Positions 1-64,000 of a stretch of DNA of 64,000 nucleotides are shown one piece after another. Position 1 is the stretch's first letter; every line of letters begins with the position of its first letter. The DNA comes from Cenococcum geophilum. Taxonomy: Eukaryota. The notes under the pieces are model-generated. The model did no database searches. It worked only from the letters and a program-made list of their open reading frames with translations, and was not told where the DNA came from. The position numbers and the translations under genes were made by a program. The stretch lies in the NCBI GenBank assembly GCA_050273025.1, contig CP158635.1, positions 1,922,001 to 1,986,000 on the forward strand. Reading direction: 5' to 3'.

Positions 1-3000
1 ATAGGGGCAAATCCAGTAGAGTCGTGGGGTAGGGTCGCTTGGGTGTAGTCTATTAAGGGCAATAATTCGGCCTAATTATCCTAAAAGTAGTTAATAAAAG
101 GCCGGAGTCTCTAGTCTAAGTATTAATTTATAATCTCCGTTTAACCGTCTGTCTGGGGGTAATATACTGTAAAAAGCTTTAGCTTAATGCCTAGGATCCG
201 GGTAAACTTATTCTAAAAGGCTGATATAAACTACGGCCTATAGTTAGATATAATAGTGTCTAGTGGTCTGTAAATTTGGTAAATGTAGTAGATATACAGT
301 CGGGCTGCCTCTTTAGCATTAATATTCTTGTGATGGGGAATTAAAAATAGGCGCTTGCCAAAGCAGTTAACTAGGATTATAACTATATTATATCCGTTAC
401 GGTCTAGAGGTAGCTTATAAAAGTCTATAGAGATATATTACTAGGGGCGGTTAGGTATTAGGAGGGGTTTTAATAATCCTAGGGTTTTATCTTATAGGAT
501 TATAGACCTATAGTAGTCGTTGCAGTTCCGTATATAGCGGTTAATATCTATAACTATTCCGGGCTAGTAGTAGCGGTCGCTAATAATCCTATAGGTCTTA
601 TTCTTTCTAGGGTAGGCCGTAGAGACCTAGGTATATGCTTTAGTAATAAGCTAAGTCTATAAGTTCTGTTCCTCTACTACTACCAGCCGTTTCTAATGCT
701 TAAGTAATCCATTTTTGAGGGACCATAGGCTGGTAACGTTCTTTACCTTTTCACGGTACTCCTATAGAAAAGGGGCCGTACGGTTTATCTATAGTAATTT
801 GTTGATTAAGTTAAGTCCTAAAGGGTTAATAGGATATATCTTGGCGCCTAAGGAGTCTATACTTAGTTCTGCCTATATCTAGGGGTTAAGGTGCTCTAGT
901 TATAGTAGCGTCTAGGTCCGTAATAAGATCTTTATAGCCGTATAGTTACCTAGGTCTTATTCGCGCCTAGTAAGAGCATCCGCATAGTTTATAGCACCTA
1001 GTCTATATATAATTAAGAAGTTAAACTAAGATAGGATATCCGCCTAGCGTGCCTGCCGGGCTATAAGGGCCTTAGTTATTATAAAGTATTCTAGGGCCTT
1101 ATAATCTAATACTACTTTAATAGGTTTAGGGGTCCCCTCTAGCTATATACGCTAGTGCTAAAAGCTAGAGATAATAGCCAGTATTTCTTTATTATAGATA
1201 TAGTAGTTTAGTTTAGTATCTATTATAGTCTTTAAATAGTATATAATAGGGTGCTATTTTCTGTCCAGTTGCTTTTGGGAAAAAATACTAGCTATTACGC
1301 CGTCTAAGGCATTAGTTTCTAGTATTAAGGGCCGTTTTAGGTTAAAGTAGGCAAGTAGGGGGGCCGACACTAGCCGTTTTTTAAGCTCCTTAAAGGCCTG
1401 TATATATATAGCGTTAAAGTAAAAGGGCTAGTCTTTCCTAGTAAGGCGGTTAAGAGGCTAGGTAATCCTGCTATAGTTCTTAATAAAGTGTTAGTAGAAG
1501 TTATAAAAACCTAAAAATAATTACACCCCCTTTATGGTCCGTGGGGGCGTCCACTAGTTAATTGCGGTTGTTTTCTTTAGGTCGGCCTTAATTCCGTTTA
1601 TGCTAATAATAAAACCTAGGTACTTTATACGTTTAATACTAAATTTTAACTTCTTAATATTGGCCTGGAGGCCAGCTTTGTGGAGCCGTTATAGGACTTT
1701 ATAGACGTACTCCTTATATTCTAGTTTATTCTCTAAGTAGATTATAATATTATCTAAATAGGCCGTATAGAAGTCGTTAAGGTAGTTAAAGAGTACATCG
1801 TTTATATACCGCTAGTACGTAGCTAGTCTATTAGTTAGTCTAAAAGGAAGTACCTTATATTTATACATCCCGTAATAGGTCCGGAATATAGTAAGATCTT
1901 TAAACCTAGGGTCTATCCTAATTTAGTAAAAGGCCTAGCGGATATTAAGCTTTATAAAAACCTTAGCTCTACTTATTTAGGTAAGAGTCTTATTAAGTAA
2001 GGGTAGTGGGTAGCGGTCCTTGCGGGTTATATTATTTAGCTTATAGTAGTTAATGCAGAAGCGCAGTCCTCTATTTAGCTTTTTAATAAAGAGAATAGAT
2101 AAGTTAAAAGGGGCTTGGCTAGGCTTAATAAAGCCCTTATTTAGGTTATCAATAAGGTACTACTTTATAGCTTATAATTCGGCAATAGACTATAGGTAGA
2201 GAGGGCTAAAGCTAAGGGTACTTCTCTTGTCTTGCTTAATCTCGATCTTATAGTTATATAATTAGTAGGGTAAAAGCATATTAGACGCTGCCTTAGAGAA
2301 TATATCCTTAAATTTCCGGTATTAATTAGGCAGTTTTTACTCCACTAGTTCTTTATCTATAAGCCCGCTTTCCTATCTACTAAGCTTACTTTCCTTTTCC
2401 TTAATTATTTAGTTAATTTTATATAGGCTAGTTATAAAGGTAACGGTATTAGGCTAAACTAGGTTCTAATAGAATCCTATAGCGCCAATGCAGCAGATAT
2501 TAACTAGTAGGAGGTCTATAGGTTTCTTTGGCGTCCGTTAGGCCGTGGTTTATAGTATAGGGTTTATAGTCTTCCTTAGCTCACGTTCTATTTTCTATAA
2601 GTTATCCTTTCTATCTATTAGTTTAGTGTGGCGTCTAATATCCCTAGCTTTCCTTTATGGCTTTATAGGGTTCTCTATAGGGAACTTAGCTAGGTTACTA
2701 CTAACTTCCTAAGTCTTTAGTGCGGGTGGCGTAATATAGGTAGTCTAAGGGCGGCGTAGTATATAGATCCGTTACGGGTTAAGCTATACGTCCTTCTTAA
2801 AGGCCTAGTCTCTGCGTATAGTATTAGCCTAGTAAATAGTATTAATCTAGGGCCGTATAAGGTTTTCTATTATAATGCTAATTTCTTTTATAAAGGAAGG
2901 GGTTAGGGGTAGAGTTTTAGGCCAGATAAGCCGTTTACTCCGTACTTCGAGCTGTAAGCCTAAATAGGCTAGCTATTTTCTTTTTAAGATTATATTGTGG

Positions 3001-4894
3001 CATCCTAAGTCCATAATAAGAAAGGGGATATTATACTACCTTCGTCTGTTAATGCGGAGGTAGATCCGCAAGATAGTTATAATAGGTAGCCCTATCCGTC
3101 CGTTATAACCGTAAATAGGGATTAGTTTAGGCAGTTCTTTAAGGGGTATATTTAAAAAATTAGCCAGTTTTATAGCGCACTTTATATTAATTAAGGTAAA
3201 GGCATTTACTCCTAAGTTAGCTAAAGCAGAGGTTAAAACTTAATATTTATTGCGAAATAAAGTATAAGGGATAGTGCAGCTTCTTTTACTAACTAGCCAA
3301 CCCAGATTGATGTATGACATATTAATCCCTTTTAACCCTAGAGAGAAGTCTTCCTTTAGGGTTCCTCTTTTTCCGGCTCCGTACTATCCTCCTAAATTAA
3401 TAGGACCTTATTTATCCTTACCTTTATTAGGCAGTTCCTTATAGGGTAGCCTATTTAACTATATAAGAAGTAAGCTCCTTAATCGCTAAGGGCCTATATA
3501 CGGGGGTTACTATATATAGGCTAGGTGTACACCGGACCTATAGTAGGGGTAGCTACGCGGCTAGCTACTAGGTTAGCTGTAGGAGTTGCCGATTATACTA
3601 GGGCACTATAGGCCGTACTTGTAGTACTTATGGCCTAGTTTATAAGGTTTCTAGTTTTTAGCTAATTAGCGCGTACCTTAATTTAACGGAGGCCTTAGTT
3701 AATAGCTAGGCAATAGTCCGTAAGTTCCTTTAACGTCTATACCGTAGTATAAGCTAGTAATACGGCCCGCTGTAGGTCTAGGGTAAGCTTATTAAAGAGG
3801 TCTAGTAGTAGGTTTTCCTAGGGGATCTAGGCCTATCCGGCTAGGTATAGAAAGCGGGTTTAAAAGGCCGAAAAGGTCTTTATTATTTTTATATTTAGGC
3901 TTTTATAGCTAAAGCGGGCGTTCTATACTTTAAAAGGGTCTTTATAAATAGAAGATAAGTGTTTAATTATTTCTTCTTTAGAGATAAAGGGGTCTGCTAA
4001 GTCTTCCGTATATCGCGGGCGTAAATATATTTAGGCGTCTCCGCCAGTACGGCCGAAGACATAGGCTATTCTGGCTTAGGCGTTAAGGAAGTAGTCTATA
4101 TTAACTTTAAGCTTATCCCATAATTAAAGCTTCTAATTATTAAATATAGGGTTGGTTCTGTTTGTAAGTAGTAGGGGGTCCGCGACCTTTGCTGACCGCT
4201 TTGGTGCTATATAGGCCTTAGTAGATCTACTAAGGCGCTAAAATAGGGCCTAAAGGACTGTAGTAAGTCTTTGGTTATCTAATAATGACTTATTATTAGA
4301 TATAGGGGTATCTCTAGCTTTAAGCAGCTCTTGTAATTGTTTAATTTTGGTATTAGCAGCCGCAAGCTCCGCCTGGGGGGTTAAAACGTTAATTATTTCT
4401 TCGTCTAAAGTATTTAAGGGTCCTATAGCTGCTTTACCTGCTACTATAGTTTGTGGCATAGTAGTAAGGGTGTTAGGTAATTCTAGGTAATTTCTTTAGG
4501 GGTTCTGGTCTATGTGTGTCTTATAGGTCCTTTCTTTGGGGTTCTGTTCTTTTCTTTTAGGTCCTGTCCTTATGGTCCTAGTGATATCCTTAGGGTCCTA
4601 TTCTGTGTTCTCATAGATATATTTAAGTTCCTTCTTAGGAAGAAAGAGTAGAGTAAGCTTTAGATAATATTAGCGACTTAGTTAATCGAGATATAAGCAC
4701 AGTAAAAGGGTCGCGCAAGCCTATACGATTGGATTATCTATAAACGAGAATCTAAAGCTAAAGAAAGGAAAGGAGAAGAAGGGGAGCGCCGCTCGAAGCT
4801 ATATACGATCTTCGCGTCACGTAACCACAATATGCGGCAATCTATGGCAACTTGCCGGTGTGTAGTTCTGCTAAGTTTTGCCAGTGCCGTAATA
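1..4894 (-). mobile_element. Ty3/Gypsy LTR retrotransposon, heavily RIP-mutated, 3' part beyond window start
   Basis: Minus-strand translation gives gag (ORF 4250-4459 and ARIAYVFGRTGGDA ~4030-4080), RT (FRTYYGMYKYKVLPF..TAYLDNII, a mutated YLDD, ~1745-1890), RNase H (ETNALDG..HPIIYY..NKEILAI ~1180-1320) and the integrase zinc-binding region (~510-640). The RT-RH-IN order is Gypsy-type. LTR at 4668-4894. Confidence 0.95.
4668..4894 (-). repeat. 5' LTR of the Gypsy element
   Basis: Termini TATTAGCGAC..CCGTAATA are RIP versions of TG..CA. Clearly homologous to the solo LTR at 34510-34712 (shared GCGACTTAG, CGCAAGCCTAT, TCTAAAGCTA.AGAAAGGAAAGGAGAAGAA, ACGTAACC). Confidence 0.85.
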
Positions 4895-5144
4895 ATATAC
4901 AGCCGTATAATATCTATAGGCCCTAGTAGAGTATCTATCTCCTATATAGCCAAATTTTTAGCAGCTATTACACTGCGTAGTAGGAGAGACTTTAAGGTAT
5001 TTTACTACCTTAGTAGCTGTACCTGCAATTAATATCTCTTTTTACTTAAGGATTTCTTATCTTTTTTCTTCGTTTTCTATAGTAAAAACTATAGAGCTAA
5101 ATCTAGTCTGTAGATCGTGTCTTTTTATACTAAATAAGATCTAT

Positions 5145-8100
5145 TGTAAGCTTTGCAGTGTGTGGGAATTGAACGAGCAACTTGATTGTAAATCTATGGA
5201 AATCAGGTGAACTATATACACAAATGTAGAGTCTTGACCGTAGGGTCTATGACTTGATCTATGACTCATTTGAGCCATATACGAGGTATGTGAGATATAC
5301 GAGGGTAGTGCCAATGCTGTCTTGGAGCCTTCCAGGCTACAGCCTTGTGTCTTGGCACAGCACCGGTAGTCGGTTACACACCCCCCCAGATTTAACGGTG
5401 TAGTTAAAGCTGTAGAGAACAAAAATGAAGGTAGGGGCTATACCAAAATAGGAAATTTAGATACAATTTGGGAGTAGCAAAAGGATGGGGTAACCGTGAC
5501 GGATATTGCGAATATCGCGGATATTGCGGATATTGCAAATAGAATTAATTGATCTGATGTCGAATATCTACCAAATTCAACTGCTTTATCCATGCTTCGT
5601 GCTTTTAACGAGGTAAGATTTTGGTAAGTCCGTCGGCAGGCATTTTATCTATAGGAACCCATCGTACGTCGATCTTTTTGTCTTGGACTTCCTGTCTCAG
5701 CCAGTGCTGATGGACGTTGATATGTTGAAGCTTGGTGTCAAGTTTTGGTGTGTCCTGTTTGAGAAGGCGTACAGTCTGCATATTGTCGCATAGCAGAGTA
5801 AATTCGCGTTCTAAATTGAAGCCGATTGCCTCAAAGAATCGTTGCCACCAGATAATTTTAACGGCAGCAGTAGACACAAAGAGAAGCTCCGCTTCCGTAG
5901 TCGAGCAAGTCACTGATCGTTATAGGGTCGCCTTCCAATCGATCAGTCCTCCGAATAGGGTAAAAAGGTATCCTTGAGAGCTCCGTCTGGTCTCTCTATT
6001 ATCCGCAAATACTGCGTTGGATGCTCCGTAAAAGGTGACATCTTCTCCTTTGGGGTTTCTAAAGTAGACGTGTGCTCCGAAAGCTTCCCCTAAGTATTTA
6101 ATAGCTGTAGATTTTGTTCCAAGGCAGTAGGTAATGGCTTAGTTCGCTGCGTCAAGGTGTCCCTAATTTGGATTAGTGAGGAATTCAGCTAGCTTAGAAT
6201 GCGTCTTTGCAATATTAGGTCTTCTAAATACGGCTAGGTGTGCAAGAGAACTAACCCGCTGCTGGTAGGCTAGTGTCCTTTAAGGGTTCGTCTGCTGGTC
6301 GGACGGAATCAGTTCTTTGGCAGGAAGTAGTGATTTAGAAGATCTTCCTGGTTGAATATTGAATCGATTGGCTATCTTTTTGATATAGGAGTCTTGGCAG
6401 AGCCAGAGCTTTCTGCTTGCTCGATCTTGTTCGATTCGAATACCTAGGAGCCACTGTAGGTCTCCTAGTGCACGGATCTCGTATTAGTGTAGTAGTTTGG
6501 CTTCGAATTCTTCTAGTCTTTAAAGGTCCTTTTTGGCAAATAGAACGGCGATATCGTCTACGTAGAAGAAGACAATAAGTCGTTCATTAGTAAATAGACA
6601 GTTGGTACCTGGGATAGGTTTCAATCCGAATTCGGCTAGGGTACTGGTAAGCTCTTTATACCACAGTAGCGGTGATATTTTTAGTCCGTATAGCGCCATG
6701 AGTAGCTCTAGGATATGTCCATTTTGATCAAGTCCTTCTGGGCAGTAGCAGTATACTGGTTTACTGAGCTTAGCATTTGTGAATGCGTTTACGGCGTCAT
6801 ACTGTCGAATTTCCAAATCGAATGCGGCTGCTATAGCCATGAGGGCACGGAATATTCGAGCAGCTAAGGTTGCTGCATAGGTCTCCTCCTCGGTAATCTG
6901 TAAGTCTCCGCGGACGCACAATCGAGCTTTTAGCTTTTGTAGGTAACCGTCGCTGTCGAGCTTATATTTGAAGACCCATTTTAGTGGTAGGATCTGCTCG
7001 CTGCATGCTTCTGCTTTTGGTACAGTCTTGAATGTCCCTCGGCGTTTCAGGTCGTTGTATTCTTTTTCTATAGCCTTTTGAAAGCCAGTAGTCAAAGGAT
7101 GCTTTCTCAGTTCTTTGAGGTTCTTTGGTTCAGGAGGAAGATTGTCCCGATGTAGAGATGAGGATAAGGATCTAGTTCGGCTGATGTCCTTTACTAGCCC
7201 TGTAGCAAATCCAGCGTAGTAACCAAATAGGGTAGATAGATTGGCTAGTGCTGTCGCATGCGCTTGACGTCGAATTCGTTTTGATCCTTCTGGTAGGATA
7301 AGGTCGGCAGAAGGTTTGGCCGAGACTTCGTTAGCTCGTGGAGCTGTATTCAACGGTTCTGATGAACTGCTTAGTTGGTTAGGAATTGCTTTAATTGTAT
7401 CCAGGATGTCGTCTTGAAGTCCTTGTGGTGAGGTGTTCGATTCTGGTAAATCTGGAGATACCGTTCTGCTAGGAGTCGGTAGCTGCTTAGTATCCTTCGT
7501 AGGAGGCTCTGCCGAATCGTTTGATTCAGGTGTAGTCGTTTGATCTGTATTCGAGGTAGGTCTATATAGGATAGATTCATCCTTAGATTTATCCTCGTGG
7601 AGAGGTTCTGGTAGACTAATCGTCTGGATGGTGTCCTCTAATGCTTCCCTTAGCAGGTAGTCGATGTCTTAACCCTTGGGGTCATAGAACGAGGTCTTGT
7701 TAAATGTAACGTCTCTAGTTCGAATGACTTTGCGGAGGCTTGGAATCCAGATACGGTAGATATTGGTTAAATCGTAGCCGACTAGGTGTCCAATCGACGC
7801 ACGAGGAGCCAGCTTGTCCCCCCTTTTAACTCTTTTGTCTAGCGTATAGGTCTTGCAACCGTATACGTGTATATGGGTAAGTGATGGCGGCTTGCCGTAG
7901 GCGATCTTGTACGGAGTTTTCCATCCTAGTTGCTCATTTGGTGTTCGATTGAGCGTATATCTAGCAGCAAGGAAAGCTTCTGGTCCTAGAGATAGGGGTA
8001 AGGAAGCTTCTAGCTGCATAGCTCTTGATCGTACCATAAGGGTTCGTCCAGATCGTTCTGCTCCACCATTTTGTTCCTCGGTATACGGTGCTCGGCATTC

Positions 8101-10678
8101 AAAAGTGATGCCTTCGTCTGCGCACCATGTCTGCAGGGTGTCTCCTGTCTGTCTAAAAGCTCGTTCGTCATCGCTCCAGAAGAAGACGACGTCTTAGTAG
8201 AACCGTATTTTAATCAAACGGTGGGTCTTTCGGATGGTAGGTAGGATAGTAGCTTCGTCCTTATTCTTAGAGGTAAACACAAAGTTAAATTTAGAATACG
8301 TGCAATAGAAATGCATAATGTATCTATCGCCGTTATAGCCTGGTTCTCTGAGGCTGATGATATTAAATGCGAGCCGTTTAAATGGTTGAGTGGCTAGAAA
8401 TTCGTGTTCTCGTCTTCAAGAGATCTGCTATGTATGCTTTGCTAGTAAGCAAACTTCACATTCGATTTTGAGCGGTGCTTGTTCTTCGGCTAGCTCTGCG
8501 CCATTGACGTGCTTAGGAAGCTGCTTAATAGCGTTAGGTCCTGCATGGCCAAGTATTTTATGCCATTTGGTAGCTAAGGCTCCGACTGGTTTACGGGCCA
8601 TTCTGCTTGGTTAATATCTTCTTTTTAAAGTTGAGAATGTTAATTGAGTTGAGTCTAGGGTATTTGAAGGCGTAGGCTCTCTGTGCATCAGTGCCCAATG
8701 GCCCCCTAGTCGTTTTGCATAGCATACTGTTTCGCCAGTTGCTAGACGGTATAGCACATTTCGTCCTGAGTCGAAATGGATGTCGTTGTTAGTAGCTCTC
8801 GATAGTGCTACGATATTTGTGAAAAAGGTAGGTGCTAGTGCTACATAGGATAGCTTCAATTTTGACTTCCCAGTAGGTGTATCGACAGTAATGGTTACTA
8901 TTCCGTAAGCTTAAATCTTTTCGAAATTTCCGCCAGCAATTAGGTAGTCGTCTTCTGCTGCTAGGTATGAGAAGGTAAAGTCTTCTTCGTTGTTGCAGAC
9001 GTAGGTATCTGCACCAGGGTCGAGTATCCAGGTGTTCTGGAGCTCGAACGGAATTTAACCAGTACTGAACACGGCAGCATAGCTAGTCGGTGTCTTAGAA
9101 GGTGGGGTTTTAGAATCAAAATCGATTATAGATTCTGCGTCCTTTTAATTATTCTCCTTTGCTTCCCGTGCTTCTTTTTAAATCCGATTAACTGCGCGTC
9201 TAATTAAGGATATAGACGAGATCTTCTCATCTACTATCTTTTGGATATCTGGCCTTGGTCTCCATCCTTGAGGGCGCTTCTGCTCAATAATGTAGTAGCA
9301 GTCGCCGAATTGATGTTTGAGGCCGCATATACATTCCCTGTGCGATCTTAAATTTGAATTTGGATTGCTGTTGGAATTAGAATTGACGTTGGAATCTGAA
9401 TTGGGATTTGAGTTGTTTTGAAGCGTTGCAAAGGCAGAGTTATTGGCAGCGGTAGCAGAGGATGCTGCTTGCTGCATGCGGTAGTGCTCCTTGAATTCCT
9501 CAATCAGTTTGATGATAGATAGGGCGTCTTCGTTCTTCCGTTCTTTCCTAATAAGGTCTACTTCTAGGGCTCCTGCGAAGCTAGAAGAGATTGGCTTGGT
9601 TGCTTAAACAAAATCATAGTGTGCCCTGAATCCCTAAACGTCTAGAAGCTCCAATTGCTCCGCAAGCTTGTAGACGTTCCGCCAGTTGTTTAACCATTTT
9701 TCGATGCTCTGCTTTTTATTGTAGGATTTTAAAGCCGTGTATTGATTAAGGACCTCGTGTTTTTGACCTGAGGTGGTAGGGGCTAGTGCAGTCTTGAGTG
9801 CTTGTAGCCGTTCGTGTACCGTTTTAAGGCCGTTAATAAGAGGAAGGTAGGCAACCGATGTCGATTAAACGATATAGTTGTTAATACCGTTTATTGCCTG
9901 TTCTTGCTTCTTATATGTTTATAGGTCGTCCTTGTATTCAGCGTAGAGTTAATTGTAGGCGGTAAGCTGGCGTTGGTCTAGCTGAGCTATCGATGTGGCA
10001 GTGGGTAGTACGTTCGCAGGTGTAGGTCGTTTTGGTGGTTCTAGGGTTAGAAGCTTGTCTTTCTTCTTAGATGGGTCGATGTACTGCCATACCTTATTAG
10101 TCTTAGCAGTGTCTTGTACAATAAAGAACCATTGGGTCCAATCAGATGGCTGGTTAAGGATAAGGTTGACTTTTGATTCGGCGGTGGTCGTCATTTTTGG
10201 ATTTTGACAGGTCAGGCAGGGTCCAATTGGTGGCTTGGCGAAAACCTTATTTTGACGTTCCGAACTCTTGATTTGATTCAACAGTTCGTTCGTCGGTCGG
10301 GTACAATCGTCGACTAAGGTCGATCATCCGTTCGTTTAATAGGTGAAGAAGCTCAAGACACTTGCAAAGGTGATAGAAGTAGTGACTTCTTAAATAAGGT
10401 AATAGATTGATTGGTTAGCAGGTAGTGCGATCCGGGCTCATAACTGTAAGCTTTGTAGTGTGTGGGAATTAAACGAGCAACTTAATTGTAAATCTATGGA
10501 AATTAGGTGAACTATATACACAAATGTAGAGTCTTGACCGTAGGGTCTATAACTTAATCTATGACTCATTTGAGCCATATACGAGGTATGCGAGATATAC
10601 GAGGGTAGTGCCAATGCTGTCTTGGAGCCTTCCAGGCTACAGCCTTGTGTCTCGGCACAGCACCGGTAGTCGGTTATA
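5145..10678 (-). mobile_element. Ty1/Copia LTR retrotransposon (Copia-1), full length, moderately RIP-mutated
   Basis: 234-bp LTRs at 5145-5378 and 10445-10678. 5-bp TSD TCTAT at 5140-5144 and 10679-10683. PBS-like GTTATGAGCCCGG next to the 5' LTR and PPT TCTGGGGGGGTG next to the 3' LTR. Domain order gag-PR-IN-RT-RH. Confidence 0.97.
5545..10194 (-). pseudogene. Copia-1 gag-pol polyprotein with RIP-induced stops
   Basis: ORF fragments: gag MTTTAESK.. and CICGLKHQFGDC knuckle (9178-9477); protease WILDPGADT (~9005-9030); integrase (7669-8037, NRTP..GHLVGY); RT LKARLCVRGD..FFYVDDI (6520-7353); RNase H STTEAE..CDN..ADGLTK (5605-5913). Confidence 0.95.
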
Positions 10679-12699
10679 TCTATCTAGGTAGTCCTTATAT
10701 CCTTATAGGATTAAAAGTCTTAATTTCTTCTTTTAGAAGCTTAGAGCCTCCTTCTTTTAGGAAAGGTAAGGTAGAAACCCTATAGGCTATAATTTAAACC
10801 TATAGTTCTAGTTTTTGTTCTCTTTAAAAGGTAAAGCAGTTATACTAGATTTCCTTATATTTAACTAGGAAATCCGCATTATACTCTTCCGTAGTTATAA
10901 GGAGAATATTTTATTTTCCTTTAGTTCTAGCTATAGATACTAAAATAGGTTTTTCTACTTATAGTTTTAATATAAATAGTTAATTGACTTTATTTCGTAT
11001 AGAGAAGGTATTTAAAGGTTAGTCCTTTTCGTCTATAATTAAAACTAGCTTTCTTTCTTATAGCTACTTTTTCTTACTTCTAGTAGAAGTAAAAGGAGTA
11101 GGAAATAGTAGTAACGAGGAGGGTAGAGAGGATAAAGTAGGGAGGTCCTTCTTTAGCCTCTTTGCGTAGGTTTCTTTAGTAGGGGCTACCTCCTTACGGA
11201 GAGCTCTTACTTCTTTAACTAGTCCTTTTAGGACATCTTTTGTCTTTTCTTTTCCTTTTATAAAGGGATTTTCTCCTACTAAAATACTACGTGTATAGTC
11301 CTCTAGCTATTTAACTTATTCCTTTTTGTCTTCTTCTTCTTCTTCTTCTTCTAGCCCTTTATAGGCCTAGGTTAGGCTATCTAAAGCCTTTTATAGGTAT
11401 TGTTCTGGAGAAAGGGGAGAGAAAGATATACTAGGTATACTAGCCGTAAAAGTCATCAGTTTAGTTGTCTTTTTTGCAGGTTTTTGGTTTTCTTTTTCAG
11501 TAGAAGACTAAGGATGTCCTCTTTTTTCTCCTGTCCCAAATAGGCCAGGAGAAGGAGAAGGGGCAGAAAAAGTAAATGTAGATTTATTGTTACTTATTTC
11601 TATAGGAGGTTGTTTTTTTTTATGCCTACTAGGCTTCGGCATCTTATAGAAGGGTTCCCTAGTTTTTACTATCCTTATACCCTTTTCCCTTACTAATCCT
11701 ACTAGAAGATTTCTGGGGAGATTAGGCTAAAAGGTAGTAGAAAAACTAGCTCCTATTTACAGTTTTGGTATTGGTGGTAGTGGTAGTAGTTTTAGTGTTC
11801 CTGTCCGTGCCTCGCTTATAAGCTAGGGCCACCCTTAGAGAAAATTTTCTGTTGGGAAAAGGGGGTAAAACGACAAATAAATCCACCTCTAGCTCGCTAG
11901 GTAGTAGGAATTAGGTCTTAAAAGTTGGAAAATCGATTGTTTTTGATGGTAAGATGGGTATGCGTAAGTTTTGGAGTGTGGCGCTACCTTTTGGTAAGGT
12001 TGCATGTGCGGTGAAGGTTTTTTTGTCAATTTGATTGATTGAATGGAGTGGATTTGAAGCCGTGGAGCCCCTAGAGCTCCAGATCTAACAGAAACACCTA
12101 ACTCAATAAGAAAAGATCTAATCTTAATATAGAAAAATGGTACGTATGAGATAAGAGCATCTCCGCAGTCTTTACTAGTATAACTCTATGTCCAGGGACA
12201 CTGACGTCTATTTTTAGATGGTTTGCTCGCTATTTTAAGCAGCGCTTGTCCCAGGCGCTAAGGCCTAAGCGAAGTGTCTCTCCCCCATTAAAACTTCTAA
12301 CTGCGTACTTCCATATTTAATCACCCATTACCGGGACGGCCCTGTATTCTAAGAAGTGGGTTATCTATTATCCTACTAACTTATAGTCGGTTATGATAGA
12401 CCTCCCTAGCTTTTAACGTCCCCTAGATATCTATAAAGCTTAACACGCCCGCTGCAGCCTTCTACTCGGCATTACTTCTATTAACCAACCACATTAGTTT
12501 ACTCTTCTTTCTCTTCCTATACTTTAGTTCTTTTCCTATACCTACTTAATATTCTCCGCCATTTTGCTAATCGTATCAACAATTCTATGCTATTACCCGA
12601 CTTACCCTGTTACTCTACCTCGCCTTAATTTACAAGTTGGACTCCGCGCCCGCCCTATTGCTACAGCAATACCCTCTTTTTTAGGAACCAAATTAATAT

Positions 12700-15185
12700 A
12701 TGCCCTTCCCATATAATAAGCCGAAGGAAAGCCTAAGGCATAAACTTAGGCGTAAGTATGGGCACAAACTTAGGCAGAAACCTAGATGGATACCTAAACG
12801 TCCGCCTATCCAACAACGCAAGCCACCAGCGCAGCTAAAATATTCGGCTGAGCATTACGAAAAACTCCGCGAAGAATTTAAGAAGATAGGTCTTATAAAG
12901 AAAAATTATTCACTAGTAATAAAGAATAATATAAACGAAATTTCAATACGATAGTTAAGGTAAGAGTGCTCTTATCTAAAATGCAATTCTATAGCTTATT
13001 ATTTAAGTTCTGCGAGAATATGAAAAAACACCCTACTTAACTTTTTAAGAATGCCTCAAACCATGACATTAAAATTTTTCTTTAGTGGATTGTAGATAAT
13101 TATCCATTACGGAAAAGGACTAGTATTTGTTAGAAATATAAACACTGGCGACAGCTCTATTAAAAATATACTAAGAAGGATTGGCCTAAAGACGTTAATA
13201 AAGAAATTAATAACGTATGGAAATCACTTCAAATATTTATAAAATCCCGCTAACCATTACAGTATATTAACGGACTATTAACCAAGAATAATGGGCTTAA
13301 CATATCCACCAAGGAGAAGCCAGTAATGAATGTTGACGATATTTTTTGGGTTTTACATTATTACTGGGCTCGTAATACCTCTACATTTCTAGACGGGCGA
13401 CAGAGTCTATAACTTGCATTTTTAATACTTATCTATATATATACAGCATCTTGGCCGGGCGCATTAGTCTATATAAAGAGAAATGCGAAAGTAGTAACCT
13501 AATGCGCTCTTAAGACCTACAATAAGGATAGGGGAGTAGGAGATGGCATAAATAATAACGAAATTAACGATAGAGATAGGGATAACGATAGTGAAGACGA
13601 AGATAATAGCGAAATAGATAACCAATATAACGGAATTAGCGAAGGATCTAAGAAAAAGGACGAACCTATTAACACTTTATATTATAAATATGTTACACTT
13701 ATCCTCATTTAAGAGCCGGGGGCTAAACGGGACCTTATTACCATAGAGATTAATTTACAATTTACTAAAGGGTATAGACGGAATTCTAAACGGTAAGGCA
13801 TATATAACAAGTTTCTCTTTAATAAATGCTAAATTGGATATAGCAAGATATTTTATCTTTACAAGGTTAACGACCTAATCTTCAATCCAATAATTTATAT
13901 AATTGTCCTAGGAATTCTCAACAATACCTTTAAACTTAAATTCCAGACTATTAAGTAGGTTTTTATAGTTCGAGTTAACCCATATTAAACGACCTCACGT
14001 TTAAGATAGAAGAAAAGCTAGGAAAATAAACCAATATTTTAGTAAGCAATTACAACAGTAGATAGGATTAGAACTTTAGACAAGCCTATACCCTACTATA
14101 CTTTCCTCTACTATATTTAGCGGCTAGGCTTTATAGCCGGAATAATACAAATCTTCAATCCCTATAATATTCGGCGAGGAATAGGTAAAGCGGTTGACGC
14201 TATAGCAACCTAAGCTTAATTATAACAGGTTATGGGTTATAAAGATGCTAGTGTCTATTAGGCTTATATAAATGAGCGGATTTTATATAACGTTTAGGCT
14301 GCTTTCCTTGGCCGCCCTTCTACTAACGCACTTATAAAGTCCCTAACGTATATTAGTCGGGACATCGACCCGCGGGCTCCTAAAGCAGTTACAGATATAA
14401 TAAATAATTCTCTTAAAACTTATCTACTTATTATAGAGCTCCGTCAGCAGCGCGATGCCTTATCTAAAAAAACTAAAGAACTATACGGTACTTTTAAAAA
14501 TGTATAGGCACTTAGGAGTAAAGAGTATAAATTATATACATAAGCTGCATTAGAATTAGAAAAACAAAAGAAGGCCTTAAAAAGGGGGAAACGGAAGGAA
14601 ACATGGCTTAAATTTTTTAACAAAATCGAGACCGAAGATTTAAGGCGACAGCTTACGCTATTAGCTATCGGTCTACGCGAGGAAAAGTAGAAACTAGAAC
14701 TAGTAGAGCATAGTCCCGAACAAAAACGCGTTATTCAGCTCTTATGTAAACGTCTAACTAATCTTACAACATAAGAAAATTTTTAATATCGAATTAACGC
14801 AATTAAAGCCTTGCTTAATCTATGCCGGGTACTAGAACCTACAGTTAAGCGTAAGGTCATCCGTGATCGTAATTAGGGTATCCTTCCTACTCTAAAGCCA
14901 AGTCTAGAGCTAACGGTTAAACCTAAACTAGGCCCTATAAAGATTATAAATCAATAGTATCTCTTCTGCGCCTATAAGCTGGGAGTATATACCCTTTTCT
15001 ATTACCTATATAAAGTAAGGGAACATATCGAGAGGTAATATCTTCGTTTTTTCAAACAGAATGAACCAATCCTATATTTAGACCTATATTGCCACTTATC
15101 GGGAATAATACTCTTTAGATATAAGCATTTCAAAAACCATGTATTTATAGAGTATGGCGCTTCTCTACTAACTTATACCCTATAG
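12700..15185 (+). pseudogene. DUF3435 tyrosine recombinase (Starship captain), RIP-pseudogenised, 3 introns
   Basis: Spliced translation (introns ~12960-13006, 13215-13262, ~13793-13842): KEKPVMNVDD..HYYWARNTSTFLDGRQSL*LAFLIL..YTASWPGALV, then FTKG, PYNIRRG (14160-), QVMGYKDASVY*AYINER..AAFLGRPS..RDIDPRAP, and a C-terminal Cys/His region ending HFKNHV. Catalytic R-K-(H/Y)xxR-H-Y layout is recognisable, with R>W at 13452-54 and H>Y at 14238-40. Confidence 0.92.
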
Positions 15186-18100
15186 TCCGTTACTCTTAGT
15201 TTTTTTCTTTTTCTTGTGGTATTATAGGAGGTCATATTCGTCCTATTTAGGAATTAGTAAAGTATATCCGGGATAGATACAGTTCGCCAATAGTTAGCGG
15301 TCGTTAGCTACAAATAACCCACTAAAGCACCTCTTTATAAGTAACTCTACTAGAGGAGGCGGGTTAAGCGGCCGTTCAACTAACTATATTATTAAAATAA
15401 AATACCTTGCACGAATTATTCAGGACTAGAATTTCTTTACAGCATAGTGTACTACCCCAAAATTTCTTTCAAAGTCAACCCATATAGCGCCAAGAATAGC
15501 TTCAACTATTAAAGCAAGTGCAGTTTTTAGCTCCTCGCCTTTTTGCAAGGGATTTTCCTTTAAATATATTCTTAGATTCCAATCCTTCGCTATTCTATAC
15601 AATTTTTCGTTTATACCAATGTCCCTTACTAGTTTATCTCCACTTTTTATATTTTGTTAGAAACACATTACCTATCTTATTATATCTATACCTATATCTG
15701 TTTTACTTAGGTACTATTTATTAAGTATATAAAGGCGTAGAACGGCATCACTAAGTAGTGCGAGACGTTTGTTTCCTTCCGTTAGCCCTTTAATATTAGA
15801 TCGTAATTTAAAAGCACCTGCTGTAAGAAAAACCTAGCCTAGCAAAGCCAAGTTTTTAAAGTAATAGTTAATTCTATCTTATAATAAGTCATAGTTCGAC
15901 ATTACTACTTTCTGCCAAAGGATATAGGGTAAGTAGGTTATAAAAATCCGCAACTTGCATATATATAACGGGAAACGTAACATGCTGTCAATCGGAAGAC
16001 TAAAAGATAAAAAAGAATAATAACTCTGCCTCATTGCAAGAGGCTCTAGAGCCTCACTATATACACTAAATAGGTGATAAAGACTAATATTAATACTGAC
16101 GTTGATTTGAAACTGTTACCTTATTGCTACTTAATCGACATTACTAATAGGTAATAAAAAGGTAATAGAAATAGTATAAAGTTATAAGGTAATAAGCAAC
16201 TAGAACAGGAATAGGATAATTATTAAAATCCGACTAAGTCCTAGCCACGTGTGGTAGATTTAGCTTAAGTACCCCATAATACCCCGCTTTAAAAGCGGAT
16301 TAACTCCCGGCTCTAAAGCTAAGAAACGGTGTTATATGCTAATGTTCTTTTAAAGGGGTTTGTGACATAGATATAGGGGTATGTCATGCCATAAGTTAGG
16401 CTGTATTGCGAAGTTCAATAGTCGTAAGAACTAGTTAGGGTTAGGGAATTTCGGTGCTCTTAAGTTAACTCAGTAACTCCGCCACACTAAACAACCTTTG
16501 CTTATTATTATAGCCGAGTTTAGCATACAAGACCAATGGAAGGGCCTGTGGTTAGTAATGTTAGTAAATACGGCGGTGCTTATTCGCCATAACGCTAAGC
16601 TTATTACCGTTATTAGTCCCAACGCTAACCACAGCCCACTTTCTCTACTTATACTTTCTCTATTTACTAACCTTAAAAAGTCGACCCCTACTTATTAAGA
16701 TGTGTCCGCTAAGGCGACCGCTAAGAGATCTGCTTATAGGTGGGGCAAAATCCCAGCCGTATAAGAACCCGACTTTACAACATACTATAAAAGGTTGAGA
16801 ATTAGCATTCCTTAACTACTAAAGATTAAAAAATATGTACTCTTATACTGTCTACCTGCCCCTTCTACCAAATAAGAGTTTAAAATCTTGATCGTCAAAT
16901 CGAGCCTACCCCGGCCTAGTGCCACTAAGCTTTATAGAGTCTACTATTAAGGTTCTAACTTCATAAATACCCATACGGATCCCTCGGTTATGGTTCGCTA
17001 TCCTTATCTTTATAGCAGCCGATAGTAAAGCCGGTAGTAGCCTTACACATAATTTTAGGATCGGTTTTCTATAGATATTCTATTAGGATGCTTAGTCTCC
17101 TACATAAAGCAACTTATAAATTTTAACAAAAGACAAAACCAGCCTAATAGAGTTCGGCTTTCATTTTCGCCTCTTTAATGCCTAGACAGAGCACTAAATG
17201 ACCAATGATAGCTTTTTTGATGCTCTTTAACTCGTTAGCTTTATACCACTTCTCGCATTAGTCCACTGCCTTATACCTTTCACTTAATGCACTGGAAATG
17301 GCTTTAAAAAGGAAACTTGGAAGAGAAGACAAACATATAACCCAAAAGTATTAACATTAGAAAGGACAGAAAGTAGAGGATTTTGTACGTCTTTAACTCG
17401 TTAGGCTTTTAAAGGCCTAGTTATACAACTATCTTGCTTTCTAAGGATTAAGTATTATAAATGGAAACACAACCTACAAGTAGCTAGGAGGAAAAAGGAT
17501 GTTTGGGATATAAAGAGATATCTTCTATACCAGTTCCACGCCTCGCCACACTATATAATGGAGCGCAGAATTTAGTTAGTGTGATATTCTGCTAGTTCGA
17601 ATCAAGTAAAGATAAGAGTGTTAGCGATATCAGGTGTCGGTAATAATAATAGCATAGGATTAAGTGGCCGAGTTATATACTAGCGCTATACAGTTATAGG
17701 AAATTGGAGTTGTCTATAGGCGCCAGCATATAAGGAGCCGTGCCTATTATTCCTGTAATAAATAATACACGCGTTTTATAATATCTCTTTATAATACCTT
17801 TATAATACGTAGAAGTCCATTCTCTTAAACCGTCTATTCGTGTCAAGTATAATATATAGCTGCTACATAAATATAACGAAGTGGTAATGTTAGCAGAATT
17901 TCATTACGAGGCTGATAAACGGAGCAGATCCTTTAAAGGTTGTTATATAGTAGAGAACGTAGGTATCTAAGCTGTTTGCGGGCGGTAGACTCTAGGGGGT
18001 AGGCGGAATAATTACTGGAGTAACATTCATTCCCAGCGTTAGTGATTTTGTAGTTTGTAAGACTGTAATAAAACACAGTATATATAATGCAATTAGCAAG

Positions 18101-18622
18101 CATAAGCGCGGACGGTACTCTTCTGTCTAATGTTATTAGGGTTTTAAGTTAGGCGGAATTACAGACACTATCGCCCCGCTATATAGTAAGCACGTAACCC
18201 CATTATTTAATTCCTAACGCCGGTAAGAGAGGAATAAGATTATAATCTAGGAGCGGAGCGAATTATGTTATGCTGCGAGGTAGCAAGGTTTAGCTATATA
18301 TAGCTAAAGACGAAAAGTTACGAGTTTAATCCTATTCTTAGACGTATTTAAAGCTTTTAAAAAGGACACGTTGCCAATAGTAAGGCCGGTTCGGGCGCCT
18401 ATAGCTAGGTATACAACACTTAACCAAATTTAGTTTAGCGGACCTTAGTTAAGAGCGAAGGAAAACTTCTAACAGCGCCCTAAGGCAGAGGCCGGTTTCG
18501 CTAACAACTATAGCTGTCCCTAAAAAGTATTTAATAAAATAGAAAACTTTACCCAAATCTCAAAATTTCTAGGATTATGTTGCCTGAGAAATTTGAGGGA
18601 CATTAAAATAAGGTATAGTGGT

Positions 18623-19124
18623 GATATTGTGGTTTTCTTATCTACTGCAACTCGCTTCCATATAAGAGCCTCCCACATTAAAATATCGTCTTTGTATATA
18701 AATTCGAATATAAATCAAATATAATCGTATGCGCATACTTTATTAACTCTATTTCTTTACTATAAGCCTAAGGCTTCCTCCTACTATATTCGGCAGATCT
18801 GCGTCGCCTTATACTATAGCTAGGCAGGGTGTAGCTAGTAAGGGGGGAGGCTCGTCGGATAATTAAGTACGGCATTCGCCTATCGCGCCCTTATTACACC
18901 GTCCTTTTAGCTCAATAGGATCGCAATTTAAGTAGGCGATACCTGTTAAGACTTAGTAATAAAGAGGCTAGTAAGAAATAGAGTTTTATATATTTTAAGT
19001 AAAAAAAGTACTGCGCATACAATTATATACGATTTATATTCGAATTTGTATACAAAGACGACATTTTAATATAGGAGGCTCTTATCCGGAAGCAAGTTGC
19101 GGTAGATAAGAAAACTACAATATC
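18623..19124. mobile_element. Non-autonomous MITE/foldback element with ~118-bp terminal inverted repeats
   Basis: 18623-18740 (GATATTGTGGTTTTCTTATCTAC..GTATGCGCA) is the imperfect reverse complement of ~19006-19124 (TGCGCATAC..GTAGATAAGAAAACTACAATATC). Mismatches are mostly transitions. No clear TSD. Confidence 0.8.
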
Positions 19125-19149
19125 CAATGGGGCACCCAAAACTGTAGCG

Positions 19150-19900
19150 ACCCTATACTGCTAACTTTTTCTCCTTGACCAGCTCCTTTGTGTAGATAGG
19201 TTCTTTCTTATAGGCCTATTTTTTCTAAAGGCGGACCTTTTTATCCCTAAAAGTTATCTGTTTGTTCCCCCCTAATTATTAAGAGGTTAAGTTTAAAGTT
19301 AATAAGCTCCCGTGCTCTTAGTAAATATATTCTTCTAGTAATCTATTTAGACTGGCGTTAAATTCACTCTAATCCTCTAGTCTAAATATAAGTTACCTAT
19401 ATAGGCTAATCCGCCATTTTATATCTAATTGGCGCGAGTGTAAATCGCTCTGTTCTTTTATACTATTAACCCTAAATATTTTATCAGCCCTCTATACCTA
19501 TCTAGTAAGCTCCTTAAGGTAGATAAAAGTAATTTCTATTATTTTACCTTCGCATTTATCCCGGTCCCCATCGCGCATAGGGATCCCTTAGTTACTAGAT
19601 CGCCTTCTAAACTCAAATCTATAAGATTTAGTTTAGTTATTGCTCTAAAATTTACACTAAGCTAAATTTTAGTATCTTTAATGGTTAAAATAAGTTTTAG
19701 CCTTTTTAATCTTGCGAATAAAGTTTCTAAATATATTAAGGCCGTGGAGGTAATAGAGGAATTGCCTAGGTGGAACCTCCGGGTGATTTACTATAGTTTA
19801 AATAGAAAAGTCATTAAAAAGTTTATAATAATCGGCGAGGATAATTTAATTATAAATATCTTTAAGAATATTAATACTTAAGATACGGTAGATTGTATTA
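19150..19900 (-). pseudogene. Hypothetical protein relic
   Basis: Minus-strand frame with protein-like composition (VNHPEVPPRQFLYYLHGL; GIPMRDGDRDKCEGK) broken by RIP-type stops. Family not recognised. Confidence 0.3.
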
Positions 19901-20581
19901 TAGGAATAGAGCGGCAAAGAGCAGGATATATAATAATATTAATTAGAGAAAGAGTACGAAAGTAGGTACTAAAGCGTTTAGCACTAAAGGAAAAGGTAGA
20001 GATACTAAGAAGGATTAAAGACTATTAGGAAGAGTTAGAATGTTAATAGCTAGATAGGATTTTTAAGGAATATGTTAAGGTCAAGAGATTTCCAGAGCAT
20101 TACCTAAAAATAATAAAGAAATGCGTAGTGTATAAGGAAGGGTATTCATTAGGGGAGTTAGTACTAACAGCAGACTACTAAAAGCATAGCTTTTATAACA
20201 GATGCCGTTAGAAGGATAGAGTATACCTAAAGTATAAGGAGGAGGAAAGCAACCGTGGCTTAGAACAGTAGCTTTTATCCGCTAATACCTTAGCCCTCTA
20301 TCTTCTGCTAGGTGCTAGTTTTAATCTTTATCTCTTATATATATAAGAGAGTATATTATATAAATAAATAGTATTATTAAAGTAAGCGTATATATAATTA
20401 TCACTTAAAGGGAAATTATCCATAAACCATTACAAGCGTTCGGATATTGTTGGCTAAAACAGTATATAACGCCGCTAATAACTAAATGTTCCGACTTTAG
20501 CTTAACACTCTAAGGACTTAAAAGGAGGGGAAAACTAGCCCACTCCTGCCATTCCTTAAAAAGCACTCTTAACCATTAAAA

Positions 20582-21478
20582 ATGTCTATACTTTATCTAA
20601 CCATCGAATTAATTCTCATAATAGCGGAGTATCTTAAACGCGTATGCGACGTCAATGCTCTCGTCATTACAGGTCGTCACTTCTACTATATATTAAATAA
20701 TGAGCTTTACAAACGCGACAGCAGCTCCGCAATGTACTAGGCAGCAAAGTTCGGGCAGGCTAGCACCGCTTAGAAGGCTGTTTTATTTATTAACGTTAAC
20801 GACCTTATTAAGCCCTTACTGTTGGCCGCGGAGGAAGGCTATATAGATGTAGTTCGCCTGCTACTGGAACGGGGCGCGCCTATTAACACGCTAAGAGAAG
20901 GCAAAAGCGTGCTCTTAGAACTTTCGTGGAGAAGTAACGCAGAAATCGTTAAACTATTGCTTAAGTATAGGGCCGAAGTCAAGCCTGCCAATAGACGCAT
21001 CCCACTAAACGCAGCCATTTCCTATGGCTAAAAAGAGATTATATATATACTATGGGATGCTAGAGCACGACCAGACCCCTTTATACAAGAGGCAGCTATA
21101 TATAACCCGGTTAAGATTACTTTTATTTAACTATTACTTAAAAAAGGCGTCATTCTTCGCAAAGAGGACTTTAAGCCACTTCATTTCGGCTCGCGACTTC
21201 GCCCAAAATAGAAAAAGGCTATTATAAACCTACTACGCCGCGAACAAATAAAAAGAGTTAGTAAGTGCTAGGTCGAGCTAGATTCCCGGGCTTTACTTAT
21301 AGCATATACGTAGTTTCGAGATTCGTATTACTAGTATTCTAAAAATCACAACTATAAAGCTAGCAAGAAGTTAAGGATAGAAGTATAGCTATATTGCCAC
21401 AGCCTCTTTACTAAAGAGCGAGACAAGGGTACCTGCGATTTATTAGGAAGGACTAATATAACTCCTAAAGTTCAATAG
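20582..21478 (+). pseudogene. F-box-like N-terminus plus ankyrin-repeat protein
   Basis: MSILYLTIELILIIAEYL..DVNALV..FYYILNNELY followed by ankyrin repeats PLLLAAEEGYIDVVRLLLERGAPIN, AEIVKLLLKYRAEV and IPLNAAISYG. Several TAG/TAA stops. Confidence 0.85.
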
Positions 21479-21799
21479 ATCGACTCTCGGCCAATAATAT
21501 TAACTTAAATTAGCTTGCTATTAACAAAGACTGCTTATACCATATATATATTATTATATAACCGGTGAATTTAGTTTAGTAGTTGTTTAGGTGGATATAA
21601 AAAACCTAAAAGCTACCTAAATGCTACATTATAATAGCTATTGCTACCTTTTCGGCGAGGATATAGGGATAGGGTATAAACTTCGATCTATTTTACATCT
21701 CTCTTAAATAAAGTACACTTTTATACTTAGCTAGGCGATATAACAGCTCCCTATACTTACAAGCGGGCCTCCTAATTATTTTGTTACTCTTAGTTAACC

Positions 21800-22961
21800 T
21801 TTGTAGTACACCCTTCCAAAGCTCCGCAAGTTAATATCTATAAAGCCTAAAATCCCCAAAAGAGTATGTAGTTTTTAATCCTTCTCTTAAAGTCTTCTTA
21901 AACTTTTATAAGCTTCTTAATAAAGCTTAGTATCCTTATTTATAGAAAATTTCTTCCATCTAAATCTAGCCCTCCTATACTTTCTCCCATTCTAACTATA
22001 TCTTAGGTCTTAAAGCTTCTAGGTCAAGCTGATTACTATATCGCAACCGCCCAGCTCTGTCTAGAGTAGTAGTTTTCTTTACCTCCCTAGGAGACTTCTG
22101 GTGTGTAGGAGACTTCTAGCGTATAGAAGATTCCGTAAAAGGGATAGGAGCGTCAAAGTCCTCTTTAATAAGGATTAGATGATCTACGTAATTATCAGCA
22201 TATATACGGTATTCTCTTTTCACCTCTTCTTATATTTTAGTATACCTTTAGAAGATCTAAATAAACCTTAATAGTCGTTCCTAAGGTTTTGCTCTAAATT
22301 TAGGTATTACTGCTAGACAAGTTTACCTAGCTGCTTATAATCTTCTATATCTATTTACTCCTCTTTTATAGACTTTAGTTAGTATTTATTAGGGCTAACG
22401 TAGAAGAGCGTGCGTTATATTACCTTCGTTAGAGTAAACTTCCATAGTATTAGTGCAAGTATATAGCTCAGTCGTGTTTTCAGAGCCAAAACCTTCTGCA
22501 GGCACGTGCCATCTAAACTCCTTTATTATTTGGCCAGCCATTATTATAGAAGTATTTGCCGTTTTAGAGAAGTAGCTAGAGTAGTAGAAGATCTGTTCAA
22601 ATTGGGTATTATATACTTAAACGTCCTCTGGCATGATTTCGTCAATAAAAGGTTTAGGGTTAAGAGAATCGGTTATAGCCAAGCCTTGCCCGCCACTAAT
22701 TAAGAAATGCTTTAGGTGGGATATAGGGGACTTACTTACAAGCTCCGTAGCCGCTGGGCCATTAGTAGTAAATATTACAGAAATTACGTAAGTCTCTCTA
22801 CTTAGAGTTTCGTCGGCTTTAGATCCTATAAAGGTATCTTTAAACGCAAAAGGAACAGGACTAGCAGAATTAAGTACGGAATCTGCCTATGCTAACTTTA
22901 AACGAGTGGCTTCGGAGATGGAGAAATGCTTAGGAGGATATTCGAAGTTGGAATAATCCAT
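21800..22961 (-). pseudogene. Hypothetical protein relic with intron
   Basis: ATG at 22961 (MDYSNFEYPPKHF..GPAATEL), a GTAAGT donor at ~22739, then a continuing frame (KPFIDEIMPEDV..EFRWHVPAEGFG). Family not recognised. Confidence 0.4.
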
Positions 22962-24299
22962 TGCTAATATATACGGTAGGTTTATTTAAAAGGAGGTAGG
23001 GTTGTCTAAGAAGGGAGATAGGTTTATCTAAGAAGTGTAAACGCCAGGGTTTAAATACCACTCCTCACTATCCTATATAACGTGGGTTTCCGCTTAAAAA
23101 CGGGGCAGTATTAGGGGACGTTCTTAACTAAGGATTTCTACTCCGTGTTGCTAAGCCCCTAATCTAACTATATAAGATAAACTTAGCCCGGGTAGTTCCT
23201 AAGCCCAGATAAAACACTCCGTGCTATCTACCTATACAGTAAAGCCTTTAGAGCCCTTAGTATAAGCCAATTAACTACTCCCACTGCTGTCCATTATACT
23301 GTATAAGGTATATCCCAAATCGCTAAGGCTTTAAGGCCTCGCGCTAGCTTTCGTTCCCCCTATAATAGTAGCACCTTTATATATAGTTCCGCTTAGCTAA
23401 TTTATAAGCCTTAGCTGTAGAAGTTACTTTAGGTCATTTAAACTAAAGGCCGTATAACCTTTTCCCTCAAGGTAGTAAACATTCTAGGTTAAGGGATGCA
23501 GATATACACCGCCCAATATAACACTCACACGCAACGGTCTATCTTAGGTACTGCGCCTCTAGGGTATAGCAAGGGCACGCATTATATAAACCCTTCTCCG
23601 GTTCGGTAGGGTAGGGGCTACTATAACGTAGCTACGAGGCGTATTGTTAATGCGGCGATGTCGGGGCCTTAAAGATGGGATTATATATAAAGGTATAGTC
23701 TGCCTATATGCTGTAAGTAATAGAAGGTAGTAAAAAGGTTTTATAACTTGACCTAACTTATATATTATTTCTTAGGTAAACTCTATCCTTTACTTAGTTA
23801 TTAGAGTTTGGGTATTAACCGTATGCTTATAGCTACGCTAAACAACTAAGGACATAGGCGTGGAGTAAATTTTAGTATTAAAATAGGCTAAAATAGGGGC
23901 GCGGAGATATCGGCGCAAGGGAAGTACCAGCGTAATTACAGTGCTAGTAATAGTAAGGGGTCTCCTTTGCTCTTTTTAGTTAAGCGATCCTAAGAAGTCT
24001 CTTACCCATAGCTTCTACCATTAGATTTTAAAATAATCACACCGCGATTATAAAAGCAATGTTATCGCAGCCTTCACAACCATACAAACTAAAAGAGGCT
24101 TAAACTATTACCGCAATGATGTTTTTTCTAGTATGCGTTAGATACTAGCAAAACTACTTCCTTACAAAACCTTTAGTAAAGTGTAGGTTTACGCGCCGCG
24201 CTAGGTTATAAAAGAAGTCCTAGGAATAGAGGCCAGTTAAAAAGGGGATTAATATAGGAGACGCTTATATTTATATTATAGGCTATATTAACTGCGGTT

Positions 24300-25600
24300 A
24301 TAATAGAGGAAGACTTATACGCAAGGGAGGCTTGGTGGAGCGTTAATTACCCTTTCTATACTTTAGGGGTCCGTAGCGTACTATACCTTCTCACCGGGAA
24401 TTGCGCCGGAGAACTAGATATATATATTTAAATAAAGCGGTCCTGGTTACATAAGTAGCTAGTCTAGCATAAGGATATTCTATCGTGGCTCAGCTAGCAG
24501 CGCTAGCATTATAAGTTTAGAAGTTACCACCAGTACCTATAAGAGGGTCAGGATATATAAGCTAGTGGATAAACAATATAGTAACCGCTGGTAGGGGGTG
24601 GTTTCTACAAGAGGATGAGCCCTTAAGATATTATTATACTTATTAGGCCTATACGCAACAAGAAAGTATATATAATTAAAATCCACGGTTTAATTTAGGG
24701 CTCCACATACGCTATATCCTAATTACGGATTATATCGGTTCTTGTTCGCTAGACAGCTAAATTTAAAGCCTAAACTAGGTAATATCGGCCCTAAGCTAGA
24801 TTTTTTAGCTATTGATTTATTAAGGGGGGTAGAGGCTGCAAATAACCGCCTTACTAGCCGCACCTATATTACCGTATTGGAATACTCAAAAGACATAGGG
24901 TAATATAAACCATTATCTTCAATGTAACCATTATATGGAGGCATAGCAAGGTTAAATATGGATAGAGAGGGGATTAAGCCCCATCTATAGTCGCATCTTA
25001 ACGCATTTATAATACAACAGTTATATTATTAAGTTAGTGTATTGGCTCAGCCTTCAAGCCTCAGCTTTCTAGGCGGAGCTAAGTAAAGCCCATATTTAGC
25101 TCTTCTACAAGTTATATAAGAAGAGCAGGACATATAATTAACGGTAAGTAATTTAAAGGTAAAGGTAGGGGATAGTACGTTATATTTAACCGAGGTATAC
25201 CTTATTTCCAACTCTTTAATAGGGTACTACTAACATTGCTAGGCTATACCGTTTATCCTAAAGCCTAAAGGCTTAGATAATGCCTTTAACGCAGCAAAGT
25301 AGGTACGTCAATAGTGGTTTCTAAGTGGCTTTATTATTCGCTGGCCTACTAATATAAATAGAGTATCTTATTAGCCACAGAATGCAAAAATAATTTAGGG
25401 TGTAATAGTCCTAGTACGGAAGAAAATAATAGCGTAGTAAAGCCGCCTAAACGTACTTTATCTTAACACTACTATTTATTAGAGTCCTTAGACTCTGGCT
25501 AGGGTATAAACTATACCTAAACAAAAAATCGAGAGCCTTAAAAGAAGCCGGAATGAGACTTTAGAGTACATAGGTAAACGATATTAGAGAGGCTGAAAAT
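24300..25600 (+). pseudogene. Hypothetical protein relic
   Basis: Long plus-strand frames broken by RIP-type stops (EAWWSVNYPFYTLG; LYPNYGLYRFLFARQL; WFLSGFIIRWP). Family and boundaries uncertain. Confidence 0.3.
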
Positions 25601-26984
25601 GAAATCACGGAATATAAGCGGAAAAGGATGCAGACGAGCTGCCTTTTAGTATTTAGCCTTAGAGTTATTATAATATATTATTTATTTGTAGAAGACGCTT
25701 TATATATAGAATTAGAGTTAAACAGTTTGCACCTTTATAGTATTTATATCCCTACCGATAATTTAGTCAGTAGGTGCTTTAATCTCCACAGCAAACCAAA
25801 ATTATATTACTAAGTTCGGACCACCTCTCGCATATTACTACCTCTCGCACACTTTTTCTTACCAAAAAATACTAAAATAAAGGTGCGCTAAGCCGCTCCC
25901 TACCTGCAACACCCTAAACATATAGTCAGTGCTTCTCACACACCCTAAGACCTAGCATAGGAAGTAGGTATGCTATATATTAGGATACTTACAATGCTTT
26001 ACGTTTAATAAGCCAATTAGCGGATTTTAAGCTCCCTTATTGTTAAGTAGTGTAAAATAGACGTCGACCCCTTATGGCTGTATTTCTTACTAAGCTATAA
26101 TAGATATATAGGGACGTCTTATGTTACAGAGCTTATTTCAGCGTTTTATATTTTCTAAGTGTAATACTTTTGTTTATAGACACGCACAAGCAAAGCCATA
26201 GATATGCTTTAGATTTTAGGCAGAAATAGCCTATCTAGCAAGCAACTAGTATAGCTATACCGCAATACCAGTAACCCAGAAGCCAACAGCGCCCGCCATC
26301 CAAATTTATATTTACAGTGTAGCTATTTTCCTTAGGCGTACTTATAACATTAACTTAAACGTTAGCTTTCTGTAATTATTCACTATAAGCCCACAATTTC
26401 GCATTTATGCGTCTTAAAGCTCAGGTAGGCGCAGCAACCAATAATAAGCCAGAACATTACTTTAGTCCTTAGAGCCACCTTCGTCCCTATAGGTATAAGG
26501 TCCAAGATATAATGCGCTCGAAAACGACTAGCCTTGCTATACCGTCCTTCTAATAAAAGGTTAGGCCTAGTGTAATCGTCATTTTAAGGAAATAAAGTCT
26601 TTAAATGCAAACTAAAAGCAAGCTTAGTAGGAAGCCGATAATATCAAAGGGCCCCTTAATTTTGACTCCGCTAACCAGAAAGTAGATAAGTTGCGTTTAG
26701 TTATTAATCTAAAAAGGCAGATTAGTGTACGCTTCTATAAAACTAGTAGTAATACCACTAACTGTATTTAGTAGATTATAAAACTAGAATAAGATATACG
26801 GGCCTTTACTAACCAGAGTTTGGGTAGGTTTTATACTATAAGCATAGCAAAGCCTAATTAGGTACTTCCTTTCTAATATTATACCTAGGGCCGAGCCTTA
26901 CCAAAACCAACCTTCTAAAGACAAAGATAGTAACGCTAACTACTCTCTAAAGCATCCCCAATAATAGCACTGTTATAGTTTTAA

Positions 26985-28925
26985 AGGATTTCTACACGGG
27001 CTTCTGCGCAAGCACCGTCTATCAGCTTTATAAAATCGTACTAGACCTTAACGACTCTCCACTAGAGTATAGCGCTGTAAGTCTAGATCTAAGACCTCTG
27101 ACGTCTAAGGATAGTAGTACTAATATACTGCGTAGCTAGTTTCGAATCATAGTATTTAATAAAAGTAACCCTAAGGTGCTTAAGCAGGCAACTAGAGCAG
27201 TAAGCATTAATAAATTCCTAAAAGGTCTCCACGCTAGCCAGGTAGAGACTTATATTAACTTCTTTAAGAAGGCATGGCGTCCGTATACTCTTTAATATCT
27301 TAGGGTCGCCATCTGGGCACAAACGCTTGCCGCTCTCAAATTCAAGAATGCGAGAATCCTAGGCGGCGTTATTCTATCTAACACAGAAGGCCTAAAAATG
27401 ACTAAGCCGTACTAGGACATACTCTATTAATGGCTCCCAAAGCTCCTTACTCCTTAGACTCTTCTAACTATCTACAAAAGCTTTAAAGATTATAGCTCTA
27501 TTTACAAGCTATTAATAATAGGATTATATAATAAATATTAGTGCGACCTGGAAAGCCTTTTACTTAAATATACTGCTGTAGTATATCTCGGTTTTATACC
27601 TTCTAATAAGGTTGACTACAAGAGCTTCCTACTTTCCATAAACCTAAAGGATGGTTTGGTTTCGTAAGTCTAGTATCAAAACTACATAATAGGACAGATA
27701 GCTATAGGTAATTTATTAACCCATCAGCTTCTAGATAAATTACAAAAGCGACCCGACCGCCTATTACTTATTATCTACAAAAGAACTAACGCCGATAATA
27801 CGGTCTATCCGTCTAAAGACGATGCCCCTATTAGGCGGCGCCGTTTAGCGAAGACGGAGGAGGAACTTAAGAACGTTAAGTGGACAACTAAGGTTACTTT
27901 AAAAGATATAAAAAATACTCTAAGGAAAGACTTAATATATAATCCGCTAGTAGTAGACTTTTGGCAATTTATTATCATCGATAAGCAACCTGGCTTGCCG
28001 TTCTCACTTTTTAATATCATCTAGGACGCTTTGCTAATGCTTATTAGCGACCCCTCCCTAAGGCAACTAGCTAGAAGAGTTATTTAAGACGTAATACCAC
28101 CTACGGTTTAGGAGATATTTTAGGAGGAAATAACCCTACAGAATACCTTTGATTTGGGATACCTACCCCCTTAGGATATCAAATATAAGGGAAACAGATT
28201 TAGGTCTTAGGACTTAGATAAAGGATTGCTTGCAAGTCGCTAATCCGAATTCAAGAAGTCTTATACTAGAGATAAAGATCGGTTCATTATATGCGTCGTT
28301 CAGGATATAGAAAAAAGAGGTATAATTAGTCTTGATCCGGAATGCGGACCTGCCTAGACTCGGCTATTAGTTATTTAAGGTATAGATAGAGGCCTTAACC
28401 TATACTTCCTATATAACTTTGGAGAAAAATTACTAGAGTTATTAGAGTCCACAACATCCTATAGAGCACTCCCTCCACCTAATTATCTCGTTAAATTTGC
28501 GGAAACCTTTAAAGAGAAGCATCTAAATACGTTTATAGCCAAGGGTTCTATTCAGACCCACTACTATACTTGGCCTATACCGGCTATCGAACGACTAGGG
28601 AAGGCCAGGCTTAATTTCGGCACCTGGTAAGGACACGTCTATTATTAGGGATCTATGCCGTTTAATAGACCTTAGTCGGAGCGAATATAGCAGTACTATG
28701 TCTACTGCTATATAAACGCAAAATACCCCTTTATAATATTCTACCTTATAAGCTTCGTTATTTATACCACTAATAAGACTAATATTTAAGATGCAATGGC
28801 TGCCATTTTAGATAAAGCGGATACGCATAGCTAGAAGCTCACAATTCCACCCCCCTATAATTGGACTTCGGATATCTAGAGTTTAAATTTAGATAGAACT
28901 TTTTATGGAATTAGACCTATATAGT
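26985..28925 (+). pseudogene. Large hypothetical fungal protein relic (~600 codons, at least one intron near 27664)
   Basis: Continuous frame apart from RIP stops: DFYTGFCASTVYQL..KAWRPY..DFWQFIIIDKQPG..YTWPIPAIER..GHVYY*GSMPFNRP*SERI..NWTSDI..FYGIRPI*. Confidence 0.6.
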
Positions 28926-31134
28926 GGTGTATTTACGGCGGCTTCGTTTTAAGCGTTTAACGATAAAATAATGCAAAATTGTTAAAAAAAAATTCATAGA
29001 CAGGACATACACGGCACGTAGGTCGCGTACCACGCATATCGCATATTAACGTACTATAAGGGTTATAGGGAGTTTAGGATATATTTAAGCACACACAATC
29101 CTTACCTAGATATCTTCTTTCCTTTATAGTTAATCTAGTATTTATTAAACAATAAAACACACATTATTTATTGTGAATTATTACTATATAACCTCTTACC
29201 CACTAACCCGGAACGCCCTCGCTATAAGTTAGTTAGGCTTAACTGTATAACACTGGCCGGTTTAGTAACGGTTTATAATGCCACCAAAGTGCAACCAATA
29301 ACGAAACTATGCCTAGGGATACTAATAATAGGATGGACCCGCGACTAAATAAGGGAATTGGCGGACAAGGTAAGTACTATTAGGGAAAATCTAAGACAAC
29401 CTAAACAGTCGACTATAAAGTTTCTATGTGGGGATGCACCTTCGTCAAATATTAAGTTAATGGCATTATAGAGACCTCTTCGGCCTCCTATAGCTATAGT
29501 TATTCAAACTATAGGTCTCTGCGAACTACTTATATATTAACTTACTTTAGAATAAAGTCGTAGACAAGATAATTCTTAAATTTAAGACCGGTGGGGGAAC
29601 TAGGAACGTTACTAAAACAATATTATTATAGACTTAATATATTAAGGAATGTGGTAAATATAAATTACCTTTCTACCTTTGGTTTAATAATAAAGTAAGG
29701 CTTACAAATATTACTATACAAAGTGCAGAATAGAGTACTCCTAAGCAGAATTAAGCAGTATCCCCTATTTCCATTCTAATATCCAAGCCTAGTAAGTAAG
29801 CGTTAGAGTATACAGAGTGTAATATATAGTAAGGGAAAGCGCAAATAATATAGAATATAGTTGCGTTTACTATATAAAGGATAACGAGGAATAAGTTCTT
29901 TCTGCCAACCCAAACCTACCTATATAGTATTTGTAAATTAAAGAAAATAAACGCTAAAATGCACTAATAGCAAAATGTAAGCACTATGCTAATAATTAAG
30001 CAACCCGCGATTGTCTTATAAAGGAGTCTAGCTAAGGCGTAATTTAGGTAATTAAGGTGATCAAAAGAATAGGAAATTGGCAGGCTAGCTAATAATTTAG
30101 AAACTTAAAAAGGAAGTAGTTCACAACTTATATAGTTTGTATAATTTATACAAAAGTATTTTATTCCAACCGTTATATTCCGAGAAACTTGGTAATTATA
30201 CTTTAGAGGTAAAAACTAAATATAAGTATTAGTAATTAAAGGCACCTAGTTAGACTTATTTATACTAACCTATAAAGTAAAAGCTCCGGCCTTTTCTCTT
30301 CTCTTATCCGTAACTATTGCCAAGACAATTCCTATCAATCCTATTCCGGCGCATACTATAGCGATATACGCTGCTTTTAAGCACATTATATCTAGCTGCA
30401 TCTTTTAGAAGTAGTTAGTTTTGGTAAGTAGCTAAGAATATAATAGACGCTAGTAGATTTAGGAAGCGTAAGTACTATAAGGTTGACATAATATATAGCG
30501 TGACTTTTAATATAAAAGAAAGGTAATAAGTAGAATAAAAAAAGCGAGTAGGGGCACGCAAGGAAGGCTAAATTTAGGTAAGCCGGCACCTAGTTTATTA
30601 ATATAGTCCTTAGTTTTACTAAGCTAACTTTATAAGCTAGTTTTATATCGTTTCTAAAGGAAGACCGCTAGAGGTGCTAATAATCGCTTAACTAATAGCT
30701 GGTGTAGCCAAGGTGGATGACGCAGGTGAGGTAGATAGTATAGATAAGGTAGATAATACGGGTAAGGTAAATAACATAGGTAAAGCCGATAAGGCTAAGT
30801 AAGTTATTAACGTTAACTAAACGCTAAGGAGTAGTATTAGCTAGTAGGACGAGGATAAGAACGAGGAAGAAGAATGTATAATATAACGTAGGACAGTAAT
30901 AAGCAGGATGGAGACAAGGATATCCAATACTACCCCATTATTACCTTCGAAGGCTATACCGTACTTAAAACAGTTAATAATAGTAAAATCTGTCCTAACG
31001 CTTTCTAGTCTAATACGACCATTAGGGAATTTTACTTAAGTAATCTGTCTTTTGTCCTTTCCTACACTACTTAGGGTTTTTTCCTTTTTGCGTTCTTGTT
31101 CTTCTTCTAGCTCTTTAGATATCGGTGGTTTAAA

Positions 31135-32298
31135 ATAATAAAATTCCTATAATCTCTTAACCCCTTTCACTACAAGAAAGGATACGCTCCCCTTAACCCC
31201 ATTTCGCTATTCCTCTACTCCTAGTTATGGATATTCGTTAAAATCGGCGTCCCCGTTCTTATTCTCCTCTCTTTAGCCTCCTTTCTACACCCTTCCGCCA
31301 AGGATGCCGTAACGTAGTATCTCGCCATATATAGGCATATTCCTAGCATCGTCCACTATATATATATTAAGAGGGATTCGGATTCTACGATTAATATACA
31401 CTTTGCGTACTTCCTATCCCTATACGCCTCGGTTATATACATTAAGCCATCTAAGATCTACCTCTATACCGACTATAACTAAACCAAGATTAAGTCCGCT
31501 ATCGAAACGGGGAATATATAAACTTGTAAGGTCTTTACTACCTTTCTAAACCTCCTCTAAATCAATTACGTCCGGGTCCCGCAGTTTATAGGCCCTAATA
31601 TAATAAAGCCTATTAAAGCCATCTAGTACAAGTTAGACGTGCTACGCTAGGAAGAGGTCTTTAAGATTGGCGGCATCTATATAGACTAGGACGTTGTGCC
31701 GCTTAAGTCCCTAACTCTACTATAGAACGCGGGGTTTGCCTTTATTATTGGATAATAGTACGGCAGCGCAGAGGAGGACGGTACCATTAACGGCATGATT
31801 AACAACGGAGTTTTCTTAATAAAGCTAAATAGCGCCTTAATAAGACTCATAGTGCGCGAGCAGATAGCTACGTTTAACGGCGCCTGGGAATTCAATTTAC
31901 AACTACTAACGTAAATTACCGGGCGCCTTGTCAGTATTCTAAATAAAGTCCTTATCCTAGACCGGAACGTATTCGCGCCAACGCACTAGTTCTAGGATAG
32001 TAAGGACGCCCTTTTTAGGACATATAGTACCGCATCTCCCGAGCCTATTACTACTAATTCAACGGATCCTATTATCTACTATAATACTATCGTCAAGAAC
32101 CGAAGAACGTGGAAGGACTAGGAGATGGATTTTAGTGCTATATATCTGCTATATGCTTTTAGACAGGGGTAGCACAATAAATAGATTACGCCTAAGAAGA
32201 TTCTAAGTCGGATAAGCAATTATAGAGTTGCGACTTGGCCGATTGTTAAGAAGATAGTAGTAGATAGGTTAGTAGCGGGAATAGAGAATAGCGACTGA
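31135..32298 (+). pseudogene. Glycosyltransferase family 32-like (DxD sugar-binding) protein
   Basis: N-terminal hydrophobic anchor, then HIPSIVHYIY, YK(S)DVLR, GGIYID*DVVPL (DxD at 31684-31692 with Trp mutated to TAG) and INNGVFL. Ends with TGA at 32296-98. Confidence 0.88.
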
Positions 32299-33230
32299 TT
32301 AATTTCCTTTATATACTTATATAGTCTACCAGTCTACGGAATTTCCTTTCTTTTTCCTTTCGTAATTAAGAGCATTATATCAATTCTCTTGCGACCCCCG
32401 CGTATATAAACGCGTCCCCTCCTTAGCTTAGTATCTTTAATAGTTGCAATCCACAAGCTTTATCTTAGAGGCATTTATACATACCGTCACAGCACCCCGC
32501 CAAAAATTAAACAATATTATATCATTATTGGCTCGCTTATAGCCACTCAATAAAGAAGCTAATAGGGAGGGGGGCAGCCCGTTTATAATAACCCCTAGGC
32601 TACTAGCAAACCCTAGCTTATTAAACTCTACTTAGGTTTATAAAGGCACCGGATAAGCAGAACATATCATTATTAGGAGGATACGGTTAGTACTAATATT
32701 AAGTTCCCTCATTAAAGGCGGCTATATAGAACTTATAATAAAGTTTCTTAAATAGGTTCCTGTATATAGCGTATTAAATGCTAATAATTTTTTATTAAAT
32801 CCTAGATAAGGCCAAATTGGCTAGCCCTGTAACTGGAAATCAAACTATTAATAAGTGTATAAAAGACTAGGCCTTTTATTAGTATTTAATATTAATATAA
32901 GGCCGTATTGGAATTGATATTAAAGCCGAATTTAGTATTGAAAGTTTACTATCAAAGAAGGACGATACAAAAGCTACGGCATATTAGGATGGATGCAGGA
33001 AGCGCTAGATAGAACGGTACTAGTAGAGCCTAAGAACTTTATATTTTAAGGCTATATATAGTATATAACTAATACATAAGATAAATAGAGTACACGAAAT
33101 TTTGTTGCTAATAAATGCGCACTTTATATAATCTAGGAAGGAAGAAGGATTAGAAGTAGTAGCAGAGTATAAAACTAGAAGCTTAAGTGGACCTATAACT
33201 ATACCTACGTTCTTATATACCGCTTAAAGC

Positions 33231-33731
33231 CTAACGTTTCAGAAGGCCTGGGTTTATCCACAGCCAGTAATATGTAAAATTTGGCGTATTAGTGCAACCA
33301 GTACTTCCGTTAAGATAATAGTAACTATGTATAAAAGAACGGCACGATAAGTCATTTATAGACAACTGATCTTTATCCGCAGACCAAGTATTAAAGTTAA
33401 GGGTAACGGAAATATCTAGCTGCTCCTGGCCTTAAAGACCGTAATAGATAAGCATAAAACTCTGGGATATATAAAAATTTAAAACGTTATAAGAGAAAAA
33501 GTTGTTATCAAATTCTGTCCAAGCCATATCCCCTTGACAGTTAGGCTCTGTCTAAGCATAGAGTCTAATTGGGCTATAAACATCCTATACAGAGTTAGTA
33601 AAAGAGGTTTCAAATCCTAAGGAATTTCGTGCCCGTCGTTTAGTGGTTATTATTTTGCGTTTAGTATAGTGTAGACTTGCGGCTCCTAGAGCTCCAAGTG
33701 CAAACGGACTAATTAGGTATAATAGTCTTAT
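33231..33731 (-). pseudogene. Small secreted Cys-containing protein (effector-like)
   Basis: (M)RLLYLISPFALGALGA signal peptide, then ..TKR, a probable intron with CTAAC..TAG, then DVYSPIRLYA*TEPNCQG..LSCRSF..TGCTNTPNF..PGLLKR*. Confidence 0.6.
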
Positions 33732-34509
33732 ATTAAAATAGAAGTGTTAACTGGAAATCCTAGGTTAGGAACAAACTCATATATAGATTAATTTACGCGG
33801 AAAATGAGGCTATATATATACGGTAGATGAGTTATAGGCACCCCTAATCTAACCCTAATATAGTAGTAATCAGCACTAGGTCGATAGGAAGTTTCTTTAG
33901 TTTAATAAAGCTGGTAATTAGAAAAGCTTCCTTTATATTATAAGAATTAATAACTCTAAAAGAAAAAAAATACTATATAATTAATTTTGTAGATCTACAA
34001 GTAGTGCTATACTTTTAGGCTCATTTAACCATAATCTTCCTTATATAACATCACATAATACAACCTTATCTACCTTTACCTCATCTACCTTATCCACCCT
34101 ATCTATCTTTAAGCCATCGTCTACTATACTATTTGCATCTGCCCCATACACTAGCGGCACGCTTCGGCGCCCTATTACCAATCCCCTTCTCCTTAGCTTA
34201 GTATCTTTGTATTATAAGGGCCTAATAAATCTAAGGGTTAGCATACTAAAAAGCGGAGCCACCTTAAATAAGTCCTTTTTTTCTAAAGCTAGGCTTCCTA
34301 GCTTTCATAGTAGGGATATTCTCCTTAAGACTTAGACGTGTTACAGTAATGGCACCAGCTAGTTTTGGAGTTGTAGTATTATACTAGCCTCGCTAAGTGA
34401 TAATTATAAACATAGTATCTACTTCTAAAAATTATTAAAGCGATAATTTATATCTTAGTAAAGGACTAAAGCTAAGCCCTTTTAGAACTTATATCTCAGC
34501 TCTATACTC

Positions 34510-34712
34510 CGCTAGCGACTTAGTCAATTGAGGCACGAGTATAGCAGGAAGGACGTACGCAAGCCTATATAATTAGATTGTCTATTAACGAGGATCTAAA
34601 GCTAGAGAAAGGAAAGGAGAAGAATAGCAGCGCCGCTTAAAGTTTTATATAATCCTCTAGTTACGTAACCGCAATCTACCGCAATCTACCGTTTTCTGCT
34701 AGTACTATAATA
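34510..34712. mobile_element. Solo LTR related to the Gypsy LTR at 4668-4894
   Basis: Direct sequence similarity to 4668-4894. Flanked by TACTC (34505-09) and TACTT (34713-17), a 5-bp TSD with one C>T. Confidence 0.85.
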
Positions 34713-35034
34713 TACTTAACAGTTTCATGCTTAATAAGATATAGTAATACAAATTATAATAATATAAAGGCCACTAAACTAATAAAAAGAAGTGTATAAT
34801 TGGACAAAAGGTATTTCGAATAAATTCTAAGATTGTTTAGTTTAGGTATAGTCTTAATCTCTAGAGACTCTAGATTTGGCACAATATTATCGTTTAGTTT
34901 AGGTATAGTCTAAATCTCTAGATACTTACCAGACTTAGCACGGATCTTTATATCCGCATAGAAAAATTCCACGCTTATATCCTTGTTTTAGGTATAGAAT
35001 ATAATACGTTGTTTATATATAGAGCTATCTAACT

Positions 35035-36190
35035 AGAGTGCCGACGGTTAATAAGCTCTCGTAATCAGCCAATTATAGAGTCCCTTTGGAATTCGGACCG
35101 CTGAGAGTTGGTCAAAATCTTAGTCATTATTCCATTGCTTTAAGAGGATATAAAGCATATCTAGATTTCTTTTGCTATACATTAGAGAGAATATTATAAA
35201 AATATTTGTAGGGCGTTAACGTACTCGGCTGTATTCCCTTAAAAGGCATATTTAATAAGAAGTGCTAGCTTATCGCCCGGAATGTAGAGTGAGAAGACTC
35301 CATAAATGGTTTTCTTTTTCTTCTAGACTTTAATAACGGATTCTGAATTGGACTTGTCGATGGGCACTGCGGTAAAAGTCCTAGGGGCTTTAGGACTATT
35401 AGGTATAAGGCAAATATATACTACTTTATTATACGCTACTATGCCAGACTAAGGGGTTATAGTTTAAACTAGGCTAGTATTATCCGCAATAGCATCTATC
35501 TTAAGTATTAGAAACTTTAGGGTTTAGAAGCTGTGTTTTAAAAAGAAAGCGTAGACTAGAAGTTACGAAGTTGCTAGAGGTGCGTAGATTGAAAGCTTAA
35601 AGGGTTCCGTAGCTAAGAGACTCTAGCTATATAGTTTAGAGGCTAGGGCTATACAGGGAGCAGTTAGAGGGCAAGTATAATATCCGGAAGCGGATATCCG
35701 CAGCAGGATATATATATTCTGGGTTAAGTGGTATAGGGCTAAAGATTGTGGGTCTTAGAGGCGTTCAAATTATGTAAGTATATCCTGAAATAGCCCAAAG
35801 ACGTAGGATATACACTTACTACGGCCTTAACTGCAGCTAGATATTACATTCTGCCTATATCTCTTCGGTAAGAGCGAAGGCAATATAGACCTAAAATCTC
35901 CTAGAGCTAAGGCAGACTTATTAGCTTTTAAGCCATAGAAAGAAATCTAACACGATTTGGTATAGGCAGCCCTAAGATGTGGATATATCGCAGGATAAGC
36001 CCCTTTATACGGACATAGTCCTTTAGATTAAACTATAAGGCGCCTACGCTTTTAGTAAAGTCTCACTAAGGCAGGCTTAGCCCGAAACTACTTTAGCTAA
36101 GCTACCCTAGGGACAATAAAGCGCTTCGGGAATGTGACTATATAAAAATATCCTAAAAAAGTATATAGACAGAGCTATTCCCATCGTCTC
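35035..36190 (-). pseudogene. Hypothetical protein relic
   Basis: Minus-strand protein-like frames (DYVRIKGAYPAIYPHLRAAYTKSC; TFTAVPIDKSNSES..RIPKGLYNWLITRAY) with a GTAAGT donor at ~35821. Family unknown. Confidence 0.35.
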
Positions 36191-37867
36191 TTTCTCTTTT
36201 AAAGGTATAGCAATACGATATATTACCTTATGTTATAGTCGGTTATAGGCTATAGAAAGCCTATAATAGTGGAATAGGGTTATAATAATAGAAAAGAAGT
36301 AAATGGATAACGTGGAGGAAATTCGTAGACTTTAGATTGCGTATAAAATGCAATTTATTAGATATCCCCTTAAATACTAGCATAGGGCTATATAACCAAG
36401 TCTAAGCAAATATATCCGCTCTAGTCTTAGGACCATTTATAGGTTTTAAGGGAGCCTTTACTACTTAATAAGGTAAAGCTAGGCATAATAGTTAGATCTT
36501 AAGAAGCTAGTAAACGGACTATATTAGGCAGTAATAGCAGATTATATTTATAGTAATCTTTTTAGACTGGGTTAAAGTTAAAGTAGAGTAGAGTAGAGTG
36601 GACTACTAGCCTTAATAGGTAAGTGTTAATCCTATTTAGGAATAAGTTAAACTATAAGTAGAGTAAATTCGAGCTCAAATCCACTCCACTTTAGTTAAAA
36701 AAGATCACTAGAGGGGAATAAGGGAAGGAGAGGTTATATTACCATTTAATATATAAATAAATGTAATGCTTTATATCCTAAAATAATATTTTTACTATCT
36801 ATCTAAAAATACCGGTCTTAAACTGGAGCAAAATATCATATAGGCATCTATATAGGATCTATTATAAAAAATCCATTTACTATAGGAGTTCTATATATAA
36901 TAAATACCCCATTGCTTATATATTAAGAGGAGCCTAAAAATTAAAATATAAATAAGCCTTTTCTTAAGTAAAATGCGGTATAAAAAGGAGTTATTTTAGG
37001 TCTGCTATACCTTGCTTAATATTCACCTGCTTTTCCCTAGGCTTACGCCTTTGCTAGATACTATTTAACTGCATTATAATTACAAGGCTATTTAAAATTA
37101 TAAGAATAATCTCAATAATAGTGAGGGCGGGTAGCGATGCGCTATAATAGTTATTTTTACGGGTTATTAATATGGCCACTCTAATAAGGAGTTTATGGCT
37201 ATGTCTATTAGTTAATTTAGCCATAAGCTAAGAAATATGCCTTACTTTGGTTTTTCGAGAATTTAGCGCAGTTTAGCAGCTCTATATATAGTAGTAGGTA
37301 GCAATCGGATTTGCGTAGATAAAGTTTAAAAAACATTAGCAGCTAATAGAAGTATATAAGGTAACTTTTATATCTAGGGTTTAATAGGATATCTTAGCCG
37401 TCACATAAGATATTAGTAGGGATAGGTAGATTAGGTAGATTAGGTGGATTAGGTAGATTAGGTGGGTGACTAGGTATAAATTAGGTGGATTAAGGGGATA
37501 ACGGACTAAGTAGGTCAGTATAAGGTCCATAGTTATAGGGCTATAGTAATAGTTAGATTTACGCCACTCTTTTAAGTGTGTAGGAGAGATGTGTGGGGCC
37601 TAGAGTGCCTTATATTCTAAAACTCTCTTCTTTCTAGGCCGACTTTAGCATCTAAGCCTTCCATTCCGAGGCAGATTTCCATATCTCCTTACTAAGAAGA
37701 GGCCTATAAAGTAAGTACACTACGCTCTTATAGAAGAAACCATCGTAAACTATTTTGTTTTATACAGAACTAATAGGCAAGACTCTTATCTAAGTTATCT
37801 TTCGCAAACTTGCCTTATATCCAAGTTATCCCCAAACTTCTAATCCATCACTACGCCCTTAATCGCC

Positions 37868-38518
37868 ATAACTCCTATCAAAATCCCCGCCGAACTGGCT
37901 ATAATCCTAATCATTTTAAGTCCTATCGGAATTCCCGCTAACTCTACGCCTACCGCCCCAAGCATTACGACTCCTACTAAAAAATCCGCTAAACCTATTG
38001 TTATGGATAAGCACCCTAACTTTATCGTCTATTAGCCACCAACTATACCGTCTATACGTACTATTACTGGAAAATCTATCTTCCTTACTAGTAGCATTAA
38101 AAGTGGTAAAGTAATAAAATGGTAAAAGGATATTATAGAGCTCCTTAAGCCGTATAGAATCACAGTTCTAAACCTATAGCGTAATGACTAGGATAGTTTT
38201 CTACCGCAAGATAAACTTAACGGAGAAGTATAGAGGCAAATCAAATAGGAGTCCAACGGCTTAGAGCGCGCTATAGTAATTGCCATATTCTTCAATCTAA
38301 ACACTATATTGCCGATATCCTTACTAAAGCTTGGCGAGTACGCAAAGGATAGAAAGTTAGTAGTTTGTTATCCGAAGGGATATTTTAGGTAGGCCAATAT
38401 ACAGTTTACTTATCAGAAATATAGGGTAAAGTAAGTAGAGACGCTAGAGGAGCTAGCTAATGAGGTAATCGAGAAGGTAGGGAGCGGTAAGGGGTGTAGC
38501 AATTACAATGACAAATAA
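37868..38518 (+). pseudogene. Nucleoside 2-deoxyribosyltransferase-like protein (Nuc_deoxyri_tr2-type)
   Basis: SIFLTSSI..W*..ITVLNL*RND*DS..QIK*E..LERA.VIAIFF....PISLLKLG..KLVVCYPKGYFR*AN de-RIPs to the family signature SIFLAGSI / VLNPRRDDWD / QIEWE / SPISLLELG / VCCPEGY.R.GNV. Confidence 0.85.
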
Positions 38519-38973
38519 GTCTCCTATTTTGATTATTTGCAAGTCCTAGTGTCTAAGTAATGCTAGAGGTGACCTATCTCGCTTAGACTGCTAGAGGGTT
38601 ATAAATTATAGTTATTACACGGGCTTAGAATATGTCTATTTATAGTAGTGATCTTTTATAGTTTCGAATAAAATTGTATTTGTTTAGAAAAATGACTCGC
38701 ACCTTAATACCACTACTCTATTTCTATTATTGTCACTCTTTCTTAGTTAACGTTTCTAGAACCATTTACTCGTATTCGGCTAAAGGATATAACTTTTATA
38801 ATTAGAAAAAGGTGATAAGTTTCTATTTAAGGTTAGAGCAAGGAGGCAGGCATTTTCTTATAGCTATTAAGTTTTAAAAGTAATAGGTGCTAAAAAAAAG
38901 GCGGTCTCTACTTATATAAAGCCCGAACTATACGCGCGAATTTATCCATATCTTACCATCAGTTAGACTTAGT

Positions 38974-39576
38974 ATGGCCTTTACTAAAGAAATGCAAAAC
39001 TAATTGCCAGAAGAGGATGAAACGGATATAGCTATTAAAGGCTAGCGACTATTTGGTTTAACTAAATATAGTTTAACTAAATAATACCTGATCAAATACG
39101 GCTCAGAAAAGGCCCCAATCTATAGGCTTGTCTCGTTTACAAATATACCTCAAGAATTGCTAGCAGACTATAATGATCCGGCTAAGGAAGATATCAGCGA
39201 TCCAAAAAACAGCTACTGTGAGAAAATAAATAACGGGAAATCATACCTCACTATACGGAATCTTGGCGCTATAATAGGAATTGCGTAGTCCGCTAGAAGA
39301 GGAAGAGGGGAACCTAATAATATTAACCCTAAGAAGTTAGGCGTTTATCTAAAAAATATATTTATCTTAGTAAGATAGATAATAGAGGGTACTAAAGAGG
39401 GTACTAGAGAACAAAAATGGGAGAGTGCTATATCTCTAGCTAAGCTCTGGCGGTATAATAAGGATATCTAGATATGTTTATATTTATGCGCTTAAGAAGC
39501 TAAGAGTAGGTATAAATTGGAGAATTATGGTGAATCCTAGCTAGCCATAGAAGATAACCGTAAAAGGTATCTTTAA
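38974..39576 (+). pseudogene. Hypothetical ~200-aa protein relic
   Basis: ATG at 38974 and a single frame with RIP-type stops (YLIKYGSEKAPIYRL..IRNLGAIIGIA..KWESAISLAKLW). Family unknown. Confidence 0.45.
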
Positions 39577-40446
39577 TTCATTGAGATTTCAATACTATTC
39601 TCTTAGGCATTGAATTTCCAGCTCTATTTTCGCGTTGATTTACAGGATGTAGAATGTAAAATAGTAGTAAGCTTAGAACTATTTTAAATATAGTACAGCT
39701 AAATTCTAGTTAGTTTATAATGTCAAGGCGAGAAATACTACTGGCGTCATTTAACTACTACTATATATTCTAAAGATAGCCCTAATTAAATCTTAAAGGC
39801 CATTTATTTAAATGCCCTACAAATTTATCTTACTCCCTTCTTCTCCATTAACATCAAGACTTAAATATTTATTAGTTGTCCTATATTAACACAGTATTAA
39901 TAGGGTTATTAAGTTACTTACTCCCAAATGTCTAAAGCTAGTACAGTAAAGGCCAAATTCATTGCTGAATAAGTTGTGCGCGAAGTATCAGATGCTGCTA
40001 AAGAGGTTAAAGTAGTTAGATTTGCTGAAGCCGTTAAAGTCACTAAGGTCATTAAAACCGTAACCGGTAAAGTGGTTTGCGTTAGGCCTTTTTGTTATAT
40101 ATAAAGGATAATATAGTTATCGCAAGGGATATTAAGAGAATTACTACGGCCTTGGCAGCCGCGTCTATAATTTAGATATAAGAATATAGCAAAGTTCTTC
40201 GTTATAACGTGAGGATTACTTAGGAGATTAAGGTAGAGTCGTAAGTACCTAAAAATTAAATACTACTACGGTTATAAGTTGCAATACTTATATCTATAAG
40301 TATTAAAATAAATCTTATAATTCTAGTGAGTTATTTATAACCTAAAAACTGCCTATAGATAATCCAACCTACTGCTCTTAGTAAGGCGTAGATAGGTAAA
40401 GTTAGTGGGTAAAGTAGATGGGTAAAGTAGGTAGGTAGTGCTACTA

Positions 40447-40590
40447 GGATAATACAGGGGATAATGTAAGGGATAATGCAGGGCATAATATAGGGAATAA
40501 TATAGGGTATAATACAGGGAATGATGCAGGGCATAATACAGGGAATGATGTAGGGTATAATACCGGGGATAATACTAGGGATAAATCAGG
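40447..40590. repeat. 12-bp minisatellite (consensus GGG(A/C)ATRATRCA), ~11 degenerate copies
   Basis: Units such as gggaatgatgca, gggcataataca and gggaataatata are directly visible. Explains the IIPC/IIPY ORF at 40331-40534. Confidence 0.85.
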
Positions 40591-40741
40591 TAATAGGTAG
40601 GGGATGAGTTACTGTTAAAGCTCTATAGAGAATTTAAAAATAGTAAATTTAATATCTACGCATAACCTCGCCTTTTGATAAAAATATAACATTTTAGCCT
40701 TGTCTTATAAAGGCAAATAATATTAACTAAGTAAAGATACT

Positions 40742-43700
40742 CTAATAATGTTTTTTGCGAAAGTCTCTATTAAAGTATACTAATGGCCTCTTTCGCGTTG
40801 GAACACTTAGGATAGAGTAGTCGCACTTACGACAAAAGACTTCCTTAGGGTTAGAATGGCTGGGTTCGCTAAAGTCAGCATTAAGTCTCTATCGCTTAAC
40901 AAACCAAGTAATTAAATTGGGAAAGCCACTAATCTTTCGGCGGTATAACTGATTTAACCGCAAGTATATAGTTACTTTCTAACTAAGGTAATAGACGGGG
41001 AATCTAACGGCCTTATTATAGATTCTACAATCTATACATAGATCACCCTCATTTAGATTACCTAAGTTAGTGTTTTAATCAGTTAAGAACTAGGCAGACG
41101 GGAATTTTTATACCAAATCGCAGACCAGCGCTTAGGCATTTAGACTCTAACAACATATAGATCTACAATATTCATACTAACGCCCTTAAAAGCTTAGCAT
41201 CTCGCTTAATTTAAAGAAGAAAGAGGCCGACTGTAGTGCTTATTTAATGGCTAGAAGGATATATTATTGTAACTAAAGATATAGATGCGTTTCCCTTCGA
41301 AGATCTGCTATTTTACCTATCTCGTCCAGTGCGGGCTAGTATTTAAAGGGTATGTTAATCCGGAAGTAGCTTCTTAGAGCTTTCTTATCTACTAGTAGTG
41401 ACTTGAGTCGATTTAAATGCTTAACGTGGTTATTTTGAGCTACTAGTATAGTCCCAAACGACCTTAGGAGCCGAGGTATAGGACTATCCTAAAAACTATA
41501 TTATGTAGACGGGGCTTTAGGGGAACTAGGCTGTTAAGTAAACCCTAAACTAATAGATACGGTCAGATTAGGGTCCGCGTTAAAGGCAATACAACTCTCC
41601 CAATAGATTAGATTTATAGGGTTGTTATACTTTTTAATACCTCTATCTTGAATAAAACCGACAGCAGGGATAAACTTGGCTAAAAAGATACTAGATAAAT
41701 CTATTAGAACTTTAATAGAGTAAGTAAGAGTATATTAAACGTATATGGGTGCAGCAGACGTAGCTTATGCACTATAAATTGTTAGTCTATACATATAAAT
41801 GAGATAATTAAAACTCACGCTTGCTATATTAATACTTTATCACGAGGATTAGTTGATCTAACGTACTTATAACCTAGCTGTATATTAGGACAGAGTTTAA
41901 ATGGCTTGGGTTAAATTTACCGCAATCTTTTCGACGTTCTAATACGCCATTATAATTCGATAATATGCATAGCGCGCCCTCGGATATTATTGTGGCTATT
42001 ATAGCAACTTTCGTACTAGACGTCCCAAACTTCACCATATTAAACAGCTGGTCATTTATTCCGAATGCATCTTTAAGACAAAACTCAAGTTTGGTAACCT
42101 TAGAACGGCTTTTAGTAAACTAAGAACCTAAAAACGAAATTATATGAAAGTATAGTAAAAGCCTAGCAAGACGCTGTATAGCGAAAACTTGTTTAGCCAG
42201 CGTCTTAAACATAAAAATGTAATTTTGGATGCTCTATTGTATCCGGAAAAGCTAGAGAACAGTAAGACCTCCTATAGAAGTTAGTTTATTCTATATTATC
42301 GTATAATTAAACCCTACCTAAACTAGTACCTAGAGCGAAGTCAAAATCATCCTAAAGGGGATATAGGAGGTCCCAAACTTGCTCTAAATTTCTTAGTATT
42401 AGCAGTAATAGCTCTCCTTAGATACCGCCTCCGTCAATCGCTAGTAAACGAGTACTAGCAGTTAATAGAAGGAGCTTTACTCCTAGCGGCCCTTTAGATT
42501 GGCATAATATGTACTTAGAGACTTTAAAGTAATATTTAATGCCTTATATCGGCGTGCCATATCTACGGACGCAAACATTACATATTAAATATCTATAAAT
42601 AAGTGTATATTCTGGTTTTCTACAAAGGCAGAATAGGCAAGTTCTATTTAATTTTAGTTGGGGAATACTCTGTTCAAGTTCCTATAGATTCTGCCGGTAT
42701 AGCTAGGAAGAAGGGATGTTATCTATATCTAAATTAGATAGTATAGTTACGAGATTATCCTCTATTAAGCGACACTAGTTGTAAGCTAATAGGTGCTAAA
42801 GATAATACTATTTAAAATATACTGCTTAGCAGTAATCGTAATAGAGAGTTCGGAAAAGGGCTCTAGGATAAAAACCTTATATATTTAGTAACTAGCAGGA
42901 ATCGAGGGTCTTAAAATCTTACGATATATTCTAGGGGGAGAACTATCTATAAAAATAGCTAAGGCAATATACATAGCGGCGTCATTAAGGGAGACTTTAT
43001 ACTGGTAACAAAGTTATAGGAATAAGCCTAGGTGGGCGGAAAACTAATTATTAATATTATTTCCTTCCCTAGACGCACGGAAGAAACTAAAAGGTAGACT
43101 TATAGTTATGGTGAAATGAATTAACGCTTTATAGAAAAATACTTAAAGGTAAGTTACGGAGAATAGTGCCTGCTTAGTAATTTTTGCTCGTTGAGTATAG
43201 TCAGCCTCTTATAGTAGAGCATCTTTAAGTAAAAAGTAGCGCGTAGTTGGCGATACTTCCACAGCATCTAGCAAGGCTATAATTGTTACGCTAGAGAAGG
43301 ATTTTAACACGTCTAGTAGGCTCTTAATAAAGTCCGCAGAGTTAACTGTTTATATAATGATGATAATAATATATAGTCGACTTATTACCGATTCCTGGCC
43401 TTATTCTGCCTATCTATAAAGAAGATTTAAAACCTCTTCTAAACTTAAAAAATCCTCTACAAAAAGGCAAAGGACGTTAGTAAAGGGGAGAAGCAATAGC
43501 GAGTAAATCCTATCAACCACATCTCTAGTCTTAGGCTTAGGATATTAGTCGCTAACCTAGTTAAGCCTATACCGCTTAGTCTTATAATAGCAGTCTACCG
43601 TTTTACTAAGTTTAATAGGAAGGTTTTCTGGATTAGCCTCGGTGAAGAGTATTAGATTTTCAGTGCCTGCGGTAGTTGGGTCAATATTTAGCCTAATTAT

Positions 43701-43919
43701 ACCTTAAACGCTGCGCCGTTTGTAGTTAATCGCGGGAAAGAGAGCTCTTAGTGCTTATTTTTTATTCTTCTTTCCAATAAAAAGGAGTAAAGATAGATAC
43801 TGAGTGTCTGTGTGCGTTATATCGGCTATAAGTTTTTAGAGTTGTCCCTTATAGGTTATTGACCACTTATTACGATCTCTATGGAGTTTCAACCACTCAT
43901 TATACGGATAGGTAATTAT
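40742..43919 (-). pseudogene. Patatin-like phospholipase (fungal long form with RING-like Cys/His region)
   Basis: Minus strand: CLFCLCRKPE..ICNVCVRRYG (~42560-42640), RLLAIDGGGI (DGGG 42424-35), DFALGTS(S)G nucleophile elbow (~42318-40), ATIISEGALCILSNYNG, FIQD(G)G..NNP (~41605-50), YFRIN..PALDE and RRKISGFP. Confidence 0.92.
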
Positions 43920-44679
43920 ATTAGCAGAAACGGGTTCTAGGACGAAAGCTGATCTTTAGGCTAAATGGAATTTTTCTATTTTATATTGCTGCGTACGTCT
44001 TTAGTTACTCTTTTCTAATAGCATAATTAATTAGCCGGCCACCACCTTTCTACTACTAACCTACCCAGCTATATCCCCGGACTATAATAAAGAGGATTAA
44101 AATTCTAATACAATGCTTACTAAGCTTGAATTCTCTATATATTACATAAAATACTTTATAAGGCCTTATCCGCCATAAACTCATATAAAGAGGTGTGCAT
44201 TCTTAAGACGATTAAGGAAAAAGAATTAGAATCGTGTAATTTTGGTTAATCGGCCAATTATAGATCCCAATCTTTATATCTAGCTAGGCAGGGAGCAGAG
44301 CTATAAACCCCTTCTACTAAATAGCCGCAGTAGTTGTTAAAAGTTTAACAGAGCGACGCCACAAGGTCTACTGACTGGGAGATTAGCAAATATAAACTAG
44401 TAGTAAAGACAATATAAGTATAGAGTTATAGTAAACTTCTGAGAAGATAGCAATGTTAGTAAACCTATTATACTTACGCCTCTATCCCAATACAATACTC
44501 AAGCCGACGTTATATGTTCTTTAATCCCTTTAGGTTAATAATTAGATAAAATTAAGCGCTTATACTAAAATCCTCGACTTAAATTTCTAGCAATGTAATA
44601 TTTCTCTATAGATATAAAAGTCGGCTTTCCCCTCGCCACGTCCCAATTCGAGAAATTCGCACTCACTAAATTTCGTCTA

Positions 44680-47344
44680 AATCTTCGTTAGACGGGCGAA
44701 GTTCGGGCCCAGTCTACGTTTCAGGGGGTAGCGTAGGTTAGATTTCTTACTGGATAAGTCTTACGCTTCTTATAGAATTGTCAGGAGTTGGTAGCTGGTC
44801 CTTTAGTACTTTTTGTTTTATAGCCTTGCTACCGTGAAATAGATCTATATATTGAGAAAAAGGCTTCCTAAGAAACCGTATATCTAGTGACTTAGATCCT
44901 CCATTTAGAATAAAAATAACCTACGGAAAATTTATGTTTATTAAATTAGCTCTATTATAGATATCTATAATATCTATCAACTATAGAAAGTCCGTAATAA
45001 CGCATCCGAATTTCTAAGGCGCTCCAATAAAGTTATTGTTAAAATATCCGTCTGCAATTTCGGAAGCTATATTTTTTATAGCGGAGCTATTATTCCCTAC
45101 CCTACTATATTTTAAGGTTATAATTTAAAAGAAAGCAACCTAATTTATAATCTTGCATTTATTAGATAGAGATTTAATAGTAAAAAGGGCGCTTTAAGCA
45201 GTTATTATAGTAGTTTCAGGAGGCCGCTAGACTATAAGGTGACCCATTTAACTTTACTCATTACTCCCCTACTGCTGCTCGTAGCTCTGCTGCTGCTCGT
45301 AGCTCTACTGCTGCTTGTAGCTCTACTGCTGCTCATAGCTCTGCTGCTGCTTATAGCTCTACTGCTACTTATAGCTCTGCTACTACTTATAGCTCTACTA
45401 CTGCTCATAGCTCTACTACTACTCATAGCTCTGCTGCTGCTTATAGCTAGCCAAATAAGCACTTTTAGGCACTTCTGACGCAGGTACTTACATCTCTTTT
45501 ATCTAAAGGTCGAAATCGTTCGTATCTTGCCGCCCAAAAAAGCAAAAGAAAATAAATCGTTTAACTGCGAACGATGTAAGCATAGCTTTTAGACTAACTA
45601 TGTTATTTATACTATATAATATAGGTAAGAATAAAAGGTTCTTATTAGAGACATAAGAAGCCTATAGCGGTTTACCGCATCTATAATTAATAGGCTTACC
45701 ACCAAAATTAACGCTTAGAGTAAGAGTGGGGCCTAGGAGTATTTACCGCTTAAATTTAGCATAAAGCACTTCTAGTTAGCGGTCTACCTCTAATTTAAAA
45801 TCCTCGTCACTAATTTTATATAATTCTTTAGGTCGCCAATTACAAAGGGAAACCCAGATTTCTACTTTATTAGGGTCTTCCCTTAGAAGTTCCTTAATAG
45901 GCTTTGACTTAAACCCGAGATTACTAGCTAGCCTTATAAACTTATACTAAGCCCTCTTTCTAGCGGAGTTATTACTCTTTTTACCACTTTTAATATTATC
46001 CTTCTTACTTCTTCTATCTACTAATGGAGATATATCGGTCATGCTAGGAAAATGTCGTAGTAAGTATAAGCAGAGTTGATAATAGCGGATAAGTAATTCC
46101 GGGGTATTTAGTACGCAACACTCTCTATTTAGACCAAATTAAACTAAATAATAACCGTCGTGCTCTAATAAGCCTGTATAGCAACGCGTAATTATCTCTC
46201 TTATAAAATCTTTATAGTTCAGCAGTAGTATTCCCCTTAAGATTATTATTACGGGTTTAAGATACTTTAAATCTTTAAAGAATGTTTTAAATATTAGGAT
46301 CATGCCCAGTACCTTAAGTAACTAAGTTAGGACCTTTAGGCGTAGCGAATTTAGCATATTAGGAAAAACCTGACCGGTGTTTACTAATATTATTACTAGA
46401 TTTTTGTCGTTAGAATACGCTAACGGCGTAAGGGATTATAGGTTCCGGACCATACTCTCGCCAAGAAAAGGTAGTATTAACTTATTGTTATCAGTAATAA
46501 ACTTCTAAACTCGCTATATATGCCCGATATAGTAACAGATTTCCTATTATTTGTAAGTAATGTGCTAAAAAATCTTAATTGTAGGAAGTAAACCTCTGGG
46601 TACTTCCAACTCTATATTATAGGAAAACATCTAAGTTTAAAGTCCCCCCATAACCCTATATACGGCAAAAGCGTATCTATTACATAGCCTAACCATTTAT
46701 GTTTAGGTTATTGGATCCGGTTTATAACTTTACCCTACTTATTATCACTTAGTTAAAGGAGCCATCTCTATTCGCCTAACGTATCCCTACAAGATTGATA
46801 GAAGCGGACTAGTTGGTATACTTCGCCGTTAGTAGCTTTTTAAGTGTATAAGTACCTTTCTTGAATATATATCCCCGTTCGCTTAGATATACCTATCCCT
46901 GTTAGATTAATTAACTATAGATAAAGCTATAAACAAACCCGATGAATATAGGTTAGCACACCACTATTTATCCTCTAAGAAGAGCACATTCTAAGCTGCC
47001 GCAATGCGATGCCTGCTATGCAAGTAAAGTAAAGACGTGTTGTTTTGTATGGGGAGCCTCGGTGGTTCTTGGTAAAGTAGTTTTAGTAGGTATTTTCTAG
47101 TACCAGATTTCTGGACCAACATGTCGAATTTCGTAGGGTCGATGATCGCAGGGACGTAATTCCCTGGATTAAGTCGAGCGCAATCCTGTTTAAAAACTTT
47201 TTCTAAATAAGAGATATGGTCTAGATCAAGATGCTCTTCCTTAGGCCCGTGAAATTTTAGATACTGTAGAGCAATCTTTACCGTGCTGAGAAAGTGTTTC
47301 TATAGGTCTCTAGAAATAGCTTCATCCTATAATATATTTGCCAT
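44680..47344 (-). pseudogene. DUF3723-family protein (Starship-associated), RIP-pseudogenised
   Basis: ATG at 47344, then CARLNPGNYVPAII, LYLHSRHRIAAA (de-RIP CLHGRHR), (D)GEVYQLVRFY..E*RW, LLPYIGLW, EEICYYIGHI, FKTFFKDLKYLKP and LTSFAVKRFIFFCFFG, all matching my recollection of DUF3723 motifs. 3' end uncertain. Confidence 0.85.
45269..45448 (-). repeat. 18-bp tandem repeat x10 encoding SYEQQQ within the DUF3723 C-terminal tail
   Basis: Ten units of CTRCTRCTRCTYRTAGCT. The frame continuing from FFCFFG reads AGC TAY GAG CAG CAG CAG, with CAG>TAG changes. Confidence 0.9.
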
Positions 47345-47387
47345 AATTATAGGTTATAGAGGAATTAGCCAGTATTAAATCTCTTTA

Positions 47388-48460
47388 CACCTCCTAGCTA
47401 GTTCGTAGAATTACCTAGCTCGCACGATTTACTGGTGGTTATTTTTAACTTTATAAAGGCAGCAAAACAGGCTCACACTTAGACCCTACCATTACCTAGC
47501 TCGTACAATCGCCTAGCTCGCGCGATCACCTAGCTTATAGGATTGACTAGCTTGCAGCTAAGCGTTAATAAAGGGCACTAGATCACGATCACCTAGCTCT
47601 TACGATCTCCCACGAGCGCCTAGCTCCCACAAGCACTCAGCTCGCACGACTACCTAGTTTGTAAGATCGGCCAGCTCCTACGGGCACCTAGCTTACACGA
47701 TCGCCTAGCTTGTGGGATTGGCCGGCTCCCATAAGCACCTAGTTCGCACAATCACCTAGCTCGCACGATTACCTAGCTCGCAAGATCACCTAGCTCGTGG
47801 GATTACCTAGCTCGCAAGATCACCTAGCTCGCGGGATTACCTAGCTCGTGGGATCACTTAGCTCGTAGGATCACCTAGCTCGTAGGATCACCTAGCTTGT
47901 GGGATCACCTAGCTCGCGGGATTATCTAGCTCGCGGGATTACCTAGCTCGCGGGATCACCTAGCTCGCGGGATTACCTAGCTCGCGGGATCACCTAGCTC
48001 GCGGGATTACCTAGCTCGCGGGATTACCTAGCTCGCGGGATCACCTAGCTCGCGGGATCACCTAGCTCGCAAGATCACCTAGCTCGTGGGATTACCTAGC
48101 TCCCACGAGCATCCAGCTCGCACGATCACCTAGCTCGCACGATCACCCAGCTCGCACGATTACCTAGCTCATAGGATCGCCTAGCTCGTAGGATTGAAGC
48201 CGGAGTTGCTAAACCCATTAATATTCTATTTGCACGCTAGGCGTTAATTAGAAGGCGCTAGGTTAGACACCCTACTCGTACGATCACCTAGCTCGTAGGA
48301 TCCCCCAGCTCCTACAAGCACCCAGCTCGCAGGACCGAAGCCACAGCCACTAAATCCGTTAAAATCCTGGCTACACGTTTAGAGGGCGCTACGCTTGTCC
48401 ACCTAGCTCGCACGGTCACCTGGTTCGCACGATCATCTAGCTCGTACAACCACCTAGCGT
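47388..48460. repeat. 17-bp tandem array (consensus GATYACCTAGCTCGYGG / ..CGCAC), dense core ~47735-48195 with degenerate flanking units
   Basis: About 27 contiguous core units are readable directly. Further degenerate units at 47388-47730 and 48280-48460. Confidence 0.95.
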
Positions 48461-48941
48461 ATATCTTTTCATGATTTACTATAAATTCCGCGTTCTTCCA
48501 AAAAAAATTCTACACGCTCCTAGGTAGAATGCCTTAAATCAATCGAAGTTTAATTCTAGAGCTGCTCAAGGTGATTTATATATTGTCGACCTAAATCGGA
48601 CTTGTTTTACTACCGTCTTACTTTAGTATAATATTAACTATCTAGTTTGACTTAGGAGTCTCTAAGTATGTAGATATATATAATAATCAGTATTAATCCA
48701 TATAAGGTGTAGCAGGCTTTACAAGATAATTTAAATATTATCCCGTGCAACTATATATAAAAACTTAGAAAAGAATATATACTAGCGTCTATATATTGCT
48801 TAGCAGTGTCCATCTTAGCAACGCACAATGCTAAGACCTCCTGCAATATTCGCGAATATCGAACGCAGTCACTACGTGGCTAATTCGCTTTTCCCACCCG
48901 CCATCCCTTACACTCAGTATGCATTATATATAGATAGCGCT

Positions 48942-49134
48942 TTAAGGCAATTCTTTAGCAGGTGCTAGGAACTAGCAAAACCGCTAAGAACCCGCCTTAG
49001 TGCGACTACCACAGTTAGATAGTTTTGCAGCCATAGGCTTGCGGTCGGGGATATCTGGTCACTTTAGGGCAAATCCTTAGCAGATTTAAGTGCTAGGTAC
49101 TAGCAAAACCGCTAAGAACTAGCCCTAGAGTGAC
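48942..49134. repeat. Imperfect ~65-bp direct repeat pair
   Basis: GTGCTAGG(A/T)ACTAGCAAAACCGCTAAGAAC occurs at ~48962 and ~49090 with similar flanks. Confidence 0.8.
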
Positions 49135-49199
49135 CTTATAGCCCTGCGTCTCCCAATTATACGGTTAAAATCAATATCCCCTCACGTAACTGCGATAGA

Positions 49200-52100
49200 T
49201 TTCAGCCAGGCAGGTATTACGAAATGACTTAAGCTGGCTGGTAGGTAGAGACACAGAATTGTACGAGTGATCTGTTCTATTCAAGGTGGCTCTCGAGGGT
49301 CTATATATACACGAGGAAGATGCTAGAATAGGAAAGGAGGGAGGTACAGGCAACAGAGATACGTACTAAGACATACGAAATACGAGGGTAAGCACTAGGG
49401 TAGTCTTTACATAGGGTACTAGGCATTAAAGACAATTGTAATACGGTCGAAAGCTACCTCCGTGGCCAACACACCCCCTTAGATCTGACGTAGAGCGGCA
49501 GAGCTGGATTACCGGATTAGGCAGTCGGGATAGACGACCTGGTGGTGAGCTTTGCTGCTGTCCGAGTGTCAATTTACCAGATGTCTGATATCGCGGAGCC
49601 CTACTACATCGACGAATTTTTGATGATTTTGCTTTGAGAGAGCTTTAGTTAGTCCATCTGCAGCCATTTCGCTCGTCGGTACCCACTGTACGACGAAGCT
49701 TCCATTTTGGACCTCTTGGCGAAGCCAGAATTGATGGATATCTACGTGTCGGAGCTTTGTAGATACCGTAGGAGTCTCTTTCGTCACGATCCGTACTGAC
49801 TGCTGATTGTCACAATTGATAATGACGTCCTGTTCTGGGTCGAATCTGATGGCCTTGAATATCCGCACCATATGCTCGACCTCCCCACCGACGTGTGAGA
49901 GAGCTAGGAGTTCTGCCTCCGTAGTAGACTTAGTCACTGCCTTTTGTCTAGTTGCCTGCCATGCTATAGGCCCATTGAATAAGCTTATCAAGAAGCCCTG
50001 TGAGCTCCGACGTGTTGGAGCATCGTCAGCAAAGCTAGCATCAGAAGCAGCTTTCAGAACCTGGTTTATCTCATGCGGCGTGATAGTAGAGAACTCGAGA
50101 GCGAGGTATCTGGTATCGTAGAGATAGGTGAGCAATCTGTTGATCTCCGCAAGATGAGCTGGTGACGGATTTTGCAAGAACTCAGCCAGCTTGCTGACAG
50201 AAAAAGCGACGTCTGGTCGTGTAGTAGATGCAGGATACGTTGCAGAACCTACACGGCGTTGATATCCTTTCATCTGATTCGGCGTAGCTTCTCCTTCGTA
50301 CGGTGTCAATTCCTGGCCCGATAGTGGTGTAGCTGATGGCTTTAGATATTCTAGATGGTATACCGAGACTAGCTTCTCGAGATACTGATCTAGACAGAGC
50401 CAGAGCTTTCCCTTTTGTCGATCTCGCACGACACGAGTATTTAGGAATGACGTGAATTGAGGTATTTTGCGGATCTCGAATCGATCTTGTAGCTGCTTTA
50501 GGATGTCCTCCATCTGCTGTCGACAGCTCGGGTGTCCTACAATTAGGATGTCGTCGACGTAGAAGAATACAAAGATAGGTTCGGTAGGGTGTACGTAGAG
50601 ACATGGCTCATCCGGTACCGCTTTTAAACCCATGCTTTGCAGAGCAGCAGACATTTCCAAAAACCACAATTTTGGAGATTTCCGTAGTCCGTACATTGCC
50701 TTTCTTAGACGGAGAGAGAATCCAGGTGGTAGGTCTACACCCTTGGGGGGAATGAGGTAGACCTCATCGTCAACCAAGGCATTGACGAAGGCGTTGACGG
50801 CGTCAATCTGTATGACGTCCAGGTCGAAGCCGGCGATGAGAGCGCAGAGCAGACGGAAGGTCCGATAGGCTGCCGTAATAGCTTTGACCTCCTCTTGTGA
50901 GACTGCTTGAAGGTCTCCGCGGACGACCAGACGAGCTTTGAATCTCGTAATGAAGCCGTCCGAATCTTCCTTGTACGTAAAGACCCACATAGTAGGAAGT
51001 CGATGAACCTTCTTGACTAGTCGTACCTCGTCCCAGGTGTGTTTTCCCATTAAGGCCTTTGTCTCGGTGTGAGCAGCTGCTTTGAACTCCGTAGCGTACC
51101 TATGATTGAGCATCTCTTTCCATGACTTTGGTGGTGGTGGAAAGTCGTCTCGATGTCCGTACGTCTTCGTAGCAGCAGTATAGAACGCGTGAGCCAATGG
51201 TGTCGTATCTGGATTGATGATATCATCACCGTCACTGTTTTGAACCGCAAAGGCTCGTCGTCGTAGATCCTGATTTGGCATATCTTTCTTCTTTGCCGTA
51301 GGCCGCTTTTCACGGCCAGAACGTCTCTCACCCCCTGACGATGAGCCTGCTGTCGTCTGAGGTTCGGAACGAGGTGTAGGGTCTACGAACGGTGGTTCGG
51401 TGACTTCAGAAGATGACTGAGTGGTAGATGATGTCTGTGGCGTAGATGCCACCGTAGATGGTGATTGCTGAGGCGCCGAAGACGCTGATGGTATAGACGG
51501 TTCTGGAGTTAGCTCCGGGGTAGGTAGCTGACGGAGTTCTTCTGTTGAGATCTGAATGCTTTTTGACGTAGGAGTAACGTCGATACTTGCCAAATGCGGC
51601 AGTCTTACATCCAGTTCTTCGTCAAAGTTCTCCATCCAGTCCTTGCTGCCATCTTGAAGATTATCCAGTAGGTCCTGGACTTGCTGAAAACGGTCCTTTT
51701 GAGCCTGCGAGATAATAAGGTGTTCTGGTGTTTCGGGAGATTGATATCTCTTTGACTCATCAATTCGTACATCACGAGATCGGATGATGCGGTTGGTGGT
51801 TGGTATCCATATCCTATAGATATTTGACGCTTCCATACCAACGAGATAGCCTATTTGGGCTCGTGGCTCAAACTTTGCCTTCCTAGGAATGCCGTGTTTG
51901 ATGAGCACGTAGGTCAAAGATCCGGCTACACGAAGCCCTGCTAGCCATGGCTTCCGTTTATACAGCATCTCAAATGGGGTCTTCCAGTCGATGGACTCAA
52001 TGGGAGTTCGATTGAGTAGGAACACTGCAAGGAGCACGAACTCGGGCCACAGATCCACGGGTAACTTTGCTTCAATGACAGCAGTCCTTGCTCGTTCGGA

Positions 52101-54701
52101 AATGGCTCTCCCTGACCTCTCTGCAGGTCCATTTTGAGCAGGAGTATCTGGTGTCGATTGCTCAATGACACCTCCGTTAAGCTGGATGAGGTTCTTTACC
52201 CTGGCGCCTACACCTTGCTCCTTATCCATATGCCAAATGCGGATACCTCGAGCATCAAATTTCTTCGCAAATGCTATCATCGATTCGAAGAGTGGAAACA
52301 GCGTCTCTTGCTTATGGTTCTTGATGGGAAAGGCACGATGGTACTTCGTGTAGTCACACCAAAAATGAGCTACACATGTATCTCCATTGAACCCGTCTTC
52401 TTCCATGATGACATCAAAGTGTACACGTTCGAAAGGGTAGGTTCCCTTTGCGGATATTCTGCGAGATGTCTGCTGTGTCATCTTTCCGAGAACACATGGT
52501 TCACAAAGTGGTACACCGTACGGAGTTCTTCCTCTGTCCGTCTTGACCACCTTGACCCCGTCTGCCGCAGTCGGCAGATGATCCACTGACTCCATATCGC
52601 AGTGTAGTAAGCGCTGATGCCATACTTTGTCATATGCTGAGGTCTTAAAGAATCTGGTGGACGTAGCGTAGGCAGTAGGAGTAGGTGGTACGCAGGCGAT
52701 GGCATTAATGAGGTAGAGACCTCCGTATTCCGTGAGGTTGCCGAACAGGCTTCCGTCATCTTTGTAGCGCAGATGGTTCGTAGATTGGTCCATAATTACT
52801 CCAACCCTGCGGAGCTTTGCTGCGGATATCAGATTGGTATGAAAATACGGAGCGTACGCTACGTTCCTTAATGTCAGATACCGAGTCAGACGTTGTTCGC
52901 CCACCTCAATGGCCAAGTTGATATCACCGTATCCATGGATTTCTGCTCCAGAATCTCCAGCCGTTGCTGTGGACATGCATGGCTTGAGGTCACGGAAGTA
53001 TCTGATGTCGTTGCAGAAGTGGGTGTCTGCCATAGTGTCATACCCCCAGGCGTTGATCAAAGACAGATCCGGATGTTCCTGCGATGATGACGATGAGTAG
53101 GATGTTGTTACAGCAGCTGCTGTAGCTCGGGGCCTGTCCAGATCCTCAATCTTTTCAGCAGAGGCTGGAGACGTCCTTGACCTAGGGCCTTCCTTCTCGA
53201 TCTGCTTGACTCTTTTGTCATAATACTGCTTGTTTGTCGGGACCTTGAGCCATTCCTGACACCTCCGTAGACACTCGTCATTCGGTACAAAGTTCGGACC
53301 TCGGAGAGACTGAAATAGCTGCTTGCAATTCCTTAACTTATGGGGTAAACCACAAGCAAAGCACTTTGTTTCAGGTGATTGAGAAGGTGCTGGGGTGGTA
53401 GACGTCGTAGGATCTGCAGACGGCTGCCCTGATAGTGTAGCATGGGCGTTACGTCCCGTATTTGGATGCTTGTAGAGGAGGTTAAATTCCTCAATCATCG
53501 TCGACATTTCGAGCTTCTCTGACCTCTTCGCTACCTTCTGGATGAAGGCATGGTACAGAGCTGGACAGATCTCCTCACAGTCCTGGACAAAGGCTCGTAC
53601 AACGCTGCTTTCCGTTGCCTCTATCAGCCCTTCCTCTAGCTCTTCGCCGTTCTGTATGATGGTGATATGAAGCTGAAGCCATGATTCCAGAGTCTGACGT
53701 TTAGGCCCTTGTTTCCTTTTTTTGAGATCGTCCAATACCATCTGCTGTAGCGTAGCTTGAGATGGCTTTGCTACCTTCCTTAACTGTCTTACAATCGAAT
53801 GTGGTGTGGTGAGGTTCTTGAGATACCCTGAGAAGTTGGTGCCCACGGTGGCATGCAAAAGTGCTGCGAACGTGTGGAGCTTCTCTTCCCGCTTTAGGTA
53901 GTCCTGTCGTTGTAGCTTGTAGAGCTCGAAGAGCATTCTCTGTGTCTCTAGAGATTGCTGAGGTTGTTGTTCTTGTTGACTCGATGACCCAGGTGTAGCT
54001 GTTCCAGTAGACGCTGGAGTTGCTGCTGGAGCTGCAGGGTCCGCTGCTGGTGCTGCAGGGTCTGCAGGTGCTGCTACAGGTGCTGTAGGAGCTGCTGCTA
54101 TCGAAGGTATGGCTGGCTCAGTGTTTTGCTTGATTTCGTTCTCCGTCTTATCTGGGTCGACATAGTCCCAGATCTTCGCAAAACTTGCTTCTCGACGGAT
54201 AAATTGAAACCATATAGGCCAGTCTTTCTGGGTTAGCAAAAGAGGGTTCGTAGAGTCCTTGGTTGCCATGGTGGCTCTTGTTTTGAGGTTCTTTTGAGGT
54301 TGCGTAAAGAGACGCGCTTACGCGTAAGGCACGCGATATTTCGTGACGAACTATGCTCAAAGAGGCTTAGTGGTAGTCGTCTGGCCACTGAGATCTCCCT
54401 GGTGCTCAGAAGGTTACCGGGCTTATAACTTTCAGCCAGGCAGGTATCACGAAATGACTTAAGCTGGCTGGTAGGTAGAGACACAGAATTGTACGAGTGA
54501 TCTGTTCTATTCAAGGTGGCTCTCGAGGGTCTATATATACACGAGGAAGATGCTAGAATAGGAAAGGAGGGAGGTACAGGCAACAGAGATACGTACTAAG
54601 ACATACGAAATACGAGGGTAAGCACTAGGGTAGTCTTTACATAGGGTACTAGGCATCAAAGACAATTGTAATACGGTCGAAAGCTACCTCCGTGGCCAAC
54701 A
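49200..54701 (-). mobile_element. Ty1/Copia LTR retrotransposon (Copia-2), full length and apparently intact
   Basis: 272-bp LTRs at 49200-49471 and 54430-54701 differing at 2 positions. TSD ATAGA at 49195-99 and 54702-06. PBS-like GTTATAAGCCCGG and PPT TAAGGGGGTG. Confidence 0.98.
49569..54269 (-). CDS. Copia gag-pol polyprotein, 1566 aa, uninterrupted
   Basis: CFACGLPHKLRNC knuckle; protease WGYDTMADTH; WHQRLLH..CEPC; integrase HFD..MDKE..NGPAER; RT FKARLVVRGD..FFYVDDI; RNase H SDASF..STTEAE..CDN..ADGLTK. Confidence 0.97.
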   Translation of the reverse strand: MATKDSTNPLLLTQKDWPIWFQFIRREASFAKIWDYVDPDKTENEIKQNTEPAIPSIAAAPTAPVAAPADPAAPAADPAAPAATPASTGTATPGSSSQQEQQPQQSLETQRMLFELYKLQRQDYLKREEKLHTFAALLHATVGTNFSGYLKNLTTPHSIVRQLRKVAKPSQATLQQMVLDDLKKRKQGPKRQTLESWLQLHITIIQNGEELEEGLIEATESSVVRAFVQDCEEICPALYHAFIQKVAKRSEKLEMSTMIEEFNLLYKHPNTGRNAHATLSGQPSADPTTSTTPAPSQSPETKCFACGLPHKLRNCKQLFQSLRGPNFVPNDECLRRCQEWLKVPTNKQYYDKRVKQIEKEGPRSRTSPASAEKIEDLDRPRATAAAVTTSYSSSSSQEHPDLSLINAWGYDTMADTHFCNDIRYFRDLKPCMSTATAGDSGAEIHGYGDINLAIEVGEQRLTRYLTLRNVAYAPYFHTNLISAAKLRRVGVIMDQSTNHLRYKDDGSLFGNLTEYGGLYLINAIACVPPTPTAYATSTRFFKTSAYDKVWHQRLLHCDMESVDHLPTAADGVKVVKTDRGRTPYGVPLCEPCVLGKMTQQTSRRISAKGTYPFERVHFDVIMEEDGFNGDTCVAHFWCDYTKYHRAFPIKNHKQETLFPLFESMIAFAKKFDARGIRIWHMDKEQGVGARVKNLIQLNGGVIEQSTPDTPAQNGPAERSGRAISERARTAVIEAKLPVDLWPEFVLLAVFLLNRTPIESIDWKTPFEMLYKRKPWLAGLRVAGSLTYVLIKHGIPRKAKFEPRAQIGYLVGMEASNIYRIWIPTTNRIIRSRDVRIDESKRYQSPETPEHLIISQAQKDRFQQVQDLLDNLQDGSKDWMENFDEELDVRLPHLASIDVTPTSKSIQISTEELRQLPTPELTPEPSIPSASSAPQQSPSTVASTPQTSSTTQSSSEVTEPPFVDPTPRSEPQTTAGSSSGGERRSGREKRPTAKKKDMPNQDLRRRAFAVQNSDGDDIINPDTTPLAHAFYTAATKTYGHRDDFPPPPKSWKEMLNHRYATEFKAAAHTETKALMGKHTWDEVRLVKKVHRLPTMWVFTYKEDSDGFITRFKARLVVRGDLQAVSQEEVKAITAAYRTFRLLCALIAGFDLDVIQIDAVNAFVNALVDDEVYLIPPKGVDLPPGFSLRLRKAMYGLRKSPKLWFLEMSAALQSMGLKAVPDEPCLYVHPTEPIFVFFYVDDILIVGHPSCRQQMEDILKQLQDRFEIRKIPQFTSFLNTRVVRDRQKGKLWLCLDQYLEKLVSVYHLEYLKPSATPLSGQELTPYEGEATPNQMKGYQRRVGSATYPASTTRPDVAFSVSKLAEFLQNPSPAHLAEINRLLTYLYDTRYLALEFSTITPHEINQVLKAASDASFADDAPTRRSSQGFLISLFNGPIAWQATRQKAVTKSTTEAELLALSHVGGEVEHMVRIFKAIRFDPEQDVIINCDNQQSVRIVTKETPTVSTKLRHVDIHQFWLRQEVQNGSFVVQWVPTSEMAADGLTKALSKQNHQKFVDVVGLRDIRHLVN

Positions 54702-54799
54702 ATAGATAGACCCAAGCTCTAATACTTTAATGTTAAATAGAAGATTAAGAATAAGAACTCTATCGAATTATAAGAGGCTCTACAGTCTTATAAGTAGCT

Positions 54800-56480
54800 T
54801 TAGGGGTGCTTAAGGCCCCATGACTATTATTCTTTATAATACTTAGCTTGGATATGGGAGTCTACAATACCGAGCTCAGGTAAGATGCCATATTCATTAA
54901 GACAGTTAGTATAGAATTGCTGAAGGAGATATTGGCTGTCGCATGTGTATCCCGAATTTCTGGTATTCCACCGTGTGGCCTTAATGTCTACCCCCTAACG
55001 GTTTTCCAGGAGCATCTGATATAATCCTAGCAGAGGATCGAGCTGGGTCTCCTTCTGCCACTAAGCCATGACCTACAAATCATCCCGGAACTGCTTTAGT
55101 GTTTTAGCCGACCATCCTTCTCTCTACGGAAATAGTATAAATAGGGATTTATTATCCCCTATTCTGCGGAGTTCTAGCACCACCTAATTCTCCATATATC
55201 AATATCCTCAAACCTTATACTTCTCTCTGGCCGCCTAGACACGTAGGGTCTCCACTCTACGTAACTAAGCATATGCCTCCTTCTACTAGGAGGGTTTAGG
55301 GTACAAATGTACCGCTCCGAGCCCAGAAATGAAACATTAAACTTAACTTGAATAAAATTAGAGGATGTTATAGAAAGGAGTTAACTAAGGGACGGCTATA
55401 TTAAACATTAATTGCACACAAACCCCACTCTTTGCGCTCTTTCCTTTAATTACCTTAAGTGTTTCGCTGCCTCAGTCGTATTCGTCTAGCCTATCGTAGT
55501 CATATTCGTGCTAAAAGGAAAAGGTTAGTAACATCCCTAGATGCTATAATCCCTTCCTATCACGTAAGACCTAGATCGTCTTATATAATCCTTACAGGTT
55601 ATAGTTATATTGATAATAGTAAAGATCGGCAAAGAACTGCCGCAACTAAATATAAGCGTCATGCTCCTTATCTTCTATAGTCTTATAGACAGGATCGGGT
55701 AAGTCCATTTCATCTATGTCTTTATCCCAATAGTTGTTCTAACTAGACATATCTTAGTTAAATAAGAACGCGGTTCCGTTAAAGGTATACCCAGCGGATG
55801 CATTTAGGCCCTCGCTATATTCCATAGAATGAACCTTTTCTTAAGGATACTTTTCCATCAGGGCATTAAATTCTTTAGACTTAGATATATGTTGCAACAC
55901 TCTTATATTTATCTTAAATTTTCGAAAGCTTAATTTTCGGACTAGCGACCATATTAGAGAAGTCTACTGTACACCATAGCTTAACTTCATCTCACTAAGC
56001 ATTCTAAAAATGCCTTTAATATCTGCTTAGATATAGAAGTCGAAATCAGAGTGTAGCTCAGTAGAGCTAGGCACGAAGTAGTCTGTAGCGCGAGAACCTA
56101 ATATATACGCGTTACTCTCGGCCATTGCGTCAAAAAGGCCCTTAGGATTAGTAAAGTAGGGTCTTAAGTAACGCATAGGGTTCTTTCTCTCCCTATACAC
56201 CTCCAACGCGAGTATCGGTCTATTTACCGTACCGTCCTTACCTTTTATATACAACGCAAGCGTAAAATTCTTATAGTCTGAGATACTTATAACCTTATAG
56301 AGTTCGCAGAAGCCGTCTAAGTGTAATATATTAATGTTTGCGGGTAGAGCGTAACGACATCGTAAGATTAAGCGGAGGATTAAAGGAAGAGAAAGACTTA
56401 ATAGCCAATGGCAAAATATTAATATTAAGACTTCTATTATGTTTACTCGATCTCGAACGAGATTAAAGAAGTCGTTAAAT
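54800..56480 (-). pseudogene. Uncharacterised fungal protein with a nucleotidyltransferase-like GS..DxD motif
   Basis: ORF 56027-56254 contains AYILGSRATDYFVP..SDFDFYI. Downstream frame gives VCVQLMF..IL*FYSS*V*CFISGLGAVHLYP. Boundaries approximate. Confidence 0.6.
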
Positions 56481-56559
56481 AGTATTATTTTCTTAATCCT
56501 GCAAATTATATTAGAATTAAATATATAAAAAAGGAATATAGCATTGGGATTAAAAATCT

Positions 56560-57135
56560 TACGCAGGTAATATAATTAAATCTTTAATATTTATCTAAAT
56601 ATATCTAAGGCACTAGAAACTAATAACACTATTACTATATATATTTAACTACCTTATCTACCTTACCTACCTTACCCACCTCACCTGCCTTATCTGCCTC
56701 ATCTGCCTCGCGCCCTAGTATAGTTACATTACCCCCCCCTCTCGAAAAAGCCTGCCCTTAGGTGTTGTCCGAGCTCCTTATCGTCGTCTAAATTGTTATA
56801 ATTGTCCAACCCTTCTTCCTAGCATTTAATCCAGTTTTCTAGTTTGCGTGGTAGTCTAGGGAGGTCTAGTTAGGCTAGGTGGAAATCCCGTAGCTTATAG
56901 GGGGAATACTTAAAATTAGATACAGGATACCATTCTAAGTCTTCGTTATGGCCTACCTAGCTTATATAGTATTTCAAGATATTACAGTCCTTTTTAACTG
57001 CTAGGATTTCTTCAACTTCCTATTCCTCGTCCTCTATAATCTGGATTAGCGGGGGGAGGCCGTTATACTATCTAGATAATGGGTTATCTATGGCCTTTTG
57101 TAGTCGATCTAGGGAGAAGATAGGGGAACTCTAAA
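56560..57135 (-). mobile_element. 3' fragment of a chromodomain-bearing Gypsy element with PPT and LTR start
   Basis: Minus strand PPPLIQI.EDEE*EVEEILAV..LKYYIS*VGHNEDLEWYPVSNFKYSP..LRDFH is a chromodomain. It is followed by purine tract GAGAGGGGGGGG (56732-43) and TGTAAC at 56728. The LTR's far end was not identified. Confidence 0.85.
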
Positions 57136-58059
57136 TTTTAAGGAAGTTACTCTTAATAATAGACATGCCTTTTGTTTTTAAACCCAGCTAAAACGCCTTA
57201 TAGAGACTACCTCTAGGAGTATATAGTATCTATACTTAGAGTAGGTACTTTAGAATAAGGGTCATTGTAGCCATAAAGAGTATAGATTAAGCTTAAATAA
57301 GCTAACTAAGGGGACGAGGTGGCTACTAGGGAAGAAATTATAAGCGTAAAAAAACTCCAATTAAGGCGATATTAGCAGCTAAGATAATACATATCGGCAT
57401 AGCTATAAACTACAAATTCTCAGCCATCTAAGTATCTATAATTGCGGAGAGGGTGGTTAAGTAGGGTAATAAAGGTGACTAAGATAACGACTAAACTTCT
57501 TTTATCCCTTATACCACCCCTATCCCCTATATTATCCTCACCCCCTACACCACCCCCATCCCCTATATTATCCTCACCCCCTACACCATCCTTACCCCCT
57601 ATATTAACTACTACCCTAAAAAAGCTAAGGGCATCGCAGAGCCTCTAATTACTAAATTTGGTGTCTCTGGATATTTTAACATTCTATTAATCGGATATCC
57701 GTGCACCGATTATAAGAAAAGAATAAGGACTCTGTCTATTAAATATAGCTCTAAGAGCCTCTATATATATATAAGAAAGGTATAGGAAATAAGAACGAGA
57801 AGGGGGAAGGGGGGTGGTAATAGAAATAAGGGGTAGGTGACCAAGTTAATGACTAAGTCAATAACTAAGTCAATAGAGGTAGCTAAGTCGGTGACAAGAT
57901 AACCTAATTCAGGTCGACACATTCATATATACAATTCTGCCGTAGCTGTAGATTAAGACTATATAAATCATAAGTAATATACAATTATGTTTTACGAGAG
58001 AATTTTATAATAAAACTATTTAAGGGAGGTTGTTTTATATAATTAAGAGGATATACTAA

Positions 58060-58574
58060 TAGTAGAACTACAGCTTATTAAGTTAATAAGAATAATATAC
58101 GGATTTTCCGGCGGAGTTAAGGCGTTAAATTAACCGATTACGCCAGTCCCATCAGAAAGATGGCCATGTGCATAGCAGTTAATTAAAGAAAGAGGAAATA
58201 ATTCTAAGATTTGCGGAGTAACTATAAGAGGCGTAGTAGTTCCATATCCAATAGCTATCCCCGTAACTTGTAGAGAAAAGGCTAGTTGAGGAACTACTGA
58301 ACCATATAACGCAGAATCTATAACTATTAGCTTCTAAATTATTTTAAAAATATAAATAAGAGATGCTAGTTCTACCTCCCGCTGTAAAATAAGGTTAGGT
58401 GTTGTTAAAAGGTACCTTACAATCCTAGTAAAGCGGTAGGCCAAAATTCCATACAGGATTCCCTCCCCCTTAATTTGTAGTAATAAGCACAGTAGGCATT
58501 TTATCCGATGTATAGTTCCAGAGCCCAAAAGCAGTCGGAAAAAAGAATACTAGGGAGAGTAGTAATTTATGCAT
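58060..58574 (-). pseudogene. Small secreted protein relic
   Basis: MHKLLLSLVFFFPTAFG signal peptide from ATG 58574, then GGGNPVWNFGLP..DC, a probable intron (GCTAA..TAG) and a short second exon with Cys residues. Confidence 0.45.
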
Positions 58575-58982
58575 TATAAAAGTTAGTCTTAGAATATAGT
58601 AGTAGAAGATAGTACCTGCCTCTAATATAAACGTAAACACGGCACCTTAAGAAGCAGTTACCACCTAAAATTTAATAGATAAGTTAATCGGGCCTCTAGT
58701 AACACTAATCCATCGCTATAACCTAACTCACTATAAGGGATACGCCTGTTAATATATTATAAATAAGCCGCCGCAATCTTATTTACTAAAACGGAAGTAC
58801 TATTAACTTACTTCGGTACTTTACGCTAGCTTACATATTAGAGAACGACAAATAATATATCTAAACTCCCGTATACATTATATAGTGTTAAATAATAGAG
58901 CTAAAACGTATCCCTAGATTGGAAAAGGGCGAGAAATAACCGGCCTTCTTATATTTATCGTGCCCTATTAGCGCCGCCTATA

Positions 58983-61217
58983 TTACCTCAGCAGCAACAC
59001 AATCATGGCTGCGAAGGCTAGTATCCTAGCAATTATACCAAGACTAACCCTAATACTCTTAGCCTTTACTATATAACTCTGTAAAGAATTACTAAATAGA
59101 GTGCCGTTATTTGGCACTTATATCTGCGTAGTGGTAAAAGTGGTATAATACTTATTATTAGAGGAAATAATAGTACGGAAAGAAGTAACTAGCGTATTAG
59201 GTTTATCTAAGATCTATAAGCTCGTCCAAGCTCCGGAGTAGCTCCTACCTATAGCTATACTTAATAGAACAATTTCCGAAGTTAATATAGGAAAGATACT
59301 AAGAAGCTAAGTACTTAAGGACCCTAAATCTATTATTAAGGTAGCTAGTATAAAATTTGTCGTGCTGCTCTAGTCCATCTAGTCCTATCTAGTTAAACCT
59401 AGTAGTAAAACCGCAGCTATTTCTTTGGCTAGAATTACAGAACTTAAGGAAATTAAGGAACTAGGAGCGACGTCTAAAGCGCTTAAAAATTGTCTAAGTG
59501 ACCATAGCGTTATCGGGGAAGTTGGAATTATCCGTATAAGCGTATATATAGTAGCTATAACTTTTATAATATAAAAAGAAGAGATAGAGGCAAAAATAGA
59601 GGCCGTGGGATCCAGAGATATATATGGAAGTCCGATAGCAGAGCTTATAGGATTTGAGATGGATATAGTGTTGGTTGGAACTAAAATAGATATAGTACTA
59701 GTAAGAATTGAGATAGATATAATGCTATTAGAAACTAAGGAAGATGTAACCCTAGTAGGAATTAAAATAGATATAGTACTGGTGGGAACTGAGGTAGATA
59801 TAGTGCTAGTAGAAACTAAAATAAATATAGTGCTAGTGAGAACTAAGACGGTTTTGGTGCTAATAAAAACTAAGATAAATGTATTGCGAGTTAGAACTAA
59901 GATGGCTATAGTACTAGTAGGGGCTGAAATAGATGCGTAGTTTGTAAAATTTGGGGTAGGTATAGTATAGCTAAACGTAAAAGTATTGCTAGCTATTATA
60001 AGGCTCTCCCTATTTACAGGCCGTATTAATAGGGAAGAGAGCAGCTATATAGATTTAGAAAGGGTGGTTAAAATGCTTAAATATCTGTTTAAACTTGGAA
60101 TTAAGCTTGCAGACTAGGAAGCCCCATTAAGAAAATCTAGAGAAGTATATATTAACTTAGATATCTGGCTTAAATCCAATATAAACGGCAGTGCTATAGA
60201 GCGTAATAGTCCGTTAGAGGGTTGTGTAATAGTTATAACCGTCCCTAGGGAGTTAACGGATTTTAAAGTTAGATCCGTTATAATGCTTGTGAAAGAGGTC
60301 TAGGGATTGGCTTTAGTATAAGCTACGGTAGCGCTTTAAGGTTCTATAGGGCCATTACTCTTTAAGGGAATTGGAAGACTGTTTAAAGTTTAAACACCAT
60401 TTAAAATTTCTATAGTAGTTGTAATTGCCCCTGCGGAATTAATGGATATTAAAGTTAAGTCATTTCTAGTCCGTATAAGAGAGAGCTAGGATAAGGCTTT
60501 TATATAAGTTATACTAAGGCTTTAAGAGACGATAAAGCTAGTGCCCTTTAAAAGAATTAAAAAGCTTTCTAAACGTAATAATCCGTTTAGATTTGCTATA
60601 CTCGTCACCGTCCGTTCAAGGTTAGTAGGTATTAAAGTTATGCCTATCCTACTGCCGGTAAGGGAAAGCTGAGATTCGACCTTAATATAAATTATAGCAC
60701 TGCTCTAAGGTCCTATAAGACTAGTAGTTATAAAGAGGACTAAATAGCTCTTTAAAAGTAGAAGTCTATATATATTTATAATCGTTATTACTATTAATAG
60801 TAAGGTAGTAGATACCAAACTTAAGTCTATCCTAGTGCTTGTGCGAGAATAATAGGGTCCAACATTAGAAGAGGTTATGATGGTTTAAAGCCCTATAAGG
60901 CTAGTGCTCTTAGGGAGGATAAAAGAGCTTTAAAAATCTACAGAACTATCTAATAAGCTGGTAATAGTGTAAATACCATCTTCGGAAGTCAACTTATTGG
61001 TCTATATTTCTTAGGTTACGGTCTATGGCGAAGAATAAGTAGCGAAGTCGCCAGGTAGTGTTAAAGATGTTCTTTTTATAGTAGTATTTTGCCACCTAGG
61101 AGCCCGTGCAATTATTATAGCTATAGATAACGTTACTTTAACATTATTATAACCTAAGAAGAAGTAAGGGACGAGAAGAAGCAGAAGACCCACAATAAAA
61201 TTCGTTGCTATCTTTAT
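58983..61217 (-). pseudogene. Secreted Ser/Thr-rich, probably GPI-anchored cell-surface (mucin/adhesin-like) protein
   Basis: (M)K(M)ATNFIVGLLLLLVP signal peptide, Ser/Thr-rich body, 27-bp repeats STISTSVPT, and a hydrophobic C-terminus SIRVSLGIIARILAFAAMIVLLLR*. Confidence 0.7.
59655..59940 (-). repeat. 27-bp tandem repeat (~10 copies) encoding Ser/Thr-rich units
   Basis: Plus-strand units like GAGATAGATATAGTACTAGTAGGAACT. The antisense reading gives the spurious ORF 59605-59940. Confidence 0.85.
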
Positions 61218-61479
61218 ACTTATTAATATAGGGAAAGTTATAAGTGCATTACTTGCCTTCTAGGTGCTAATACCACTTGCTAAATAACATTAGCGTATAC
61301 CTTATTGTTACCCTTAATAGCAGGTATAAAGTTAAGGGATTTACTAAATAGGAAAGGGTTTACCGACTTTATTATTAACATAATCGCCCATTATACATTT
61401 AGTTATTATAATACCACTCCACAACTATTAACTTAAGACGGGTGTCTACTACTTCCGCACCTCCCTTTATTAGATATAA

Positions 61480-61857
61480 CCAATAGAAGCTAGCAATAAC
61501 AGTAGGACTATAGAAGAAAATAAGACTTAGGGAGAAGGGACTGGCTTGTTTGATTTGAATAAGTGTATTAGTAGGGAGGCGATCCGCCAATAAAGAGAAA
61601 CACTTTTTAGAAAGGTGGATAAGTTAGGAAAGATAAGTAATGCGTATGTCTACCTTCTTGTATATAATAGTAGGAGATACTACTTATATTTATTTAGAGA
61701 TAAGCCTTCCTAGCCGCCGTCTAAAGAGTATATTGTATGCCTTACTTACCCTCTCAATATGGTATATACTAATGAAATGCAGAATTAAAGCTTCCCAGTA
61801 CCCAAAAAAAGAACTCCAGCTAATTTTAGGCTAAAGCGTAGGGGAATAAAGAGATAA
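61480..61857 (+). pseudogene. Small SRF/MADS-box-like protein
   Basis: RQ*RETLFRKVDKLGKISNAYVYLLVYNSRRYYLY..PS*PPSKEYI, intron 61735-61782 (GTATGC..CTAAT..CAG), then SFPVPKKRTPANF. Resembles the MADS core RR.TL.KKA.EL..L plus a fungal WPPS..YP.P tail. Start uncertain. Confidence 0.7.
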
Positions 61858-62519
61858 ATTTGTAGATATATTGTATGGCTAGACTAGTTGAAATAAATAT
61901 TATTTCTATGCTTATATTAATTCATTCAATTTCTTCTATTCGCTATTCTACGTCCTTATGACCTAAAAACGCAGACTGCCAAATTTTATAAACGCTGCGG
62001 TAGGTTCACTAATTCATTTATAAAAGCCCTACGTGTTTAAACACAAGATTATCCCCAGTATTGGTCGAGCTAGGCATATTTAAGGCAGTACGTAAGCTTT
62101 ATTAGGGAGCTAACCCCGGCTAGGCTACAGCTAAAATCGATACTATTAATATATTATATCTGCCGCCTATAAAGGCTTTAAACCTTAAGGATCTATTAAT
62201 TTACTTTATATCTAGCTAAGTTGAATATATCTTTATCCCTAACGTATAACTCTTAAACTTAAGTTTTATTAACGCTTAGGTGTTATCTTTAAGACCCTTT
62301 TATCTATTTTTAGGCCGTCTCTCATTTTAACATCTATAAAGGCCTCCGATTTCGACTAGATACCTAAGAAGTATCTTATCCAAGATATTGCCGGAATTGG
62401 CACTAAAGAACACTACTGTATATACTTTGGGAAGTTGCTCAGCGGAGATAATATCGTCTAGCTATAGTGTTACATTAACTAGTTATATAAAGCTTGCTTA
62501 CCAAAGGTATGCTAGCGTT

Positions 62520-63244
62520 GGCATTATAGAGTTTATAAAAAAGATATGGTAGAGTACGACAGAATGAAAGAAAAGACAGAGCTTATTCCTCTTCTAGTGG
62601 AGATATATTTTAAAACCGGCCGAATTATAGAGGCTAAAAAGTACTAGGTGCGGCTAGTAGAGACAATTAGGAAACTAAGAGGGCCGGAATATAGGGACAC
62701 TTTAAAAAGCAAAATCTACCTAGCTTATATCTATATTAAATAGGAACGGCTAACCAATGCTAAAGAGCTACTGCTATAGTTACTGGAGACTGGTAATAGG
62801 GTATTAGGCCAATACCATTTATAGATATTAAGTATAATAGCCGTCTTAGCAGAAGTCTATTGTTATTAAAAACGGCGAACGGAAGCCGATAAGCTGGAAA
62901 CTTAAGTAATAGAGATAAGAAAGAGAATTCTAGGCCTATAGCATCCTAATACTCTAAAAAGTATAGAAGAGCTAAGTTCTAAATACCGTATAAAGAACCA
63001 ACTTCTAAAAGCGGAGGAGCTATAGAAACAAGTAGTTAAGATAAAAAGAGAGATTTTTGGCAATGACTATCTAGACACTGTTAGCAGCATAAGTGGCTTA
63101 GCATTTATATTCTATAAGTAAGGACGAAAGGAGGAGGCTTAAAGGTTGAATATAGAGGTGGTAAAGACAAGAATTAACGCATAGGGCCTGGTGCATTTAG
63201 ATACGCTTATAAGTATGGCCAAACTTTTAGCCACCAGTTACTGA
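62520..63244 (+). pseudogene. TPR-repeat (kinesin-light-chain/TPR_10-12 type) protein region, NLR-sensor-like
   Basis: About five 42-aa repeats: GPEYRDTLKSKIYLA..AKELL, LGL*HPNTLKSIEELS..KAEEL, FGNDYLDTVSSISGLA..GRKEEA and GLVHLDTLISMAKL. The N-terminal part (~62000-62520) was not identified. Confidence 0.88.
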
Positions 63245-63466
63245 AATAGCCGATTTTAAGTCAAATAGCGAAGAAAGGAAAGTATATAAGTAGATATCTT
63301 AGGAGTATTCGCGGCAGAACCCCGCCGGAGGCATTAATAGTAGAATTAAGCATAGGTAATATAGTAAAAGTAGGTAATAATATATTTACTGTCCCTACTA
63401 TAGAGTAGATAAATAATGAAACTACTAAATAATATCAATGTCACTATCTAAACTATCGCAGTGCCC

Positions 63467-64000
63467 TTAATGTTTTGGCAAGCCGGCATACTCTCCCCCT
63501 ATAAACTTAAGGAACTTTTTTATATCCTCTTTAGATGGAATCTGGCAAAGTTCATCCCTATAGAGTTGTAGCTTCTTGCTATGATTAAGTGATTTATCAA
63601 CTGCGCCTAAGATTATCTTAGGCAGAAGATCGTATCCGGGGCCGTTTATTCGAATTTTATAACTAACCGGGGTATAATCTACAAAGTCCAGGTCTTTTAA
63701 CAGCAAGTCATCTACACCCTATTATTTCGATAGTTGACCTAGTTCGCCGCCGATTGGAACCGTAAATATCCTAAAAAGATCCTATTAAGTCCCATTAGTA
63801 TTATATAGTTTATTATACTCTTTAATGGGGCTAACTACACTCTTAGCCGCGAGTTTAATAATTAACATCGCTAATTATATAATGGCCTTAGGGACGAAGA
63901 TAATATGCTCTATTAGGACTGTAGCTGTTTCCGCGGCTGCCTAAAAGGATTGCGTAGCGCTAGCGAAAATAGACTTAAACCGAGCTAGGAGAACGAACGC
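63467..64000 (-). pseudogene. 3' end of a hypothetical gene entering from beyond the window
   Basis: ORF 63467-63706 extends upstream through RIP-type stops (FRIFTVPIGGELGQLSK**GVDDLLLKDL). Confidence 0.35.

Follow-up and report, generated by a model that had tools for sequence, protein, structure and literature searches.

The closest described systems are the Starships of Pezizomycotina, tyrosine-recombinase elements led by a DUF3435 captain. According to the excerpts of PMC11162782 at hand, the upstream boundary of a Starship lies "usually within 2 kb" of the captain. TIRs are present in many but not all Starships. The available parts of Gluck-Thaler et al. 2022 (PMC9156397) present DUF3723 and patatin-like phospholipase (PLP) as conserved Starship companions and recount that DUF3435-containing repeats were first annotated as Cryptons, which an extract of PMC11162782 describes as elements of conventional size. 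Starships of the Hephaestus family integrate at TTAC(N7)A and have target-like sequence at their termini, as stated in the accessible text of Urquhart et al. 2023 (PMC10104507). Degraded examples are also on record: in those same excerpts the Wallaby captain is a pseudogene (PMC11162782) and regions of Aristaeus are RIP-diverged (PMC10104507), and degraded copies are described for Horizon and Tangerine (preprint 10.1101/2025.11.25.690456).

The window analysed here, a stretch of 64,000 nucleotides, has from 12,172 onward a captain-first arrangement of the same kind, in which DUF3435 reads inward on the plus strand and the captain homology sets in about 0.9 kb downstream of the 5′ end. Judged from its sequence, the locus is a Starship-type mobile element that spans at least 12.8 kb and whose TTAC terminus resembles that of Hephaestus, and the window from this point onward is probably a dead copy of a multi-copy, captain-first, Starship-type tyrosine-recombinase transposon. 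The assignment to a captain-first mobile element follows from eight copies with a common 5′ end and from collinearity with a second locus, L003; because the 5′ end is defined, with no demonstrated 3′ end, direct repeat or empty site, the element is formally "Starship-like" under the 2022 definitions.

Captain relic and 5′ terminus

The captain relic is a DUF3435 tyrosine recombinase pseudogene that occupies 13,053–15,185 (+) in a single frame. The DUF3435 profile (PF11917) is matched from position 1 to 417 of 418 in one plus-strand frame, at approximately 13,332–14,819 (E = 2e-54, 185.6 bits). Two intact DUF3435 proteins, which themselves carry PF11917, match over 13,053/13,074–15,140, with homology continuing to the C-terminus at about 15,185; the alignment of P0001 (residues 2–575, frame +3) covers 13,074–15,140 with E = 1e-84. 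Identity to the intact proteins is 32–34% over 86% of the relic length, and the captain is classed by its Pfam membership together with these two named homologs. The N-terminus may reach an ATG at about 12,786.

The sequence-only reading had placed a spliced DUF3435-type recombinase with recognisable catalytic motifs at the head of an element starting at 12,700. The recombinase is confirmed over nearly the whole profile, but the alignment to intact relatives runs in one frame with no gap needing an intron, and the terminus lies instead at 12,172. The motifs are recognisable in part: IRRG and the tyrosine of AY(I)N are retained, whereas the first catalytic arginine reads Trp (TASWPG here, TASRPG in relatives) and the His of QVMxH, a conserved catalytic position, reads Tyr. 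The 711 codons of the relic contain 30 TAA or TAG stops. Each of the 11 captain loci of the close family that were examined is broken, and no active copy is seen among them.

The 5′ terminus of the element family (12,172–12,215, +) consists of TTAC at 12,172–12,175 and, after it, a conserved terminal region that contains a near-palindrome (12,188–12,201). Eight copies (the window and loci L003, L007, L009, L010, L019, L041 and L043) begin at the same base. Over their 28 pairs the mean identity is 0.28 in the 60 nt upstream of TTAC, so that the left flanks are unrelated, and 0.85 in the 60 nt from TTAC onward. In six loci the similarity detected by blastn begins at window position 12,171/12,172; in L009 it does so at 12,181. 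With captain homology setting in at 13,053–13,074, the terminus is nearer to the captain than the roughly 2 kb (7 kb at the most) given for Starships in PMC11162782.

The left neighbour (1–12,023, minus strand) is outside the element. It is a RIPped Ty3/Gypsy element (1–5,144 and 10,679–12,023; RVT_1, RT_RNaseH and Integrase_H2C2 at about 516–2,087 on the minus strand), whose edge is 148 bp from the element terminus and which is interrupted by a nested Copia at 5,145–10,678. This Copia has a pol, an LTR pair that is 97% identical and a TCTAT duplication, and contigs of three runs link 5,138 to 10,678.

No 3′ terminus, second TTAC junction or TIR was detected within the 64-kb window. A RIP-tolerant scan of the window for an inverted copy of the 5′ end gave matches at noise level alone, and the 3′ end may fall outside the window. 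Scanning for the terminal motif returned 4 matches against 1.79 expected, and 2.2% of random pieces reach the score of the best 3′-end candidate, at 57,661–57,674. The flank at 12,024–12,170 has no match in 47 loci, so that no empty site was recovered.

Repeated unit, passenger relics and RIP decay

The stretch shown to be repeated as one unit is 12,171–24,975 (+), comprising the captain and at least 9.8 kb downstream of it. L003 matches in two segments: its positions 9109–12139 correspond to window 12,171–15,185 (89% identity) and 12526–22136 to window 15,362–24,975 (90%), where the fetched L003 DNA stops. The element therefore carries cargo and, at no less than 12.8 kb, exceeds the size of an ordinary DNA transposon. 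This cargo includes an RNase III-like domain relic at 15,474–15,791 (−; Ribonucleas_3_3, E = 1.8e-6, 28.6 bits, below the Pfam cut-off of 35), kept in L003, L041 and L009 at 74–88% amino acid identity, and an ankyrin-repeat relic at 20,810–21,067 (+; Ank_2, E = 3.1e-10), 88% identical in L003.

Other loci are less regular. L041, which carries a 5.8-kb insert, is collinear as far as 19,155, with collinearity resuming at 16,329–19,155, and its captains are just 74% identical beside segments that are 85–89% identical. In L009 similarity is lost past 15,599. These two patterns indicate a family that is either mosaic or RIPped to uneven degrees. The summed contig depth of run X1 is flat, at about 250–480 over 12,674–20,000, compared with 25–46 for single contigs; the pattern fits several diverged copies, a summed depth not being a copy number. 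In run X14, single-contig joints lead from 16,056 to 12,030 and from 5,378 to 16,066, for which we have no explanation.

Farther downstream, a relic in two frame pieces at 26,385–28,921 (+) derives from a conserved Dothideomycete gene of about 850 residues with 26 homologs. Its best homolog is P0004 (66% identity, E = 4e-241), and identity to P0005, a hypothetical protein of Lepidopterella palustris, is 58%. By tblastn the gene lies at 26,394–26,822 and 26,930–28,921 and contains 40 TAA/TAG stops; a Pfam search assigned it to no family. Reverse-transcriptase-like features in it are faint. From the names of the homologs, the host is apparently a Dothideomycete. A possible OCH1-like DXD glycosyltransferase relic at 31,612–31,716 (+) is a weak match and a lead only (Gly_transf_sug, E = 0.0018, 19.4 bits, below the cut-off of 23). 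At 38,072–38,383 (+) there is a nucleoside 2-deoxyribosyltransferase-like domain relic (PF15891, E = 2.2e-13 and 5.4e-14), a homolog of which, 41% identical, is found in L008 next to a distant captain.

The two companion genes are found 27–32 kb downstream of the captain, on the opposite strand. The PLP relic (41,886–43,913, −) spans the full length of the gene, changes frame twice and contains 24 stops. It was identified through P0003, a protein of 666 residues that carries PF01734 (Patatin, E = 1.8e-9) and matches the relic with E = 2.3e-26; by tblastn residues 3–666 align end to end, split over three frame pieces, with 43,913–41,886 (E = 1.3e-102). A Pfam search of the relic itself found no patatin even at E ≤ 1, and its best PDB match is a patatin-type phospholipase (E = 0.042). 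The DUF3723 relic (45,533–46,893, −) has 16 stops and two frame pieces, which match PF12520 at 45,533–46,546 (profile 179–508, E = 2.5e-61) and 46,594–46,893 (profile 83–179, E = 1.2e-9). In L028, a distant captain relative is followed by a DUF3723 homolog at a distance of 6.4 kb. At the right end of the window, TPR_10 and TPR_12 repeats (E = 2.6e-13 and 3e-13) form a relic at 62,711–63,166 (+) that is a candidate member of the element; no NACHT or NB-ARC was found upstream of it at E ≤ 1. Pfam searches of the window detected no ferric reductase (FRE), NACHT or NB-ARC, so that the NLR-related domains are TPR and NDT-like alone.

The DNA carries RIP-type mutation, seen as TpA excess, loss of CpA/TpG and directional C>T/G>A change. 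Over 12,030–49,194 the GC content is 0.364, TpA/ApT is 1.52 and (CpA+TpG)/(ApC+GpT) is 0.65; customary RIP thresholds for the two indices are 0.89 and 1.03. The trinucleotide TGA occurs 141 times compared with 1,314 for TAG, and the 121 in-frame stops counted across six relics consist of TAA and TAG, with none TGA. Reverting C>T/G>A explains 62% of the mismatches to P0004, against 14% for the reverse direction, and 30% against 9% of those to P0001. Near 12,000 the CpA/TpG asymmetry flips; it then stays at or above approximately zero to 48.5 kb, and does so again at 54.5–58.5 kb.

A young Copia LTR retrotransposon nested at 49,200–54,701 (−) is neither cargo nor RIPped. Its LTRs are 99% identical, a 5-bp target-site duplication (ATAGA) is found at 49,195–49,199 and 54,702–54,706, and the polyprotein ORF at 49,572–54,317 (−; 1,582 residues, RVT_2, E = 4e-36) is intact; its GC content is 0.492 and its indices are 0.92 and 1.08, respectively.

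A history can be proposed by analogy with the Starship family, from which both the mechanism of the living element and its preference for TTAC targets are taken. The DUF3435 captain would have recognised the element termini and a TTAC-containing target, then used its catalytic tyrosine to cut and rejoin DNA, so that the complete element moved together with its passengers. After several copies had come to be present, fungal RIP would have mutated all of them in sexual cycles (C to T, G to A), putting TAA and TAG stops into the captain and all passengers and altering catalytic residues; with such stops and residues this copy should be unable to move or to express anything. The still-intact Copia inserted later, at 49.2 kb.

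Extent of the element and alternative readings

The presence of a Starship in this DNA, as the sequence-only reading had it, is supported by the sharp 5′ terminus in eight copies, by the 12.8 kb or more that travels with the captain, and by the DUF3723 and patatin-like phospholipase genes downstream, both now confirmed. Its description of the element as invisible to ORF calling is fair, there being just six stop-to-stop ORFs of at least 150 residues in 64 kb. That all genes are broken by RIP stops holds for the DUF3435, DUF3723 and PLP relics but not for the nested Copia. Its proposal that everything from the captain to 64,000 is the cargo of one element stands as far as 24,975, through L003, and fails at 49,200–54,701. 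Beyond 24,975 the PLP and DUF3723 genes would belong to the same element as the captain; an extension through this pair, to about 47 kb, seems fairly likely, and one to the window end is doubtful.

The strongest alternative is a shorter captain-led element (about 13–30 kb) ending between 25 and 41 kb, the PLP–DUF3723 pair and the DNA to its right being a different degraded Starship or RIPped repeats adjacent by chance. Collinearity to 24,975 only, the opposite strand of the pair, the divergence of L009 already past 15,599 and a repeat-packed genome where nested or abutting elements are common would all suit it. However, RIP strength and CpA/TpG asymmetry show no visible break over 12.0–48.5 kb, and no second captain, transposase or pol relic was found in 15–49 kb, nor did domain and homology searches reveal a retrotransposon pol relic between 12.0 and 49.2 kb. 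Together DUF3435, DUF3723 and PLP also make up the Starship-like signature given in the available part of PMC9156397, and we consider the shorter element unlikely.

Much less probable is a compact, Crypton-sized unit of about 4 kb (12,030–16,056) with head-to-tail or circular junctions, set in unrelated RIPped DNA. It would account for the X14 joints, a local depth peak at 16,009–16,675 and a perfect 16-bp palindrome at 16,040–16,055. The L003 match is nevertheless unbroken over 15,362–24,975 at 90% and L041 is collinear again past 16 kb; the common family 5′ end is 12,172, not 12,030; X1 and X5 depth is equally flat on either side of 16 kb; and the accessible text of PMC9156397 places DUF3435 captains in a clade of their own, separate from the Crypton recombinases. 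A compact recombinase-only Crypton is contradicted by L003, where the unit is unbroken to at least 24,975.

Least credible of all is a RIP-degraded AT-rich isochore or segmental duplication of ordinary host genes that includes a stray recombinase pseudogene: apart from the two Copias the window is indeed largely RIPped, TE flanks included, and the ankyrin, TPR, RNase III-like and 850-residue relics are not transposition genes, but the captain is in canonical position with Starship companion genes present, and a segmental duplication would not produce eight copies with one exact 5′ end and unrelated upstream DNA.

Within the preferred Starship-type reading, a bolder version can be put forward only very tentatively. 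A TTAC-terminated, Hephaestus-like family might have reached a high copy number in a Dothideomycete genome swollen with repeats, and RIP might then have silenced the entire family, with the 850-residue passenger a previously unrecognised Starship companion gene and the head-to-tail contig joint in another strain a trace of tandem or circular forms made by the recombinase; taken as a whole, this is rather improbable.

Comparison with known systems

The element shares with Cryptons the character of a fungal tyrosine-recombinase DNA transposon. Cryptons are not known to carry cargo, whereas the unit here is at least 12.8 kb with passengers and its recombinase fits the DUF3435 profile end to end.

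The likeness to Starships, as described in the excerpts of PMC9156397 and PMC11162782, is closer. The leading gene is a DUF3435 captain, directed inward and situated 0.9 kb from a precise 5′ end, and the captain relic, at about 711–800 codons, is close to the median of 812 residues in the published extracts. Unrelated passenger genes amounting to kilobases travel along with the captain, DUF3723 and PLP are found in the vicinity, and the element harbours smaller nested TEs and shows RIP decay. In contrast to those elements, it has neither FRE nor a proven NLR, and every copy seen is dead. The TTAC start in 8 of 8 copies is the core of TTAC(N7)A, the target and terminal repeat of Hephaestus, to whose family the element may belong; the hosts named in the available text of PMC10104507 are Paecilomyces, Penicillium and Aspergillus, unlike the apparent Dothideomycete here.

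As in published RIP-degraded Starships, the captains have many premature stops and the copies are RIP-diverged; the difference is that here the whole family is degraded (11 of 11 close-family loci examined). Such Starships being already in print, this is a known kind of fungal mobile element and the present copy another example of it; what is new is the set of seven metagenome contigs with further RIPped copies of the same element.

A captain relic in RIP-type decay

Gene relics were sought by reading all six frames through their stops (X for each stop), with Pfam scanned in 12-kb pieces. A DUF3435 tyrosine recombinase is present, as the sequence-only reading had proposed: the Pfam match has E=2e-54 and covers profile positions 1-417 of 418 in one plus-strand frame at about 13,332-14,819, within the captain relic at 13,053-15,185. 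The read-through captain finds two intact DUF3435 proteins, P0001 from Halenospora varia (E=4.5e-75) and P0002 from Pleurostoma richardsiae (E=9e-69). The gene had been described as spliced; no splicing is needed, because residues 2-575 of P0001 align on 13,074-15,140 in a single frame, and the alignment reaches the C-terminal Cys/His motif of P0001 at about 15,185. The catalytic motifs, said to be recognisable, are so only in part: IRRG and the tyrosine of AY(I)N are kept, but the captain reads TASWPG where its relatives have TASRPG (arginine to tryptophan), and the histidine of QVMxH is now tyrosine. Its 711 codons contain 30 stops, exclusively TAA or TAG, many of them at positions where the intact relatives have Q, W or R.

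The same decay extends well beyond the captain. GC is near 0.35 across most of the 64 kb, where TpA/ApT is mostly 1.4-2.0 and (CpA+TpG)/(ApC+GpT) mostly 0.35-0.8, and only six stop-to-stop ORFs of at least 150 aa are found. Two islands, at about 5.1-10.7 kb and 49.2-54.7 kb, lie outside this pattern, and both are Copia LTR retrotransposons. The customary thresholds for the two RIP indices are 0.89 and 1.03. An intact Copia in the same region is a better control than these thresholds: the nested element has values of 0.92 and 1.08, while 12,030-49,194 has 1.52 and 0.65.

In the captain, DUF3723, patatin-like phospholipase (PLP), ~850-aa gene, NDT-like and TPR relics, every in-frame stop (121 of 121) is TAA or TAG. 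As a trinucleotide TGA is ten-fold scarcer than TAG in the RIPped region (141 versus 1,314), whereas in the intact Copia the two are about equal (135 and 121). Mismatches to intact homologues are directional as well. Reverting C>T/G>A explains 144 of the 234 differences from P0004, a homologue of the ~850-aa gene, 103 of 348 from P0001 and 129 of 413 from P0003, the homologue of the PLP; the reverse direction explains 33, 30 and 36, respectively. On account of the stop types, the scarcity of TGA and these directional mismatches, the decay is of RIP type and not mere AT drift.

The 5′ terminus and the reach of the element

The left neighbour, on the minus strand, is a Ty3/Gypsy element mutated by RIP (1-5,144 and 10,679-12,023), with matches to RVT_1, RNase H and the integrase zinc finger. 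It is interrupted at 5,145-10,678 by a Copia whose LTRs are 97% identical and which is flanked by the duplication TCTAT; contigs of three sequencing runs bridge 5,138 to 10,678, and represent Gypsy copies lacking the Copia. Summed contig depth is 40,000-57,000 at 10,673-12,006, 952 in the bin that follows and about 300 beyond 12,674, and the sign of the CpA/TpG asymmetry flips at about 12,000. The Gypsy family seems to be repeated an enormous number of times in this genome; in run X1 its summed contig depth is 40,000-110,000, compared with 25-46 for single contigs. A 176-nt piece of the Gypsy (4,671-4,844) occurs again at 34,513-34,688 with 78% identity.

Scanning metagenome contigs with the captain alignment yielded 47 loci encoding relatives, about 20 of which resemble the captain DNA of the window at 70-89% and are themselves AT-rich. 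In six loci (L003, L007, L010, L019, L041, L043) blastn similarity starts at window position 12,171/12,172, and in a seventh, L009, at 12,181. Upstream of this junction the sequences are unrelated, with a mean identity of 0.28 over 60 nt in 28 pairs, while from a common TTAC onward they are conserved, with a mean identity of 0.85. All eight copies, the window's included, end on the same base although their left flanks all differ, which is the signature of a transposon terminus. The captain starts 0.9 kb inside this terminus and reads inward.

The relatives also bear on the length of the element. Two blocks of L003, matching 12,171-15,185 (89%) and 15,362-24,975 (90%), are collinear with the window, and the second reaches the end of the L003 DNA compared. 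The RNase III-like and ankyrin relics of L003 have 77-88% protein identity. L041 is collinear to 19,155 apart from a 5.8-kb insert, without flanking LTRs, between 15,985 and 16,329. Because both loci are collinear past 16 kb, a 4-kb Crypton-sized unit (12,030-16,056), suggested by two single-contig joints of run X14 at 16,056/16,066, is contradicted. One of these contigs, both from another strain, joins 16,056 back to 12,030 and the other joins 5,378 to 16,066 on opposite strands; no shared repeat was found to account for the joints at 16,056, 16,066 and 12,030. A depth peak is seen at 16,009-16,675 in all four runs, and 16,040-16,055 forms a perfect palindrome of 16 bp.

The captain part of L001-L003 is 88-89% identical to the window. 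In L041 and L009 it is 74% identical, whereas the adjoining 15,255-15,985 segment is 85-89% identical; either two captain subfamilies on similar cargo or uneven RIP could give this contrast.

Between 12.7 and 20 kb the summed depth of runs X1 and X5 is flat save for one bin, and most differences between the contigs and the window are transitions. This agrees with several copies diverged by RIP, although summed depth is not equivalent to copy number. At 85% likeness, run X21 scarcely covers 12.7-15.3 kb and 16.7-18 kb; as lack of cover is not evidence of absence, this is not taken for an empty site. Among the sequencing runs, those labelled ‘root metagenome’ have small shares (0.13 and 0.09), from which no habitat is concluded.

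Farther to the right, the RIP indices and the CpA/TpG asymmetry can be followed to 48.5 kb with no obvious break, and again from the far side of a nested Copia to about 58.5 kb. Neither a retroelement pol nor a second recombinase was detected between 15 and 49 kb by Pfam or tblastn. We consider it fairly probable that the element reaches the DUF3723 relic; that it continues to base 64,000 is doubtful. An inverted copy of the 5′ terminus was not found in the window, where the palindromic core motif occurs four times against 1.79 expected. The best candidate for a 3′ end, at 57,661-57,674, is equalled or bettered by 2.2% of random pieces.

The sequence-only reading had taken everything from the captain to the window end as cargo, all of it broken by RIP. 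This is contradicted by the Copia at 49,200-54,701 (minus strand), which has 99% identical LTRs, its own perfect 5-bp duplication ATAGA, a polyprotein frame open over 1,582 aa and no RIP signature, and which is certainly not cargo. As it is open and lacks the signature, it was inserted after the surrounding DNA had been mutated; from its sequence it looks young and is possibly still active. Apart from the two LTR pairs and tandem arrays, self-comparison of the window gave almost no repeats, and tblastn found no further pol relics of the two resident Gypsy and Copia families in it.

Relics downstream of the captain

All three genes named in the sequence-only reading, the captain, DUF3723 and the patatin-like phospholipase, exist in the window. 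DUF3723 is matched by Pfam on the minus strand at 45,533-46,546 (E=2.5e-61) and 46,594-46,893 (E=1.2e-9), and the PLP relic (41,886-43,913) adjoins it on the same strand. The latter is recognised through P0003 (666 aa, PF01734; E=2.3e-26), residues 3-666 of which align to 43,913-41,886 in three frame pieces. Pfam Patatin is found in P0003 itself at E=1.8e-9, and at E<=1 Pfam reports no Patatin in 41,234-42,996; a PDB search with the relic gives a patatin-type phospholipase at E=0.042 only. An 18-nt tandem array lies at 45,233-45,484, and a 17-nt minisatellite of about 1 kb (47,476-48,458) just past the DUF3723 relic.

The relic at 26,385-28,921 (plus strand) belongs to a gene of about 850 aa that is conserved in Dothideomycetes, with homologues of about 690-850 aa in Lepidopterella, Mytilinidion, Lophium and several Pyrenophora strains, and has no Pfam domain. 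Atlas look-alikes of its homologue P0005 are all reverse-transcriptase clusters, a likeness that is only a lead, its scores (0.86-0.89) being under 0.9. Similarly, a weak DXD-glycosyltransferase match at 31.6 kb, below the Pfam cut-off, is only a lead to an OCH1-type gene, OCH1 being a recurrent Starship gene (PMC9156397). When 22,398-23,975 (minus strand) was compared with representative proteins, only six short matches of 36-114 aa were obtained; they probably stem from ORFs of further RIPped copies and point to no function.

Pfam also identifies an NDT-like domain relic at 38.1-38.4 kb and a TPR relic at 62.7-63.2 kb. As neither NACHT nor NB-ARC was detected by Pfam near them, the TPR relic does not demonstrate an NLR. 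Pfam found no ferric reductase in any of the six frames of the window, and searches of the window gave no tRNA and no Rfam family, hence no 5S rDNA target. At about 56,880-57,020 (minus strand) the translation is chromodomain-like by eye, followed by Gly/Arg-rich low complexity; Pfam at E<=1 gives no chromodomain in 56,600-57,139. An open frame at 59,385-60,044 (minus strand), with a strong opposite CpA/TpG asymmetry and no Pfam match, contains a 27-nt tandem array (59,643-59,966).

A fossil Starship-like family and its known counterparts

Under the definitions given in the text of Gluck-Thaler et al. 2022 (PMC9156397), full Starships require flanking repeats, ‘Starship-like’ regions have DUF3435 co-located with DUF3723, FRE, PLP or NLR and no demonstrated TSDs, and ‘degraded’ regions have such companion genes and no DUF3435. 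Since DUF3435 is here co-located with DUF3723 and PLP, with no demonstrated TSDs, the locus ranks as Starship-like, and its 5′ end has been mapped.

The close family is broken throughout. All 11 close-family captain loci examined have GC of 0.28-0.37 and no stop-free stretch longer than 132 aa; an unRIPped copy with the same gene order, which the earlier reading had proposed to look for, was not seen among the loci examined. Distant captain relatives, with GC of about 0.5, keep open stretches of 300-360 aa. Near two apparently intact ones, a DUF3723 homologue lies 6.4 kb downstream (L028, 17,697-18,683; 35% identity) and an NDT-like domain gene 4.3 kb upstream (L008, 5,428-5,736; 41%).

The element is inert, and its interest is therefore historical (genome expansion and past gene traffic) rather than functional. 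Although every copy is RIP-mutated beyond the reach of gene callers, a Starship family was recognisable here and the position of its 5′ end could be fixed to a single base. Two steps were enough: reading frames through stops revealed the captain, and captain relatives in metagenome contigs revealed the common terminus. Surveys that discard pseudogenised captains would miss fossil families of this kind, and so would underestimate how active Starships once were in repeat-rich fungi capable of RIP.

Among the papers listed by full-text searches, none dealt with a Starship captain in an ectomycorrhizal host and none with a wholly RIP-killed Starship family; genome-wide supplementary tables may already list this region. 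Individual features have precedents. LTR elements nested in Starships have been described (PMC9156397; preprint 10.1101/2025.11.25.690456), and the upstream boundary of known Starships is ‘usually within 2 kb’ of the captain (PMC11162782). Hephaestus, whose termini bear target-like sequence, targets TTAC(N7)A (PMC10104507); the terminal TTAC of the present element is the core of that target. RIP-damaged or pseudogenised Starships like the one presented here are likewise already in print: the captain of Wallaby has many premature stops, with RIP divergence between copies (PMC11162782), parts of Aristaeus are RIP-diverged (PMC10104507), and a degraded Horizon and one degraded copy of Tangerine have been reported (preprint 10.1101/2025.11.25.690456).
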